Of a stretch of DNA of 64,000 nucleotides, positions 1-64,000 are shown piece by piece. The stretch spans positions 186,001 through 250,000 of the forward strand of contig CAJINV010000010.1 of the NCBI GenBank assembly GCA_905178155.1, in the 5' to 3' direction. The notes under the pieces were generated by a model. The model searched no databases. It was not told where the DNA came from and worked only from the letters and a program-made list of their open reading frames with translations. How positions within the stretch are numbered: position 1 is the first letter of the stretch; the number at the start of each line of letters is the position of its first letter. Made by a program: the position numbers and the translations under genes. Source of the DNA: Amoebophrya sp. A120 (taxonomy: Eukaryota; Protista; Dinoflagellata).

Positions 1-929
1 AAAACCTACACGAACTTGTTCTACAAGAGTTCAAGTTCATCCTGATGTGCTGCTGGTGAAATCATCATCTTCTTCTTCAGTAGGACGAATGTCGATTCAT
101 CAATATAGAAAGTTGTCAGACAAACTACCAGGAGGTCGTCATGATCTCGGCTTCTACGGACGTCGGGGAGCAGACGAATAGGAATAGCACGACTCAGACG
201 AGCGAAGAAGATCGTAACGACATCGTGATCAATACGTCCATCACGAGGTGGAATTATTCGATGACCCACGACCAACATTTTCACGACGACCCAGCTGCTG
301 TGCGAGATGAACCCGTAAACGCACACCGAAATTGAGACGCCGATCAGATGCATGCCATTATCTTTTTTTCTTGGCGAGGCTATCGATTATCGTGATGGAA
401 ACTAGAGTAAACGTCGAACCGCGACACATCAACGACCCAACACCTACCACAAAGACGAAGACGAGAGGTCGAAGCGGAGCGATAGCAAGCACGTCGGTTT
501 TATTTTTGAACAGAAGTTCGAATGTTACTACAAGAAAAAAATGCGCGCCGGCTGGCATTGTGCCTGCTCATAGAGATCCAGCGTTTTTTCTTTTATTTTC
601 GTTGTGCATTGGATGTCGTAAAGGTTAAGGCTCCAGCGTGTTCAGTTTTAGTCGTTGTGCACTATAATGCATTGTGCTGTCGTTAGATTTACTTGCAACG
701 CAGCGGGGTGGAATCACCACTGATATTAGGTTCGTACATTGCATTTCCATTTATGTGGCTAGTCAAACAGGAAGACCTCGCAATTTTCGAAGCCGTTTTT
801 TCATATTGATGTCCTTTATTGAAAAATTTGTGCAAGCACCCGCCCACCGTCATCTAGTCTTATTGAAAAACCAGAAGCCCAGCCGCCTACCTTCTAGCCT
901 AAATCGGAAGGAGACATCACTGAGCCTAC

Positions 930-962
930 GTCCGCCACTGAGCAATGAGCTCAGTGGCGGAC
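930..962. repeat. Perfect 14-bp hairpin
   Basis: GTCCGCCACTGAGC-aatga-GCTCAGTGGCGGAC. Confidence 0.8.
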
Positions 963-1177
963 AGACACACACTCTATCAGGCGCAAAGTTCTATCGCCGA
1001 CTCCGACACAGACGGGCGCCTGACTTGGTCGCCAGGTCGGGCTCCACCGAGAAGGCCCACCTCCGACATCCAGGCTCCACCCTGAAGCCAAATCCCATCT
1101 ATAGATCAAGTGGGCAAGGAGATCTATCGGACGGCCACAGACCCACCTAGGCATCAGTGGTGAAGCCAGCACCAACC

Positions 1178-1197
1178 ACACACACACACACACACAC
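1178..1197. repeat. (CA)n microsatellite
   Basis: About 10 CA units. Confidence 0.9.
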
Positions 1198-1587
1198 CTG
1201 CCCACTTCCGCGAAGTGGTCCGCTTTCGGCAGGTGACAGTCAGTGTGAATCAGATCGCTTTATCGGCTTGATGTAGCTGCACCAAGTGGCACAAGCTGGA
1301 TCAAGCCAAATCATTAAAAATTGATTATATTGTAAGGCGGTTTCGAGTTAATTTTTCATCGTGATGTCCTTATTGAAAAATTTGTGCACCGCCCTGCCAA
1401 GCAACATGCCCAGATTCGGCAGCGCCCTGTAGGTGGCCTACTTCTGGGACACCAGAGGGGAAGGGCGCAACCAGAATGAACTCCGAGCTTTCGGGGAAGG
1501 GCGAAAAACCGCATTACAAATTGCTTTTTTCAGAAAAAAAAAATTTTCGATTTCCCTTTCGCCCAGGAGGGTCGGCCATACCGTCGG

Positions 1588-1722
1588 CGGAAGGATTTCG
1601 GAAGGATTTCGGAAGCATTTCGGAAGGATTCCGGAAGGATTCCGGAAGGATTTCCGGAAGCCTCGGGAAGGATTTTCGCGGGCATTCCGGAAGCCCTTCC
1701 GGCGGCCCCTTCGGAAGGATTT
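1588..1722. repeat. 11-bp minisatellite (CGGAAGGATTT)n
   Basis: About 8 tandem, partly degenerate units at 1588-1675, with further copies near 1712 and 2132-2164. Confidence 0.85.
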
Positions 1723-3499
1723 TCTGTTGGCCCTCTTCAGGGACAGCTGTCGGCTGGCGACGCACTCCGCGAGCCGCGGGGCCTTCCACAAGCAACCCAT
1801 TACGGCCCGGCGGCTGCATCGATCTTCGAAGGCCGCGGGCCGGCCCCCTCCGAGCGCGGCAGGCTTGCTGGGAAGCCTGCCTCGGCCTTTCGTTAAGTTC
1901 GTTCCGCTGTAGTGCACAACACAGGGGGCAAGGGGGCGCAACTCGCCCGATTTCCGGCGTTGGTTTAAGGTGGCAATGGGGCGCAAGCCCTACAGCGAGC
2001 GGCTGCGCGCCACGGCTCGGGCTACTGTCTACGCCACCCTGCCGCGGTGGGTTGCCTGTCCCAGGGCAGAAAAACAAATAGGCCGCCCGGCTGCACTCAG
2101 GGCTGGGGCGCCGCGAACTTTGCCGGGGTGCTGGAAGGATTTCGGAAGATTATTGGAAGCATTTCCCCCCGATTGTGTTAACAGGGGTGGCCGTTTGTAA
2201 TTTTTTCATCTTGATGTCCTTATTGAAAAATTTGCGCAGCCCCACATAGTCAAAAACGAAAGCAGTCAAAAATATAAGTGGCAGCAGCGCTGCTAGGTAG
2301 TCCTGGGGAAGACATGCGCGCCACCTGTTTGAAAGGGGCCCTGCGGCCTATCTTCAAACCGAAGCGGCTACACCGCCGGACGTAGTTGCTTCTGCTAGGT
2401 GGCGGCAGGCAGGGTTTTGGGCCTGCGCTCATGAAAGACTGGGCCCACCCCAGCATGGCCTGATCGCATTGCTATCATGCGGGCCGCTTTGTCAGCAAAC
2501 AAAACAACAAGCGCAGCCTGCGCTTGCTTTGTTGTCTCCACGAAGCCGCAAACCCCGGGCCGAAATGCCTTGGGATAGGAGCGCAAGCTCTAAACACCAC
2601 GGCCGCTACGGCGTCGGAGGGTATGTGCCCATGGAAAGCCCCCAAAGAGGGGCAATCTCGTGCGCCATTGCACCGGCCGACGCCGTCGGGGCTCGAGCGC
2701 CAACCACGCGAAGGGGGGCCGCTTGAAGGTAAATCACGAGTATGGTTTGGGCGTTTCTGTGTGCCCCATGTGGCTCGAGAAGGTGCATGGGCGAGAAGGT
2801 GCAGGGCGCAGAAATGTTGAAAAAAGGCGCCACAGCGCCGCGATTCGGTGAAAATGAATTCGTTTTCGGTTCCCCGACCTGTATCGGTGGCTTTCGTTCA
2901 TGGAGGGCCTCCATCCGGACCTCTATCTTGGGAACCATCGAGAGGCGGTATCCGCTACTTTTGAGTCGCTGAATCCTTCTCATAATTTTCGAAGCCGTTT
3001 TTTCATCTTGATGTCCTTTATTGAAAAATTTGTGCAACTTGATTTGCGCTCTGGTGCTGTTTTTCTCTTTACTGGACTGCTTTGGCGACGCCCCGGCAAA
3101 GCCATGAGAAAGCAGAAACTCCACAGGGGGAACCCAAGCGCCACCGACGAGCAAAACTGAAAGAGGGAGGGCAAACAAAGCCCGGGGGATGCTAGGTGGC
3201 CGGCCCAATGCCTGCGCGGCCACGGCGCAAGGCATTGGACAAAGCCAGGGCCCGGCGCGCGCACTGACGAAACGCCGCCGGGGGCCTAGTCTTTTGCTTT
3301 TAGCAATTTTTTAGCCTGATTTAAGCGGGAAAATCCGGCGGCAGGTGTCCGCCTGACCGAACGAGTTGAAAAATGCAATCTGTCAATAGATGCAGTATTA
3401 ATTTTCGATCGCAACAAAAGAAAGCGAGCAAAATCATTCGCCCGAGTACACAGCAAGAAAGCTAGCACACCTCTACAGCGTTCGCGAATCTAATCAGCA

Positions 3500-6400
3500 T
3501 TGAGGAAGGTGCGCGAGGCGAACGATGCGAATCGGAATGAAAAGGACGAGCAGCACCGAAATCATGAAACAGCTTTCAACTGTGTCGATGATGCAACTTG
3601 CGACAGTGGCGCAACAAGTCACATGTCGGGCCGACCAGAGATATTCGAATCTTGGGACGAAAGTAATCCAGTGCGAATAACTGTAGCAGACGGAAAAGAG
3701 TTGGACGGCCCTGGATATTTTGGCACATTTACTGAGAGAAAAACTGCGATACAGAAAAAAATTTGAAATTTTGACTCGCCGAGGCGAACAGTATTTGAGT
3801 GCGGTTGCCGCAACGACTTGCAGTCAAAGACATGCCGCAATGGGCGGCCAGAGCAGGTAAGTAGGTGGTCGAGGTGGCGACCGTTAGGCAGGGACTGGAA
3901 TCAAGTCCAGCGAATATATCTCATTTTTTTGATGCAAAGTGAGCACTTTTGGAAGACAGCTGAAGCGAAACACTTGGCCAGTTGGAAAACTGTGATACAG
4001 CAGATCGCGGTAGTGCTCGCACGAGTACACTGCGCTGCTGTATCACACTTTTACAAAACCACCATAGCACCGGCGTTAGCTTCCGCTTAGTGAAATTGTA
4101 AAAGTGTGATACAGCAGCTCGACCGAGGTACTCGCCGGAGTACTCGACGGAAAAACTCAGCGCCTTCGTTGGCGTCATGCAAAAAATACGATAACGCGTC
4201 GCAAATTCAATTTCATTCCCCATGGTGTGGTGGGTTTAGGTCTGCCCAATCTTGGTGGGCCGCTTTTCGTCGTTCGGAGCCTGCAACCAGCTGACGACTT
4301 TGCAATGTCGCTCTGTCGACCAAATGCAAAGTAGTTTAACCGTATCCGCAGCGTTGCTGCGAATCAAAATTTCAAATTTTTTCCTGTATCACAGTTTTTC
4401 TCTGAGTAACATTGAAACCAAACGCACTTGGTTGCAAACGTGCAATATTCCATCCATTCCCTCCACAGACCCTCCTCAATGTCGAACAACTTAAGAAAGA
4501 AGGACACAGGGTTGCTTTCGACGAAGGGGGCAACTACTTGCAAAGTAGGAAAACAGGAAAGAGAACTCTTCTTCGCAAAGGGATCGGAACCAAGCTGCCG
4601 GCCGTGGCGCTTGGGTTCAACGAAGATCCTGGTGAGCAAGGTTTGTTGTGCGAAGAGATCGAGACCGAGTCTACTACCACGATGGCAAAGGCTGAGAAAA
4701 TGCTTCTTGATCATCAGCGTGCTGGACATCGTAGTCTACCTGGAATAGTAGTCCGATGCCCTGCCTGCGATCTCGCGAAAAGCAAAGGCGCGCAACATGC
4801 AAAAGTAAAGGAAGAATGCTACAAAGTTGAGAAATTCAATGACCAGGCTGATTTTGACTTCACTGGACCTTGGGAACGAACCTGACTACTGGTCGGAAAG
4901 ATGGGCTTTGAATGCCATCGACCAAGCAACCAGCTGGCCTCGTTCTTTCATCTGCAAAAGCAAAGCAGAAGCAGGCGCGAGACTGCAGGCCTGGATAAAT
5001 GAAGAGGGACCACCGAAAAGAGTGAGATCCGACAACGCGAAAGAGTTCAAGGAACCAAATAGCACTTGGAAAAAGACAGCACAGAAACAGTCCCCGCCGA
5101 TTCATACTGACTCCTCAGCCCCATATGAGCCGCAAGAGAATGGGAAAGCTGAAAGATACAACCAAACTCACCAAAACGGAGTAAGAGCTATGACGGTCGG
5201 AGTTGATAAACGTGTGTGGAGTTATGCAGCTCGCACTTTCTCACACATATTCGCCCGAACCCCGACAGCCAAAGGAGGCGAGTCGCCATTTGAAAAACGC
5301 TTCAAAAGAAAACCCTCCGCCAAGTACTTCCGACGATTCGGATGCTTGGTCTACGCGAAGGATCACTCACAGAAGTCGAAGCTTGAAGACCGGTTTACCC
5401 GTGGAATCTTTCTGGGCTACGGTCAAGAGAATTCTACATACCTGGTAGGCATGTGGTCTGCAGATTGATGGTCGATGTAAGAAAAGCTCCAAAACCCGTT
5501 TCGGAGTTCACGAAGTGAAGTGCTGTAGTGTAAGTTTGATGAATCTGCGCTGGTCAGCAAAATAGATGATCTAAAGCCGGACGCTGACAAGCTGACGATT
5601 GATTTTCCGAATCCGGCGCGTCTGGGTGATAGTTCGCAGCTCGTAGAGCCCGCTGCAGATCGCGATCAAAGCAGTCGCGGTCAGGACGCTCCGAGGACCG
5701 ATCGCTCGAAAGATGAAGAAGATGCGGACAAACGCAATTCTGAAAATGAAAAGGATAACGTCGAAAATGACGAGGGCAAGAGTTTCGAAGGGGGTGAGCA
5801 ACCTGAGGAAGGGGGTAAGGAAAAGCAAAACCCTAATCAGGTTTGGCTCGATATGTTTTCAGATGAGGCGCCTGAGAACTCCCCGGAACAGAAAGCAAAA
5901 GCTGAAAATGGAAATCGGAAAAGAAAATCTAACACAGTTGATGCTGATGCTGCAGATAATGAGACACAAGAAGCACCTAGGATCCTCGTTGAAGGACCTA
6001 CACGAAAGAAACTTCGCAAGAAGGGCCGAGGCCAGGACAAAAAGAAGCGCAAAGAACGCAACGACAAAGGCAAGAGTCGTGGTCCTCGAGCTAAGAAAAG
6101 ACAAAAAGCCAACCTTGTGTCGTCATCTGACTTACTGAAAGATCTACCAATGGAATTTGAAAAAGAAGCAGAGGCTATATTCCAGATTCGTCATGAATTA
6201 GAGGAAGACGAAACTCCTTACCTCTTTGGCTTGCAGCACACTTGGGCCAAGTGTCTGGAAAGTCCTGACGCAATCAAATGGATCGAGTCAGATACAAGCG
6301 AACGCCTAGCGCTAGAAGAAGCGAAAACGTGGAGGCATGCAACCGCAGAAGACATCAAAGAGATGGGTGATAAGTTAGAAACTATCCCGACGGTTTGCAT

Positions 6401-7905
6401 CTACACGAAGAAAAGAGACGGTCGCTACAAGTGTCGTCTAGTAGCACTAGGAAACAGGCAAAAGCTATCTCTACAAGGAGAAATATACAGCCCAACTGTG
6501 AGCCATGCCGCAAGCAGGTACTTACTTGCTGAAGCAGCAGCACACGGATGGAAAATTAGACAGCTCGATACTTCCAATGCGTTTGCGCGTGCAGCTCTAG
6601 GTGACGAGATCGCGTTATGTCGCCTGCCCAAGCATAACGGCTGGAGCAAGAATAAAGAGAAAGGCGACGCTGTCAGGCTGTTAAAGTCGTTATACGGTCT
6701 GAAGATCAGCCCACACCGTTGGCACGTATGACGAATATGCTGGCAAACTCAAGAAGTTCGACTGGGTTGCATCCGAACACGAACCAGGTTTGTTCAAGAA
6801 GTTTGCAAAAGACAAACAGGGAAAAGAGCAGGAACTCTGGCTAGCAGTTTACATAGATGACAACATTATCACGGGCGAAGATGATGACCGTGTCGCTGCA
6901 GAAATGAGTGCAATTTTAGCAGAGTTCCCAGGAAAAGAAATTCTCGCAGAATATGACAAAGAAGGCAACGAGATCCGCGACCTTCTAGGCGCAAAGTTGA
7001 TCTTCAATGCGAAAAAGAGAGTCATGAAAATCACTTGCGAAGATGCAATTGATAAGCTGCTTGAGAAATTTCACATGAAGGACTGCCGTGCAGTAGGTTC
7101 CCCATGTTTACCAAATTCCCACGCAGACTTGGACTCGCCGTCGAGTTCCACACTTCCGATAAGATCGCTAGTTGGTGGAATGTTGTATATCAGTTGCGTT
7201 GCCCGGCCTGATATCGCATTCGCAGTACAGAAAATAGCGACGCAGGTAGCTAGTCCAACCGACCAAACGGCAAAAGATGCCAAGCATATTCTAGCGCATT
7301 TGAAAGGAACCAAATCGCAAGGATTAGAATACAGAAAGCAACAAGAAAAGAAGTTTAAAGAAATTTACACAAAAGCTGCAGAGCTAGAAAACAAAGAATA
7401 CAGAGACACCATTGCGCTCTGCGATGCAGATTTCGCTGGATGTTCTGCAAGTTTTCGATCCACGTCAGGCGCAATCTTATATCGACGCGGGGTTCCCATT
7501 TGTTGGAAGTCGAAACGTCAATCGATTCGAGCTACGTCAACAATGGAAGCCGAGTATTGCGCGACGTATGACTGCGTAAGGATGACTATGGATCAAGGAT
7601 ATTTGAATTGGTTTGCAGAACAGGAGTCAGGATCTCTCCCGTTGATCTTCAACGACAACAAGTCCGCGCTTGCGTTGAGTCCGACAACCGTAGCCACGAA
7701 AAGATCCAAGCACATGAGTCTTCGACTACACCTAGCACGGGACTACGTAAAAGACTTGCGTTATATCAGTACAGATATCAATCTAGCGGATGGATTGACG
7801 AAACCACTTCCAGGAGAGAAGTATACTCAAATCTTCAAAGCTCCTTCAAGAAAAGCTAATGAAGTATTTGCGAAAGCTCATTTTGTTGATTTCAATAATC
7901 TCTAG
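3500..7905 (+). pseudogene. Copia pol pseudogene
   Basis: Split over ORFs 3500-3766, 4412-4885, 4827-5468, 5853-6731 and 6790-7905 by frameshifts or stops near 4880, 5466, 5850 and 6730, plus a 679-bp insertion. Confidence 0.9.
3730..4408. mobile_element. 679-bp TIR element (MITE/introner-like) inserted in copia pol
   Basis: ~50-bp TIRs TACT(G/C)AGAGAAAAACTG(C/T)GATACAG...; TA...TA ends; perfect 5-bp TSD ACATT (3725-3729, 4409-4413). Removal joins GYFGT-LKPNALG in frame. Internal IR at ~4035-4118. Confidence 0.9.
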
Positions 7906-7975
7906 GATTTATTGAGGCGAATTTCACAAGAATTCATCACATCAAAGATTTCTCGAGATGGTTTCAGGTCCATTC

Positions 7976-8292
7976 GGAAGGGGGAGTGTAGGTATGATCA
8001 AGAAACACGACCTAAATCGATCTTGACACACCGTCCCGCTCTGAGTGCAAAATTGAAATCACGATGTAAATCAAGATGAACTGATGATGATTCAAAATGA
8101 GGTCTAACCGAAATCACGATGTAAATTTGATGGTGACGATCAACGATTGTTGATCTGATTTTAGCGTATACTATGGCGATTCGAGACTGATTTTGAAGTA
8201 CCCCAAAGCTTGAATGTTTACCCGCAGGCTGTGCGTTAGTACCATTCAGATTGATTGCAACTAGAAACGCCTTCAAACAGGGCCTATTTACA
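7976..8292 (+). repeat. Polypurine tract and putative 3' LTR
   Basis: Purine run at 7976-7986 followed by TGTA at 7987; candidate end TACA at 8292. The end is uncertain because no second LTR is available for comparison. Confidence 0.6.
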
Positions 8293-8358
8293 CTTCACTC
8301 AAAGATGACCAGTGTTCAAATCGCCCGCGTTTCTTGCGTTGTTGATTGTCTTCCGACA

Positions 8359-8746
8359 CATTTCCATTTATGTGGCTAGTCAAACAGGAAGACCTCGCAA
8401 TTTTCGAAGTCCTTTTTTCATCTTGATGTCCTTTATTGAAAAATTTGTGCAAAGTGTGCAAATGCTTTCGCGATTTTTGGGCCTCAAAAAAATGCATTCA
8501 AGGGGGGGGCATAAACTAGGGTTAAGGGCACACCCAGAGCAGAGATTATTTGGGCCTCCGAAAGGTCGAGATGATCACTCCCGGAGACCCAACGCCCCCG
8601 CTCCTCACACTAGTGAAAAGCACTAATTAAGCCGCGCCCCAGTACCTTGCTCCAACATCTTCTTAAGCCGTTTTTTCATCTTGATGTCCTTTATTGAAAA
8701 ATTTGTGCAACTTGATTTGCGCTCTGGTGCTGTTTTTCTCTTTACT
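8359..8746 (+). repeat. Second core-repeat array (two cores, one ~213-bp spacer)
   Basis: Upstream arm plus core at 8359-8451 and core plus downstream arm at 8665-8746; same arms as 742-3073. Confidence 0.85.
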
Positions 8747-9172
8747 ACGGAGTGGCATCTACCATGCGCGTTGATGCTAATGCCAAAAAAAAAAATGCGT
8801 CTGACTAAAATAACTGAATGCAACAATGAAGTTCCACGCGAAGATGAAGTAGGCTGAGACTGTGCGCAGCTTTGGTCTTTTGCAGTGAGTGTATATGACT
8901 AGGCTGGTGACCTCCAGCACGAGTTGTTTTTTCATGTTCGGCTCTCACTGGGAGATCAGGAGGAAAATTTGAATTTCTGCATAGCAATTTGCTACGATGT
9001 GAAGATGGTCGGAAACTCTGAAAGTTGCTCTGTACTCGCATTTTGTTGCAGCCCGGGTGGTCGTTTTCAGAGTCACAATTATGATTCAGCTGTGTCTTTC
9101 TTGCTCGTCTTCTTCAAATGTCGTTGGAGAAACCGTACGTGTGGATTGCAGGAGGTACTGGAGGTGTTTCTC

Positions 9173-10275
9173 TTATTTCTTCTTCCCCTCTTCGTCATCC
9201 ACCTCAGTGCAGGTGGAGCAGGTGGTGCTGTCGCTGCTTTTGACGGAGCATGTTCTTGGCGTGATGTCGTTATCTGCAGCCGAGCATAAGGTATTGTTTT
9301 TGTTCGTATTACTTTTTCCTTTTCCAATCTCGATCGTGTTTTCAATCTTTTCTCCCACCGCCGTTGACCTCGTTTTCCACACCAGGAACAAACACGTCAG
9401 CATTGGAATCCAGTACGAGTAGAGCGGATGCGGGTACCACGGAATTTCTGGGTCCGGGAGCCGCTGCTGGTTCCAACCAAGGAGCTGGTGTGTTTTATTT
9501 TTGTTTGGTGAGCGAGTAGATCACGCATGACAGAACAGGGGAAACACAGTGGCAATTTAGTATATTTCTGCAATTACATACAAGTAGAAACACACGACCT
9601 CCGAAGTAGTAACAAGCAGTACCGACGTCCACAGCGGAAACGATATATGCCACTGGATGTGCCACTGCGCGTATTTTTTCGGATTTGGTTCCACTCTTCG
9701 GTAATACCTCGACATCGCAAACGCGAAATACGCGTGCACCACTCCCATGATCCCGCAAAACCCGCTGAACAGGTCCAGAACTCGCTCGAACAACGCCACG
9801 TAGAGGTACAAGTAGCTCCCCAGCACCGCAAACACCGTGTCGACGAAGTGGCTCCAGTATCCTGTGCAAAAAGTATCGCACTCGTATAAATGCATTGCAA
9901 ATTTCCTCAGCATGAGAAATAAAATTTGTAATGCAGATTTGCGGTGGAAACAAGATTTGTAATGCTAAGCTTGCACTTGTACGAGTACGATACTTTTGCA
10001 CAGGATATCCAGCTCGGCCTTGCGAGCTCCAAATAGTCCGACCAGAAGGAGACCCAGGCCTGGAGGAACCAGTAGTACGGGGCGAGTTGGCAGAGGCCGA
10101 GGTGGTTCATGATGGGGAGTTTGCGGGCGATGAGCTCGGGATCGTTCCAGAAGAGGTAGATCAGCGCGTAGAACCAACAGGAAACGGCGTAGACGTAGTC
10201 CTTCTGGATCAGGGGGCGCCAGCTGGCCGGAACCCCGGACTTCTTCATGTCCTCCAGCGTCTGGAGGAAGGACAT
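9173..10275 (-). CDS. Multipass membrane protein, ~277 aa, 3 exons; HxxWH motif weakly suggests CREST-like superfamily
   Basis: Exons 10275-10009, 9853-9599 and 9484-9173 join in frame (PSW|SHF, TSE|LLG). Intron 1 is an introner, intron 2 (9485-9598) is GT-AG. Several hydrophobic segments. Confidence 0.75.
9858..10007. mobile_element. Introner family A (150 bp)
   Basis: TIR TATCCTGTGCAAAA(A)GTATCG; DR TCCAG on both sides. Confidence 0.9.
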
Positions 10276-10964
10276 TTTGACGAAGAAGTAGGTGTTGATG
10301 TGGCGCGGGTTGTTATGAGCTACGTACTTTCTGGTCGTGCAGCTGCTCCTGCTGTAACTTAGAGTCTCTATGATGATCTAACTACGGGGGTAGTTTTACG
10401 GAAGGTCCAAGAACGCAGCTGCTAATGGTGGCCAGGGCCACATCTACAGCTTAGAAGACTTACTTAGACTCTCTTGTTGGGCAAAAAACGTCACACATAG
10501 GTAAAAGGTCACGGAGTGCAAATGCGGAAACGGACACCGATACGTGATGCAGAATAAATGAGGTCCTGGAGGAACAGAAATATTTGTGCTGGGTGAGGCG
10601 GGATGAGGCAAAAAGACTGACAAAAAGTTTACTTCTCGCTGAGACTACCAGACGCTCGCTCGCGGTCGCAATATGAAGGTTTCCTCGCACGAAGTAAGCA
10701 GACAAAACAGATCATCATCAACATGAATGAAAGCCTATCTCTCTTCATGACTTCTTCGTCTGAGCTCCTTTCGCTGTTGATAGCAAGGCTGCTCCTGCTC
10801 GTGTCCTCGGCTATCTAATCAATAGCTGACGGCCCCGATCCCGAACTCTGACAAATGGATACAAAAATAAAATAGACTTTATCAGACACGACAGCATGCG
10901 CCAACTACACTTGATGAAGATAGACGAAGAGCAGACGTCGTCGGGCCCCCTTCTATCTTCGATA

Positions 10965-12030
10965 CGCGGCCGCATGCAGGGCGAGCAACTGAATGCGCCC
11001 GCTCGCACGCCCGCGGCGCGGCAAGGGTTGCAACGAGGCGGGGCGCCACCAAGGCGAACACACAACCAGGGCCGGCGGCCAAGGCAAACGACGCCGCGGC
11101 GCAGGCGCCAAGTCCGTAAGGAAGCGAACCCGCCCGGCCGCCGCCCGCGCGGCGCAAGGATGAAAGGCGGGCGCGCGCCACACACCCGCCTACCCCTACG
11201 GCCAAGCAACGGCGACGCACGTGGATGGGGGGGGCCCACGCTCGCAGCATGGCCCCAGGGCTTCTCGCTACTCGCGCGCCGCTGTCTCCAGGTAGGCCCT
11301 GAGAAAAAACAAAGCTGGAGGGCGCCCGCGCGGGCGCGCGTGCATGTTTGGGAAGGGGCCGCCCGGCACTCGTTTGCTTGCTTTTAATTTGCCGGCACCC
11401 GCGCCGCGGCCCGCCGCCTTGCCTTCCGGCTTGCGCGGGTTTCGCGCACCGTGGCCAGGTTCTGTAAATCACACACCGAGCACGGCGAAAGCCTGCGCCT
11501 GAAGCCCGGGCAGGGACAGGGCGCCGGGACGCTCGCCAAAGTTTCACCGCCACCCCGATGGCGGGCCGCCGGGCCACCACGGACAACCAGGCGCGCGGGC
11601 GCCCCGAAGAAAACGGCCGCCCTAGGCAACGGCGGGGAGCCATCCAATTCCGGGGGCCGGCTCGAAGCCTTTCCACCTTGCTGCGCCCGCTCCCTCCCGG
11701 CGCGGCGTTGGGCTTGCTACCTAGCAACAACCTCACCGGCCCGCCTTCGCGCGCGGGTCGCCGCCGGGGTCTCCTTTTCAAATCGTAGGCAGTTCAGGAC
11801 GCATTCGAATCCGTTCCGGGGAAAACTCCCGCGCGTCGATTTGCAAAGCCTCCGCGGGACTTGCTGCGTTGCTTCGCGCGATCCACAGCGGCCGCGATCT
11901 CGGCCGCGCGCGCGACTTTGCGCCCGCGTCCCTCACTACGGCGCGGGCGCGCATAATCGCGCGGCGGGCAGGCGCGGGCCGCCCAATTACAGTTAGCCGG
12001 TGGCGCTGTGGCCGCGGGTGCTGGGCCAGT
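10965..12030. other. GC-rich intergenic island
   Basis: Abrupt CGCG/GGCC-rich block with only low-complexity R/A/G/P ORFs; limits approximate. Confidence 0.7.
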
Positions 12031-12365
12031 GGGTGCGTAGTCCCCTGTAGATGTCAACGACGCCTCCTGCTGAAGCGGCTTGTAACAAATACTCCTGCAC
12101 TGCTGGACTCAGCCGAACACACTAGAGGAGGGCGTGATCGCGGGAAAGCCCTTCCCGGGTACGAGCTTGGACATCTTAGTAAGTACTTTTGTTCAGCTCT
12201 GTCAGTGTCGTCAGTAAAAATAGTGCGAAGTGGATATCGATATCGTCACAATTACGGACCACCTGTGAAGATATGAAACAAAGCTAAGTCATCAACTGAC
12301 ATCACGATCACCGTCGCATCATCTTCAAAAAAGCCATCCTCTCGTCTCCTCCTCGTCGTCCCATC

Positions 12366-14378
12366 TCACGCCGTCTCCTGTCCCACCTGCACTCGCGCTT
12401 CCATCATACTTCCCACCGCCCCGTACGGCCCTTTCCGCACATACAGCTCCAACATTTCCAATCCCTGTTCATCCAGCAATTGCCGGCACACTTCCGTCTT
12501 TTCCAACAAATTCTTCACAAACAAATGCTTCTCCACCCGCCCGTCGTGCGTCGTTTCCGAGCCGAAATCCAGCAGAATCTGCCTTATTTCGTCCGACTCA
12601 ATCAGCATCCTCGCGCAGCTGAAGTCACAGGCGAGGTTCGCGAGTAACTGGTACAAAAACGGCCTTAATTCCGCATTCAAACTCTGTTTCGTCAATAACT
12701 CCAACGCCGGCCGGATCACGTGGGGGGCGATTTTCAGATTCGCTTTGGACTCTTGGTTTTTCTCCGTACTGGTCGTCGCAATGATCCAGGCGACCAACCC
12801 TGCTTTGCAGATTTCCGGATTCGTGGATTTCGCTATCGCCCCCTTCGCGAACTCCACCCAGTTTGACTCCACTACCGCGTTCTTCTGGCTATGGAAGCGT
12901 CAGGATCGAAATCATCAAAGTTGAAATAGTTTGTGATGCATAAAACCGATACCAGTCGGAAGCCCACTTATGAAGCGGCGCATGACAAATTTTCAGAGCA
13001 CCGGAGTCCAATTTGTCGTGCTGTTTGGGCACAGAAGACCGCTTTTGTCGTGCTACTCTAGTAGCGCTATTCCAAACCCTAAACAGGCTCACAATCGGCA
13101 TCACTTGCCTTCCCGGCAAGACAGGCGCTTCATGCTTTGCATTTTATGCATGGCAAATCATTTCAACTCTGTCGATTTCAAACCTGACGCTTCCATATTG
13201 GCTGTTGGGGAAGTGCACCTGAAACACCGCGCCGAACATTTTTAACAAGTATCCTGTGCAAAAGTATCGTACTCGTACTAATTGCAATCATGCATGACAA
13301 ATCTTGTTTCTTAGCGAAATCAGCATTACAAATTCCATTTTTCCTTCTGGAAAAACTTGTATTGCGATTTATACTAGTACGATACTTTTGCAATGCATAA
13401 CAAGCAGAGCTTCGCGATTTCGTTCGTGTTCGGGGCGGCGAGGAATTCTTCCACGTACTTTAGAATCAACTGCTCGTACAAATCGTTGAAATAGTTCTCC
13501 GGCTCTTGTTGTAAAATGAAGCAGCAGAAGAGCACGCACATTGGCGCGATCTTCGGGTCTAAGGAGAGTTGCATATTATCTCCCTCGGTCAGTTCTTGTT
13601 TGATCAAATTCGGCAGGTTTTCCGTTAGTAATAATTTGCGTCCGTATCTGCTCGTCCCCAACTGCTCAAATAGCTGCACCGCATTCAGCTTCAACAAGAT
13701 ATCCTCTGTGAAATACGCTTGGACTAGAAGTTGAAATGCGGACTTCGGCACTTCTACGTCCGCGGAAATCAAGTCCGCGACGAGTTGTAGATACCGGAAT
13801 TTCTTCTCGTCATCCTCCGTTTGCGCGGACACGAGGAGGGAGAAGTCCTGCGAGTTGTGTTCTTCAGTATTGACTAGCTCCACTCGTTCTTTCACCCCAG
13901 TTTCGCAGAGCAATTTCGTCAATAAATTCGCCGTCTTCAAATCCTGCTTCAACATCCAGGCGAAGTTGTCGAATTTCAACAAATCGGCAGTGATGAGGTT
14001 GCTCCTCGCTTCGACAGCGGTGTCCCCATCTAACGACAGCAGTAATTCCAAAACCGGTTGAATCAGGTTTGCCTGCTCCTCAAATTTCTCCGCGGTGGCT
14101 CTGTTTCGCCCGGACGTTGATAGTGGTTTCCACAATTTCGTGACGAAGGTTGCGAATTTGTCCCAAAGCTGGCTGTACTGGAGCAGCCGTTTGAGAACTT
14201 GTAGTCGCTGGACGTCGGACAGGTGGTCTTTATTGTTGTTTTGGTTCTGTTGCGGCGTGGTGTCGGTGAGGTAGTTGAGAATGTGGGTGTTTTGGACCAA
14301 TTCCATCGCGTTTTCGACTGTGTCCGGCGACCGGAGGAAGTCCGCCAGGGTGGACTCGCGGGGAGAGAGGGCGGACAT
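12366..14378 (-). CDS. PSMD5: 26S proteasome assembly chaperone PSMD5/S5b (Hsm3)-like, ~514 aa, 3 exons
   Basis: Exons 14378-13400, 13244-13198 and 12884-12366 are in frame. Motifs FRYLQLV, DILLKLNAVQLF and LYVRKGPY resemble PSMD5 from memory; length fits. Confidence 0.75.
12890..13197. mobile_element. Introner family B (308 bp, orientation 1)
   Basis: TIR TATGGAAGCGTCAGG..GAAATC..CA.AGTTGAAAT; DR CTGGC/TTGGC. Confidence 0.9.
13250..13399. mobile_element. Introner family A (150 bp)
   Basis: TIR core TGCAAAAGTATCGTACT; DR ACAAG. Confidence 0.9.
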
Positions 14379-15194
14379 GGTCTTTGGTGATTGGGAGTCT
14401 TTTGCTTTGTGGTCTTGTTGGGAATTCTTGGGAAAATGAAAGTGGTATACTCAGAAGAACTTCTAGATATTAACGCCAAGAAGAGCTCTTGTTGTTGATG
14501 TTCAACCCATCGTCGAATCCATGTTCGTGTGTACTGTCCTCTCGAAGTTGTTCAGTTCCATATACTTGGATTAGCTAGTGGATATGTTGGTGAACCGCCA
14601 TCGTGAAATTCATTGTATCGATCCGGTCCATCGAGAAGTAGATCAAACATCAACAAGCCAAAGCTATTTCAGTTAAAATCGGATGTGGGAGGTATACATA
14701 GCCGAGGAGCTGCTGTTTGTTGTGATTTAGTGTTGGGGGCTCGAACATAAAGCGTTAATGTTGTTGATCGCAGGTACATTTCAAACTGTCTTCAGGCACA
14801 ATTTCGGCCGTGGGGCTAGGGGTAGTGACAAAGCAAATCTTCATATTAAGTGATCATATTAAGCACGGTCGAAATACAGGGAGGAACATCACAACTATGG
14901 CAAACTGCCGCAACTTGTTTCGGAAAGAACTGCGCGAGCAAGTCACTTTTTCCAGTTACACGACACAGCAAGCAGACTGCTTGCTTTCCATCTATGGCAG
15001 CTGGCGAGCAGTCGTCGGACCAGATCATGCCCCCAACCCGCCTTCGGAGACCTACAAGTACGCTGCGCCACCAGCCACAACAAACGGCCTGGCGCGCGAG
15101 GCCGCATGCACGCTGGCACAGCCAAGAACAATAAGACACCACACGCCACACCACTAATGGCAGATGGGCAGGGCGGGAGTCAGTCTGTCACAAA

Positions 15195-16010
15195 CACGGC
15201 CCGGCTGCGCTGGCGGGACGGGGAGCAAAACTGCACCAACACAGCCGCCGAAGCTAGCCAAGGCTGAGGCTGGCGGCCCACAGGCAGCCGCAGACCAGCG
15301 GGCGCGGACGCGGGGGGCGGAACCGAAGCGAAAACAACCGCCCCGCCCCCTCTCGGGGCGGCCGGGCCGGCGGGCCGCCCGAAGGCCCGCCCCCGGCCCT
15401 AGGAAGCCGGGGCGGGCGCGCGGGCTTCACACCATGCCGCCGGGGCTAGCAGGGGGGGCGGTAGCCGGCAGGGCGCGGGCCGCGTCTCCTCGAACTGATC
15501 GCGCGAATCAATTTGATTGCGCCGGGCCGGTGCGTGCCGGGTTTTTTGAAGGCTTCGCCAGGGCTTTGGCTCGCGTACGTGGCCGCCACTTCCGGCCGAC
15601 CTGCCTCCCCGCGCCAAAGAGGGCGGCCGCCCCGCTAGGCCCGGCGCCAGTGCCCGCGGCGCGCCGCCCTACCGATGGCCCCCGCGGCGCGCGCGAAGGC
15701 GCGGCGGGGGCAGGGCGGAGCACGTGCGCAATCGCTTCGGCGGCGCAGCGATCCAAACAAGGGCGGCCCGGCGGCCAAGAAACCGGCGAAGCCCGAGCCC
15801 CGCGCGAGCTCGGAACCTCACGAAACCCCCCGCCCCCGCCCGCCAGCCCTTGGGGAAGGCCTCCGCCCTCCCGAGTCACAAAGCCGGCCGCCTCCGCCTG
15901 CGCTTCGTTCGGTCGGCGGCCCTCCTCCGGCTGCCCGCCCCACCGGAGCCACTGCGCCAGGCCTCGCCACAAGCCTGCGGCGGCTGGAAGACCACGCGCC
16001 GGCGCTGTCT
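15195..16010. other. GC-rich intergenic island
   Basis: Composition shift; no credible protein. Confidence 0.7.
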
Positions 16011-16830
16011 TGGCATCGCCTACAGGTTTTCTGCTTCACATCTCACTGGAAGCCCGCCTGCGTCTCTTTGGTGTCCTCGAAAAAAAAGGAACACAACGAG
16101 AAGGACGGCGCGACGTTGTGCGCGTGCCTGTCGATCGGACGACGAGTCTCGGCGCTGCGGTTTTATTACCAGTGCGCTTCTACTAGCTCTAATGAATACC
16201 CATGTCGTCAACACTGGTGCACAGACAAGTCGCGGTTCTTCTTTTTCAACAACTCAATTCTTGTTTGTGTTTTTATTCTCAGTCAAACTTTCTGCATCTT
16301 GGACTGTCCTGTGGATTGGTAGAAGTATAAATTTCAGCGACTCCTGCGCCGGCGACGAGAGTAAAAACAAAAAAAACTCCCTGGCGAAAAAACAAAAAAG
16401 TAACTCATCCATCGGCCTCAAATACGCAGTCGAACTGCCGCCGGAGGTGCAGTGGAATAATTTGCAATTCGATAGCGCGTTCACGTTCTTCAACCGCATT
16501 GAGGAGAGCCGAAAAGTCGTTAAATTTCAAATGTGTCCGTACCGTTCTCGTATTGTAAGTAGGTGACGCACCACGCCGACGCATTCGCATCAATTGCTAT
16601 GTGGCAAATAGGGCTGTCGACTGGCGGTGGCGCTGATTCGGTCTACATAACTGCTTTACCGGATCAAAACAAGAGCGCACCTTCGCCGGCGAAGCGACAA
16701 ACTACAAAAAAGAAAAATTACAAAAACGTAGTTAAAGTACTTTGTATTTACTTGTACAGTACTTCTTGAAGAAAGACCTCCAGACATCAAGAGCAGTTAC
16801 TTCCCCATCCTAGTTCTTCGTCCTCTAGGT

Positions 16831-17404
16831 CTATTGCGCCCGACTCACAAATTTCATTTCCTCCGACCCCACCGCTACGTGGTCGCAATACTGACAAATC
16901 CCGTCTACAATCCACGGCAGCACCTCCCTCTGCCCGTTTTCCGGGTAGCTGATGCAGTTGGTGTTCTTGCACGACAAAATTTCAACAAAGTTCGACGCTG
17001 CTCCTTTCTCCGAATCTTCCGGGGTGGTTGCCGTAGTCGCCGTGATTTTGCTCGAAGACGTTGAAGAAGCTGCTGGGGGACCGCAAACCTGCAGTTTCTC
17101 CCCGTCAAAACCCGTTTTCAACACTTTCCTCAGCCCCTCCTCCTGGTCAAACCATCCGCCCAGCAACCCGAGCAAAATCGTCCGCACAAAATACCCGTTC
17201 CTCGATTGCGCGTCCCACCCGTTCTATGGATTGCAAAAATGTCTGGGTCTGGAGTCTTGTGATGCAAGAAAGGGAATAGTGAACTCACTATAATGCGCTG
17301 TCAAGCATGACAAGTTTTTTTCATGGTTCTGAGTTGCGTACTCCGCATCACAAGCTGCGTTTTTGCATGACAGGGAGGAGGAGCTCTTCGCGGCCATGCA
17401 GCAC
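16831..17404 (-). other. Duplicate last exon of the ATCase gene plus truncated family C introner at the contig end
   Basis: Matches the region starting at 26616; runs into the N gap. Confidence 0.85.
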
Positions 17405-17504
17405 NNNNNNNNNNNNNNNNNNNNNNNNNNNNNNNNNNNNNNNNNNNNNNNNNNNNNNNNNNNNNNNNNNNNNNNNNNNNNNNNNNNNNNNNNNNNNNNN
17501 NNNN
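17405..17504. other. Assembly gap (100 N)
   Basis: Run of n. Confidence 1.
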
Positions 17505-18957
17505 CTTCGACTACACCTAGCACGGGACTACGTAAAAGACTTGCGTTATATCAGTACAGATATCAATCTAGCGGATGGATTGACGAAACCACTTCCAGGA
17601 GAGAAGTATACTCAAATCTTCAAAGCTCCTTCAAGAAAAGCTAATGAAGTATTTGCGAAAGCTCATTTTGTTGATTTCAATAATCTCTAGGATTTATTGA
17701 GGCGAATTTCACAAGAATTCATCACATCAAAGATTTCTCGAGATGGTTTCAGGTCCATTCGGAAGGGGGAGTGTAGGTATGATCAAGAAACACGACCTAA
17801 ATCGATCTTGACACACCGTCCCGCTCTGAGTGCAAAATTGAAATCACGATGTAAATCAAGATGAACTGATGATGATTCAAAATGAGGTCTAACCGAAATC
17901 ACGATGTAAATTTGATGGTGACGATCAACGATTGTTGATCTGATTTTAGCGTATACTATGGCGATTCGAGACTGATTTTGAAGTACCCCAAAGCTTGAAT
18001 GTTTACCCGCAGGCTGTGCGTTAGTACCATTCAGATTGATTGCAACTAGAAACGCCTTCAAACAGGGCCTATTTACACTTCACTCAAAGATGACCAGTGT
18101 TCAAATCGCCCGCGTTTCTTGCGTTGTTGATTGTCTTCCGACACATTTCCATTTATGTGGCTAGTCAAACAGGAAGACCTCGCAATTTTCGAAGTCCTTT
18201 TTTCATCTTGATGTCCTTTATTGAAAAATTTGTGCAAAGTGTGCAAATGCTTTCGCGATTTTTGGGCCTCAAAAAAATGCATTCAAGGGGGGGGCATAAA
18301 CTAGGGTTAAGGGCACACCCAGAGCAGAGATTATTTGGGCCTCCGAAAGGTCGAGATGATCACTCCCGGAGACCCAACGCCCCCGCTCCTCACACTAGTG
18401 AAAAGCACTAATTAAGCCGCGCCCCAGTACCTTGCTCCAACATCTTCTTAAGCCGTTTTTTCATCTTGATGTCCTTTATTGAAAAATTTGTGCAACTTGA
18501 TTTGCGCTCTGGTGCTGTTTTTCTCTTTACTACGGAGTGGCATCTACCATGCGCGTTGATGCTAATGCCAAAAAAAAAAATGCGTCTGACTAAAATAACT
18601 GAATGCAACAATGAAGTTCCACGCGAAGATGAAGTAGGCTGAGACTGTGCGCAGCTTTGGTCTTTTGCAGTGAGTGTATATGACTAGGCTGGTGACCTCC
18701 AGCACGAGTTGTTTTTTCATGTTCGGCTCTCACTGGGAGATCAGGAGGAAAATTTGAATTTCTGCATAGCAATTTGCTACGATGTGAAGATGGTCGGAAA
18801 CTCTGAAAGTTGCTCTGTACTCGCATTTTGTTGCAGCCCGGGTGGTCGTTTTCAGAGTCACAATTATGATTCAGCTGTGTCTTTCTTGCTCGTCTTCTTC
18901 AAATGTCGTTGGAGAAACCGTACGTGTGGATTGCAGGAGGTACTGGAGGTGTTTCTC

Positions 18958-20060
18958 TTATTTCTTCTTCCCCTCTTCGTCATCCACCTCAGTGCAGGTG
19001 GAGCAGGTGGTGCTGTCGCTGCTTTTGACGGAGCATGTTCTTGGCGTGATGTCGTTATCTGCAGCCGAGCATAAGGTATTGTTTTTGTTCGTATTACTTT
19101 TTCCTTTTCCAATCTCGATCGTGTTTTCAATCTTTTCTCCCACCGCCGTTGACCTCGTTTTCCACACCAGGAACAAACACGTCAGCATTGGAATCCAGTA
19201 CGAGTAGAGCGGATGCGGGTACCACGGAATTTCTGGGTCCGGGAGCCGCTGCTGGTTCCAACCAAGGAGCTGGTGTGTTTTATTTTTGTTTGGTGAGCGA
19301 GTAGATCACGCATGACAGAACAGGGGAAACACAGTGGCAATTTAGTATATTTCTGCAATTACATACAAGTAGAAACACACGACCTCCGAAGTAGTAACAA
19401 GCAGTACCGACGTCCACAGCGGAAACGATATATGCCACTGGATGTGCCACTGCGCGTATTTTTTCGGATTTGGTTCCACTCTTCGGTAATACCTCGACAT
19501 CGCAAACGCGAAATACGCGTGCACCACTCCCATGATCCCGCAAAACCCGCTGAACAGGTCCAGAACTCGCTCGAACAACGCCACGTAGAGGTACAAGTAG
19601 CTCCCCAGCACCGCAAACACCGTGTCGACGAAGTGGCTCCAGTATCCTGTGCAAAAAGTATCGCACTCGTATAAATGCATTGCAAATTTCCTCAGCATGA
19701 GAAATAAAATTTGTAATGCAGATTTGCGGTGGAAACAAGATTTGTAATGCTAAGCTTGCACTTGTACGAGTACGATACTTTTGCACAGGATATCCAGCTC
19801 GGCCTTGCGAGCTCCAAATAGTCCGACCAGAAGGAGACCCAGGCCTGGAGGAACCAGTAGTACGGGGCGAGTTGGCAGAGGCCGAGGTGGTTCATGATGG
19901 GGAGTTTGCGGGCGATGAGCTCGGGATCGTTCCAGAAGAGGTAGATCAGCGCGTAGAACCAACAGGAAACGGCGTAGACGTAGTCCTTCTGGATCAGGGG
20001 GCGCCAGCTGGCCGGAACCCCGGACTTCTTCATGTCCTCCAGCGTCTGGAGGAAGGACAT
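18958..20060 (-). CDS. Duplicate of the multipass membrane protein gene
   Basis: ORF translations identical to 9173-10275. Confidence 0.7.
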
Positions 20061-22150
20061 TTTGACGAAGAAGTAGGTGTTGATGTGGCGCGGGTTGTTA
20101 TGAGCTACGTACTTTCTGGTCGTGCAGCTGCTCCTGCTGTAACTTAGAGTCTCTATGATGATCTAACTACGGGGGTAGTTTTACGGAAGGTCCAAGAACG
20201 CAGCTGCTAATGGTGGCCAGGGCCACATCTACAGCTTAGAAGACTTACTTAGACTCTCTTGTTGGGCAAAAAACGTCACACATAGGTAAAAGGTCACGGA
20301 GTGCAAATGCGGAAACGGACACCGATACGTGATGCAGAATAAATGAGGTCCTGGAGGAACAGAAATATTTGTGCTGGGTGAGGCGGGATGAGGCAAAAAG
20401 ACTGACAAAAAGTTTACTTCTCGCTGAGACTACCAGACGCTCGCTCGCGGTCGCAATATGAAGGTTTCCTCGCACGAAGTAAGCAGACAAAACAGATCAT
20501 CATCAACATGAATGAAAGCCTATCTCTCTTCATGACTTCTTCGTCTGAGCTCCTTTCGCTGTTGATAGCAAGGCTGCTCCTGCTCGTGTCCTCGGCTATC
20601 TAATCAATAGCTGACGGCCCCGATCCCGAACTCTGACAAATGGATACAAAAATAAAATAGACTTTATCAGACACGACAGCATGCGCCAACTACACTTGAT
20701 GAAGATAGACGAAGAGCAGACGTCGTCGGGCCCCCTTCTATCTTCGATACGCGGCCGCATGCAGGGCGAGCAACTGAATGCGCCCGCTCGCACGCCCGCG
20801 GCGCGGCAAGGGTTGCAACGAGGCGGGGCGCCACCAAGGCGAACACACAACCAGGGCCGGCGGCCAAGGCAAACGACGCCGCGGCGCAGGCGCCAAGTCC
20901 GTAAGGAAGCGAACCCGCCCGGCCGCCGCCCGCGCGGCGCAAGGATGAAAGGCGGGCGCGCGCCACACACCCGCCTACCCCTACGGCCAAGCAACGGCGA
21001 CGCACGTGGATGGGGGGGGCCCACGCTCGCAGCATGGCCCCAGGGCTTCTCGCTACTCGCGCGCCGCTGTCTCCAGGTAGGCCCTGAGAAAAAACAAAGC
21101 TGGAGGGCGCCCGCGCGGGCGCGCGTGCATGTTTGGGAAGGGGCCGCCCGGCACTCGTTTGCTTGCTTTTAATTTGCCGGCACCCGCGCCGCGGCCCGCC
21201 GCCTTGCCTTCCGGCTTGCGCGGGTTTCGCGCACCGTGGCCAGGTTCTGTAAATCACACACCGAGCACGGCGAAAGCCTGCGCCTGAAGCCCGGGCAGGG
21301 ACAGGGCGCCGGGACGCTCGCCAAAGTTTCACCGCCACCCCGATGGCGGGCCGCCGGGCCACCACGGACAACCAGGCGCGCGGGCGCCCCGAAGAAAACG
21401 GCCGCCCTAGGCAACGGCGGGGAGCCATCCAATTCCGGGGGCCGGCTCGAAGCCTTTCCACCTTGCTGCGCCCGCTCCCTCCCGGCGCGGCGTTGGGCTT
21501 GCTACCTAGCAACAACCTCACCGGCCCGCCTTCGCGCGCGGGTCGCCGCCGGGGTCTCCTTTTCAAATCGTAGGCAGTTCAGGACGCATTCGAATCCGTT
21601 CCGGGGAAAACTCCCGCGCGTCGATTTGCAAAGCCTCCGCGGGACTTGCTGCGTTGCTTCGCGCGATCCACAGCGGCCGCGATCTCGGCCGCGCGCGCGA
21701 CTTTGCGCCCGCGTCCCTCACTACGGCGCGGGCGCGCATAATCGCGCGGCGGGCAGGCGCGGGCCGCCCAATTACAGTTAGCCGGTGGCGCTGTGGCCGC
21801 GGGTGCTGGGCCAGTGGGTGCGTAGTCCCCTGTAGATGTCAACGACGCCTCCTGCTGAAGCGGCTTGTAACAAATACTCCTGCACTGCTGGACTCAGCCG
21901 AACACACTAGAGGAGGGCGTGATCGCGGGAAAGCCCTTCCCGGGTACGAGCTTGGACATCTTAGTAAGTACTTTTGTTCAGCTCTGTCAGTGTCGTCAGT
22001 AAAAATAGTGCGAAGTGGATATCGATATCGTCACAATTACGGACCACCTGTGAAGATATGAAACAAAGCTAAGTCATCAACTGACATCACGATCACCGTC
22101 GCATCATCTTCAAAAAAGCCATCCTCTCGTCTCCTCCTCGTCGTCCCATC

Positions 22151-24163
22151 TCACGCCGTCTCCTGTCCCACCTGCACTCGCGCTTCCATCATACTTCCCA
22201 CCGCCCCGTACGGCCCTTTCCGCACATACAGCTCCAACATTTCCAATCCCTGTTCATCCAGCAATTGCCGGCACACTTCCGTCTTTTCCAACAAATTCTT
22301 CACAAACAAATGCTTCTCCACCCGCCCGTCGTGCGTCGTTTCCGAGCCGAAATCCAGCAGAATCTGCCTTATTTCGTCCGACTCAATCAGCATCCTCGCG
22401 CAGCTGAAGTCACAGGCGAGGTTCGCGAGTAACTGGTACAAAAACGGCCTTAATTCCGCATTCAAACTCTGTTTCGTCAATAACTCCAACGCCGGCCGGA
22501 TCACGTGGGGGGCGATTTTCAGATTCGCTTTGGACTCTTGGTTTTTCTCCGTACTGGTCGTCGCAATGATCCAGGCGACCAACCCTGCTTTGCAGATTTC
22601 CGGATTCGTGGATTTCGCTATCGCCCCCTTCGCGAACTCCACCCAGTTTGACTCCACTACCGCGTTCTTCTGGCTATGGAAGCGTCAGGATCGAAATCAT
22701 CAAAGTTGAAATAGTTTGTGATGCATAAAACCGATACCAGTCGGAAGCCCACTTATGAAGCGGCGCATGACAAATTTTCAGAGCACCGGAGTCCAATTTG
22801 TCGTGCTGTTTGGGCACAGAAGACCGCTTTTGTCGTGCTACTCTAGTAGCGCTATTCCAAACCCTAAACAGGCTCACAATCGGCATCACTTGCCTTCCCG
22901 GCAAGACAGGCGCTTCATGCTTTGCATTTTATGCATGGCAAATCATTTCAACTCTGTCGATTTCAAACCTGACGCTTCCATATTGGCTGTTGGGGAAGTG
23001 CACCTGAAACACCGCGCCGAACATTTTTAACAAGTATCCTGTGCAAAAGTATCGTACTCGTACTAATTGCAATCATGCATGACAAATCTTGTTTCTTAGC
23101 GAAATCAGCATTACAAATTCCATTTTTCCTTCTGGAAAAACTTGTATTGCGATTTATACTAGTACGATACTTTTGCAATGCATAACAAGCAGAGCTTCGC
23201 GATTTCGTTCGTGTTCGGGGCGGCGAGGAATTCTTCCACGTACTTTAGAATCAACTGCTCGTACAAATCGTTGAAATAGTTCTCCGGCTCTTGTTGTAAA
23301 ATGAAGCAGCAGAAGAGCACGCACATTGGCGCGATCTTCGGGTCTAAGGAGAGTTGCATATTATCTCCCTCGGTCAGTTCTTGTTTGATCAAATTCGGCA
23401 GGTTTTCCGTTAGTAATAATTTGCGTCCGTATCTGCTCGTCCCCAACTGCTCAAATAGCTGCACCGCATTCAGCTTCAACAAGATATCCTCTGTGAAATA
23501 CGCTTGGACTAGAAGTTGAAATGCGGACTTCGGCACTTCTACGTCCGCGGAAATCAAGTCCGCGACGAGTTGTAGATACCGGAATTTCTTCTCGTCATCC
23601 TCCGTTTGCGCGGACACGAGGAGGGAGAAGTCCTGCGAGTTGTGTTCTTCAGTATTGACTAGCTCCACTCGTTCTTTCACCCCAGTTTCGCAGAGCAATT
23701 TCGTCAATAAATTCGCCGTCTTCAAATCCTGCTTCAACATCCAGGCGAAGTTGTCGAATTTCAACAAATCGGCAGTGATGAGGTTGCTCCTCGCTTCGAC
23801 AGCGGTGTCCCCATCTAACGACAGCAGTAATTCCAAAACCGGTTGAATCAGGTTTGCCTGCTCCTCAAATTTCTCCGCGGTGGCTCTGTTTCGCCCGGAC
23901 GTTGATAGTGGTTTCCACAATTTCGTGACGAAGGTTGCGAATTTGTCCCAAAGCTGGCTGTACTGGAGCAGCCGTTTGAGAACTTGTAGTCGCTGGACGT
24001 CGGACAGGTGGTCTTTATTGTTGTTTTGGTTCTGTTGCGGCGTGGTGTCGGTGAGGTAGTTGAGAATGTGGGTGTTTTGGACCAATTCCATCGCGTTTTC
24101 GACTGTGTCCGGCGACCGGAGGAAGTCCGCCAGGGTGGACTCGCGGGGAGAGAGGGCGGACAT
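22151..24163 (-). CDS. PSMD5: Duplicate of the PSMD5-like gene
   Basis: ORF translations identical to 12366-14378. Confidence 0.7.
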
Positions 24164-26615
24164 GGTCTTTGGTGATTGGGAGTCTTTTGCTTTGTGGTCT
24201 TGTTGGGAATTCTTGGGAAAATGAAAGTGGTATACTCAGAAGAACTTCTAGATATTAACGCCAAGAAGAGCTCTTGTTGTTGATGTTCAACCCATCGTCG
24301 AATCCATGTTCGTGTGTACTGTCCTCTCGAAGTTGTTCAGTTCCATATACTTGGATTAGCTAGTGGATATGTTGGTGAACCGCCATCGTGAAATTCATTG
24401 TATCGATCCGGTCCATCGAGAAGTAGATCAAACATCAACAAGCCAAAGCTATTTCAGTTAAAATCGGATGTGGGAGGTATACATAGCCGAGGAGCTGCTG
24501 TTTGTTGTGATTTAGTGTTGGGGGCTCGAACATAAAGCGTTAATGTTGTTGATCGCAGGTACATTTCAAACTGTCTTCAGGCACAATTTCGGCCGTGGGG
24601 CTAGGGGTAGTGACAAAGCAAATCTTCATATTAAGTGATCATATTAAGCACGGTCGAAATACAGGGAGGAACATCACAACTATGGCAAACTGCCGCAACT
24701 TGTTTCGGAAAGAACTGCGCGAGCAAGTCACTTTTTCCAGTTACACGACACAGCAAGCAGACTGCTTGCTTTCCATCTATGGCAGCTGGCGAGCAGTCGT
24801 CGGACCAGATCATGCCCCCAACCCGCCTTCGGAGACCTACAAGTACGCTGCGCCACCAGCCACAACAAACGGCCTGGCGCGCGAGGCCGCATGCACGCTG
24901 GCACAGCCAAGAACAATAAGACACCACACGCCACACCACTAATGGCAGATGGGCAGGGCGGGAGTCAGTCTGTCACAAACACGGCCCGGCTGCGCTGGCG
25001 GGACGGGGAGCAAAACTGCACCAACACAGCCGCCGAAGCTAGCCAAGGCTGAGGCTGGCGGCCCACAGGCAGCCGCAGACCAGCGGGCGCGGACGCGGGG
25101 GGCGGAACCGAAGCGAAAACAACCGCCCCGCCCCCTCTCGGGGCGGCCGGGCCGGCGGGCCGCCCGAAGGCCCGCCCCCGGCCCTAGGAAGCCGGGGCGG
25201 GCGCGCGGGCTTCACACCATGCCGCCGGGGCTAGCAGGGGGGGCGGTAGCCGGCAGGGCGCGGGCCGCGTCTCCTCGAACTGATCGCGCGAATCAATTTG
25301 ATTGCGCCGGGCCGGTGCGTGCCGGGTTTTTTGAAGGCTTCGCCAGGGCTTTGGCTCGCGTACGTGGCCGCCACTTCCGGCCGACCTGCCTCCCCGCGCC
25401 AAAGAGGGCGGCCGCCCCGCTAGGCCCGGCGCCAGTGCCCGCGGCGCGCCGCCCTACCGATGGCCCCCGCGGCGCGCGCGAAGGCGCGGCGGGGGCAGGG
25501 CGGAGCACGTGCGCAATCGCTTCGGCGGCGCAGCGATCCAAACAAGGGCGGCCCGGCGGCCAAGAAACCGGCGAAGCCCGAGCCCCGCGCGAGCTCGGAA
25601 CCTCACGAAACCCCCCGCCCCCGCCCGCCAGCCCTTGGGGAAGGCCTCCGCCCTCCCGAGTCACAAAGCCGGCCGCCTCCGCCTGCGCTTCGTTCGGTCG
25701 GCGGCCCTCCTCCGGCTGCCCGCCCCACCGGAGCCACTGCGCCAGGCCTCGCCACAAGCCTGCGGCGGCTGGAAGACCACGCGCCGGCGCTGTCTTGGCA
25801 TCGCCTACAGGTTTTCTGCTTCACATCTCACTGGAAGCCCGCCTGCGTCTCTTTGGTGTCCTCGAAAAAAAAGGAACACAACGAGAAGGACGGCGCGACG
25901 TTGTGCGCGTGCCTGTCGATCGGACGACGAGTCTCGGCGCTGCGGTTTTATTACCAGTGCGCTTCTACTAGCTCTAATGAATACCCATGTCGTCAACACT
26001 GGTGCACAGACAAGTCGCGGTTCTTCTTTTTCAACAACTCAATTCTTGTTTGTGTTTTTATTCTCAGTCAAACTTTCTGCATCTTGGACTGTCCTGTGGA
26101 TTGGTAGAAGTATAAATTTCAGCGACTCCTGCGCCGGCGACGAGAGTAAAAACAAAAAAAACTCCCTGGCGAAAAAACAAAAAAGTAACTCATCCATCGG
26201 CCTCAAATACGCAGTCGAACTGCCGCCGGAGGTGCAGTGGAATAATTTGCAATTCGATAGCGCGTTCACGTTCTTCAACCGCATTGAGGAGAGCCGAAAA
26301 GTCGTTAAATTTCAAATGTGTCCGTACCGTTCTCGTATTGTAAGTAGGTGACGCACCACGCCGACGCATTCGCATCAATTGCTATGTGGCAAATAGGGCT
26401 GTCGACTGGCGGTGGCGCTGATTCGGTCTACATAACTGCTTTACCGGATCAAAACAAGAGCGCACCTTCGCCGGCGAAGCGACAAACTACAAAAAAGAAA
26501 AATTACAAAAACGTAGTTAAAGTACTTTGTATTTACTTGTACAGTACTTCTTGAAGAAAGACCTCCAGACATCAAGAGCAGTTACTTCCCCATCCTAGTT
26601 CTTCGTCCTCTAGGT

Positions 26616-28844
26616 CTATTGCGCCCGACTCACAAATTTCATTTCCTCCGACCCCACCGCTACGTGGTCGCAATACTGACAAATCCCGTCTACAATCCAC
26701 GGCAGCACCTCCCTCTGCCCGTTTTCCGGGTAGCTGATGCAGTTGGTGTTCTTGCACGACAAAATTTCAACAAAGTTCGACGCTGCTCCTTTCTCCGAAT
26801 CTTCCGGGGTGGTTGCCGTAGTCGCCGTGATTTTGCTCGAAGACGTTGAAGAAGCTGCTGGGGGACCGCAAACCTGCAGTTTCTCCCCGTCAAAACCCGT
26901 TTTCAACACTTTCCTCAGCCCCTCCTCCTGGTCAAACCATCCGCCCAGCAACCCGAGCAAAATCGTCCGCACAAAATACCCGTTCCTCGATTGCGCGTCC
27001 CACCCGTTCTATGGATTGCAAAAATGTCTGGGTCTGGAGTCTTGTGATGCAAGAAAGGGAATAGTGAACTCACTATAATGCGCTGTCAAGCATGACAAGT
27101 TTTTTTCATGGTTCTGAGTTGCTAGTCCGCATGAGAAACTACGTTTTCGCATGACAAGGAGGAGGAGCTCTTCGCGGCCATACAACACAGAGTTCAGAGT
27201 CATGCCAGACTAGCATGACAAATCTCGCAATCTCCCAGACCCAGACACTTTTACATTTGATACGTTCAAACTCGTGTTGTCGATGGAAAACGGGATCACC
27301 GGGTGCCGGCTGTCTATGGAAGTGTCAGGATTGAAATCGTCAAAGTTGAAATAACTTGTAATGCATAAAATCGATACTAGTTTGAAGCCCAATTTCCAAG
27401 CCGCGCACGACAAATTTCGGCACCGTCTAAATCCAGTTTGTCATGCTGTTTAGGGACAGGGGGCGTCTTTTGTCATGCTACTTCAGCAGCTCTATCGCAG
27501 ACCCCAAACAGGCTGTCTCTCGGCCTCACTTGCCATCCCTGCAAGAGAGGCACTTCATGTCTTGCAATTTATGCATGGGAAATTGTTTCAACTTTGTCGA
27601 TTTCGATCCTGACACATCCATACTGTCTCGCGGCAACGGGTGGAAGAATTTCATCTCGTTTTTTTCGAACAGTTGCTTGAAGCAGTCGAATTTCAAGTGG
27701 TGATCCGGGTTGAACGTCACCGCTTTCCGCAATTCCTTGCTCTTCTCCTGCACCTGCTGCGACATCCGCTCGAGCTGGAGTCTCGTGAAGTACCAGATCT
27801 TCGCGACCATTTTGGGGGAAGTGAGGTACTCGTCGAGGGACTGGAATTTGTTCACGCTGAAGCCGTTTTCCTTCATTTTCTTCTCGTATTGCTCGGGCAT
27901 GGCAAGTTCCGGCGGGGCGATCAGGTCCACAGTGACGTTTGTGAAGACACGGAGTCCGTCGGCCTGTAGGTGAGCAAGTTCTGTGTAGTTTGTCATGCTG
28001 GTTCGTTGCCCGAGACAGCCGAAGAAAGTTTATCATGCACGATCGCACGTGCTACTTCTTGACATTGCATACACTAGTACCTTCGAGTGCGCTGTTCTCC
28101 CATGGTATAAGTCGCCGATCAGAGCCACGTGGATGCTCTCCGTGTTCCAATCCGCCCGTTCTAGAAAAGTGAATTCGTCTAGCAGCTCCTGCGTTGGGTG
28201 TTCGTGCTTGCCGTCTCCAGCGTTGATGAAAGACGCTCTTGGTATGTCATGGAGGGTGCAGAACCTGATAGTGAGAATGTCTTTTGATCATGCTGTAATT
28301 ACATGGAACTGAGTCGTGATTTGTCATGCAGTTTCAGAACTACGCCATCAAAGCTTTATTCAATCGACCACCAGAACATAGTTATCTTGTACCGTTCCCC
28401 AATCTCGTACTCCAGCCATTTACAAACCCCTTCCAGCTTCGATCTGATGACGAACAACGTCTGTCCCTCGCTGTACCCCACCAGCATTTTCATGCAGTCC
28501 GTTATCGTCTCCCCCTTTGCGAACGAGCTCGTCGAGCAGTCAAAATCGTTAATTTTCAAATTTTCGTGAAACCCCGCGGCGTTGCGGAAGGATTCCTTGG
28601 TTCTTGTGGAATTCTCCATGAAGATCAAATACGCGCACTTCCGGTCGTCCCGGGAGAGTTTTTGTCTCTTTTTCATCCGCAGCTGCTCCTTGGTTTCCTC
28701 CACAGAGGAGGTTGGTAGTTGTGGTTCAGTTCCGTAGTTTTCGTTAGATTTAAAGGTTTGCTTCAGGAGTTTGGCTTTCTCGTACAGGAACTTCTGCTCC
28801 GCGATCGAGAAGTCCGAGATCTTTGAAAGCGTACGACCCTGCAT
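26616..28844 (-). CDS. pyrB: Aspartate carbamoyltransferase, fused PyrBI type, ~465 aa, 5 exons
   Basis: Motifs [75 protein letters not shown]; C-terminal CKNTNC...CQYC. Exons ~28844-28381, 28237-28081, 27963-27623, 27309-27263, 27004-26616. Intron 27964-28080 is GT-AG. Confidence 0.92.
27010..27262. mobile_element. Introner family C (253 bp)
   Basis: TIR core TGTCTGGGTCTGG; DR CGTTC; splits the conserved LNG|W. Confidence 0.92.
27315..27622. mobile_element. Introner family B (308 bp, orientation 1)
   Basis: DR CTGTC; lies just after HPLPRD. Confidence 0.92.
28243..28380. mobile_element. Degenerate TAT...ATA non-canonical intron
   Basis: IR TATGTCATGG/TATGTTCTGG; DR lost; needed to join YKI to ASFINAGDG. 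Confidence 0.7.
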
Positions 28845-29689
28845 CTTGTTGATTTGATTTTGCGATATCAACTATGTGCGCTTATTGCTTGTGCAGGCCA
28901 ATGCAAAAAGCAAAGCCACTGCCGCCAGGGGGGCAGTGTGAGTGTCTTTCCTGGTGGGTCTGCGCAGTAAGTATGACCGCGCGCTTATCGTGTTTAATTG
29001 TATACATTGTCTGCCGACCCGGACGCAAGGCACAACAGGGGAGGAAGAGAAAGTGAAAGCTCAGGAACCCTGAGCCTGACGCAACAGGTTGCTGCGAACT
29101 TCTCTCTCCAGCATCTGTGCTGACGTTGCCTGCTCGCGCGATACTATGACGCAGTATGCCGGCCCGCGCGCGAAAACATATATCGCTAGGAGAAGCGATA
29201 GAGATCATAGCGCGTTGAGTCTGATTCACCGACAAGCCGTTCCAAAATCTGGTCCCCGTCAGACAGCAAAAATTGCCGAGATCGTGACAACTCATCGAGC
29301 AACAGTTCCAAAGCGGGCACTCCATCGCCCCGGAGTGTTGCAAACGCCCACTGCATGCGCGTCGACGCTGCTGGCTCAAGCACAAATATCTGACTGCCAC
29401 GAAAGATTTACAAGGACGACACAGGGAAGCAAGGGCGGCGGAACACGCCACGGACTCTCTCCCTACCTTGCTGAAACGCCGTAGCGCGTCGCTTTGCGAT
29501 CGAACACTCGCCCGAGGCTGCAATGAGTCGCAGGGCAGGCTGGCCACGACAACCAACACCCCCGACAATGCGGGGGACCCACGCGCGCTTTACTTGGCAG
29601 GCTGCGTGGAAATAGGCGGAACACCCCGCCAGTCCGCGCGCCGAACAAAACAAGGGGCCAAACTCACCGCCAATCAGGTGAAGTAGCTT

Positions 29690-30830
29690 GGCGGCCGCTG
29701 AAAGTCGGGCGCCCAACGAACACGCAGAGCCCATACAATGCACCGTCCCAAAAATGGGCCGCCCGGGCGGCCGGGCAACCGCCGCGCGCCTGCATGCTGA
29801 GGCGCCGGCGCCTCCCGGGCAGCGTGCGCGCACGGGCGCCAGACGAAAGGGGCAACAAGCCGGGGACCCGCCCCCCCCGGCGAAGGGAAGGAGAACGAAA
29901 AAAAGGCCGAGAAGCCCCAAGGGCCTCCAGGGCAGGCAGAAAAACACGCGCGCGATCGCTCGGACGGAAAGAGGGCCGGCGGCCGTCCGTGTGCCCTTTC
30001 TTTGTCGTGCGCCCAGTCGATCGATCCAGCTCCAACTCGCAATCTTCCGCCGACTTTCTTGCCGAAGGGGCTCGGCCCGTTTCGCCGGACGTTCGGGATT
30101 TTTCCTCAGCGGGGGCGCAAAACCACGCTGCCCCGGGCGCGCCGGGCCGCTACAGATACGGCGCGCCAAGCAGCGCACCGCGCGCCCGCACGCGCGGCGG
30201 GCGCAATGCGCCGGCGGGCCCGGCCCGCCGAAGGAGCGAGACGCCACAGCGCCGGACGCCCGTCATTGTATGTCGCGCCCCTCGGATCCGCAACAGGCAG
30301 GGGATGCCTGTACGTTCTCCACCGGCTCGGTGTCGCTTTGCCACATTTCGGGGCAGTACGCGTCCGAAGAAAATATCGCCGCCGGTGGTTTCGTGCTGTG
30401 CTCTCGATCTGACTGACCCCGGCCCTTGGCCGACCGCGCGCCTAATGCGTCCGTGCGTGTCCACACCGGTCCCGGCTCACTGTGCCCCTTCGCCGGCTTC
30501 CTGTCTTTGCTGCAACAAAAAAGCGCCATGCTGGCGCGGCGCGCGACCCCCCTGAAACCGGAGCAGGGGCCGGGGGGTGGGGGGTGCCCCGAGCGATTCC
30601 CGGGCCGAAGCTGCAACATGGGCAGAGGGGCGCCGACCGCCAGCCGCCGGCGGCCGAGTTCCAACGCGGCGCCCCATCGAACTACCTGGCACGGCGCCGC
30701 CGAGTTTTACATCGCGCCTGGCTGCCACGAGCTCGGGCGGCCTCCGCGGCTGCCTCTTGGATGACACTAGCGAAGCCAGCCGCCCCATAGAGACTTAAGG
30801 CACAAGAGGCCCGCGCGCGGCCTCTTTCGC
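29690..30830. other. GC-rich intergenic island
   Basis: Composition shift; limits approximate. Confidence 0.7.
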
Positions 30831-31491
30831 AGGCCTCTTTCACACCAGTCGGCAGCTTCCGCGCGCTGCGCTGGTAGACCAATGATAACTACAAAGCCAC
30901 CTCGGCGGCCACTCCCAGGGTGCAAAGCGAACAAAGTAACGCCGGGCGTCTGTCAGCCACGAGACTAGCACCAAGGCGCCGTTGTCTAAAAGCATTGCGC
31001 ACTGCTAGTTTGTTCCTGTATGTTGGTGTACATCTGTTGTGCTTTTGCTTTAGTGTACAAGACGAAGACATTTCTGATACAGGTAGTACAGCATGCTGTT
31101 ACTGTTTCTTCTACTCGTTGTATTTATAATATTTTTACTGTTCTTTCACTTTCCTTGACTTCCTCGTTTGACGAGGGAGTGTCGCTAGATTTTGCAAAGC
31201 ATTTTGAAAAACAAAAAATAAACTAGAGACATTACCACACTTCTCACGACGACTGAGAAGATTGCCCAAATCAATCACGAGTATAATCAGCATGCATTTA
31301 GTTCGGACTAAGCTCGAAACTAGGAATGAGATGCGCTGTATTCTACTTCTCAACTTCCTTGTGGTTTTCTTCAAAAAAATGTAAATATCACGTTTTCTTG
31401 TAATCTCTTCTATATGCACAGTGCCTCTGTCTTTCTTCGCTACTCCACCCCTTTTGCTTTTCCCCACCAAATAGCATCATCCTTCGTTGCT

Positions 31492-33722
31492 CTACCGCGT
31501 CGGCAAGTTAACATCCGCGCTCTTGTCCTCGTTGTTGAACATTAACCTGACTCCCCCCGGTCCCAACTCCACTCCAAACGGCGTATGAAATGCAAAAGCA
31601 TCGTACTAGTAGAAATCGCATTACAAATTTTCCCAGCATTAGAAAAAGAATTTGTAATGCGGATTTGCCTTAATCAAAAGATTTGTAATGCACGACTGCG
31701 ATTACTACGAGTACGATACTTTTGCACAGAATACGGCGGCAATCCCAGCAACTGCCGGACCGTATCCCGGATCGCCACTCCCGCCCCGTTGTACGCACTC
31801 GCCTGCATCTCCATGGACTCGACCACAAACGCGCTCGCCGTTACGCACTGGTCGTTCACGTCGTCAAACTCGCAGTGCGCCCAGAGGTTACAGTACGTGT
31901 CCACAAACTTCGTCCCATCTGGGTTTGCTTCCGGGGCGGAGTTGCAGGAGTCCAGCTTCGGTCGGCACTGGGCGGCTATCAAATGCAAAAATGTCTGGGT
32001 CAGGAAAAGTGTAGACTTGTCATGCAAATTTTCCATGACCCTTGAGGTCTGCAGTGCGGGATTCGGCATGACAGACTCTGTGAAGTCTCTGCCATGCCTA
32101 TCCTGCATGAAAAACTCCCTTCCAACTTGGTCAAAAGTGTACAGCTTTTGGCACTCATGCAACACAGATTTTTGCATGCTTCAGATTTACCATGACGAGT
32201 TGCAATCTTCCAGACCCAGACATTTTTGCAATACATAGCGGTTTCCAGATCAAACTCACACGCGTTCGGCCCGCCCTTGTAGCGGAGCGCCGCGAGGCAG
32301 GACTGCTCGGACCGGTGGAAGAACGCGAGCGTGCCGTTGTGGTGCCGTAACAAATCCCCTTCGCAAAACTGGGAATTATTCGGCATGTCCTCCCGCGGGA
32401 CCCACCCTTCAAACGCCATTTTGTCTGCCTCGTATTGGGGAACCTGCGAAGCGAGGGTAACAGTTTTGCTGTCAACGTTGGGTGAAGTGGAGGATTGAGC
32501 GGCAGTTGTGGTGGTTAGGGATCCTGAAGAAGTCGTTGTTGCTGCTCCCGTACTACTTGTTCCTGGTGCTTGCCTCGCTAATCTTCCCCTCCTCTTCTGC
32601 ATCTTCCTCATTTTGTCATTTTTCAACAGGATCAAGGACTCGTGCACCATGTCCGCGATTTCGTCGTTCCCCTCCACGCCTAATGCTCGGAGTTTCTCGT
32701 TGACAGAAGCCGCGTTATCCTCTTCTTCTATGTCGAAATCCACCTTTGCTTTTCGTTGGAGATTTTTCAAAAACTCGCTCCTCGTCTGCTCCCTCCTCTC
32801 CAACTGGATGAGTTGCTGTTGATGAAGTTCTATCCTATGCAAAAGTATCGCACTCGTAGTAGTCTCAGTCATGCATTACAAGTCGGTATTCCAAGCTAAA
32901 CCAGCACGACAAATTTCGCTTGTCATACTTAATGCGATTTTTACATACTAGTACGATGCTTTTCTTGCAATGCACAAGTTCCTGGGGCAGTGGGAGAAAC
33001 GTTCTCTCCTTGTGTGCCTGCTTCATATCAAATGCAAAAATGTCTGGGTCTGGAAGAATACAAACTTGTGATGCGCTTGCGCATTTCAGCACACAGAAAA
33101 ATAAAAATCTCTGATGCATAGGTAGCAAAAGCTGCCCACTTGCACTTTCTGTCACCAAAGTGGGGGATTTGTCATGCGGATTCGGCATTGCGGAAGCTTT
33201 TCGAAACCTGTGATGCTAGAGCTTCCATGCCAGACCTTCTGTGTAATGCAAAAACAGCATGACTCTTCCAGACCCAGACATTTTTAAGTACATTTGATAC
33301 TTCTCCTTCTGCAGTAAAATCATCCCCTCCGGACCTGTGTGTTTTTGATCCACGGTGTAGTCGAAGGTCGGGTGGAGGTTGAGAAGCTCGGATTCTTCGG
33401 GAAAAGAGACGGCGATGGAGGACTGTTGGGCCGCTTTATTGTGGGAGAAAATATGCCGGAACTTTTTGGTCAGAGAAGTAGGCAACCCCTGCTTGTGAAA
33501 CAGTGGTCCTTCCGAAACCGCTCGGATGACGGCTTTGCCGGAGACGAGGGTGGAGGGGGAGGGGGAAGTGGTCCAGAAGAGGTTTAATACGCCGAGGAAG
33601 AGTGGCATTCCTAGTACTGCTGTGCCACCACAGGTTCCAAGAGGCATATCGCCAGCTGCTGATACTGCTAACGCGCCGGCATGTGGCCTCGGAAGGCGGC
33701 CACGCCGTCCCCGGCGCTTCAT
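31492..33722 (-). CDS. Hypothetical secreted or membrane-anchored protein, ~459 aa, 5 exons (coiled coil, S/T linker, Cys-rich C-terminus)
   Basis: Removing four introners (+5 nt each) gives one ORF: EK|QAH, EL|HQQ, TA|QCR, PP|FGV. Hydrophobic stretch near the N-terminus. Confidence 0.75.
31584..31733. mobile_element. Introner family A (150 bp, reversed relative to 13250)
   Basis: DR CGGCG; the CTAGTA arm is on the left here and on the right at 13250 and 40389. Confidence 0.9.
31977..32237. mobile_element. Introner family C (261 bp)
   Basis: DR GCGGC/GCGGT. Confidence 0.9.
32831..32976. mobile_element. Introner family A (146 bp)
   Basis: DR AGTTC; right end ACA. Confidence 0.85.
33026..33299. 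mobile_element. Introner family C (274 bp)
   Basis: DR CTTCA/CTTCT. Confidence 0.88.
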
Positions 33723-34049
33723 CGTTTGCTTTGCCAAGTCAGCCTACGTCGAATGAAATCGATGGATGAACAAGAAAATGGGAAGTTCAAATCAGCAACT
33801 GACTCAGTTGCTGAGCTCACGCGCCTACTTCGCTTCTCGCGCAAGGACATGCACTCACAAGACGACAGCTTAATTCTCTCGTGCTTATGATCCAGACAAA
33901 CACTAAGCGCGTTGCAACATCGTGTTGCTCTGACATACATCATGGTCCACCACAACAAAGAAAAGGAAGGAACACTAAACGGAGGCCAGGCGTGGGCGCT
34001 TGTAAAAGGATCAAAGGCGCCACTGCAGCATGACGCTCAAGAACTGTTG

Positions 34050-34620
34050 GCGGCGCGCTGCGAAGATCGCCCGGGCAGCCGTTGCGCCGCGGCTACCTCT
34101 GAAAACGTACTGCAAGTCCGCGCGGAGACCAGACCCTGCCTCCCACCCGGCCGCCCTGGGCCTGCAGGGGCGGGGCCCATCGATCCGGGGCGGCCCGGGG
34201 GAAGCGGCGCGGCCGGCGGGCTGCCCTGCGAGGACGGAAGGTGGCCCGCCAACAGGTTTCGAGACTTCGCAGAGGGGGGCAACAATAAGGCACCAGCGCA
34301 AACACCGCCCCCCCCTTGGGGCCCTGGGTTGCTGCTTATCCGCCCGCCGGGGCGCGCCGTCTCGCTTACGCGGGGCGCCTACGCCGGCAGGCGCCACAGA
34401 GGGGCGGAGGGGGCAAACAAAATAAAGGGCGCCGGGCGGCCGCTCTGTCTTCAGCCGGTACATGTGTCCGAATGCTAGGCGGCGCGCGCCGCCTCCGGCA
34501 GGTGTTGGTCGGTAGCGTTATGCAATCTCGAACGTGATCTCCGACGTGGGGCGCCCGACCGGCATCGGCCAGAGCTGGAGCCGGCGGCGCGCAAACTTTC
34601 TCGGCCGGCTGGGGATCATG
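34050..34620. other. GC-rich intergenic island
   Basis: Composition shift; limits approximate. Confidence 0.65.
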
Positions 34621-36031
34621 TCTCAGGGCCCGCCATCCGAAACAAAACCTGGGCCGGTCGTCCCACGGTCGACGCTAGCCCCAACTGTGTTCGACACGCG
34701 GAAACTACAGATAGGCCTGCCTCAAGAGAACGCGGGGGCATGGCTCTCCAACATTTTACTCCTCCACAGAGGGCAAGAGGCTGCCGCATCTTCTTCAAAG
34801 CCAAAGATTAGACAGAGGCTGCCTCTAATGAAGAGTATCTCGGTTGTCATCTCAACAAAACAAGCAATCCCAGAAGATCATCTCGTCACAGAGCAACAAG
34901 TAAGTAACAAGCCACTTGTTGTTCTCGGTCACACCAGGATGAGGATCTCTCGCTTCTCATTCTCTCTAGTGATTAGGTGGGTGATGTTGCTAGGATTTGC
35001 TTCACTCTTGAACTTCAACTTGAATGTGTCCTCTCCTGCTACTTGTATCCAAACACAACAAGAAGAGAGTGGTGCATGCTAGCGATAGCGTCCGCTACAC
35101 CTCCGCAACGTGTGGCAGTTTAGAGCAGCAATAGCTGTAGCTCCGTCTTCCATCCATATTTTTGTTGCTCAGCACGAGCAGCACTCAGTAGTGTACAGTT
35201 CGCTATTTAGCCAATACGTGAGTACAGTTTTTTCTCAGCATGCTTTCTAATCACATTGTTCTGTTCTTTTCGCTCTCACATTCTTGCGAAAAGATATATT
35301 CATTTCAGTTGGTACAATGGACAAAATTGGTCTAGGAGGACCTCTTTCAATTGGGGTTGTTCGTCGTGTTCCTACTTGCGCTTAGATTCATCCACTACTG
35401 AGACCCTCCAGTGGGTAAGCGCAAATTTTACGTCTAGATCCTAGCATACAGTTGCAAGATAGCAAAAGATAATTTTTTCTCGTTGTTAAAGGATAAGAAA
35501 ACAAGAAGCCATTGAACAAGATAAAAGATGTAAAACAGATGTAAAGCAAGTTGTTGTGACACACAGTAACAGTATGGAGAAAGTAACTTTTGGCGGTCCG
35601 GTCCTACATGTGAGTCCATCAGAATGACAGGAAGCTCACAGCTACTAGACCCCGTGTCGCATATATTTTAATTTTAATTCTTCGTGACAGACGTTTAGAT
35701 AAATTCGAATTGTGATAAAGTTGTAAGCAAAGTTAAAGTTAAACCATAAACCAGTTTAAAAGTTTTGTTGAGTGCATAGCTGCACCTGTGCTTGTGCACG
35801 GTGTCTGCGGATGACTCTAAAGTCTGCCAGAAACAGACACGTGTGTTGTCGGCTTTTTTGTCTTTCTCAATTGTCCTGGAGGAGAAATGCTGAGAGCAGT
35901 CCAAGAATCTAATCTCAGGCCGTGTATTAAATGAGTTGTGCGCTGCTCGCCTTTTTGGAGGTGGAAGAAGTTGAATTATTCGCTTGTCGCACTCCATCAG
36001 CACTATTGGTGCCAACTACATCAGTTCATCT

Positions 36032-39000
36032 TCACTTCTTCTTTTTCTTCTTCACGGCGTCCTTCTTCTTCTCGCCGGACGTCGGTTCCGAGGGTTATCC
36101 TCTGCAAAAAACCGCCACAACTACTCCTTGACATGATGTTGAATTTGCAATGCGGTTTTGATCACAAGAACGGCAGCTCTTACATCATCTCTCGCTCAGT
36201 GGAAACACGCAGCTAAGCCTTCAATCATGTACAACCATGCGCAAGCGCATCACAAATTCATGCTTCGTCATGTTAGAGCAGAATCTGTGCGCCGGTTTTT
36301 TACAAGTCCGATAACCCATCATCAGTGGATTTTTTCGAGTCATCTTCCGATTCTTCGCTGCCGGCGGGTCCGGCGAGCACGTTCACTTTTTTTTTCTTCC
36401 CGTCCTTTTCGGGTGCCCGTTTCCGCCCAGTGGGGGTCACAGACCGGTCCTTGGTCTTCGCTTTATCCGCGTTCCCGAGGATATCCACTTTGCCCTTCTT
36501 CCCGGCTTTCTTGACGGCGGCCTTGTCCGCAGTGCTGTCCGGCTGGTTGGAATCATCCGAGGTGTTAGCCGATCCCGGGTATGGATGGAAAAAGCATAAG
36601 CATTGCGCGGGCATATTAGACAGCATGATCATGTCTTCATGAAGATTCATCAACGCGGACGCAGTATGAAAAAAACAATACACATACTAACTGTAGTAGC
36701 TCTATCTCCATGGGTGCGGTATCAAAATTCCAATATTGATTGAGAAGTTTGTCATGCGTGTTGCTGTTGTCCTACACGGTGCTTGTTTTCCCTTCAATAC
36801 CGCTTCGTCCTTCTTCTTCTTGTCCTTTTTCCCCTTGTCCTTCGCCTTGTCGTCTTTCTTTTTCTCTCCTTTCTTCGCCGGCTTTTTCTTCGCCGCACCC
36901 GACTCCGGTTGTGACAGTGCACAACTCCCCCTGCTCCCCAGAATTTGTCATGCAAAATCGCAATCCTTCCAGTCGCTCCCACGTGGCACTGTTTGCATGA
37001 CAAATTTCGGAAGAACCCTAAACAGTTGTACTACAGCAAGTGCATAAAAAAATTGTCATGCGCAGGCTCCAGGGTCGCTGGCGGTTGTATTGCCGCTCAT
37101 GCAATACAAATGAGGGGGAGGGCGGGGAGTTGTGCACTGTCATACCGGTTGTGAATGGGGTTTCCCGTCGCTGTCGTCGTCCTGCACTGTGTAGCGGTCT
37201 CGCGAATCCAACGCGTTCATGACGATCATGGTGTCGCTATCCTGAGTAAAACCGCCCCTACACCAGACGAGTCAAAATGGGAAATCTGCTAGACAAATCG
37301 ACCAGCTTTGGTTGTTTCGCATGACAAGTTCGTCCTCGTAGTGCAGTCCTGTTAGTTCAGCTAGTTCAGCAGCATCGCAGATCTATCATATCATGCTATT
37401 TCTCGCATCACAGATCGATCCCAAAACACGACTAGAGAAATCTTCTCATGGGGTTTCGCACGAGAAACTTTTTTGGCATGCAGATTTGCATGACAACTCT
37501 GGGGTGGGGATGTTTTTCCTCAGAATAGTCGTCGGGTTTCATGCTATCGGAGACCGGGTGGGCCGCGGACGAATCGCGTTTCAACTCCGCAAGGTCCGCT
37601 ATGGGGGAATTCGACTGCACGGAAGACGGCGCGGAGCTGGGTGCGCTGCCGGGAGAACCGGGCTGCTTGTTCGAACCGAGTTTCGAGCCGAGTTTAGATC
37701 CGATTTTGGACTGCGACTGCACTTGTTGTCCTTTGTAGGAGGCCATGGCCTTACTCGTCGGGCTGTACTCGCTTTGCTCGCTGGCTTCGGACCCGTCTGT
37801 GCCAACACCGGACTTGGCGCTCGCCAGGTCTATCCCCGTAACTTCCTTTACGGCCCTACTCGGGATGGGTGTGGAGCTGGGCATGCCCGCGCTATGGATG
37901 GACACTCATCCGTTGCGGTACCATCGCGAGTTCGATCATGATCGGAAAATGGGCTCGTTCAATAGTGCCGGGAGCCGCGCGCAATCACGATGCCACAGCC
38001 ACCGACATCGAGCTAGATCCGTGGGGGCGACACATGGCGCCGAATGGTTTCGCACACCGGGCGAGTAAGTCCGACGCCGCCGGACCGGCCCCACAAGCCC
38101 AGGCAATTTGCAATGCGGGCTGGCTGTTGCGTCTAACTAATCGCACCTGGGTGGGGTGGGCACACGGCCACGCAAGCTAGGCGCAAACCCCAAACGCTGC
38201 GCCCCCAATCTCAAAACTAGCTACCAGAACCAGCGAAGCCACCACCACAGGCACACCCATGGAGACTGCCCATTGCCGCATCGCAGGCAAGGGGCCGACT
38301 ACACCTACGCCGCGCGGTGCTGCTGCAACGCCCACGCCGCTGCGAAGCTGCACGCGTGGCCAACGCAACAGCTCCGGCGCCCTCGGCCCCGTTCGAGCAT
38401 GCTGCCCGTGTGTGGAGAGCGCGGGCAGCCGGCGCAAGGCACAGAAAAAGGCAGGCGGGCGCTGCGCCCCTGTGTGTGGTCTGCCGCTGGCTGGATGCGG
38501 CCGGCCTGGCAAGCCGCTGCGGTGGCAGCCCGATTCATGGCGCGGACTGCTCGTCGCGCGGGCATGGGCCTGCGGGATAAAGGGGGGGCGGCAAAATGGC
38601 TGTAGTCCCGCCCCCTTCCGGCGATGGAGGGCGGGCTCTGCGGCGCTGGCTGAGCGTTGGTCGGCGCTAGGCACGGCCGCCAGGCACGCATGACGAAGAT
38701 CCCCAGCCCCAGGCGCAGACTGCGCGGTGAGTGCAGGCCCGCCATTTTGCGCAGCTGGTCACTGCGCGGCCTCCTGGCAAATATTGCGGCGCGCCACCGC
38801 CAGAGGACCCTCTCCAGAGAAAGCGAGGCAATCGGGTCCGGCGGGTTTTTCCTCGCCACATTTCGCGATCTGATCGGAGAAACAGCTGCTGCGCAGGTGT
38901 TTCTCCGAAGAAACACCTGCACAGCAGCTGTTTCTCCGCTCTGATCGCAAAGTCGGCACTTCGCGAGCCCGAGAAACGGGCCGCGCGAAAACAAAAAATT

Positions 39001-41517
39001 TTTCGGGCCTGCCATGGAAGGGGCGCGGGCGCGGAGCGTTTTTCCTTTCTGGGCACGCCAGGGAGGGGCTTGGGGAACAGGCGTCGAGCGACCCGGGAAA
39101 AACCGCTCTGGGCGGCCCCAAAAGAAGGCGAACCCCCAAGACGCAGCTACGCCTGTGACAACGGGCAGGGGTTGGCGGGGGCGCGAGTCTGATCAACGCA
39201 CGCTGCCACCGCCAAAGCTTGCTCGCACCCAGCTCGTTAGCCGGAGCAGGCCAGAAAGAGCCACCCGGGCCGCAGAGCTCCGTCCGGAGGTCCGGCCCCG
39301 CGGAGGAACCGGCCCGCCGAGGGCTTTTTGTCAGCTGCCTTGCTACCCGGGCACGCATACCAAAATAAAAATCGCACAGGCCGGCGCACAGGCCAACGGC
39401 GCCGACGCTTCACAGAGGGTCGCCGTGTGTGCGCGGGGCTCTGCAGCGCCTGCGTGGACGCACAAATAAATTTCCGCGGCCGGCCGAGCCGGCGCTGGCA
39501 ACACAGGCCTCGCCCTTCTTTCAAGAGAAACATGGCCACTGCGCTCCGGCTTGTTGAGGCCCGCTAGCGATGCAACGCCCAACGGTTCCAGGCATTTTAG
39601 AAACGCCCGCCCGTACTTGGGCTGCCGGACTGCGCCCTTCCGGGGCGGAAGGGCGCCAACGCTGCGAGCCGGGCTAACCTTTATCCGCGTGTCTGGGGGC
39701 AAGACGCGCAACGCCTGCCTCACCACGAAAAAGCGGCGGCCTGTCAGCTACTGAGAGTGCGCCACTGGTGGCCGCGCGATGATACAAAAACCCACAAACA
39801 GAACGCCACCGTCGCGATTCGTCGCCCTTTTTTGCTATGTTTTTCGCTCATGATCGCAACATTTTTTCGATCATGATCGAAGTCGCGATGGTACCGCAGC
39901 GGTATTGTGTCCGTCCATAGCCCGCGCTCGCGGACTTCATACCCGACTTGTTGACTGAGCCCGACCCGTCCTTGGTGTAGTCGATGTTAACAGAAGGCTT
40001 CACGCCCTCCGAAGCCGTGCTCTTCGCGCCGCCGGTGCCGCCGTCCCCCGCTCCGGGGGATGCCTGCTCGTCGCCACCGGCCCCGTCGGCTGCCTCGCCG
40101 CTCTCCCCGGTGCCCCCGTCCTTGTCGGAGGTGGCGGCGGCAGGGGTGGTTTCCGTCGTGGTCACCTTGGACGCCTTCGAGGGCTTTGCGGTGGTGCGCT
40201 TCGTCCCGCGCAGCATCTCCTGGCCGCCGGGGAGCACGAAAAACCAGACGACAACGAACCCGATAAGGAGCAGCACCACTGCGGAAACCACTAACACGAT
40301 GATGGCGATGCAGGTGATATTGGAGGTCTTCGGAGCCGCTGTGGTGGTGGTCGTTTCCTCGGTGTTCTCATCTTCTTCGTCACCGAACTATCCTGTGCAA
40401 AAGTATCGCACTCGTACTGATTGCGCATATGCATGACAAATGTTTTTCCTGAGGAAAAGCAGCATTACAAATTCCACCTTCCTTCTTGCCAAAATTTGTG
40501 ATGCAATTTATACTAGTACGATGCTTGTTTTGCATTGCATACGAACATGTACTGTGCCATTTCCGATGCCTTTTCTGACGAGTAATCCACTCCCGCCTGC
40601 GCCACTGCTTTCGCCTTGTCCCACAGACTCTGTCCCTCGCCCTCTGCTTCCTGCGTCTGACTCGACGCCATGATTTTTGCGCCCGCCTCTTCCTTGGCGG
40701 CCTGGCTCGCTCCTCCCATGGCTGCGTGTTCACTAGAGAAAATGACATGGGAGTGCTCCTGCAGCGTATGTGTCGCCGTGGCGGAACTGTGGACTTTGAT
40801 TTTTGCACCCAGCTGAAGGGTGGAGGAAGGATCGGCGTTCTTTTTCGCAGAAGTCGTCTTCATCTCGGTGGAAGAAGTTTTTGTTTTACGATTGTCAACA
40901 TCTACAAATCCAGCGTTACTATCGTTGTTCGTCATTCCCTCTTCTGCTACTGCTACTGTTCGCCCTGCTTCATTCTTTCGTGGTTCCTGCCCAGGACTTC
41001 TGTCCCGCTGCAGGCGCTCGACGTCCGGAGATGATGAGACCCCGGGACTTCTAAGTTTGCTTGTGTCGTCCCTCCCAGTCGCGGTTGAGTCAAGTTCTTG
41101 CTCTTCGGGTTGTCCGTCGTAATTATTTTCAACATCATCTGCCTCATCCTCGTTCGGAGACAGCGGTTCTTCTGCATCTTCAGGAACTTCTTCCTGAAGA
41201 TCTTCCCGTTCTCCGGGCGGTATTTGATCCGGGTCCTCGCCAGGAGCATCTACTTCGCTTTTTCTCCCAGTGGCTGATGAAGCTCCATCCGCATTTGCAC
41301 TTCCTGCTCCTGCTGGTGGTTTCAAAATTTTTCTGTCGATTCGTTTTCGCTTCTGGATGACTTGAAAACCGAGCACCTCACCGAGGAGCTGGAGTTGATG
41401 TCGGGAGTTTGTCATGCTACTTCTGCCACAAGGATTTTCGTAGAAATTGTACAGCAGAAGCAGGAAGTAGGAAGATGTCATCCACCTGCGCAAGAGAAAT
41501 TTCGCGGGTCGCGACAT
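36032..41517 (-). CDS. Single-pass membrane protein with low-complexity ectodomain and Lys-rich tail, ~769 aa, 7 exons
   Basis: In frame after removing six introns including the 2-kb element. TM segment ITCIAIIVLVVSAVVLLLIGFVVVWFFVL. Last exon tentative; alternative stop at 36300. Confidence 0.72.
36096..36313. mobile_element. Degenerate TAT...ATA intron (tentative)
   Basis: IR TATC...AAAAAACCG; no DR, but the +5 rule gives an in-frame K-rich exon. Confidence 0.5.
36580..36799. mobile_element. Degenerate introner (220 bp)
   Basis: IR TATGGATGGAAAA/TATTGAAGGGAAAA; DR CCGGG/CCGCT. Confidence 0.7.
36910..37144. mobile_element. Introner family E (235 bp)
   Basis: 21-bp TIR T(G/A)TGACAGTGCACAACTCCCC; DR CCGGT. 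Confidence 0.9.
37238..37527. mobile_element. Introner family D (290 bp)
   Basis: TIR TAT(C/T)CTGAG.AAAA; DR GTCGC/GTCGT; similar to 63120-63398. Confidence 0.85.
37893..39919. mobile_element. 2027-bp TIR element with 8-bp TSD inside a coding sequence
   Basis: ~58-bp TIRs TATGGA(T/C)GGACAC...GCGGTACCATCGCGA.TTCGATCATGATCG; TSD GCCCGCGC (37885-37892, 39920-39927). Removal joins SASAG|MPSS in frame. GC-rich interior with no recognisable transposase. Confidence 0.9.
40389..40541. mobile_element. Introner family A (153 bp)
   Basis: DR CGAAC. Confidence 0.9.
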
Positions 41518-42835
41518 CTTGTTTCGTTTGGTTTTGATAAAGAAATTCACCCTTATCTCAGTGTTTTCAACATCTTTTTGATCAGTCTACGATCTCCCGC
41601 TATTGCGGAGGGGTGTTGATATTACGTATTCACAAAAATTGATAGCGTGGTGAAGAGTCCATCGCGTCAAAGTTGCAGCGACTCTGGTGCTAACGACGTC
41701 ATCTTCACCCTGCCGATCCTAGAAGTTTTGTTTGAAAAGTCTTTTTGGTCCGCCTATGTTCAAGTTGGAAAAGACCGTGTCATGATGTTGCAAACGCTGT
41801 AGCCTCATCCTGTACGACGCCGAAATAGGTATATCGAAGAGCGCTTCCTGTGAAAGTGAGGACAAATTACTTCGTGACGAAGAGCTGACGATGACTACGA
41901 TCTAGACGAAGCATCCCAAAGATTCGTCGGGAGCTGGTCTCTCTTTCAGAGCGAGCTGCACAATATGGTCGATTTTGTTAACACGACCGCAAATTACGAC
42001 CAAAACAACCCGAGCTGTTGCAAAACCGATTCGTTTCGACATGTTCGATCTTCCTACGCCCTAATACGAAACCCCTAAATAAAACGATTCGACGACATCG
42101 ACTGTGGCCTTTGACGAACGGGGAAACTACAAGATTTTGACGGTTACAACTCTGGTATCCATATCATGGCGCGAACACGATCATTTCGCGTGGCATAAAT
42201 GAACAGAACTACCTCTTTCCTGCCGAATCATAACAATAAGCTTCGAGCTGTTTCCGATATTTCGTTTTCAAAAGTCTACTCAAAATTGTGTACAGGTTCT
42301 GGAAATTTTCTTTCGGATATTGTACAATTTTGATTTTCATTTTGTATAGATGAGATGCGACTAAGGCATCAATCTCAATGACTAATAACAATGCGTCATG
42401 GATGAAAACTTCGAATTGTCAACAAATAAATGCTCCATCAGATAATTTTTCAGGTATCAGGATAAAATTGCAATAAAACCTTACTTCAATCAACTACCTG
42501 CAACAGCCAGGAAGGCTGGCGAGGTAGAGAACTTTCTTTGTCATATGCTATTCACGAGTAAAAATGTCTTCAAAATAAATCAATGCAATACAAAAACGTC
42601 GATGATTAACTTTAACAAGATGAAGCCTAATATCACTTTTGGCTCTCATGCTGATGTCCAAACAAAAAATCTCAAAAGGCATACATCTCGACAAATTGCA
42701 AATTTAGATTGGAATTTCTGGTCACGATGAAATGAATGAAAACGACAAGATCAAGAAGTTGAGCAAGATAAAAAGGTTTGAAATTTGTAGGTTACGAAAC
42801 CACACCAGGACGAGGTCTGCCGCCCCATTTAGCTC

Positions 42836-45800
42836 TCACACTCCACTTGATCCCTTCTTGCTCATGATACCTCCCGCTGCGAAATTTTCCAACGGGCGCA
42901 CGGTCTCGATGTTTTGACGCCGGTCGTGTAATGATCTTTGCGGACCACGATATGAACAGTGAACTTATCCCTAGTACACGTTCGCGCACAGCAATAGCTC
43001 GTGTTCTTGCATGAGAATTCCGCCATGGACCGGTTTTTTTTAACATGACAAGCACAACAAGTGTCGGCCCCCGCTTGCAATCTGTCATGCATTTGTTCGT
43101 ACGTGGTGTACGGGAAATAATTAATTTGTAGTGCATAGATGCCGCGACGCCATCAGGAGGTTATTCTCTTCCTCGTCATCCCCGGCTTCCTCCTCAAAGC
43201 TGGTATCCGTAGATTCCCCCTCCCCTGTATGGAAGCGTCAGGATGGAAATCGTCAAAGTTGAAATAACTTGTAATGCATAAAATACTAGACGCAAAGTAC
43301 CTGTCTTGCAGAGCAGGCAACTGAGGCCGATTATAAGCGTGTTTCGGGTGTGAGATAGGGCTGCTAAAATAGCATGGAAAAAGCAGTCTTCTCTGCTCAA
43401 ACAGCATGACAAATTGCATTTCCATGCTGCCAAAATTTGTCATGCGCCACTTGCAAACTGGGCTCCAGGTCCAGCTGGTATCGCTTTTTTGCATTACAGA
43501 TTATTTCAACTTTGACGGTTTCAATCCTGACGCTTCCAAACCCTGCTGGCGCTGGTGCAGCTCCAGCTCCTTTCTTCTTACTTGCTGTTCCTTTCTTCTT
43601 GTGACTGCTAGTAGCCCCAGTTTTTTTCTTCTCACCTGTAGTTTTCTTTTTCAACTTCTTTTCTCCGGAGGTTGCTGCGTCCTTTTTTTTCTTCTTCTTT
43701 TTCGCCGCTTCGCCATCCGAGTGTTTGTTCGTTTGATCTGACTGCTCTTTCTCAGTGCTAGTAGGCGAGGACACGTTAGAAGTACCCCCGGAGGTGTCAT
43801 GCGATACGTCGCTGACGTCCGTTGCGTGACTGAGATCCGACTTGATTTTCGTGGACTTGCCCTTTTTGCTGCTCGCCTCCGTGTTGACGGAGCTGAGAGC
43901 AGACGCAGCGCTGCCGGCCGGTATTGAACTTGCGCCGGTTGCGTCCGTTTTCTGAGAGGAGGTTATGTGTGCTGTGTCGGCGGAAATAATTACCTCGCCT
44001 TGTTCTTCGCCCGGTTGGGTAGCACCGCTGTCTCCTGCGTGGCCGTCCCCCTCGTGACCGTGGCCGTCCTGGCTCTGCAACTTCTCCGCGCCCATTATGA
44101 AGTTCTCAAATGTTACATTCTCAAATGTTACAGCACGAATTTGAGATGCAAGAATGGCAGAAATGAAACTGAAAGGGGGAAGACGAAGATTTTTGCACCT
44201 CTTGCATTACAGGTTTGGCACAGAATATTCTAGTTGTAAAAATGCTATCTAGCGCGTCGAGAACTTGTCATGCGCAGCAGCTTGATCATGTAGATACTGC
44301 TCCTGGTGGCAATTTTGCATGGCAAATCCATGCAACAGTTGAGAATATAATGCTTGAGAGTTGTCCCATACCCTTCTTCTTGTAGGCGTGCACGTCCACC
44401 GCCCCATGCGAACTACCGTGGTCGAAGTCGTGAGAGCCAACGTGTAGTGCGCAAAAGCATCTTCCCATAGTGGCCGTATAATTGCAATCTTGCATGACAA
44501 AAATGCAATCTTGCATGACAAAATAAATTATGGCCTTCTAGTCGTACCTGATTCAGTGGCATATTTCCCAAGACAAACTCAAGAAACTTCACGTTTCCTT
44601 CGGAAAAGATTGAGACTGATGCAGTGCATAATTTCGACTCGCACTAATTCGAAGGACTTTTGCTGCACCAGTGCATACCAAATCCACTTTCACCGCTTTG
44701 TCGACTTCGCCGCCCTGGCTCGTCCGGATCTCGGACTTCTTCATTGATTTCTTCTCCGCAGCCGAGCCGCGTGCCGCCGTTCCCGAAGCGTTTATCTTTG
44801 AGGCTTTTGACGTAGGTTCTTTCTTCTCCTCGTCCTTTTCTCCTCCTGCACAAGTTAGACAATAAATGATCAAGGCAATCAACACTATCAACAGAACCGC
44901 TCCGCCACAGATGATATAAAACAGCATCGATGGAACCCCCGCGATCGTTCCTTCGTCCGCTTCACTTGTGGTGTTTTTGCCGTCGTCGAGCAGAGTTTCG
45001 CCGCTTTGACCTTGCCCAGTGATATTCCCTGGGATCGTTGTAGTTGGGGTGTCGTCGTTGCCAATGATGTGCTTGTCCTGCTCCGTAACCCAAACGCATT
45101 CGTACTCGTAGAGGGTTGCGTCCGTGATCAAATCTGCGTACGGAAACGCCTGTGCCTGCGCGCACAACTCCTCCGCATTTTCGTCGTTCTTTTTACAACA
45201 CGCAGCGACTTTCCCGTCATTCGCCGCAGTTCCCCCGTGCTTCGTACCACAATGGTCTTCGCACAAACCCTGTTTGTCACCACAGGCTCCCTTACAGCTC
45301 GGTTCTTGCACCCAAGCCGGGATCGCGACGCAGGAGTGGTAGGGCTCGAAGGTGGTCGGGGATGAGGTGATTTCGGTTTTGTATTTCTTCGACAAAAAAT
45401 TATCCGCTGGCAGGTTGCTGATTTTGTTCAGCACCAAGCACTCGCGCCGGGGGCCGGAAAACCCGAATTCCGGTGTAATAGTTACAGTACCACTACTGTC
45501 GGCGCTGTTAGTAACTTCGTACTTGCAGCAACCGCCGATGTAATTATTGTCCGCGGGTTGTTCGGTAATCAAGCAATGATCGTTGCAGAACCTGGGCACG
45601 GAATCCGGATCCGTCTCCCAGCCGCCACTCGCTCCCTCGAAGCAGGGCGTCTCGCATTCCTGTGTGCGATTGTGAACACTGCAGTCGGGGCAGGAAATCA
45701 AAATGTTCTCCGTTCCGCCGGTTTCGTCTTCCTGCAGCGTTGTGGTCGTCGTTTCAGACGTAACGTACACACACTCGTGCTTCCAAAACGCCGGATCCGA

Positions 45801-48800
45801 GATATCCTCCGCGCGCAACCCGACCGCCCGGCTGCAGACGCTGGTGCTAGTAGTAGCATTTCCATCGTCCTCCGAAGTTGCCCCTGTGGTCGTGTAGTTT
45901 TCGCCTTTCTTGCAACAGCCAATGTCCGCCGGAATGCCTTCTGGGTCGAGCACCTTTCCGCTACTCTCGTCCCAGGTGTACCCCGGCTTTTGCAATATAG
46001 CCTCCGTTGCGGGCGGATTGCAATACTCGTTGCAGACGCCGGTCGTGGAGTTGCCGCAACTTTCCGTTCCGCTGCAGTTCGCCTCCATGTAGTCCTCGAG
46101 CCACACCGGCATGATGACGCACGATTTGTAGTAGTCATTCGCAGTGATGGATCCGTTTAGCGTTTTCCTCCCGATCTCCTTCAGAAACGACCCCACCAAA
46201 TAGTCCGTCCTCTTCTCCCACACAGTCAGGAAGTTGAGAACTTCGCACTCTTGTGGTCCGGAAAACTGCCCCAGCGGGTCTACGGTGGTGAAATTGCTCC
46301 ACATGCAGCATCCCCCCATGTAGTTCTCATCCGCCGGCTTGCACTTCTCCGGACAGAACGCCGTCGTGTCTGCGTTCGGACACTCCATTCCGTATGGAAG
46401 CGGAGGGACTGAAATCGTCAAAGTTGAAATAGTTTCAGTCTGTGATGCATAAAATGAAATCCACAAAATGCCTGTCTTGCAGAGTAGGCAAGGGAGGCAG
46501 ATTGTAAGCCTGTTGAGGGGTAGAAGTAGAGCTGCTAAAGTAGCATGACAGAGGCGTCTTCCTTACCCGAACAGCATTACAAACTGGATTTCGGCTCTAC
46601 CCGAATTTGTCATGCGCAACTTGAAACCTTGGGGCCAACTGATATCCGTTTTATGCATCACATATTATTTCAACTTTGTCGATTTCGATGCTGACACCCA
46701 CGTATTCCGCATTCCATGGGACGCACTTGGACGGCGTCCGCAGCCACGGAGATGCCGCGGAGATCGGGGGTGATGGCATTGGTGCCGGTTTTGAGCGTTT
46801 CCGTGTTCACAAACCCATAGTGGTCGCTGACTCGTCGCGCAATCACCCCGGTAATCACCCCGCTCTCCACCTTCTCACACACCTCCGGCGTGATGCCCGC
46901 CACCGCGGCTCCCTCTGCCTTCAGACAGGCCGCTTTCGCCGCTCTCGTTGCGCACACGTTGGAGTAGAACAAGCCGTTGCCGTTGTCGACCTCGTCGATA
47001 GACCCCTTTTTGTTGTTCGCGGCCTTCGGCCAGCAGTGGTAGGGCAGGGGTACTTCTGGGTTGACGTGCCTCATGCTGTAATGTTGCGAGCCATAGCTGT
47101 ACATCACACAATCGTCGCCGAGGAAGTCGCAGATCATTTTGCACACCCAACCGAATTCCACTTTTAAATTTTCTGGCGCTTCGTCGGACTCGTCCGAGGC
47201 AACGTCCTGCTGCAACTTCGGAAGTGGCAAAGCGGCCGCTCTTGTGTAGAACTGTTTCAGAAAGTCTATCCTGTCTTCCGCCAGCGAACCGTCTTCCAAC
47301 GGACCGCGCAAATTCACATTTATCCAGTCAACGGCGGCTTTGCACTTCTGCCCTGCGGCTGACACCTCTGCTTCATTCATGGTCCCGTCTACCCCCATCA
47401 CATTCACGTTATAATTTTCAGCAGCAATTTATGCAACGTAAATTTCCTGCACATGTACAAAATGCATGACAAATTTCGCTAACTTGCAGTGTCGAACTTG
47501 TCATGCTACACTAGGATCGAAGGCAAGTTTTGTCATGCAGAGACTGCACTTGTACGTGTACAGGAAATTTACTGTGGATACAATTCCTGCCATTTCGGTT
47601 GCGTTTTCCACAATACCCGGACTCAAGTTGATCTCGCATAAATCCCCAAAAGCGTAGTCGGCTTTGTCCTTCCCCATCCAGTCCTGACAGTCGCCCACTC
47701 GCCAATCGTACGTCGTTTCCGTCACGCGGGTTTTGCAGATTCCGGAATAGTGGTGCAAAACAGGCTGTTCTTTCGCCGTGTGCGTCCACTTGTTCTGCAG
47801 ACTGAAAACGTCCGTGCCCAAACCAGCCTGCGAAGTCGGGTTTTCAATCTTCGGAATACACAGAAACTCCGAGTGGTTTTGGTTTTGTTCGGGGGCTGAA
47901 CCTCCAGAAGAACCTCCTTGCTCTTCTTCTCCCGAAGGAACCGCTGCTGCTGCTGCTGTGTAGGTGAAGGCGACGCACGCGGGTGTCAAATCGCAGATCA
48001 TCTTGCACATCCAGAGGAAATTTTCATTGTTGATCCTGTTCGTCTGTTCCTCCACATCTAGCACGTGTGTCACGTATTTTCTAAGGTACCCATCTTGCTC
48101 CTCTGTTAGCTTGTCGTCAGTAGTGACAGAAGCGAAGCCGTGCGTCGTTATTTTTCCTTGTATCGCCAGCAACTTGCCCCGGATCTCGTTTGCAGCTTCG
48201 TAGGCCTCGACACAGATCTGCGCCATCGCGCTCGCGTCTCCATTGCTGTTGAAGCCCGCACTGGCGTAATCGGCTTCCGGAATCTTCACGGAGGTGGCGT
48301 TCACATCTTCCGAAGATGTTTCCTTGTTCAAATCAATGCGGCAGAGAGCGGAGAGTTGGAAATTCGTATTGTCGTGAATTTCCCAGGAGGAGGGGGGGCA
48401 AAGATCAGCTTCGTTGGTGATGATGCCAGGAGCGGTTGTGGTTCTTCGTGATCGTGCTGTTGCACTCGTAAAATAAAGTCTTGATTGAATTTTGGAAGCT
48501 GTTGTAGCCGCTGTTCCTGCGCGTTTTTTGCCACGTTCAGCTACTTTTGACCTCGCGCCACTGCTCTCTTCTGTAGCAATTTTCAACATCCCCATCCGTT
48601 GGTTTCTTCTCTCATCTACTTCGATGTTGAGAAAAGAGGACGAAGATTCTGACTCGTCCTCTTGTTCACCAGAGATATTCACTGCTGGTGCCCCAGAAGT
48701 TGACGCACGTAGTTCCATTGTGACATTCACCCTCTCACCGCTGCCGGTCATCTTCGCAGATGTTGACCCAACATCTACCACGACAAGCTGGTCTTCGACG

Positions 48801-49447
48801 TCGTCCGACTCCTTATTGGCTTTTGGAGCTTCTACTTCAACAGCATGATCCACGTTTCTACTTGTAGTTTCATCTTCATGGACCACCGGCCACTCTCGAC
48901 CTGTGGAAGCATCTACCTCCTTATCCTTCCTAGCATCGGTTGTTCCACCGACCGCCTTCGCCTTCCTGTTTTTTCTTCGGTCTTGTCCAAGTTGTATCTT
49001 CCTGGCATTTGATGACAATTTTTCGCGCTGTTCGCTTGTCCTGCGCAGTTCGCGGTGCTCGTGCCGGTTCTTCACGCTGAACTTGAAGGCGGCAACGAAA
49101 ATATTACTAGTAGCTGTGCTACCTGGTGTCGTGTGCTGGTTGAAGATGTTGTTCTTCTCGTGGTCAGGGGATGATTCACCACAACGCAGGTCTGCTCCCG
49201 TAGTCGTGTCATCTTCTTGTGAAACCCGACAGATAGACCTGAAAAGGCCACCGTAGTTGTTCTCTCGCTCGTCGTTCTTGTACAATAGCTGGTGCCACAA
49301 GACCGCCAAGCACAGCAGTTTCAATCGTAAAAGCGTCGCCGCAACAACAAATCCACGACCCCGAGCGTTCTGTACGACGCCAGGGGCGGGTGCGGGAGCG
49401 CGGGCAAGGGCCAGCTGCTGGTTGTAGGAAGGTGGACGTGTCATCAT
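42836..49447 (-). CDS. Large type I membrane adhesin-like protein, ~1700 aa, 7 exons; two PAN/apple-like domains and two Cys-rich repeats
   Basis: CKMICDLTPACVAFTY and CKMICDFLGDDCVMYSY; duplicated NY(M/I)GGCC..FSGP..EC.VLN..CCKK..ECV.V units; TM LFYIICGGAVLLIVLIALIIYCL. In frame across six introns; last exon tentative. Confidence 0.78.
42951..43137. mobile_element. Degenerate TAT...ATA intron (tentative)
   Basis: Weak IR, CATGACAA motifs inside, frame preserved. Confidence 0.45.
43228..43540. mobile_element. Introner family B (313 bp, orientation 2)
   Basis: DR CCCTG; interior is the reverse complement of that at 12890. Confidence 0.9.
44096..44370. mobile_element. Degenerate introner (275 bp)
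   Basis: IR TATG...TCTCAA; DR CCCAT/CCCTT; joins KKKG|AEKL. Confidence 0.75.
44443..44677. mobile_element. Degenerate introner (~235 bp)
   Basis: IR GCAAAAG..CTTC; boundary uncertain and chosen because 240-nt removal is needed for frame. Confidence 0.55.
46393..46704. mobile_element. Introner family B (312 bp, orientation 2)
   Basis: DR TTCCG. Confidence 0.9.
47430..47580. mobile_element. Introner family F (151 bp)
   Basis: TIR core GTAAATTTCCTG.ACA.GTACAA; DR CAATT. Confidence 0.88.
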
Positions 49448-51124
49448 GTAGTAGTTGTAGAGCTTATTTTTCGTTTTCAAAAAAACACTTCAGTAGTGGA
49501 CGGGGCCAATCCGAACCAGCTAAGATGATATATTGAAGTGGAGAACTTACAACTGCATCACCAAGAACAGAAATATCATAAGGGTCATGCTACTTGGTGG
49601 TTTGTTAAGTTACAGGACCCACTTATCGCACGAGGACTTCTTTTCCTGCAATCCTGACGCAGGGGCAGGCAGGCCAATGATAGGCAGGCAGACATTACGA
49701 ATGGCACGATGTTGACGACAGAATCGAAGACAACGACCCGAACGGATAGTAAGTAACTTTGACCTGCAAGAATTGTAAAGAGGAGGTAGAGCATGGAGCT
49801 GGAGTGCCGCCCACGACATTAATTGAGCACGATCCATCGTGACGACTGAAACCTGTACGAAATAGCGGCCTAGGGGGCGACTACGGTGAAGAGAAATGAA
49901 GGAGTTACAAATGAAAACGAGGACGGTGACCGAGATGAATTTAACGTTCAGCGACGAAACGATCCTCGACCTGGACCACAGAAAACACGGCGTGCCATAT
50001 TGTCAGGCAAAACACTATTTGTGATCCGTCGTGTTACCACGACGCACTAAAGAACGGATTAGAAATATGTCAGAAATAATTTGTCACGCGTGGCTGCCTT
50101 GTCGAGCCGGGGGTTGGTCATTCTTAACGTGAGTAAAGCCTTGTCAAGAGCCCTGACCAAGTTGTTCTTGTTGGGATCCAAGCGGACATCGCCTTGATGT
50201 CGGATTCGCGATCTGGTCTATTTCAAGCGCCTCGACTGACGCCGCAACTTCATCACGCGGGCCTTTTGATACAATTTCAAGCCATTGGGCCCCGGATGAT
50301 ATTTCAACTGAAAACATCGCCAGTCTTCGTCGGTCTCCCTCTCAAAAGAACATCGCAGGTCGTCTGCTTTTTCCTCCTCTTGTTCGTGACTTCATAAATT
50401 TTCGAGCCACCTGGTCTGCTTTTTTCGTTATTCGATTTTTTCCAAAACAATTGCAAAACTAACACAACGTCTAGCGTCTGTCTATCGAGGGTTAGAGTAA
50501 GAGGCTCCGCCAATCACGACTATGCTCTCGTCCCGTCCCCACAACATCTCAAAGTCGCTTTATTTCATCCCCTTACTTCTCTTGCATGAAGGTCTGCGAT
50601 TCAAAAAATCACTTCAGCTTGACCCTTCTGAGTGATAACAAAATAAATACTTTGTAATGCACCTGAATGGTTCACGTAGCATAGGTATTTCGGGTTTTTC
50701 GTGCTAGTAGTGTTAGCACGATTGTGAGCGATTCGATAGCTGTGCTGCGCGACTGTGTTGAGCGATCTGTATAGCACAACAACGACTCAAGTAGTTCTAC
50801 TTTTTTGTAATCTCATCCTGCTTCCTCGCGTGCTCACACATGTCGTTGCCTATGATATCTAGCCAAGTTCTAAAGTATTGCTTTGAGTATCAAGACCGAA
50901 AATCATGCTCAAAGCCTACCGCCCTGGGTACCCTTGTCGCCCTGGGTGTCTTCAGCCACCTCTCAGATGTTTCAGTCTTTTTTGGCAGATAACTCCACGG
51001 CTGCACTGAGTCCCGTTCCAAAAAGGTGTCTTGTTGTTAATATGTTGATATCATTTTCTACTGCAGGCAGTTACTTCTGTTTGTGTTTTGTAAAAAATCA
51101 CACAACATCAAATCCAAGAGATAA

Positions 51125-51798
51125 TCTAATCTGTTTTATAGTTCCGACGTGACAGATTATAATACTTCGCAACTGCACTTGCTTCTCATAGACAGTGCTT
51201 CTTTCGGAACGCAAATCGCTTTAATTCTCCCGCAGAGGCAATGTGGTAAAATCAATCGGGTGCTCGCTTCTTCGGCAATGTGGTAAAAATCAAAACTAAT
51301 AAATGTTGAAAAAACAAAATAGCTATAAGTAACTTGGCAAAACTAATTATGTTGAAAACAAAAATCCCAAAGGAAAGTGTGGCAAAACTAGCTATGAAAT
51401 CAATATAGATAAAGATGATAGAAAAGACATCAGCGAGAATAAAGAGGCGCGTCCTACGATAACTTTGTCTGGCAGTAAGCAATCACACACAGATAGTTTG
51501 GGCTACCTAGTGCAACCGCATGCGAAATCGAGGACACTCTTATCCTGATTCGAACGCGACAAACTCCCAGATAATATTTAGAAAATGTCTGTCATGTGGC
51601 TGCGCATGACCATGAGCCTTTTAGGCATGCAGGTTTGCATGACAACTCCACCGGGATGGGGACGTTATTGCACAGCATGGATAGCGATAGAGATGAAGTC
51701 AGAGCCATACTATAATAACTTAAAGGAGCGCTTGCTTCATCAGGTCGAGAAGTTGTCTGGCGCGCTCTTGCTGGCCATTCTCCACATAGTAGTTCAGG
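51125..51798. repeat. Diverged duplicate of the PPR gene 3' end and downstream region (partner ~52455-53080)
   Basis: Colinear from TCCGACGTGACAGATTATAATAC to GCCATTCTCCACATAGTA, with indels. Confidence 0.9.
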
Positions 51799-51949
51799 TG
51801 TCAGCCAGAATTCAAAACACAAGCAAAGCAGAGCAAGTACAAGACAGTGCAAAAACATAGAAATAGAGTGGAGCTAGGCGGTACGTATGAGCTTACAAAT
51901 AGATCATTTTCAAAGTGCAGTCGTTCGCTAGTATAAGTCGTTCGTCGTT

Positions 51950-52438
51950 ATGGCCTTCTTTTGCTTTCAAACCTTAAAGGAAAACGAGGCAGATCACTAG
52001 ACTAGCAAGGGGACCAGGCGAGTCGGATGAAGGCAAAAGCAGCAGCTTCCGCTCGTGTAGTGCATTACAAATTACGTCGCTACTTTATGACCTTCTTTTG
52101 CTTTCAAACCTTAAAGGAAACTAGGCAGATCACTAGACTAGCAGGGGAACCAGGCGAGTCGGATGAAGGCAAAAGCAGCAGTTTCCGCTCGTGTAGCGCA
52201 TTACAAATTGCATCGCTATTTTCTGGCCTTCTTTTGCTATCAAACCTTAAAGGAAACTAGGCAGATCACTAGACTAGCAGGGGAACCAGGCGAGTCGGAT
52301 GAAGGCAAAAGCAGCAATTTCCGCTCGTGTAGTGCATTACAAATTACATCGCTACTCTATGACCTTCTTTTGCTTTTAAACCTTAAAGGAAACTAGGCAG
52401 ATCACTAGACTAGCAGGGGAACCAGGCGAGTCGGATGA
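51950..52438. repeat. 136-bp tandem repeat, ~3.6 copies
   Basis: Unit contains AAACCTTAAAGGAAACTAGGCAGATCACTAGACTAGCAGGGGAACCAGGCGAGTCGGATGA; period 136 (52027 vs 52163). Confidence 0.92.
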
Positions 52439-53008
52439 CAAATCTAAGAGCTAGTCTAATTATCTGTTTTATACGTTCATCCGACGTGACAGATTATAAT
52501 ACTTCGCAACTGCTACTGCACTTGCTTCTCATAGACAGTGCTTCTCTCGGAACGCAAATCGCTTTGATTCTTCCGCAGCGGGAATGTGGTAAAATCAATC
52601 GGGTGCTCGCTTCTTCGGCAATGTGGTAAAAATAAAATCAAAACTAGTAAATGTTGAAAAAACAAAATAGCTATAACTTGTCAAAACTAATCATGTTGAA
52701 AACTAAAATCCCAAAGGGAAGTTTGGCAAAACTAATTATGAAATCAATAAAGATAAAGATGATAGAAAAGACATCAGCGAGAATAAAGAGGCGTGTCCTG
52801 CGATAACTTTGTCTGGCAGTAAGCAATCACACACAGATAGTTCGAGCTACCTAGTGCAACCACATGCGAAATCGAGGACATTCTTATCCTGATTGATGTA
52901 ACGCGACAAAATGCAAGCGAGTATTGGAAAATGTCTGTAGTCGGATGATGACGCTATTGCACATCATGGATGGCGATAGAGATGAAGAAGTCAGAGCCAC
53001 ACTATAAC

Positions 53009-56000
53009 TTAAAGGAGCGCTTGGTTCATCAAGTCGAGAAGTTGTCTGGCGCGCTCTTGCTGGCCATTCTCCACATAGTAATTGAAAAGGAAAAGGAAGG
53101 TCGTTGCGTCAGGCCCTCCCACATGTTCGTCCTGAGAGAGCTGCTCTAAGACTCTCGCAAGGTCCTCGCTGATCTCAATGTCGCTTCTCGCGTCGCGGCC
53201 CGCGTTTTTTACGTGCGCCCTTATCATAACGTTGTAGGGACCGACATCCCGCACCACCCCCGCGCGGTTCATCCTTTCGAAAATACGCTCCACACCCTCG
53301 GGGTTGCCTCCCTCGGCGAACGCGCTCATTACCGCGGTAAAGGTGAAGACGTCCGGCTGCAGGCCTGCGGCCTCCATCTCTGTCAGAGTTTCCTCCGCGG
53401 CTTGGGTATTGCCACCCTTAGCGCGGGCATTGGCCAAAATGTTGTAGCTGACGACGTCCGGGCGCAGGCCTGCGCGCTCCATCTTCTCCAGCGCCCTCTT
53501 TGCGCCCTCAGCATTGCCACTCTTAGCGTGGGCAGTGGCCAAAATGTTGTAGGCGAAGGCATTCGGCTTCACGCCTACTTCAGTCATCCTCCGTAGGGAG
53601 GCCTCTGCGCCCTTCCAGTTGCCACATTTTGCGCAAGCGCTCATCAGGGTGTTGTAGCTGACGGCGTTCGGCGCCATACCTGCGTCGACCATCTTTTGTA
53701 GGGCCTCCTCTGCGCCCTCAGCATTGCCGCTTTTCGCGTAAGCGTCCATCAGGGTGCTGTAGCTGACGACGTTTGGGCGCAGGCCTGGCGCGCGCTCCAA
53801 TTTTTCCAGAGCCCTCTCTGCGCCCTCAACATCGCCCCTCTTCGCGTAAGCGCCAATCACGGTGTTGTAGCTGACGACGTCCGGGCGCAGGCCTGGCGCG
53901 CGCTCCAATTTTTCCAGAACCCTCTCTGCGCCCTCAGCATCGCCCCTCTTCGCGTAAGCGTCAATCACGGCACTGTAGCTGATTTCGTTCGGTTTCAAGC
54001 CTGCAGTCTCCATCCTTATGAAAGCTGCCTCCGCGGCTTCAACATTTCCGCTCCTAGCGTAGGAACTGATCAAAGTGTTGTAGGCGGCGCCATCCGGTGC
54101 CACGCCTGCGTCGATCATCCTTTGTAGGGCCTCCTCTGTGCCCGCAACGTTGCCGCTTTTTGCGCAAGCGTCCATCAGGGTGCTGTAGCTGACGACGTTC
54201 GGCGCCACACCTGAGTCGATCATCTTTTGTAGGGTCTCCTCTGCGCCCTCAGCATTGCCGCTTTTCCGGTAAGCGTCCATCAGGGTGCTGTAGCTGACGA
54301 CGTTCGGGCGCAGGCCTGCGCTCTGCATACTTTCCAGAAGCCGCTCCGCGTCCTCAGCGTTGCCACATTTCGCATAAGCGCTGATCGCAATGTTGTAGCT
54401 GCGTTGGTTCGGTTTCACGCCTGTCGCCATCATTTGGCCAAGAACTCTTTCGGCGCTCGGGCCGTCGCCACATCTAGCGTGCTTCTTCATGAGCAAGTTG
54501 CACTCGTGGACACTCGGCGCCACGGTTAGCATGCTGTTGAAGATGCTATCTGCGCCGAGAGCATCGCCCTCCTCGGTGCATTTTTGCATCTGCGTCCCAA
54601 ACATCGAAACCGGTGTCTTGAATAATCCAGTGTATTTGCTTGTCGGTTGTATGAGCTGCAAGCATGTCTGGATCCGGGAACTTGTGAGCAGGTTTGTGAA
54701 TGGTGGGCGCACTGCGTTACGCAGCCGCGCATAACAAGTTTATTCTTAGCCTTTATGTATTGCGCTTCCCAAATGAAAAACTGCATTTTTGCATGACAGG
54801 TAAGATGCTGCTTTCCTGTTCATGCATTAGACATTTCAGGGTCATGTGAGACAAGCATGACAAGAAGCTTGCGCGCCTCCAGACCCAGACATACAACTTG
54901 CACTTGATACAACGAGCACAGTCGCGAGCGCCACGTATGCGTTGCAAATGTGTCTGGGTCTGGAACAAGATTAAAGCTTTTCATGGTGCTCAGTCTCGAT
55001 CTCAAAATAAAAATCTGTGTTGCATGAACGCCAAAATTTGCCGACACCAGGCGGATTTTTCATGCGGAATATAATCAATATGCAAATGCATGAGGAGGGT
55101 CGTCTCGCCAGATCTGCGATGTTCCTGCACGCATTCCAGACAATGTGAATGCGTGCGGTCCGCGCATGACAAATCTCGCACTCATCTTCCAGACCCAGAC
55201 ATACACATATTTGCAATGCATAACCGGTCCCCCAGCTGCATTTCCACCTTTCCCGACAGACAGGCCGTCGCCTGTGGAACGCATAAGCGGTCCCGCTCCA
55301 GCTGCATGCTCCGCTCCCCCGCCAGCCAGGCTCTCGCTGATGGAAATCGAAATCGGTCCTCCAGCTGCATGCTCCGCTTCCCCGCCAGCCAGGCTCTCGC
55401 TGATGGAAATCGGAATCGGTCCTCCAGCTGCACTTCCACCTTTCCCGCGTCCCACGCGCGACGTGGATCTACGACGAGACTCCGGCCCTGTGCCGCCACC
55501 TTTGCCGCCGCTGCCTCGTCCGCGTCCCGTTCCCTTTATCGAACGACAATCAGCGCCACGTATGCATTGCAAATGTGTCTGGGTCGGGAAGAATGGAGCT
55601 TTTCATGGTGCTCGGTCTCGAGGATCTCAAAACAATCTGTATTGCATGAGCGCCAACATTTGCCAAGTTCTGGCTAGACAACAGGCGGAGTTTTCATGCG
55701 TAGGCATGAGGAGGGTCTCGCAACAAGATCTGCGATGCTTCCGCACGCATTCCAGAGAGTGATTGCGCTTGCGGCTGCGGTCGTCGGCGACACGCATGAC
55801 AAATCTCACACTCTTCCAGGCGCACACATATTTGCAATGCGTAATCGGTTCTCCGGCTGCAATTTCGCCTTTCCCGCATCCCACGCGCGACGTAGAGTGA
55901 TGAGGAGACGTCGCCGCCGGCCGACTCTGGGGCCCGGGCGATAAAGGCCTTGCGCAATGCCTGGTGTGGTCCCTTCTTCTGGACCAGGCCTTGAGCAATT

Positions 56001-56780
56001 TCTCGGCGCCATCCACATCCCTTTGCCGGAAAAGCGCCTTTCGCAACGATTTGTATTCGTGGTCCCCAGGCCGGCGGCTCTCGTTTCCCTCCAGCATTCT
56101 GAAAAAACACTTGGTCGCCTCCTCTAGCTTTCCTGCGGCTAGCAGATTTAGCACCTCGGAGCCTTCGCCACTTTTGGTAGATTCATCAGCCCCCTCCTGG
56201 CTGCCGCGAGGAACGTCCCCGCCGCTGCCTCCTCCCCCCGTCCTGTTCCCTTCATCGAGCGCGCCAGCTCCCATCTTGTTGCCCTTGCCGCTATTGTTGC
56301 TCCTGCTTGCGGGCCCAGCAGACGACCGCAACTGCACGGCCGCCACAGCCGGGAGAAAGTAGCTGGTAGTGCCTCGCGTCGTTTCAGAAGTTCCCTGTCC
56401 TCCCTATGAACTGCTTAGGTGTGACAATCTCAAGCGTTGCAATAGAATCTGGATTTCGCATTGAATAAAGAGCATGAGGAACATGGTCATGGATGCAGCC
56501 AGAGCTCTGCGCTTTTCGCAATACAGATTTCGCCAGATTCTCATCGGGTTTGAAGCTCCTGAACTTGTCATGCGCGTCAATTTATCTGTGACAACAGGCT
56601 AGATGCTGGACTTTTAGCAGGTTTCCATAATTCTATTTGTAACACTTGAGTTTGTCACGTCTAAGCACGCCATACTTTCAGCAGCGCTGCGAAAAATAGT
56701 TCTCCGTGCAAGTAGAAGACAGACACGCAACCTCCACTGGCAGAAGTTGCAAGGACGCTACGAAGGAAGCTGCGGGCCAT
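53009..56780 (-). CDS. Pentatricopeptide repeat (PPR) protein, ~883 aa, 5 exons
   Basis: About 13 35-36 aa repeats (PNVVSYSTLMDAYAKSGNAEGAEEALQKM). Upstream exons join in frame after four introns. N-terminus MARSFLRSVLATSAS. The 5' model is less certain. Confidence 0.88.
54650..54909. mobile_element. Introner family C-like (260 bp)
   Basis: TGTCTGG.TC / CCAGACCCAGACA arms; DR lost. Confidence 0.75.
54936..55222. mobile_element. Introner family C-like (287 bp)
   Basis: TIR TATGC.TTGCAAAT; paralogous to 55561-55843 including flanks. Confidence 0.8.
55561..55843. mobile_element. Introner family C-like (283 bp)
   Basis: Same GCGCCACG left flank as 54936. Confidence 0.8.
56405..56674. mobile_element. 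Introner (270 bp, singleton family)
   Basis: 30-bp IR TATG...TGCTTAG..GTGACAA.CTCAAG; DR CTCCC/CTTTC. Confidence 0.8.
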
Positions 56781-58767
56781 TTTTTTGCCGATAATACACT
56801 GAATTGAGTGAGTGAATGACTACTACTTAATAACTGCGACGAACGGCACCGGGCGCGATGCTCTAATTCTATGCTGCTTCTGCTTCTCGTTTGCACTGGC
56901 AGCAAGAAAGAACGTAGAAGTAGAGGGCGAGAGCCTACTTGTTATATAGAGCAATAATATTGATTTCCTTCGTGACTAACATACAAACACGGAAGCCACG
57001 GTTTTTTTAGCAGGATGCCTCGGACAAGAAACGATCGAAGCGAATAAAACACCTCCCAGCACTCAACGGTCTGAAAAACAAATATGCTTATTTTGAGCGA
57101 CAAATGCAAATCGAGGTCGTGTCTTTGTTACCAAATAAATCTCGCCTTAATATGATCTTCTTTTTCTTTTTACTACGAAGTAGTTAAAAAGTCAGTGCTT
57201 GTGTACTCAGCGTTCTAGGATTGGAGAAAAAATATTAATATTATGTAAAAAATCAGTATGCAGCTTTCAGCGGCTCCTTAGAAGTTTTGGAGGATAAATA
57301 AACCCGGAAAAGACAAAAGCCCCTGTGACGGCAGTTTGTTTCCTGGTATCGCGATCAATTCTTGTCTGATGAATTTGAATTGTTGACTCAGGCTATTTCT
57401 ATAGTTGCACTCCGGCCAAAGTGATTTATGACGGTTCCGCACGAAATTTATTTCCTTGCCTGCAGCAAGTAGAGAGAAGAAGTCGGCATATTAAAATGCT
57501 ACAACTTTGTGCGAAGTAGTGTGCTAGCTTGACCGATAGCGATAGGAGTCTCCATCAATTTCTATGCTGAATGATCTTCAAGCGAAATTATGATCTTAGC
57601 CTTTTATTTTGAGCCGTTGCAGACCTCGAAGCAGTGCGTTGTGAATATGAACCTCGAGCAAGTTGATCTATTTTGGCCAAAAATCAACAGCAGGACCACG
57701 GGATTTTTAGTCAGCGACGACCGACTACAGAGTTACGCTTTCTTTCCAGGATCATGATCGAGCGAATTTATAATTTCATACCCACGTCGGCGGGCTCTTG
57801 AATTTTTCTTCCATGGGTACTTCGAGAAAAAAGAATTATTTCATCTTGGGACCAAAACTACTGCATCGCTTTTCTTGCAGTCCTTTCCTCATCATATCAT
57901 CGGGCTTCGGATTATCAGAGCTCTCAACCGTGAAAAAGAAAAGTAAAAAAAAACAAAGCCAAACTAGATTGACTTTTACCACGCTGACAGCACTGCTGGT
58001 AGTGCTAGTACCTTCAAAACCGAGACGTCGGATGGTTGTACACCGAGATGACCATGATGCAGCTCCAGCTGCATCATTCGAAAGAAATAATTATATCCTC
58101 GTCCTGGACCACAAAAAAGTGTTAGCCCCGGTTGCTGCACCAGTTGCTTGTTCTGGTCACATTTTGTACAGGAGACAAGAAGACGTCGGCGAGGCGCCAC
58201 GACCGGTCCAAGCAGGCATCTTCGCACTACGCGGTTTTTATAAGATCTTGAATTCTAACTACTCTTCAACTCAATAGTGTACAGTTGTTCCGATGTGTCG
58301 TGACATGGTATTGCACATTTTTGGCATCCCTTCTTGTTGCCAACATCGCTCCATGTCCATGATAATAACTGAAACCATATTAACCAAGCTGTATCCGTAA
58401 GCTACAAAGAAGATTGACAACACCATACTAACGTGAAACTCGTTAGTACAGAGAATCAATTTGAATTTCGTAAAGACATAAGTCGACATAATTTCTTCAT
58501 CGTCGGCTATCCAACTTTGAACACATTGCATGAGGTAGAGTAACGAAAAATGTTGAAATTCTGTAAAATTTGGTAAACGTAAACTGAGATGAAACAAAAA
58601 AGAGTCAATGCTTGTATGAAACGTGTAATCAAAACTTTAAAACTAAAAGTCGGTGAAGGTTCTGTGATTATGAACCAACTATCTGCAGCTGGAAAATCGT
58701 GCACAACCTTGTAGTTGCACTATCTTCGTCGAAAATAAAAAGTTTCAGTTTTCGAGTATTATCCTCC

Positions 58768-61700
58768 TCACTTGTTCGAAGCGGTCGATTTCGGTGATTT
58801 CGATTTCATTTTCGACGAGAGTTTCACTTTTTTGTGTTTCGCATTGGACCTCTTGGCATCGTTCGGTTGAAAAGTGTTGTCTGAAAACTGTCCTTCTAGC
58901 GCCTTATACGCGGCATTCTTCCCCTATCCACAGTAAATTCAATATCCCCGCACACGACGTTGCTGCGCAAATGCAGATTCTGCATGACAGAACTTGCTTT
59001 CAATCTTATTCAGCAGGACAGGTGGCACACTGCTCCAAGGTGGCGAAATCATATTGTAGTCATGCATCTTGTACAACATGTGCGTCGTGTACAGGAACAA
59101 TAAATTTGCATTGCATATCCCGGAGGGTCGGAACTTGGCTAACTTTACCGAAGCTGCGATCGTTTATGCATTGCAAATGTGTCAGTCTGGGTCTGGACAC
59201 TTGTGATGCTAAAGTATCGATGAGTCTGGCGCTTTCAAGTGCAGCCAAGCATGACAAGTTTCTTTCACGCCGTCTGATGCGTATCACGCATGACAAACTG
59301 CGTCTTTGCATATACAAAAAGAAACGCCTTTGCTGGCTACGCAGCACAGATTTTTCAGGAATGCTAGAGATGCAACACAAGTTCCACATATTTTCCAGAC
59401 CCAGGCACATTTGCACTTGATATCGTTTCTCCGTGCAAGACTTCGGACTCGTCCCCACTGGTGTCGCTTTTCCTTCCGCTTTTGCGCTTTCCACCGCTGT
59501 GCTTCAGACTTGCCACTTGCCCTATGAAAGCCTCAGGTTGGAAATCCTCAAAGTGAAAATAATTTGTAATGCAAAAAAACGACTCCAGTTGGAGCACCAT
59601 TTATAGTCGGCGCATGACAAATTTCCCGGGCACTCAAAACGTGTCTGTCATGCTAGTTAGGCAAAGGGGTGCCCTCCTCTCATGCTAATCAGGAGCCCAA
59701 TTCTGAACCCGTAGAAGCACAATAGTCGGCCTCCATTGCGTTCTCTGCAATACAGTCTTTTTGGTGTCGCATTTCATGCATCACAAATTACTTCCACTTT
59801 GAGGATTTCCATTCTGAGGGTGTCATATGCCTGCCGTCAAAGTGACTGCTGTGCCCGCCCCCGAGTTTGCTCGCCCGGGCGCTGGACTGCTCTTGGTTCA
59901 AAGCACTGCCGCGCTGCAGGGCCGAGTATCAAATGCAAATATGTCTGGGTCCGGAAGGATGCAAGATTTGTCACGCAGGTTCTCGATGACCCATGAGGTC
60001 TGGAATGCAGCACCAAGCATGACAGATTCTGTTAGATCGCTATCATGCCTGTCCTGCATGAGAAATTCCCTCTCAACTTACTAAAAAAGGACGGCTGTTG
60101 GTAATCATGCAACGCAGATTTTTTGCATGATTCAGATTTAGCATGACAAGTTGCCATCTTCCAGACCCAGACATATTTGCATTTGATACCGAGGAAGAGT
60201 ACCCCAAATTGCTCACCCGGATCGAGGAGCCTTGGGGGCTCAGTGCGCTTTGTCGCATGACGCTACCGCGGGCGGTGGTCATTCTGGAGCGGCGTTGGAC
60301 CTCCTCGTTCCCCAGCACGGCGTCCAGCTGCAAGGTGAATCCCGCGGGCTTACTGTGCCGCCACAACCCCAGCATGTATCAAATGTAAAAATGTCTGGGT
60401 CTGGAAGAATGCAAGATTTGTCATGCATATTTCTCATGACCCATAATGCCTGTAATGCTTGAACTAGCATCGCAGACTTTTCGAGGGCTTCCTGATGCAC
60501 CTTCCGCATGAGAAATGGCCTGTCTGTGTAGCAAAAACTGTACCCATTTTGCTGGTCATGCAATACAATTTTTTTTAGAGTCCAAAAACAGCATGACAAA
60601 TTGCAATCTTCCAGACCCAGACATTTTTACATTTGATAGCATGAAGTCCCGCACCATACCCACGGTCGCGTTGCTATGGGAGTGTCAGGATTGAAATCAT
60701 CAAAGTTGACATAGTTTCTCATGCACAAAATGCAAGGCATGAAGTGCCTGTCTTGCCGGGATGGCAAGTGAGACAGATTGCGAGCCTATTTAGGGTTTGA
60801 AATAGAGCTGCTTAGAGAGCATGACAAAAGCAGTCTTCTGTGCCCAAACAGCATGACAAATTGGATTCCGGTGCTCCGAAAATTTGTCATGCGACGCTTG
60901 GAAATTGGGCTTCCAACTGGTATCCATTTTATGCGTGACAAATTAAAACTATTTCAACTTTGACGATTTCAATCCTGACGCTTCCATAGTTGCCCTTCCC
61001 GAGCTTCAGCTTCTTGTACACATTCAAATTATACAGATCCGGTTCGGGCACCAGGTATGCATTGCAAATATGTCTGGGAGGTCTCCTTGGCAAAGTGCCA
61101 AGTTAAAATTTTTCTAATGCATATTTTCCATGACCCATGACGTCAGTGATGCATGCTCTAGCACCACAGATTCTGCGAAAGCTTTCTGATGCTCATACCG
61201 CATGAGAAATTATGCCCTCTTTGCTTGGCAAAAACAGGACCGCTTTTGGTGTGCATGCAATACAGATTTTATGTAGGGTCCAAAGGTAGCATCACAAGTT
61301 GCATCCTCCCTGACCCACCAGACATATTTGCAGTTTATACCAGGTCCCGTTTGTCGATGTGTTTGGAGGAGACCGCGGTGGCGAGCCTCGTCAGTATCAA
61401 CTGTAAAAATGTCTGGGCCTGGAAGATTCTGACACTTGTCATGCACGTTTTGCATGAGCCATGAATTCTGTGATGCATACCCTAGCAATACATATTTTTT
61501 GAGGGCTTCCTGATGCGTATTCCGCATGACAAATGCCTTCTCAGCGCAGCAAAAATTGCATTTCCTTTGGTACTCATGCAATACAGATTTTTTTGGAATC
61601 CAAATGCAGCATCACAAGTTCCAATTCTTCCAGACCCAGACACTTTTGCAATCCATAGTTAGATACGGATCCTTAAACCCGCTCCCCTTCAACACCTCTA

Positions 61701-64000
61701 GTGCCTGTACGTCCGCGATCTTGAAAAATATGGGAGAGAGTGTCAGGATCGAAATCGTCAAAGTTGAGAAGATAACTTGTAATGCATAAAATGCATGACG
61801 CGAAGTGCGTGTGTTGCAGAGCAGGCAAGTGAGGCTGATTGTAAGCCTGTTTGGGGTTAGAGCTCGGGCTGCTAAAGTAGCATGAGAACATCGGTCTTCT
61901 TTGCATAAACAGCATGACAAACTGGATTTAGGCACCACCAACATTTGTCATGCGCCACTTGCAAACTGGGTTTCAACTGGCATCCAATTTATGCATGACA
62001 AATCATTTCAACTTTTACTTTACCGATTTCGAAGATCCTGACACATCCATAAAAAATTCCTTCGCGTTAATGGTCTCCGGGATTGCCACGTGTTCCACCT
62101 TGGGAGGCAGCGGTGGTGGCGGTGGTATCAAAATGCAAAAGTGTCTGGGTCAGGAAGATTCTGAGACCTGTCTTCATGCATACTTTGCATGACACAGGAT
62201 GTCTGTAGCGCACGACCCAGCATCACAAACTTTTAGAGGTCTTCCTGATGCCTACTCCGCATGACAAACGCCCTCCCCGCGTAGCACAAACTAGACACCT
62301 CTTGCTGGTCATGCAATGCAATTTTCTTTAGAGTCCAAAGCTAGCATCACAAGTTCCAACCTTCCAGACCCAGACATTTTTGCATTTGATAGGTGGTTCG
62401 TCTTGCTCGGAGGAAGGGGGTATCCTGTGCAAAACAAGTATCGCGCTCGTAGTAATCGCAGTTATGCATTACAAATCTTAATCTAGTTGGTTAGGTAAAT
62501 CCGCATTACAAATTTAATTTGTAATGCTGAGGCAATTTGTATTGCGAGTTGTACTAGTGCGATGCTTTTGCAGTGCATAGGGGGTGAAAGCATAGGTGGC
62601 GGCGGGGGCACATCCACATCGGGTATGGAGGCTTTTGCAGGCGGGAGGTCCGGCTCCGACGGCGTTGAGGGGGGAGCGCTACTTGGGGGCTTGAACTTAT
62701 GGGAGTGTCAGGATTGAAATCGACAAAGTTGAAATAAGAATAACTTGTAATGCATAAAATGCAGCCCACAAAGAAAGTGCCTGTCTTGCAGAGTAGGCAG
62801 GTGAGGCAGATTGCAAGCCTGTTGAGGGGCAGAAACTGAGCTGCTAAAGTAACATGACAAGAGGCGGCTTCCTGACCCAAACAGCATGACAGACTGGATT
62901 TCGGTTCTACCCAAATTTGTCATGCGCCACTTGCAAACTGGGTCACAACTTTCATCCATTTTATGCATCGCAAGCTATTTCAACTTTGTCGATTTCAATC
63001 CTGACACATCCATAGGACTTCACCTTCTCTTTTTTCGGCTTCTCTTCCTTTGCGACCGAGGGTATTTTCGGCTGCTCCTTGTACTCGCCGTCCGACGAAG
63101 TTGGATCCTTGGCGGGTTCTATCCTGAGTAAAAACGTCCCCACACCAGAGTCAGGATGGGGATTTTGCAACACAAACCTAGGAGCTTTGGGAATCACGCA
63201 TGACAAGTTGCGCTCCGCATTGTAGGGCAGGTTAGCAAGTGCAGCCGCATCACAGATTCATCTGCTCATCCTGTTTACAGCATCACAAATTCCAAAACAC
63301 GATTAGAAATGGCACTCATGGGGATGCTCATTACAAGTCTTCGTGTCTTTGCAAATCTGCATCACAACTCTGGGGTGGGGACGTTTTTACTCAGGATAGG
63401 TTCTTCCGCTTTTTCATCCTCCTCGTCGCTCTTGCAACAGCAGCAGAGCAACAGGAGCAACAACAGCAGCAGCACCAAGGCCAACAAAGGCCAGAGCCAG
63501 CAGCGGCATCGTACAAAAAAAGTGCTTCACTGTGATGATTTTGCAAGATCTGCGTCACAAGATTGTTACAGCACATGACACAGAAAATTTGCCACGCGCG
63601 CTTCCCAAGTGAAAACACGCTTAAAAATCCTATGTCTTGCATGTGTAGCAAGACAAACAGTGTTGCGTTCCACTTCCTGCATCGCAAGTTCACGTATGAA
63701 ACACTTTTTTCTTGCGATAAGGGAAAGCACTCCTCCAGGTCAAATCCGCCTTCGTCCGGAGAGACGGTTAGGAGGTCGCTCGATCCATTCGCGTATGCAT
63801 TGCAAATATCATGTCTGGGTCCGGAATAAAACGTGAACTTGTGATGCGGGTTGTGGTCTTACGTTAAATGAATCTGTGTTGGTGTTGCATGACCAACAAA
63901 CGCGCAGCGTTCTTTTTCCCCATGCAAAAACGCCGTTTTTCATGCGGACCACGCACTATGCGACAGAGGTGCAAGAACTTGTCATGCTTGGCTGCATCGT
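58768..64000 (-). CDS. 3' part of a single-pass membrane protein gene split by 15 introners; 5' end outside the window
   Basis: About 417 codons recovered as one stop-free ORF: TM CWLWPLLALVLLLLLLLLLCCCCK, Pro-rich segment, ending KSTASNK*. Exons are about 24-183 nt. Confidence 0.85.
58925..59117. mobile_element. Introner family F-like (193 bp)
   Basis: TATCCACAGTAAATT end shared with the 47430 element; DR TCCCC/TCCCG. Confidence 0.75.
59165..59422. mobile_element. Introner family C (258 bp)
   Basis: DR TCGTT. Confidence 0.88.
59523..59827. mobile_element. Introner family B-like (305 bp, orientation 1)
   Basis: TIR core GGAAATCCTCAAAGTG; DR TGCCC/TGCCT. Confidence 0.85.
59927..60188. mobile_element. 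Introner family C (262 bp)
   Basis: DR CCGAG. Confidence 0.9.
60377..60638. mobile_element. Introner family C (262 bp)
   Basis: Long perfect TIR TATCAAATGTAAAAATGTCTGGGTCTGGAAGA; DR GCATG. Confidence 0.92.
60675..60988. mobile_element. Introner family B (314 bp, orientation 2)
   Basis: DR GTTGC. Confidence 0.9.
61056..61339. mobile_element. Introner family C (284 bp)
   Basis: DR CCAGG. Confidence 0.88.
61395..61657. mobile_element. Introner family C (263 bp)
   Basis: DR GTCAG/GTTAG. Confidence 0.88.
61729..62051. mobile_element. Introner family B (323 bp, orientation 2)
   Basis: DR AAAAA. Confidence 0.88.
62126..62391. mobile_element. Introner family C (266 bp)
   Basis: DR GGTGG. Confidence 0.9.
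62421..62579. mobile_element. Introner family A (159 bp)
   Basis: DR GGGGG. Confidence 0.88.
62698..63014. mobile_element. Introner family B (317 bp, orientation 2)
   Basis: DR GAACT/GGACT. Confidence 0.9.
63120..63398. mobile_element. Introner family D (279 bp)
   Basis: TIR TATCCTGAGTAAAAACGTCCCCAC.CCAGAGT; DR GGTTC. Confidence 0.92.
63507..63719. mobile_element. Degenerate introner (213 bp)
   Basis: IR ATCG.A.AAAAAAGTG.TTCA; DR AGCGG/AGGGA. Confidence 0.75.
63794..64000. mobile_element. Introner family C-like, truncated by the window edge
   Basis: TATGCATTGCAAATATCATGTCTGGGTCCGG. Confidence 0.75.

What the first reader, a model, noticed from the sequence alone, without database searches (positions are those of the whole stretch)
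742..8746. Cassette-like arrays: conserved ~40-bp core flanking unrelated spacers
Seen: the layout is X-Y[~515 bp]Y[~810 bp]Y[~745 bp]Y-Z at 742-3073 and X-Y[~213 bp]Y-Z at 8359-8746. All six cores share an orientation, similarity stops at ...AAAAATTTG(T/C)GCA before each spacer, and spacers look unrelated by eye. Inference: a ~130-bp X-Y-Z site repeatedly acquires DNA at one position while duplicating Y. Known analogies are the long TSDs of site-specific CRE/SLACS retrotransposons, att-core integration by tyrosine recombinases, and integron cassettes. No enzyme is encoded here.
Basis: partly seen in the sequence, partly recalled or inferred. Interest (0 to 1): 0.72.

Follow-up and report, generated by a model that had tools for sequence, protein, structure and literature searches.

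The report
Repeated transposon capture at one breakpoint
In the tail of an ordinary gene of what is likely the marine parasite Amoebophrya, four unrelated DNA pieces (three cut from repeats found elsewhere in the genome) begin at the same position, each followed by a 40-60-base copy of the landing site, likely scars of error-prone repair at one recurring break rather than a CRISPR- or integron-like cassette system.

Summary
The layout is real: six same-strand cores end within 1 nt of each other, and the four spacers are mutually unrelated. X-Y-Z is not a mobile or ncRNA site. It lies in the 3' UTR of a spliced minus-strand gene, and only the window's own contexts appear in the laid runs. S2, S3 and S4 are pieces of multicopy repeats whose other copies run on past the left junction without Y. 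The junctions show 2-3 nt microhomology, a 7-nt recopied filler and a seventh, aborted core. The duplications vary from about 40 to 59 bp. A decayed Copia remnant lies between the arrays. Best reading (0.55): out-and-back template switching from one fixed DNA end captured repeat fragments and duplicated Y. A site-specific LINE priming on other RNAs is the main rival (0.2). No empty site was found. RNA contigs link the distal UTR to the second array, bypassing 7.6 kb: splicing, another allele or a mis-join. The scan noted long-duplication inserts elsewhere in this genome before (e1-10627074); what is added here is four inserts at one fixed endpoint.

The parts
590..741 (-). F: distal part of the 3' UTR of gene G; RNA contigs stop at about 590
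   Evidence: contigs of 181 nt (X3) and 182 nt (X6) end here, while the DNA contig is 1997 nt long. AATAAA lies on the minus strand at 597. One study only, so a weak hint.
742..835 (+). X1-Y1: first copy of the target; fixed endpoint at 834/835
850..870 (+). Y*: aborted seventh core of the Y2/Y3 type
   Evidence: A 12-mer is found only at 859, 1369 and 2219; 0 of 3000 null windows score as well.
836..1351 (.). S1: insert with no second copy seen at 88% identity; holds a (CA)n tract
   Evidence: Unbranched DNA contig 763-1436, depth 34.2.
1336..1388 (+). Y2: diverged core (one T missing)
1389..2200 (.). S2: GC-rich piece of a multicopy repeat; another copy runs on left of 1387; 2-nt microhomology
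   Evidence: tables 2, 7, 8
2189..2238 (+). Y3: core sharing the T loss and an upstream TAA with Y2
   Evidence: 49 identities in 59 columns with Y2
2239..2983 (.). S3: piece of a multicopy repeat also present in RNA contigs; other copies run on left of 2236; 3-nt microhomology; right end may be a true TAT-type element end
   Evidence: a 2938-nt contig in X3; loose ends at 2236, 2952, 2984..
2984..3073 (+). Y4 (54-bp duplication of 782-835) and Z1
3074..3400 (.). Further repeat fragment joined to the end of Z1 (right limit approximate)
   Evidence: DNA depth 87-172 over 3057-3300 against about 30 for single-copy DNA
3494..7986 (+). Broken, 5'-truncated Ty1/copia internal region, interrupted by a 680-bp inverted-repeat element at 3729-4409
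   Evidence: Pol_BBD E 2e-6; SH3_retrovirus 4e-12 and RVT_2 2.8e-16; inverted repeat
7987..8360 (+). Lone 3' LTR (TG...CA, after a purine tract) abutting X2; no 5' partner in 1-7900; end at 8358 or 8360
   Evidence: other copies and loose ends
8359..8452 (+). X2-Y5: second copy of the target
8453..8664 (.). S4: piece of a multicopy repeat, preceded by a 7-nt filler that recopies the end of Y; present in RNA contigs
   Evidence: loose ends before 8460 and 8467; a 278-nt contig 8423-8700 in X3 and in X6
8665..8746 (+). Y6 (46-bp duplication) and Z2
8747..10360 (-). Gene G: proximal 3' UTR and coding region (stop 9173-9175; GT-AG intron 9486-9623; introner 9858-10007; start not fixed); hydrophobic protein with no Pfam match in the three frames tested
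   Evidence: RNA contigs skip the intron while the DNA contig runs through to 9500

Best explanation
Four unrelated inserts begin at the same position in a gene's 3' UTR and each is followed by a copy of the 40-60 bases before that position, likely because a DNA end that recurs there is repaired by copying a piece of some repeat and then rejoining the locus slightly upstream. Steps. (1) Shown: X-Y-Z is UTR sequence of gene G, and all four inserts start at the right end of Y. (2) Shown: S2, S3 and S4 start inside longer repeats, joined by 2-3 shared bases or a 7-nt recopy of Y's end. (3) Inferred: the + strand 3' end at ...TTTGTGCA(A) primes on a repeat through microhomology and copies 0.2-0.8 kb. 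(4) Inferred: the new strand returns 40-59 nt upstream, recopies Y and either finishes through Z or leaves again at the same end; Y* would be an aborted cycle. (5) Inferred: array 1 comes from several such cycles, in one complex repair or in successive ones; Y3 was probably copied from Y2. (6) Inferred: a related event duplicated all 131 bp of X-Y-Z around a Copia remnant. The nuclease or fork barrier that fixes the end, and the polymerase, are not identified.
For: Fixed right boundary with variable left boundary, 38-59 nt. Other copies of 3 of 4 spacers continue left of the junction without Y. Microhomology CA at 1387-1388 and GCA at 2236-2238; filler at 8453-8459. Partial core Y* 14 nt after Y1. 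No poly(T) or poly(A) at any of the 4 left junctions. Y depth in the DNA run (135-150 against 25-34 for single-copy DNA) fits a handful of copies, not a family (a rough guide only). Templated insertions with short microhomologies, several donors and repeat donors are described at yeast breaks (PMC11724301, passages). Different sequences inserted at one site with direct repeats are described in Daphnia (PMC4202315, passages).
Against: No cause is found for the fixed end; the target folds no better than shuffles. The duplications here are longer than those of short-microhomology repair, and this length is known from LINEs (126 bp for R9, longer for Dualen; PMC9977147, passages). The right ends of the Copia remnant and possibly of S3 are true element ends, which random template switching does not predict. 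S1 has no visible donor. Y2, Y3 and Y* share changes that Y1 and Y4-Y6 lack, which needs extra steps. No empty allele was seen, so the ancestral state is inferred.
Confidence: 0.55

Rival explanations
1. A site-specific non-LTR retrotransposon nicks the + strand at the end of Y, and its reverse transcriptase primes internally on other transposon RNAs in trans; a variable second nick 40-59 nt away gives the long duplication.
For: One fixed and one variable end is the geometry of target-primed reverse transcription (established knowledge). Internal priming on complementary bases gives tailless inserts (PMC5322556, passages). Very long duplications occur with R9 and Dualen (PMC9977147, passages). 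S3's family is present in RNA contigs. An unchecked note reports a site-specific LINE in this genome (e1-10627526).
Against: No LINE sequence at the site: 0 Pfam matches in the 19 stop-to-stop frames of 668-3489 that were scanned, 19 of the 24 listed there. The target has few copies, whereas the known site-specific families use multicopy RNA genes (recalled; listing). No tail at any junction. The recopied filler and Y* fit repeated slipping by any polymerase.
Confidence: 0.2
2. Half-finished transposition: a transposase or integrase joins one true element end upstream, and host repair captures the broken other end 40-130 nt away, duplicating the interval.
For: The Copia LTR end abuts X2 exactly. 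S3's right end reads TATG on the minus strand like the window's TAT-ended elements, and two DNA contigs diverge there. This is the reading of the unchecked note e1-10627074.
Against: It does not explain why the repaired end falls on the same base four times. The right ends of S1, S2 and S4 do not read as TAT-type or LTR ends.
Confidence: 0.09
3. A dedicated acquisition locus (integron- or CRISPR-like) in which a recombinase or integrase adds pieces of mobile DNA at Y to make silencing RNA.
For: Repeat-spacer layout with one fixed boundary. Three spacers come from repeats. S4 is present in RNA contigs of the UTR.
Against: Repeat length varies, the repeats decay and lack dyad structure. Spacers are 212-812 nt. 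No such enzyme was seen in the frames scanned. Donors lack Y. Similar long duplications occur at unrelated sites in this genome according to an unchecked note. The three-spacer array seems to be bypassed by the main RNA path.
Confidence: 0.06
4. The arrangement is partly an assembly error: the true gene is F-X2-Y5-S4-Y6-Z-G, and the block 742-8358 lies elsewhere or is a mosaic of repeat copies.
For: RNA contigs link F to X2-type sequence. An X3 contig follows the window to 1485 and then differs. Several window letters in S2 and S3 are in no laid DNA contig. A probable assembly duplication lies next door.
Against: A DNA contig spans Y1-S1-Y2-S2 start without a difference (763-1436), and RNA contigs span Y5-S4-Y6 (8423-8700) and LTR-X2 start (7700-8388) without a difference. 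The Y-spacer junctions are therefore real whatever the long-range order. Contigs drop rare variants, which can explain the private letters.
Confidence: 0.06

Closest known systems
Templated insertions at DNA breaks (MMBIR, alternative end joining; yeast, PMC11724301, passages read)
   Same: Pieces of repeats or transposons copied into one break site; 0-4 nt microhomology; several donors in one event; local recopying at the junction.
   Different: Here every insert is followed by a 40-59 bp duplication of the target, and no engineered or known nuclease defines the site.
Parallel intron gains in Daphnia pulex (PMC4202315, passages read)
   Same: Unrelated sequences enter the same site independently, with direct repeats attributed to staggered breaks, and secondary insertions follow.
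   Different: There the repeats are described as short and the parallel inserts lie in separate alleles; here they are long and stacked in one allele, and S4 is not spliced out.
Long-TSD LINEs: R9 and Dualen (PMC9977147, passages); CRE/SLACS (recalled; search listing only)
   Same: Long duplication with one end set by a nick.
   Different: The inserts here are not LINE copies, have no tail, and the target is a low-copy 3' UTR, not rDNA or spliced-leader genes.
Tailless retropseudogenes (PMC5322556, passages read)
   Same: Inserts begin inside the donor at bases shared with the target.
   Different: Their duplications are 8-35 nt at dispersed A-rich sites; no repeated use of one site was seen in the passages read.
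Intron birth by segmental duplication (PMC3265369, abstract read)
   Same: The duplicated X holds an AG|GT on the transcribed strand that could serve as both donor and acceptor around the 7.6-kb block.
   Different: Splicing is inferred here from contig paths only; the block is mostly foreign DNA and lies in a UTR.
Integron cassettes and tyrosine-recombinase att cores (recalled)
   Same: Tandem units separated by a recurring core in one orientation.
   Different: Core length varies, there is no dyad structure, and donors do not carry the core.

Membership tests
Integron / att-core cassette array | Core of constant length with dyad or hairpin structure | tested here: not met
   38-59 nt; fold z from -1.05 to +0.05
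Integron / att-core cassette array | Each cassette is a whole unit that carries its own core | tested here: not met
   Other copies of S2, S3 and S4 continue without Y
Integron / att-core cassette array | Linked site-specific recombinase | tested here: not met
   No such Pfam match in the frames scanned (17, 22); not every frame of the window was scanned
Integron / att-core cassette array | Empty sites and excised circles | tested here: inconclusive
   No such joint, but contigs cannot phase across Y, and raw-read run X8 laid 0 reads
CRISPR-like array | Equal repeats and short, equal spacers | tested here: not met
   Spacers of 212-812 nt; variable repeats
CRISPR-like array | Spacers derived from mobile DNA | tested here: inconclusive
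   3 of 4 match multicopy repeats; the donors' identity as transposons was not shown by a protein match
CRISPR-like array | Processed guide RNAs | not testable with these tools
   No small-RNA run was listed
CRE/SLACS-type site-specific retrotransposon | Insert is a LINE or its 3' part with a tail or a defined 3' end at the nick | tested here: not met
   No RT or endonuclease match in the spacers; no tail; donors run on past the junction
CRE/SLACS-type site-specific retrotransposon | Target is a multicopy RNA gene | tested here: not met
   No Rfam or tRNA match at X-Y-Z; UTR context and two flanking contexts each for X and Z among the rows shown
CRE/SLACS-type site-specific retrotransposon | Long duplication with one fixed end | tested here: met
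Templated insertion at a DNA break | Donor-internal start with microhomology or locally templated filler | tested here: met
   3 of 4 junctions; S1 has a Y-derived patch instead
Templated insertion at a DNA break | Donor copy is retained elsewhere | tested here: met
   S2, S3 and S4 have other copies in the DNA run; S1 does not
Templated insertion at a DNA break | Dependence on repair enzymes; DNA rather than RNA template | not testable with these tools
Amoebophrya introner | Terminal inverted repeats and 3-5 nt direct repeat | tested here: not met
   None of the 42 TAT...ATA pairs found lies in 742-8746; S4 stays in RNA contigs
Replitron | Short direct terminal repeats on the element and insertion at RG | not tested
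   Features read in PMC10288648 (passages); donor ends were not available

The most novel reading that the evidence does not exclude
Y is a programmed capture site in a transcribed 3' UTR: a nicking enzyme or retrotransposon protein cuts at one base, pieces of active transposons are copied in one after another with regeneration of the site, and the captured pieces are transcribed as silencing templates, while overloaded arrays are spliced out through the duplicated AG|GT. That would be a eukaryotic analogue of spacer acquisition.
Probability: 0.06. Interest if true: 0.9.

Novelty: new variant of a known kind. Interest (0 to 1): 0.42.

Why it matters
If the repair reading holds, this is a natural record of a DNA end recurring at one base and being patched with pieces of repeats plus 40-60 bp duplications. 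It gives a defined 50-bp substrate for finding the nicking or stalling cause behind the long-duplication inserts of this genome. If the 7.6-kb block is really spliced through the duplicated AG|GT, long duplications would be a second route to new introns in a lineage known for intron invasion. No function is shown, so its weight is mechanistic and moderate.

Tried and rejected
The exact Y pattern found 0 loci in viral contigs and 0 in metagenome contigs; a 23-nt S3 pattern found 0 in metagenome contigs. The arrays matched no phage and no plasmid. Rfam: 0 matches at gathering score; 6 weak matches in 600-9000, none on X-Y-Z. tRNA: 0. No RNA holder was on record; X3 and X6 were taken as RNA only because they skip a GT-AG intron. 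'Y is a common transposon end' was rejected: the one mixed loose end at 8451 decodes as the starts of S2 and S3, and the depth fits few copies; 21 and 29 loose-end rows were not shown, so further contexts are not excluded. 'X-Y-Z is the Copia LTR' was rejected: the LTR ends where X2 begins. 'Spacers are spliced introns' was rejected for S4. Trans-splicing onto Y was rejected because the S2 donor has no AG at the junction. A resemblance of Y's end to an snRNA Sm site (recalled) and to an introner-internal motif was noted and not supported further. A scan for other 22-200 bp direct repeats in the window listed 24 pairs, 14 of them among the Y copies; none of the other 10 is a clear case of the same kind, and a 26-bp pair at 47124/47988 was not followed up. 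Earlier notes held nothing like S2 or S3 and nothing nearby. No protein search was run to fix the taxon.
Full report
Observation. The layout X-Y[S1]Y[S2]Y[S3]Y-Z at 742-3073 and X-Y[S4]Y-Z at 8359-8746 is in the sequence. The six cores score 65-78 against a best of 27 in the background part of the window. The spacers are 516, 812, 745 and 212 nt long; 0 of 10 pairs among them and block 3074-3500 beat shuffles. All cores end within 1 nt of the same position. Their left limits differ: Y4 repeats 54 nt, Y6 46 nt, Y2 and Y3 38-39 nt against Y1 but 59 columns (49 identities) against each other. Y2 and Y3 share a missing T and an upstream TAA. A seventh, partial core of that type starts 14 nt after Y1 (850-870; 0 of 3000 null windows). 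Two more cores at 18208 and 18466 lie in a 9,785-bp duplication across 100 N; the duplicated DNA has single-copy depth in run X1 (34.2), so this is probably an assembly overlap.

Organism. The window is eukaryotic and rich in elements with TAT...ATA inverted ends, several with 5-bp duplications. This matches the introners described for Amoebophrya (PMC7789003, passages). Earlier unchecked notes on this genome name Amoebophrya. I ran no protein search to confirm the taxon.

What X-Y-Z is. It has no Rfam or tRNA match and folds no better than shuffles. Contigs of runs X3 and X6 skip the GT-AG intron 9486-9623 on the minus strand, while X1 runs through to 9500, so X3 and X6 hold RNA and X1 holds DNA. 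The spliced gene G stops at 9173-9175. Its RNA contigs cover Z, Y6, S4 and Y5 (8423-8700, no differences), X2, and the flank F, where they stop at about 590 while the DNA contig goes on. X-Y-Z is therefore part of G's 3' UTR. Among the loose-end rows shown, X has two left contexts and Z two right contexts, all the window's own; 21 and 29 rows were not shown. Depth over Y in DNA is 135-150 against 25-34 for single-copy stretches and 678 at the LTR end; depth is only a rough guide.

What the spacers are. S2, S3 and S4 are covered at several times single-copy depth and by diverged copies. Those copies continue left of the junction with sequence that is not Y: before 1387 (S2, one X6 contig), before 2236 (S3, two X1 contigs and a 2938-nt X3 contig), before 8460 or 8467 (S4). 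The donor shares CA with Y2's end and GCA with Y3's end. At S4 a 7-nt filler recopies the end of Y. None of the 4 junctions has a poly(A) or poly(T) run. S1 lies on one unbranched contig and has no visible donor. At S3's right end two DNA contigs run to 2984 and then differ from each other (agreement 0.65), and the end reads TATG on the minus strand, so it may be a true element end. Of the 24 stop-to-stop frames listed before 3494, 19 were scanned and none matched Pfam. The donors could not be retrieved, so calling them transposons is an inference from copy number and from a GC-rich TAT...ATA element with an 8-bp duplication at 37893-39919.

Between the arrays. A repeat fragment (3074 to about 3400) is followed by a broken Copia region with a 680-bp inverted-repeat insert, a purine tract and one LTR (7987-8358/8360). 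The LTR ends where X2 begins and has no 5' partner. The whole 131-bp X-Y-Z is thus itself duplicated around a composite insert, with breakpoints other than the fixed one.

RNA path. In X6 the contig through X carries the X2 letters without a branch (8359-8442, depth 80.5), F feeds into it (89), and S1 is at 4.5. In X3 the figures are F 97.4, X2 99.5, X1 path 16.9 and LTR 34.6. The main transcript therefore seems to run G-Z-Y6-S4-Y5-X2-F and to lack 7,617 nt. Contigs cannot phase across the 51 identical bases of X, and contig depth is a poor measure of RNA level, so this is an inference. X holds one AG|GT on the minus strand, so the block could be spliced as in intron birth by duplication (PMC3265369, abstract). 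A DNA allele without the block or a mis-join are the alternatives; in X1 DNA, F, the X1 path and X2 all sit at 25-34.

Mechanism. One fixed end, one variable end, donor-internal starts, microhomology, a recopied filler and an aborted core fit a 3' end at the right edge of Y that primes on a repeat, copies it, and returns 40-59 nt upstream. If the template ended or stalled at that base, each return would run off at the same place, which would explain stacking in array 1. S4 sits in a separate copy of the target, so the same position was used at least twice or within one large event. Templated, multi-donor insertions at breaks are described in yeast (PMC11724301, passages), and parallel insertions at one site in Daphnia (PMC4202315, passages). 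I give this 0.55. A site-specific LINE enzyme priming internally on other RNAs gives the same geometry (PMC5322556; PMC9977147; passages) and gets 0.2. Half-finished transposition gets 0.09, a dedicated acquisition system 0.06, and an assembly problem 0.06. Against my reading: nothing explains the fixed end, two right ends look like true element ends, S1 has no donor, and the shared changes of Y2, Y3 and Y* need extra steps.

Known or new. The locus fails the tested features of integron, CRISPR-like, CRE/SLACS and introner membership, and meets those of templated insertion. An earlier unchecked note (e1-10627074) reports 0.7-1.8 kb inserts between 37-57 bp repeats elsewhere in this genome, so the long duplication is probably a genome-wide habit; I could not check its sites. 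What this locus adds is four inserts at one base. The result listings showed no report of this in Amoebophrya or other dinoflagellates; the library is incomplete, only the top rows were seen, and no supplements were read (those of PMC7789003 may bear on repeat classes). Verdict: real, a new variant of a known kind, interest 0.42.

Noticed in passing
window 7720-17404 and 17505-27188: A near-identical 9,785-bp tandem duplication across a 100-N gap; the laid part has single-copy DNA depth, so it is probably an assembly overlap.
   Followed up: partly
window 742-8358: RNA contigs seem to bypass 7,617 nt between the two X copies; X holds an AG|GT on the transcribed strand.
   Followed up: partly
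window 3729-4409: A 680-bp element with 51-bp inverted ends and internal hairpins sits in the Copia pol region.
   Followed up: no
window 37893-39919: A GC-rich 2,027-bp element with TAT...ATA inverted ends and an 8-bp duplication, hAT-like by duplication length (recalled).
   Followed up: no
window 9858-10007, 27315-27622, 59927-60188, 60377-60638, 60675-60988, 63120-63398: Introner-type elements with TAT...ATA ends and 5-bp duplications.
   Followed up: partly
window 1485-1657: An X3 contig follows the window to 1485, then has 186 other letters in place of 103; this part of S2 may be mis-assembled or the contig chimeric.
   Followed up: no
window 47124-47149 and 47988-48013: A 26-bp direct repeat (88%) around 838 bp with no other copies in the window; possibly another long-duplication insert.
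   Followed up: no
window 53009-54712: An open frame for a pentatricopeptide-repeat protein of 567 aa.
   Followed up: no
window 10880-12200 and 14960-16200: Two GC-rich non-coding inserts between genes with similar-looking starts; ends not defined.
   Followed up: no
window 820, 8437, 8695, 597 (minus strand): Y carries AATAAA on the transcribed strand (lost in Y2 and Y3), and another lies near the RNA end at 590; whether this organism uses it is untested.
   Followed up: no

Follow-up and report, generated by a model that had tools for sequence, protein, structure and literature searches.

A likely single cut register, set from the paired ends, for the introners of Amoebophrya sp. A120

Results

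Genes and elements of the locus

The window, a 64-kb stretch of DNA whose coordinates are used throughout, belongs to Amoebophrya sp. A120, two of its proteins being 100% identical to annotated A120 proteins. It carries PSMD5-like, aspartate carbamoyltransferase (ATCase)-like and PPR genes, a gene with 14 elements and other open frames, all interrupted by introners. In the list, DR is the direct repeat beside the stem, "RNA joint" a junction in a transcript-like contig that skips stem plus 5 nt, and "frame" evidence from the reading frame only.

9858-10007, minus: introner stem, family A, 150 nt, perfect DR; frame; exact copy 19643-19792
12369-14378, minus: PSMD5-like gene coding for 514 aa, an exact match to P0001, an annotated A120 protein
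12890-13197, minus: introner stem, family B, in the PSMD5-like gene; fifth sense base of the DR mismatched; RNA joint on the exact copy, 22675-22982
13250-13399, minus: introner stem, family A, in the PSMD5-like gene; exact copy 23035-23184, with the RNA joint on the copy
26619-28871, minus: ATCase-like gene, two introners and two canonical introns
27010-27262, minus: introner stem, family C, in ATCase; RNA joint; truncated copy 17225-17404
27315-27622, minus: introner stem, family B, in ATCase; RNA joint
27964-28080, minus: canonical GT-AG intron in ATCase, with the shared 9-mer
28265-28392, minus: canonical GT-AG intron in ATCase, with the shared 9-mer
31584-31733, minus: introner stem, family A, reversed relative to 13250 and 32831; RNA joint
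31977-32237, minus: introner stem, family C; DR mismatch at position 1; RNA joint keeps the upstream base
32831-32976, minus: introner stem, family A, sense 5' end TGT, no predicted terminal stem; RNA joint
33026-33299, minus: introner stem, family C, reversed relative to 31977; first DR base mismatched; RNA joint
36096-36313, minus: singleton, 4-bp stem extension in place of DR positions 1-4; RNA joint
36580-36799, minus: singleton, DR 3/5; RNA joint, at least 2 upstream bases kept
36910-37144, minus: singleton, sense 3' end ACA; RNA joint
37238-37527, minus: introner stem, family D; DR mismatch at position 1; RNA joint
37893-39919, minus: 2,027-nt element, 57-bp terminal inverted repeat, 8-bp DR; removed as 37889-39920
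40389-40541, minus: introner stem, family A; frame
43228-43540, minus: introner stem, family B, sense 5' end TTT; frame, weak near the C-terminus
44096-44370, minus: singleton, DR 4/5; frame
44443-44677, minus: degenerate singleton, placed by inspection; frame; removal fuses two frames into 1,685 aa
46393-46704, minus: introner stem, family B, sense 5' end TAC; frame
47430-47580, minus: introner stem, family E; frame
54650-56674, minus: PPR gene, four elements (54650-54909, 54936-55222, 55561-55843, 56405-56674); frame
58925-61339, minus: 14-element gene, elements 1-7 (58925-59117, 59165-59422, 59523-59827, 59927-60188, 60377-60638, 60675-60988, 61056-61339)
61395-63719, minus: 14-element gene, elements 8-14 (61395-61657, 61729-62051, 62126-62391, 62421-62579, 62698-63014, 63120-63398, 63507-63719)
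63794-64000, minus: element cut by the window end; P0004 departs from the genomic frame here

A scan for TAT…ATA scored for inverted repeat and DR returned 25 elements (0-2 in each of 8 shuffles), and homology, targeted searches and inspection brought the distinct complete elements in the window to 38. Three exact copies and one truncated copy (17225) lie besides, all inside a 9,618-bp exact duplicate (7720-17337 = 17505-27122) which adjoins a 100-N gap and is probably an assembly duplicate; with the element cut by the window end (63794) this makes 43 places. A preliminary description of this DNA had given about 41 insertions, a figure that probably counted duplicates. It had also ascribed TAT…ATA ends and a 5-bp DR to nearly all of them: this stands for the ends, perfect on the sense strand in 31/38, and not for the adjacent 5-nt DR, which is perfect in 20/38, 4/5 in 9/38 and, since another 9/38 match at 3/5 or less, not universal (one element has 8 bp). 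At the threshold used we count five multi-member families (6, 8, 12, 2 and 2 members) and 8 singletons, where at least six families plus singletons had been proposed; that the families are unrelated is doubtful, because terminal ends, 5-bp duplication and an internal 9-mer are common to them. None of the 38 allows GT/GC-AG ends under any equivalent placement, and AT-AC is possible at one (60377).

Lengths run from 146 to 2,027 nt, 37 of the 38 elements being shorter than 330 nt. A transposase was sought in the 2-kb element, where the 9 longer frames scanned, out of 23 listed, gave no Pfam match. No Rfam family was matched in the window, the family C motif was absent from the viral contigs searched, and a scan for further long elements yielded mostly noise.

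The PSMD5 assignment is supported by PF10508, weak on P0001 and above cut-off on its homologue P0002. Pfam confirms the ATCase/OTCase N domain in the ATCase-like gene. As a correction to the preliminary description, two ordinary GT-AG introns (27964-28080, 28265-28392) lie there besides the introners.

Reading frames

Deleting each element plus 5 nt was said to restore the frame at the junctions traced, and it does so at all 38, giving 8 open frames of 221-1,685 aa. Keeping a single element truncates the frame in 36/38 cases, and removing +3, +4, +6 or +7 nt does so in 37, 35, 38 and 36 of the 38 cases, respectively; frame evidence is blind between +5 and +2 or +8. Eleven of the 38 elements are backed by the frame only. 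Four of these lie in the PPR gene, which becomes an 889-aa open frame; all four have poor DRs, and 54650 has a 4-bp stem extension. Cover by run X1 is absent over most of the PPR gene, no annotated protein was found for it, and runs X7 and X8 show no exon cover over 54600-64000 (another strain, or silent genes). The model of the 14-element gene (58925-63719) is the C-terminal part of the annotated protein P0004.

A register of 1+4

The transcript-like contigs come from one sample (X1-X4, contigs only, labelled RNA by guess) and skip stem plus 5 nt at 13/13 elements with RNA cover. Inside 22000-38000 such a joint occurs at 12/12 elements, and two GT-AG introns are likewise missing from these contigs; a loose end of one contig is poly(T), and cover is absent from several intergenic bins. 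Read on the sense strand, each intron takes the form N-TAT…ATA-NNNN, with 1 nt 5' and 4 nt 3' of the stem. Mismatched DRs had been expected to reveal which DR copy is kept, and this was the case. At the copy of the 12890 element (22675; RNA joint 22670|22984) at most 4 upstream DR bases are kept, in agreement with P0001; at 36096 (36090|36314) 4 or 5 are kept, and at 37893 exactly 4, the three ranges meeting only at 4. This last junction, where loose contig ends at 37888 continue at 39921 and no slide is possible, is seen in a single contig end per run (X3 and X4). P0004 fits the same register over 14 further junctions, requiring 4-5 upstream bases at 62698, 3-5 at 63507 and at least 1 at 59523.

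Removal does not follow the DR, because at 37893, with its 8-bp DR, it leaves one extra codon. It is alike across differing interiors, lengths and orientations, and both orientations of a family are removed (31584 versus 23035 and 32831 in family A; 33026 versus 27010 and 31977 in family C). The 1+4 cut is likely to be a general rule for A120 introners. Removal from expressed housekeeping genes at a constant distance from the stem, whatever the DR sequence, as first suggested, is borne out by the 13 RNA joints and the annotated proteins; the accompanying term "structure-guided" is borne out only in part, element 32831 being removed with no predicted terminal stem.

A hairpin with short repeats is a classic substrate for reverse-transcriptase switching artefacts, and all the RNA evidence is cDNA-derived. 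That the joints are template switches across the hairpin between short repeats, the genes being broken, is nevertheless scarcely credible: at 37893 a switch on the 8-bp repeat would skip 2,035 nt, whereas the contigs skip 2,032 with no shared base; only 1 base is shared at 36096; and the frames are open over 38 junctions, the PSMD5-like protein aligning with two homologues across both of its introner junctions.

Excision of the elements from DNA in some life stage, like ciliate internal eliminated sequences, had been offered as an equal option. It would suit the transposon-like ends and duplications, and rare events, beyond the joints listed for the DNA-like run X5, may still occur. We consider it very unlikely, because the DNA-like run keeps the elements, while the transcript contigs that lack them also lack the GT-AG introns. 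Across element-exon junctions, and over the whole of one element, the X5 contigs match without differences, and depth there is 40-49 versus 44-54 in unique sequence, or about single copy (X5 may be the source of the assembly). Moreover, the 1+4 offset and the U at +2 described below track the transcribed strand, whatever the orientation of the element.

Boundary bases and folds

In a second assembly 244 elements were found, 238 with flanks; 152 were strand-called by a caller that was right in 32/33 window cases at the same margin, and these, with the 38 of the window, form a pooled set of 190. An exact 5-nt repeat flanks 173/239 second-assembly elements chosen by inverted repeat alone, and an 8-nt repeat flanks 1. 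U at +2 is invariant (190/190) and every other boundary base varies: the mirror position -5 does so 7 times (p=0.016, post hoc) and +4 does so 5 times, while against all five other terminal positions the invariance of U+2 gives p=0.057. Under the 1+4 rule GT-AG ends arise in 6/190 pooled elements and in 0/38 of the window. The first intron base does not depend on the last (chi-square p=0.41), and neither G-G nor A-C is in excess. At 26 mismatched second-assembly junctions codon likelihood was 34.3 and 35.0 for 4-5 upstream bases kept and 26.1 for 0, a weak test because the junctions were selected under the rule.

At least 6 terminal pairs are predicted in 34/37 folds, and the U+2/-5 pair has a probability above 0.5 in only 25/37. 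The predicted hairpins are long (z=-3.9), which would fit self-splicing ribozymes, an idea we find hard to believe when removal is the same for differing interiors, for lengths of 146-2,027 nt and for either orientation, and when the Rfam search matched nothing in the window.

No branch-site consensus was seen among the introners. A at -7, which is also a stem base, occurs in 188/190 and G in 2/190, and these two variants weaken the case for A-7 as an unvarying branch nucleophile. For canonical introns, a branch point held at -8 would agree with both ATCase introns, but the spacing showed no enrichment in the window or across 155 loci, and the idea was set aside.

Discussion

The elements themselves are already known, as the preliminary description recognised; what we contribute is a single cut rule. 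For this same strain Farhat et al. 2021 (PMC7789003) describe, in the sections cited here, introners with TAT-starting inverted repeats and 3-5 nt DRs, in many families and as singletons, with RNA-supported removal and no transposase; the legend of their Fig. 3 gives splice sites as variable relative to the hairpin and the border as unknown. In our data the borders of these same objects resolve to 1+4, independent of repeat and orientation. The rule may be partly anticipated by a sentence of theirs on DR position and by their Table S4, in which all 18 predominant non-canonical dinucleotide pairs have T second (PMC7789003). The ends listed for A25 all begin with TT. As excerpted here, Gozashti et al. 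2025 (PMC12130899) class the A120 families mostly as terminal-inverted-repeat DNA elements of 150-350 nt, about half with non-canonical ends, from automated calls with duplications of 2-5 nt and three splice-site origins among families. No single register appears in 22 of the 58 A120 rows of their Dataset S2, and the 1+4 rule was found neither there nor in the passages of Farhat et al. cited here. Non-canonical introns exceed 60% of A120 introns and their removal has been treated as an open question in this literature, of which we cite parts; against a published picture of variable, undefined borders, the rule N-TAT…ATA-NNNN with only U+2 fixed predicts exact intron ends, which makes the splicing machinery testable and serves annotation.

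We think it rather probable that A120 has a general "ruler splicing" activity, for which pairing of the ends as U(AU)…(AU)A is enough to have any RNA cut 1 nt 5' and 4 nt 3' of the stem, be it 146 nt or 2 kb, in either orientation and with no other signal. If so, its agent would be either a spliceosome with a stem-binding adaptor for U1 and AG recognition or a new nuclease-ligase, and transposons with such ends and a 2-, 5- or 8-bp duplication would be harmless in coding sequence, a harmlessness that would explain the invasion by these elements.

As to that agent, the chances seem about even that the introners are removed, at the one 1+4 register, by a U1-less spliceosome positioned by the paired ends. 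A short non-coding TAT…ATA DNA transposon would insert either way, usually duplicating 5 bp; its paired ends, as folding predicts, would bring both junctions together in the pre-mRNA; and stem plus 1+4 nt is removed, as 13 RNA and 14 annotation junctions show, with U at +2 as the sole boundary base read. A 5-bp duplication is then cancelled exactly and an 8-bp one leaves one codon. A U2/U5/U6 core would presumably act as catalyst, with a stem-binding adaptor in place of U1 and of the AG readers. At NNAGG targets the 1+4 register yields a true GT-AG intron, and N-UAU resembles a GUAU donor. A120 is reported to keep U2, U4, U5, U6 and 83/89 spliceosomal proteins, U1 not being detected (Farhat et al. 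2021, PMC7789003, sections cited), and a tunicate whose non-GT/AG introns are, in the excerpts used, removed by a modified spliceosome counts in the same direction. The independence of first and last bases (p=0.41) counts against a spliceosome, because spliceosomal splicing is said to depend on a first-last base pair (G-G or A-C). Counting against this reading too are the want of a branch-site consensus, the p=0.057 for U+2 against all five other terminal positions, the U+2/-5 pair that exceeds 0.5 in only 25/37 folds, and the removal of 32831.

A less probable but serious possibility is a protein endonuclease that binds the stem end and cuts both strands at fixed distances, an RtcB-type ligase then joining the exons at the same 1+4 register, along the lines sketched for Euglena nonconventional introns. 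First, last and exon bases are unconstrained, and elements of either orientation are removed although the interior carries no signal specific to one strand, as this would have it; but U+2, invariant in a strand-specific way, and the agreement of the register with GT-AG speak for a spliceosomal ancestry, and no candidate enzyme came to light. The tRNA bulge-helix-bulge, with offsets of 1 and 6 nt and a 4-bp paired helix between two 3-nt bulges, does not fit offsets of 1 and 4, and the flanks pair for 4 bp in only 2/38 A120 elements. Support comes from Euglena, where the same logic places 3 nt before and 5-6 nt after the paired motif and the authors, in the portions cited, favour non-spliceosomal factors (Nomura et al. 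2025, PMC12501133).

Set beside known systems, in the portions of the papers cited, the U1-less, stem-measured splicing that we favour shows both likenesses and differences: (i) U2-type spliceosomal introns have GT/GC…AG ends and G-G or A-C pairing, and the A120 elements keep U+2 alone. (ii) Fritillaria borealis (PMC13326754; review PMC11282704) likewise has transposon-derived non-GT/AG introns, there handled by a modified major spliceosome; it keeps preferred end dinucleotides and U1 and uses a duplicated U2AF, whereas in A120 U1 is reported missing and the end bases are free. (iii) In hemistasiid diplonemids (PMC12621601) most introns lack GT-AG and have base-paired ends, with a near-complete spliceosome. 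(iv) Euglena nonconventional introns have paired ends and fixed spacers without GT-AG and a probable MITE origin, their machinery being given as unknown (PMC12501133); the signature there is N3-CDG…CH'G-N5-6, and the following exon begins with a purine, as opposed to N1-TAT…ATA-N4 with mixed exon bases in A120, the lineage is distant, and circular products are reported there. The Euglena spacer code, found by genetics according to the sections cited, is a parallel to the A120 rule, and together they would represent convergence on stem-measured splicing in two distant lineages.

Results

Removal register in transcript-like contigs

In transcript-like contigs the elements are removed from 1 nt before TAT to 4 nt after ATA (the 1+4 register), irrespective of repeat, length or orientation. 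Contigs of four runs from one sample, assumed to be RNA although the record does not label them so, were aligned to 22000-38000; they had lost GT-AG introns, carried a poly(T) end and left several intergenic bins without cover. A joint skipping the stem plus 5 nt was present at 12/12 elements in this interval, and the single extra joint, a weak one inside element 36910 (83 nt, in one contig, with 20 letters on the shorter side), may derive from another copy. Loose contig ends in two runs exposed a thirteenth element (2,027 nt; 8-bp repeat), whose joint (37888 -> 39921) permits no slide: the stem plus 5, not plus 8, is removed, adding one glycine codon in frame, and k, the count of the five upstream bases retained in the exon, is exactly 4. 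The other RNA joints limit k to at most 4 at 22675 and to 4-5 at 36096, and they set a minimum of 2 at 36580 and of 1 at 31977, 33026 and 37238. The last 417 residues of the annotated protein P0004, probably built on RNA from the same strain, are reproduced by the k=4 model across 14 further junctions, with k=4-5 demanded at 62698 and 3-5 at 63507. Thus, the intron on the sense strand is N-TAT…ATA-NNNN.

RNA joints show families A and C removed in both orientations, and 11 elements are supported by frame alone; we are highly confident that the rule holds at the RNA level. The fixed offset from the stem proposed in the preliminary description is borne out at all 13 elements with RNA joints, regardless of direct repeat (DR), including those at 31977, 33026 and 37238, where the DR copies are mismatched; P0004 narrows the mismatched junction at 62698 to k=4-5. 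Its alternative, excision from DNA, is unlikely: a DNA-like run, X5, keeps the elements at about single-copy depth, although rare excision may lie beyond the joints listed for it. Template switching is also an unlikely source of the joints, the decisive ones having no bases in common.

Elements and host genes

The window has 25 matches to a TAT…ATA pattern with inverted and direct repeats, against 0-2 in shuffles, and homology and inspection raised these to 38 distinct complete elements, in five families plus eight singletons, with both orientations in 4/5 families. They lie in eight genes, all on the minus strand. The end sequence is perfect in 31/38; the 5-nt DR is perfect in 20, matches at 4/5 in nine and is poorer in nine, so that the many TAT…ATA elements first described stand, whereas a near-universal DR does not. 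The supposed unrelatedness of the families is doubtful, since 35/38 elements contain the 9-mer TTGT(A/C/G)ATGC or its complement (96 occurrences in the window, 87 within elements, which occupy 12.2 of its 64 kb). Its orientation varies between families, which would suit the DNA-binding site of a common mobiliser better than an RNA signal.

Deleting the stem plus 5 nt from every element yields eight open frames, as anticipated from the junctions first traced; the frame is cut short in 35-38 of 38 cases when one element is retained or when 3, 4, 6 or 7 nt beyond the stem are removed instead. As also claimed, no equivalent placement gives GT/GC-AG ends. The window belongs to Amoebophrya sp. A120: annotated proteins of this strain are matched at 100% by a PSMD5-like exon and by the exon at 60190-60372; the PSMD5-like product is P0001, and two homologues align through both junctions. 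Both housekeeping genes named at the outset, ATCase and PSMD5, do hold elements, ATCase having two ordinary GT-AG introns besides its two introners. These introns (27964-28080 and 28265-28392) both hold the 9-mer and end CTCAC-N3-CAG, and the second matches element loci over 20-32 nt; the two may be old introners that have since become canonical.

Other features of the window are:

7720-17337 and 17505-27122: exact 9,618-bp tandem duplicate flanking a 100-N gap and doubling PSMD5 and four elements; probably an assembly artefact (unmerged scaffold overlap)
4400-7905 (about), + strand: broken retrotransposon of Copia type, with integrase-SH3 and RVT_2 matched in different frames; repeats at 742-835 and 8359-8452
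43124-49489, - strand: single 1,685-aa open frame after removal of five elements, with cysteine-rich stretches and one hydrophobic segment; its 599-aa exon, the one scanned, has no Pfam match
51948-52438: 136-nt tandem repeat, three units, 9-mer in each, between two diverged ~700-bp segment copies within 51109-53083
53012-56798, - strand: PPR protein, 889 aa; its N-terminal part has a duplicated segment including element and flanks (54936 and 55561)
10330-12200, 14450-16300, 28900-31000 and 33750-35000, between genes, and 37960-39860, inside the 2-kb element: GC-rich blocks (60-66%)

Compared mutually, the five blocks show no similarity; the 2-kb element may have taken up DNA of this kind.

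Boundary bases in a second assembly

A search of metagenome_contigs with the family C motif gave 155 loci, of which 80 were listed, all from one other assembly. Among 239 elements chosen there by inverted repeat alone, the 5-nt repeat is exact in 173, and one element has a repeat of 8 nt. The 9-mer, itself a detection requirement there, peaks 30-50 nt from either end. Besides the 2-kb element of the window, three elements (L075:1819-2098, L023:282-591, L006:2123-2341) show an 8-bp repeat, complete or partial, and their ends resemble those that usually give 5 bp, which fits a tolerance of 5 or 8.

Permitting one end mismatch gave 244 elements, 152 strand-called. Pooled with the window, the second intron base, U+2, is invariant (190/190), with variants at +3 (3), +4 (5), -7 (2), -6 (2) and -5 (7); post hoc, p=0.016 against its mirror position, -5, and p=0.057 against all five. 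GT-AG ends occur in 6/190, and first and last intron bases are independent (p=0.41). In Farhat Table S4 (PMC7789003), T is second in 18/18 predominant non-canonical pairs, which fits the 1+4 rule genome-wide. Instead of a direct repeat, elements 36096-36313 and 54650-54909 show, in the four intronic positions that follow ATA, the exact reverse complement of the four bases that precede TAT; across the 190 elements, where a downstream base has changed, it pairs with the upstream flank in 25/72 cases, versus 11 for the repeat base.

Discussion

We suggest that paired element ends would position the cut. The structure-guided activity first envisaged agrees with at least six terminal pairs predicted in 34/37 elements, but element 32831 is removed although no terminal stem is predicted, and the ends may therefore be brought together by a protein. 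As catalyst we favour a U1-less spliceosome, to which we give about an even chance: (i) GT-AG arises at NNAGG targets under the 1+4 register; (ii) U+2 is kept on the sense strand; and (iii) core snRNAs are reported in A120 (PMC7789003). Against it count the absence of first-last base pairing, said to be necessary, and of any branch signal seen in the elements. A nuclease-ligase of the kind suggested for Euglena (PMC12501133) would be a somewhat less likely catalyst.

A differing copy of 59714-59827 is represented in a further run, X7: 252 of its RNA reads start at 59714, preceded by what we take to be a template-switch adapter, and 591 reads extend beyond the ATA end into different sequence; the start could be a transcript start inside the element, a cleavage product or a branch stop.

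Farhat 2021 (PMC7789003) describes A120 elements with TAT starts, repeats and absent U1, and terms the splice border unknown; two 7-letter cores of the 9-mer are absent from its main text. A 2024 review, as far as available, adds no register, and Gozashti 2025 (PMC12130899), in 22 of 58 A120 rows, gives mixed automated calls. The 1+4 rule was not found in the published literature searched, figures and subscription papers lying outside that search; Farhat figures S19-S25 may bear on it. Taken together, the elements belong to this known system, for which the 1+4 substrate rule is sharper and apparently unreported, and renders the open mechanism of removal testable.

Follow-up and report, generated by a model that had tools for sequence, protein, structure and literature searches.

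Introners of Amoebophrya sp. A120 are spliced in both orientations, which are about equally common

Introners in Amoebophrya sp. A120 are spliced in both orientations, and the two orientations are about equally common. We analysed a window of 64,000 nucleotides from this genome. The elements themselves are already published. The sections of Farhat et al. 2021 (PMC7789003) considered here describe A120 introners as TAT-starting inverted repeats that carry a run of A, with direct repeats of 3-5 nt and non-canonical junctions. The elements of the window are like them in their TAT end, A run, direct repeats, removal from transcripts and repeated families. Inverted-repeat elements that have homology to Copia/Gypsy are also reported from A120 (PMC12130899). 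Orientation neutrality and the register of the cut appear to be new, as we found neither in print in the sources covered here. In the parts of the Farhat text considered, "orientation" occurs four times in the main text and three times in the supplement, always of genes, and neither a 50:50 orientation nor a strict removal of element plus 5 nt with a 0-1 register is stated (PMC7789003).

Orientation of the families

The original prediction placed family B one way at three sites and the opposite way at five, and this stands. A blastn search of the window with the copy at 12890..13197 gave full-length plus matches at 27315..27622, 59523..59827 and 22675-22982. The minus matches are 43228..43540, 46393..46704, 60675..60988, 61729..62051 and 62698..63014. 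Clustering on the interiors only, with the terminal repeats stripped, returned identical family B orientations, and 0 of 61 edges were inconsistent. The family A element at 31584 had been called reversed relative to 13250 and 40389, and blastn agrees. The copy at 13250..13399 has plus matches at 40389..40541, 32831..32976 and 62421..62579 and minus matches at 31584..31733 and 9858..10007. The last of these (second copy 19643-19792) was absent from the original prediction. The placements at 43228, 13250, 31584 and 40389 come from blastn and a codon model together. The elements at 12890 and 13250 lie inside a 9.7-kb duplication that spans an N gap, with second copies at 22675 and 23035-23184. 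This duplication is probably an assembly artefact.

Other families behave the same way. Family F is on the plus strand at 47430..47580 and reversed at 58925..59117. Family C is on the minus strand at 33026..33299, reversed relative to 31977-32237 and to five plus-strand copies (59927-60188, 60377-60638, 61056-61339, 61395-61657 and 62126-62391). The window also holds a family C2 introner at 27010..27262, a family D introner at 63120..63398 with a relative at 37238-37527, and a further introner at 63507..63719.

All host genes were said to lie on the minus strand, which is true of the cellular ones. The Pfam matches in the window, OTCace_N and PPR, are on that strand, and the codon model gives a minus host strand for 30 of the 32 window elements, with 55561 and 62698 under its confidence margin. 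The exception is a plus-strand remnant, Copia-like, between about 4.8 and 7.9 kb of the window. Beyond the window, 258 strand-assigned elements of a related assembly have per-family orientation counts of 42:34, 18:17, 18:14, 13:13, 13:10 and 2:2, which is without bias.

Removal from RNA and the position of the cut

The same five-nucleotide rule was predicted for both orientations. At all 16 elements bridged by transcript-like contigs it is the element plus 5 nt that is skipped, and these include families B and F both ways round. All of this RNA evidence is contigs of one sample, and runs X1-X4 are taken as RNA by a tool's guess. Contig depth is flat, and the raw-read RNA runs X9 and X10 have no cover on any exon of the window. 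In family B the skip is 310 nt at 59523, and for the reversed copies it is 317 nt at 46393, 319 nt at 60675, 328 nt at 61729 (in three of four runs) and 322 nt at 62698. It is 164 nt at 62421 in family A, 156 nt at 47430 and 198 nt at 58925 in family F, and 218 nt at 63507. The five plus-strand family C copies are each spliced as element plus 5, and the family D element at 63120 and a C2 relative at 59165-59422 are spliced as well.

Family B is removed in both orientations inside a single minus-strand gene (58768..63791). This gene has 14 introners and 417 codons open once spliced, and its 5' end lies beyond the bridged part. The minus-strand gene at 44678..49445, host of 46393 and 47430, has 1431 codons without a stop when spliced. 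The aspartate carbamoyltransferase gene (PyrBI-like, 26616..28844, minus strand) has GT-AG introns at 28265-28392 and 27964-28080 plus the introners at 27010 and 27315. With element plus 5 removed its protein is identical to annotated A120 protein P0001 at 470 of 470 residues, and the 27315 junction is colinear with the A25 ortholog. A candidate G|TATGC donor at about 28071 was rejected, as it sits 8 nt inside one of the ordinary GT-AG introns.

One can imagine a scenario where a transposase excises the elements from DNA, as with ciliate internal eliminated sequences, so that transcripts come from cleaned genes. The loss of an element with one duplication copy is precise enough for this, and the RNA status of X1-X4 is only that guess. 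However, in the DNA run X5 genes, intergenic DNA and elements are all covered at about 42-50x by long unspliced contigs, and its contig 56424-59214 carries the element at 58925 whole. None of the X5 contig matches listed is an empty site, the contigs being unspliced through the elements, and X1 has almost no intergenic cover. Since DNA contigs retain the elements, the suggestion that they are transposase substrates is contradicted, and we consider DNA excision scarcely credible.

A scan for TAT..ATA ends with a duplication gave 33 rows in the window versus 0 in three shuffles. A scan without the terminal-base requirement returned mainly false positives, and its terminal counts were discarded. 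The 5-bp duplication is perfect in 294 of 411 candidates and matches at four of five positions in 81. TAT is at the 5' end of 278 of 288 elements, and A occupies element positions 11 and 12 in 223 and 238 of 258. On the host strand the 5' end is TTT at 43228, TAC at 46393 and TGT at 32831, and the 3' end is ATG at 63507. The host-strand first T is constant in 288 of 288 and the last A is altered in 5, and the 5' end variants are mainly TAC, TAG and TAA, which resemble GTAC, GTAG and GTAA donors (Fisher p=0.02, post hoc). The test for conversion from duplication to inverted repeat gave 9 versus 3 at position 1 and even counts at the other positions.

From the mismatched duplications, cleavage falls 0-1 nt before TAT on one side and 4-5 nt after ATA on the other. 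The bound of at most 1 nt comes from a single intron, 62698; two further introns, one of them 63507, give at most 2. At 12890 the duplication copies differ at position 5, synonymously, and the frame is open once element plus 5 is removed. Codon scoring did not separate registers 0 and 1, and control positions 1-4 were likewise without signal. A 3' cut one base past ATA, so that ATA|G is read as AG, is ruled out by the RNA junctions.

Splice signals and candidate machineries

The original prediction went on to propose that the symmetric stem and ends are recognised by something other than the U2 spliceosome. The first half has support, since conserved signals were found only in the symmetric terminal repeats. 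The step to a machinery other than U2 does not follow. Identical ends look alike to any RNA machinery, so tolerance of both orientations does not imply it, and Polarella introners with GT, GC or GA donors also work either way. It is likely that the symmetric ends account for this tolerance under any RNA machinery, because the same signal is shown either way round.

GT-AG is found in no register, and 0 of 16 RNA junctions have AG at register 0 or 1. Among 258 elements AG is at the 3' end in 19 at register 1 and in 29 at register 0 (flank 7.4%, p=0.024 uncorrected). The donor reads TA at register 0 and NT at register 1. There is no excess of G at +1 (85 of 258 versus 76 antisense), and none in the weak-stem elements either, a set that includes false positives (38 versus 38 of 116). 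The first and last intron bases of the 258 elements have no preference. A yUnAy-type motif occurs in the last 60 nt of 168 of 288 elements in sense versus 179 in antisense. No branch-point consensus was found in introners, nor towards the 3' end of ordinary ones, and no strand-asymmetric k-mer was convincing (best p=0.003 among 1234 tests). What both strands do carry is the same donor-like N|TAT, but without AG, so the possibility that each strand has its own canonical signals is only half realised.

We argue that a U2 spliceosome with a relaxed GT-AG rule is somewhat the better bet for removing introners, and we favour it over a separate pathway. If the register is 1, N|TAT agrees with the genome's ordinary GTA(T/C/G) donor at +2 to +4, and it is this match that favours the relaxed spliceosome. 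In predicted ordinary introns A is at +3 in 54 of 99 versus a background of 271 of 1060 (p=7e-9), and GTAT is the commonest donor 4-mer (21 of 99). The 16 bridged junctions, the even orientation counts, the constant first T with its donor-like 5' variants, and the dependence of all Fritillaria intron classes on U2 (PMC13326754) also speak for it. In the portion of Farhat Table S4 considered, the top A120 non-canonical classes are all NT donors and A25 has only TT donors, with A25 repeats starting TTA, though these classes may reflect aligner choices at slidable junctions; in that of Table S6 the U2 spliceosome is nearly complete (PMC7789003). In this scenario non-autonomous DNA transposons with TAT...ATA inverted ends and a 5-bp target duplication would sit in exons in either orientation. 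The relaxed spliceosome would remove the element and one duplication copy from RNA. Either way round, the transcript would bear N-U-A-U at the 5' end together with a long stem that pairs one end with the other, and since the two ends have identical sequence, orientation would be irrelevant. N|UAU would act as the donor, like the ordinary GTA and most often GTAT donors, and what would set the 3' site is not AG but its spacing from the stem or from one A in the final ATA.

The lack of AG in every register, of a G excess at +1 and of a branch-point consensus, which ordinary introns lack too, counts against the relaxed spliceosome. In addition, no U1 snRNA was detected in A120 according to the part of Farhat et al. 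considered (PMC7789003), which also speaks for a separate pathway, and the cut shares its 3'-overhang geometry with Euglena non-conventional introns. The original idea in its most viable form is a structure-guided pathway like that of Euglena, where a nuclease and ligase or an unconventional spliceosome recognises the pairing of the TAT/ATA ends and cleaves at set distances. We think this possible, but the less likely answer. The absence of any first or last base preference fits it, as do strong end-to-end stems in both orientations (hairpin z -8.8 at 59523 and -10.4 at 62698). So does the Euglena rule N3-CDG...CH'G-N5-6|R, with its overhang in the same direction (PMC12501133), and Euglena introns reportedly leave as circles (PMC12501133, PMC11282704). 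However, the agreement of N|TAT, and of A25's TTA, with the GTA donor becomes a coincidence. G-U mismatches in host-strand stems are not in excess over A-C (299 versus 268, p=0.21), so selection on RNA pairing is unsupported. Terminal duplex energy has no strand bias, and in the energy of the whole element the bias is weak (160 of 288, p=0.04). The Euglena purine at the exon start is absent as a rule here, with 153 or 129 of 258.

The bulge-helix-bulge motif cut by tRNA-type endonucleases is a 4-bp helix between two 3-nt bulges, with cut offsets that sum to 7 and a 3' overhang. If such an enzyme cut at the junction and a ligase joined the exons, the staggered cut would have its overhang in the right direction. 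The offsets here sum to 5, though, and no more than 11 of 258 elements could form the central 4-bp exon-intron helix past a 3-nt bulge, with 11 in antisense too. Four-base helices at a 1-nt bulge (30 of 258 versus 27 antisense) arise from palindromic duplications and are symmetric, so they do not count as signal. Duplication copies pair with each other at or below chance, and an Rfam search of the window gave 0 matches. The proposal of a tRNA-type substrate is contradicted by the helix count, and we hold this route to be very unlikely.

Related systems and what the rule would mean

Introns that work in either orientation are known elsewhere. They include Polarella glacialis introner classes 2, 3, 6, 7, 8 and 10 and, in the part of the source considered, the transposon-derived Aureococcus introners with target duplications; both are like A120 in being transposon-derived introns with target duplications in both orientations (10.1101/2020.10.14.339549). 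Polarella recruits splice sites with GT, GC or GA donors from the element or duplication and its classes 6, 8 and 10 are orientation-biased, whereas A120 recruits no dinucleotide and has no bias (10.1101/2020.10.14.339549). Euglenid non-conventional introns share a MITE-like origin, paired ends, slidable direct repeats, a lack of GT-AG and the offset cut with a 3' overhang. In place of the euglenid CDG/CH'G, spacers of 3 and 5-6 nt and exonic purine (PMC12501133, PMC11282704), A120 has TAT/ATA, spacers of 0-1 and 4-5 nt, and no rule for a purine. Fritillaria borealis also has transposon-derived non-GT-AG introns alongside an ordinary minority (PMC13326754, PMC11282704). Its preferred ends are AG-AC and AG-AT, whereas the terminal bases of A120 are free, and its U1 is conserved where that of A120 was not found (PMC13326754, PMC11282704). 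The U2 spliceosome was shown to be required for every Fritillaria intron class (PMC13326754).

How Amoebophrya splices its non-canonical introns, 65% of the total, has been a question since 2021. The splice position was termed variable with no clear signature in the text of Farhat et al. considered (PMC7789003), whereas the rule here is strict and testable: element plus 5 is removed in either orientation, with the cut 0-1 nt before TAT and the terminal bases free. The rule predicts the map positions of lariat branches or circle junctions and allows slidable junctions to be re-annotated. Because the ends are symmetric and no GT or AG is recruited, almost every exon position would tolerate an insertion, whichever way it points, and we offer this as one explanation of why the introner invasion is so large. 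We tentatively suggest that the rule requires nothing beyond a ruler and the pairing of the TAT/ATA ends, both terminal bases being free, and that it is read by an all-permissive spliceosome or by a second, non-spliceosomal pathway. If this is true, tens of thousands of A120 introns follow it, and either alternative would let this class of transposon insert near-neutrally in both orientations. A second pathway would be an independently evolved non-spliceosomal mRNA splicing outside the euglenozoans.

Removal of introners from transcripts

A sequence search matched the first ATCase exon to P0001, an annotated protein (source label Amoebophrya sp. A120). A script that joins the exons of this gene, dropping two GT-AG introns and also two repeats, each repeat with 5 extra bases, reproduces P0001 at 470/470 residues. 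The ortholog in strain A25 is colinear with it across both repeat junctions. The repeats match the published A120 introner elements, described in the available part of PMC7789003 as TAT-starting inverted repeats with 3-5 nt direct repeats and non-canonical junctions. The feature is real and belongs to an already described element class.

Runs X1-X4 are a single sample stored as contigs. Their RNA status is a tool's guess, supported by their near absence from intergenic DNA. In 58601-64000 they contain 14 joints, one per complete catalogued element (n=14), and after splicing the minus frame of this gene is open for 417 codons. Family B is skipped in X1-X3 in one orientation (59523) and in the opposite one (60675, 61729, 62698), at a depth of one contig. 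Elements 46393 and 47430 are likewise skipped in X1, and family F is removed in both orientations (47430, 58925). The +5 rule holds: exactly the element plus one duplication copy is lost at 16/16 bridged elements. No bridging pieces were seen for 54936, 55561 and 56405, which lie within the stretch examined. In run X5, which behaves like DNA, the elements are retained.

Two observations on coverage stand apart. A minus-strand pentatricopeptide-repeat gene at 53009-54739 (Pfam PPR_2, 11 stretches) has almost no X1 coverage. At 59714-59827, inside a different family B copy, 254 reads of run X9 have an adaptor-like loose end at 59714, and reads continue through ATA into foreign sequence. Possible readings are a retained intron, a break, reverse transcriptase halting at a branch, or copies of one molecule.

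Orientation relative to the host gene

The original prediction held that introners sit both ways round in genes that are all on the minus strand. All its cited orientations are correct by blastn within the window, and clustering on element interiors only gives the same result for family B. A scan for TAT...ATA plus duplication gave 33 rows in the window against 0 in 3 shuffles, and 32 distinct elements were catalogued. A codon model seeded with five minus-strand window genes and retrained on loci outside the window puts the host genes of 30/32 on the minus strand; the other two fall below its confidence margin.

Copies 12890 and 13250 are inside the duplication of 7720-17404 and were each counted once. 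That segment and 17505-27189 are near-identical 9.7-kb tandem copies flanking a 100-N gap. All 52 mismatches between them adjoin the gap (17338-17404), and the duplication is probably an assembly artefact. Introners 54936-55222 and 55561-55843 have common flanks and decayed duplications (2/5 at 54936). They apparently were duplicated together with their exon, and their host strand has no confident call. TAT...ATA hairpins at 36097-36313 and 4041-4111 are flanked by inverted, not direct, repeats. A 680-bp element at 3730-4408 shares the introner architecture but is longer; its inverted ends read TAC...GTA and its 5-bp duplication is perfect. Just downstream of it, at 4809-7902, a plus-strand Copia-like remnant has its integrase and RT matches (Pfam rve_3, RVT_2).

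Orientation was counted per family against the host gene and shows no bias among 258 unique elements from a relative's loci. The pattern scan found at least 135 of about 400 stretches; among the matches listed (80 rows), all are assembly JACKZZ01. We analysed 134 loci (405,886 bases) with elements 75-92% identical to the window's, a sample enriched for family C and from a relative that is not necessarily the same strain. From 411 candidates, 393 had at least 3/5 duplication matches, 268 had a confident host strand, and 258 were unique. Host-strand calls are consistent within loci (238 agree, 3 disagree). Family assignment was reached for 207/290 elements. Same:opposite counts per cluster are 42:34, 18:17, 13:13 and 13:10; the four largest clusters pooled give 86:74 (p=0.38). 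Family A has 18:14, family B 2:2, and the small families 2:2, 4:1, 4:1, 4:1 and 4:0.

Position of the cut

How far a cut can slide is bounded wherever the two copies of a duplication differ. The range shared by 16/16 junctions lies 0-1 nt ahead of the host-strand TAT and 5-4 nt past ATA. Its upper limit of 1 nt is set by 62698 alone; 61395 and 63507 give 2. Mismatches at codon positions 1/2 are rarer at duplication position 5 (3/205) than at positions 1-4 (33/726), a post hoc population contrast that weakly favours the same range (p=0.04). Among the 258 unique elements GT or AG is recruited in no register, and the duplications are similar in sequence to the adjoining exon. Comparison of both strands found no strand-specific branch motif or short word.

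Phase counted at TAT is strongly biased (83/138/67, p=5e-7; 288 elements, loci and window), which may reflect target-site preference. With a cut 1 nt before TAT the commonest class would be phase 0. Third codon positions hold 48/84 duplication mismatches in the 288 elements, at or above expectation for one freely drifting intronic copy, and both copies may be constrained.

Removal machinery and precedent

Two-way tolerance had been offered as a case against a U2 intron. The composition of the ends is identical on both strands, so any machinery reading the ends would be orientation neutral. Tolerance is therefore not by itself an argument against the spliceosome. Both enzyme types suggested instead are unlikely: the tRNA-type endonuclease failed a test on bulge-helix-bulge geometry, and the transposase, taken as DNA excision, failed since the X5 DNA run retains the elements.

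The favoured relaxed U2 spliceosome would remove introners of either orientation. Counted for it, GTA starts 54/99 predicted ordinary introns (128 predicted, 29 introner-like dropped, some of the 99 surely false), with GTAT most frequent and without +5 G. The first T is unchanged in 288/288 elements; the last A is changed in 5. The available part of PMC7789003 adds a nearly complete A120 spliceosome and top non-canonical donors, NT without exception in A120 and TT in A25. Against it, AG acceptors are absent, G is not preferred at +1, weak-stem elements give no sign of gaining GT-AG, and U1 was not found in A120 (PMC7789003, same part). Free terminal bases and a 3' overhang are compatible with removal by a separate Euglena-like pathway (PMC12501133, available part), which we consider possible but less likely. 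We continue to prefer the relaxed U2 spliceosome.

Most elements of families A-D contain repeated copies of the short word GCATGACAAAT and of its reverse, on both strands. They are possible transposase-binding repeats, and the TGAC of GCATGACAAAT could provide a branch A whichever way the element lies.

A literature search mostly outside subscription journals found no statement of orientation neutrality or register for Amoebophrya introners. Neither point appears in the available text of PMC7789003, whose figures (such as Fig. 3, S19-S25) may be relevant to either. There is precedent for elements that create introns in both orientations; here this occurs without a recruited dinucleotide and without bias.
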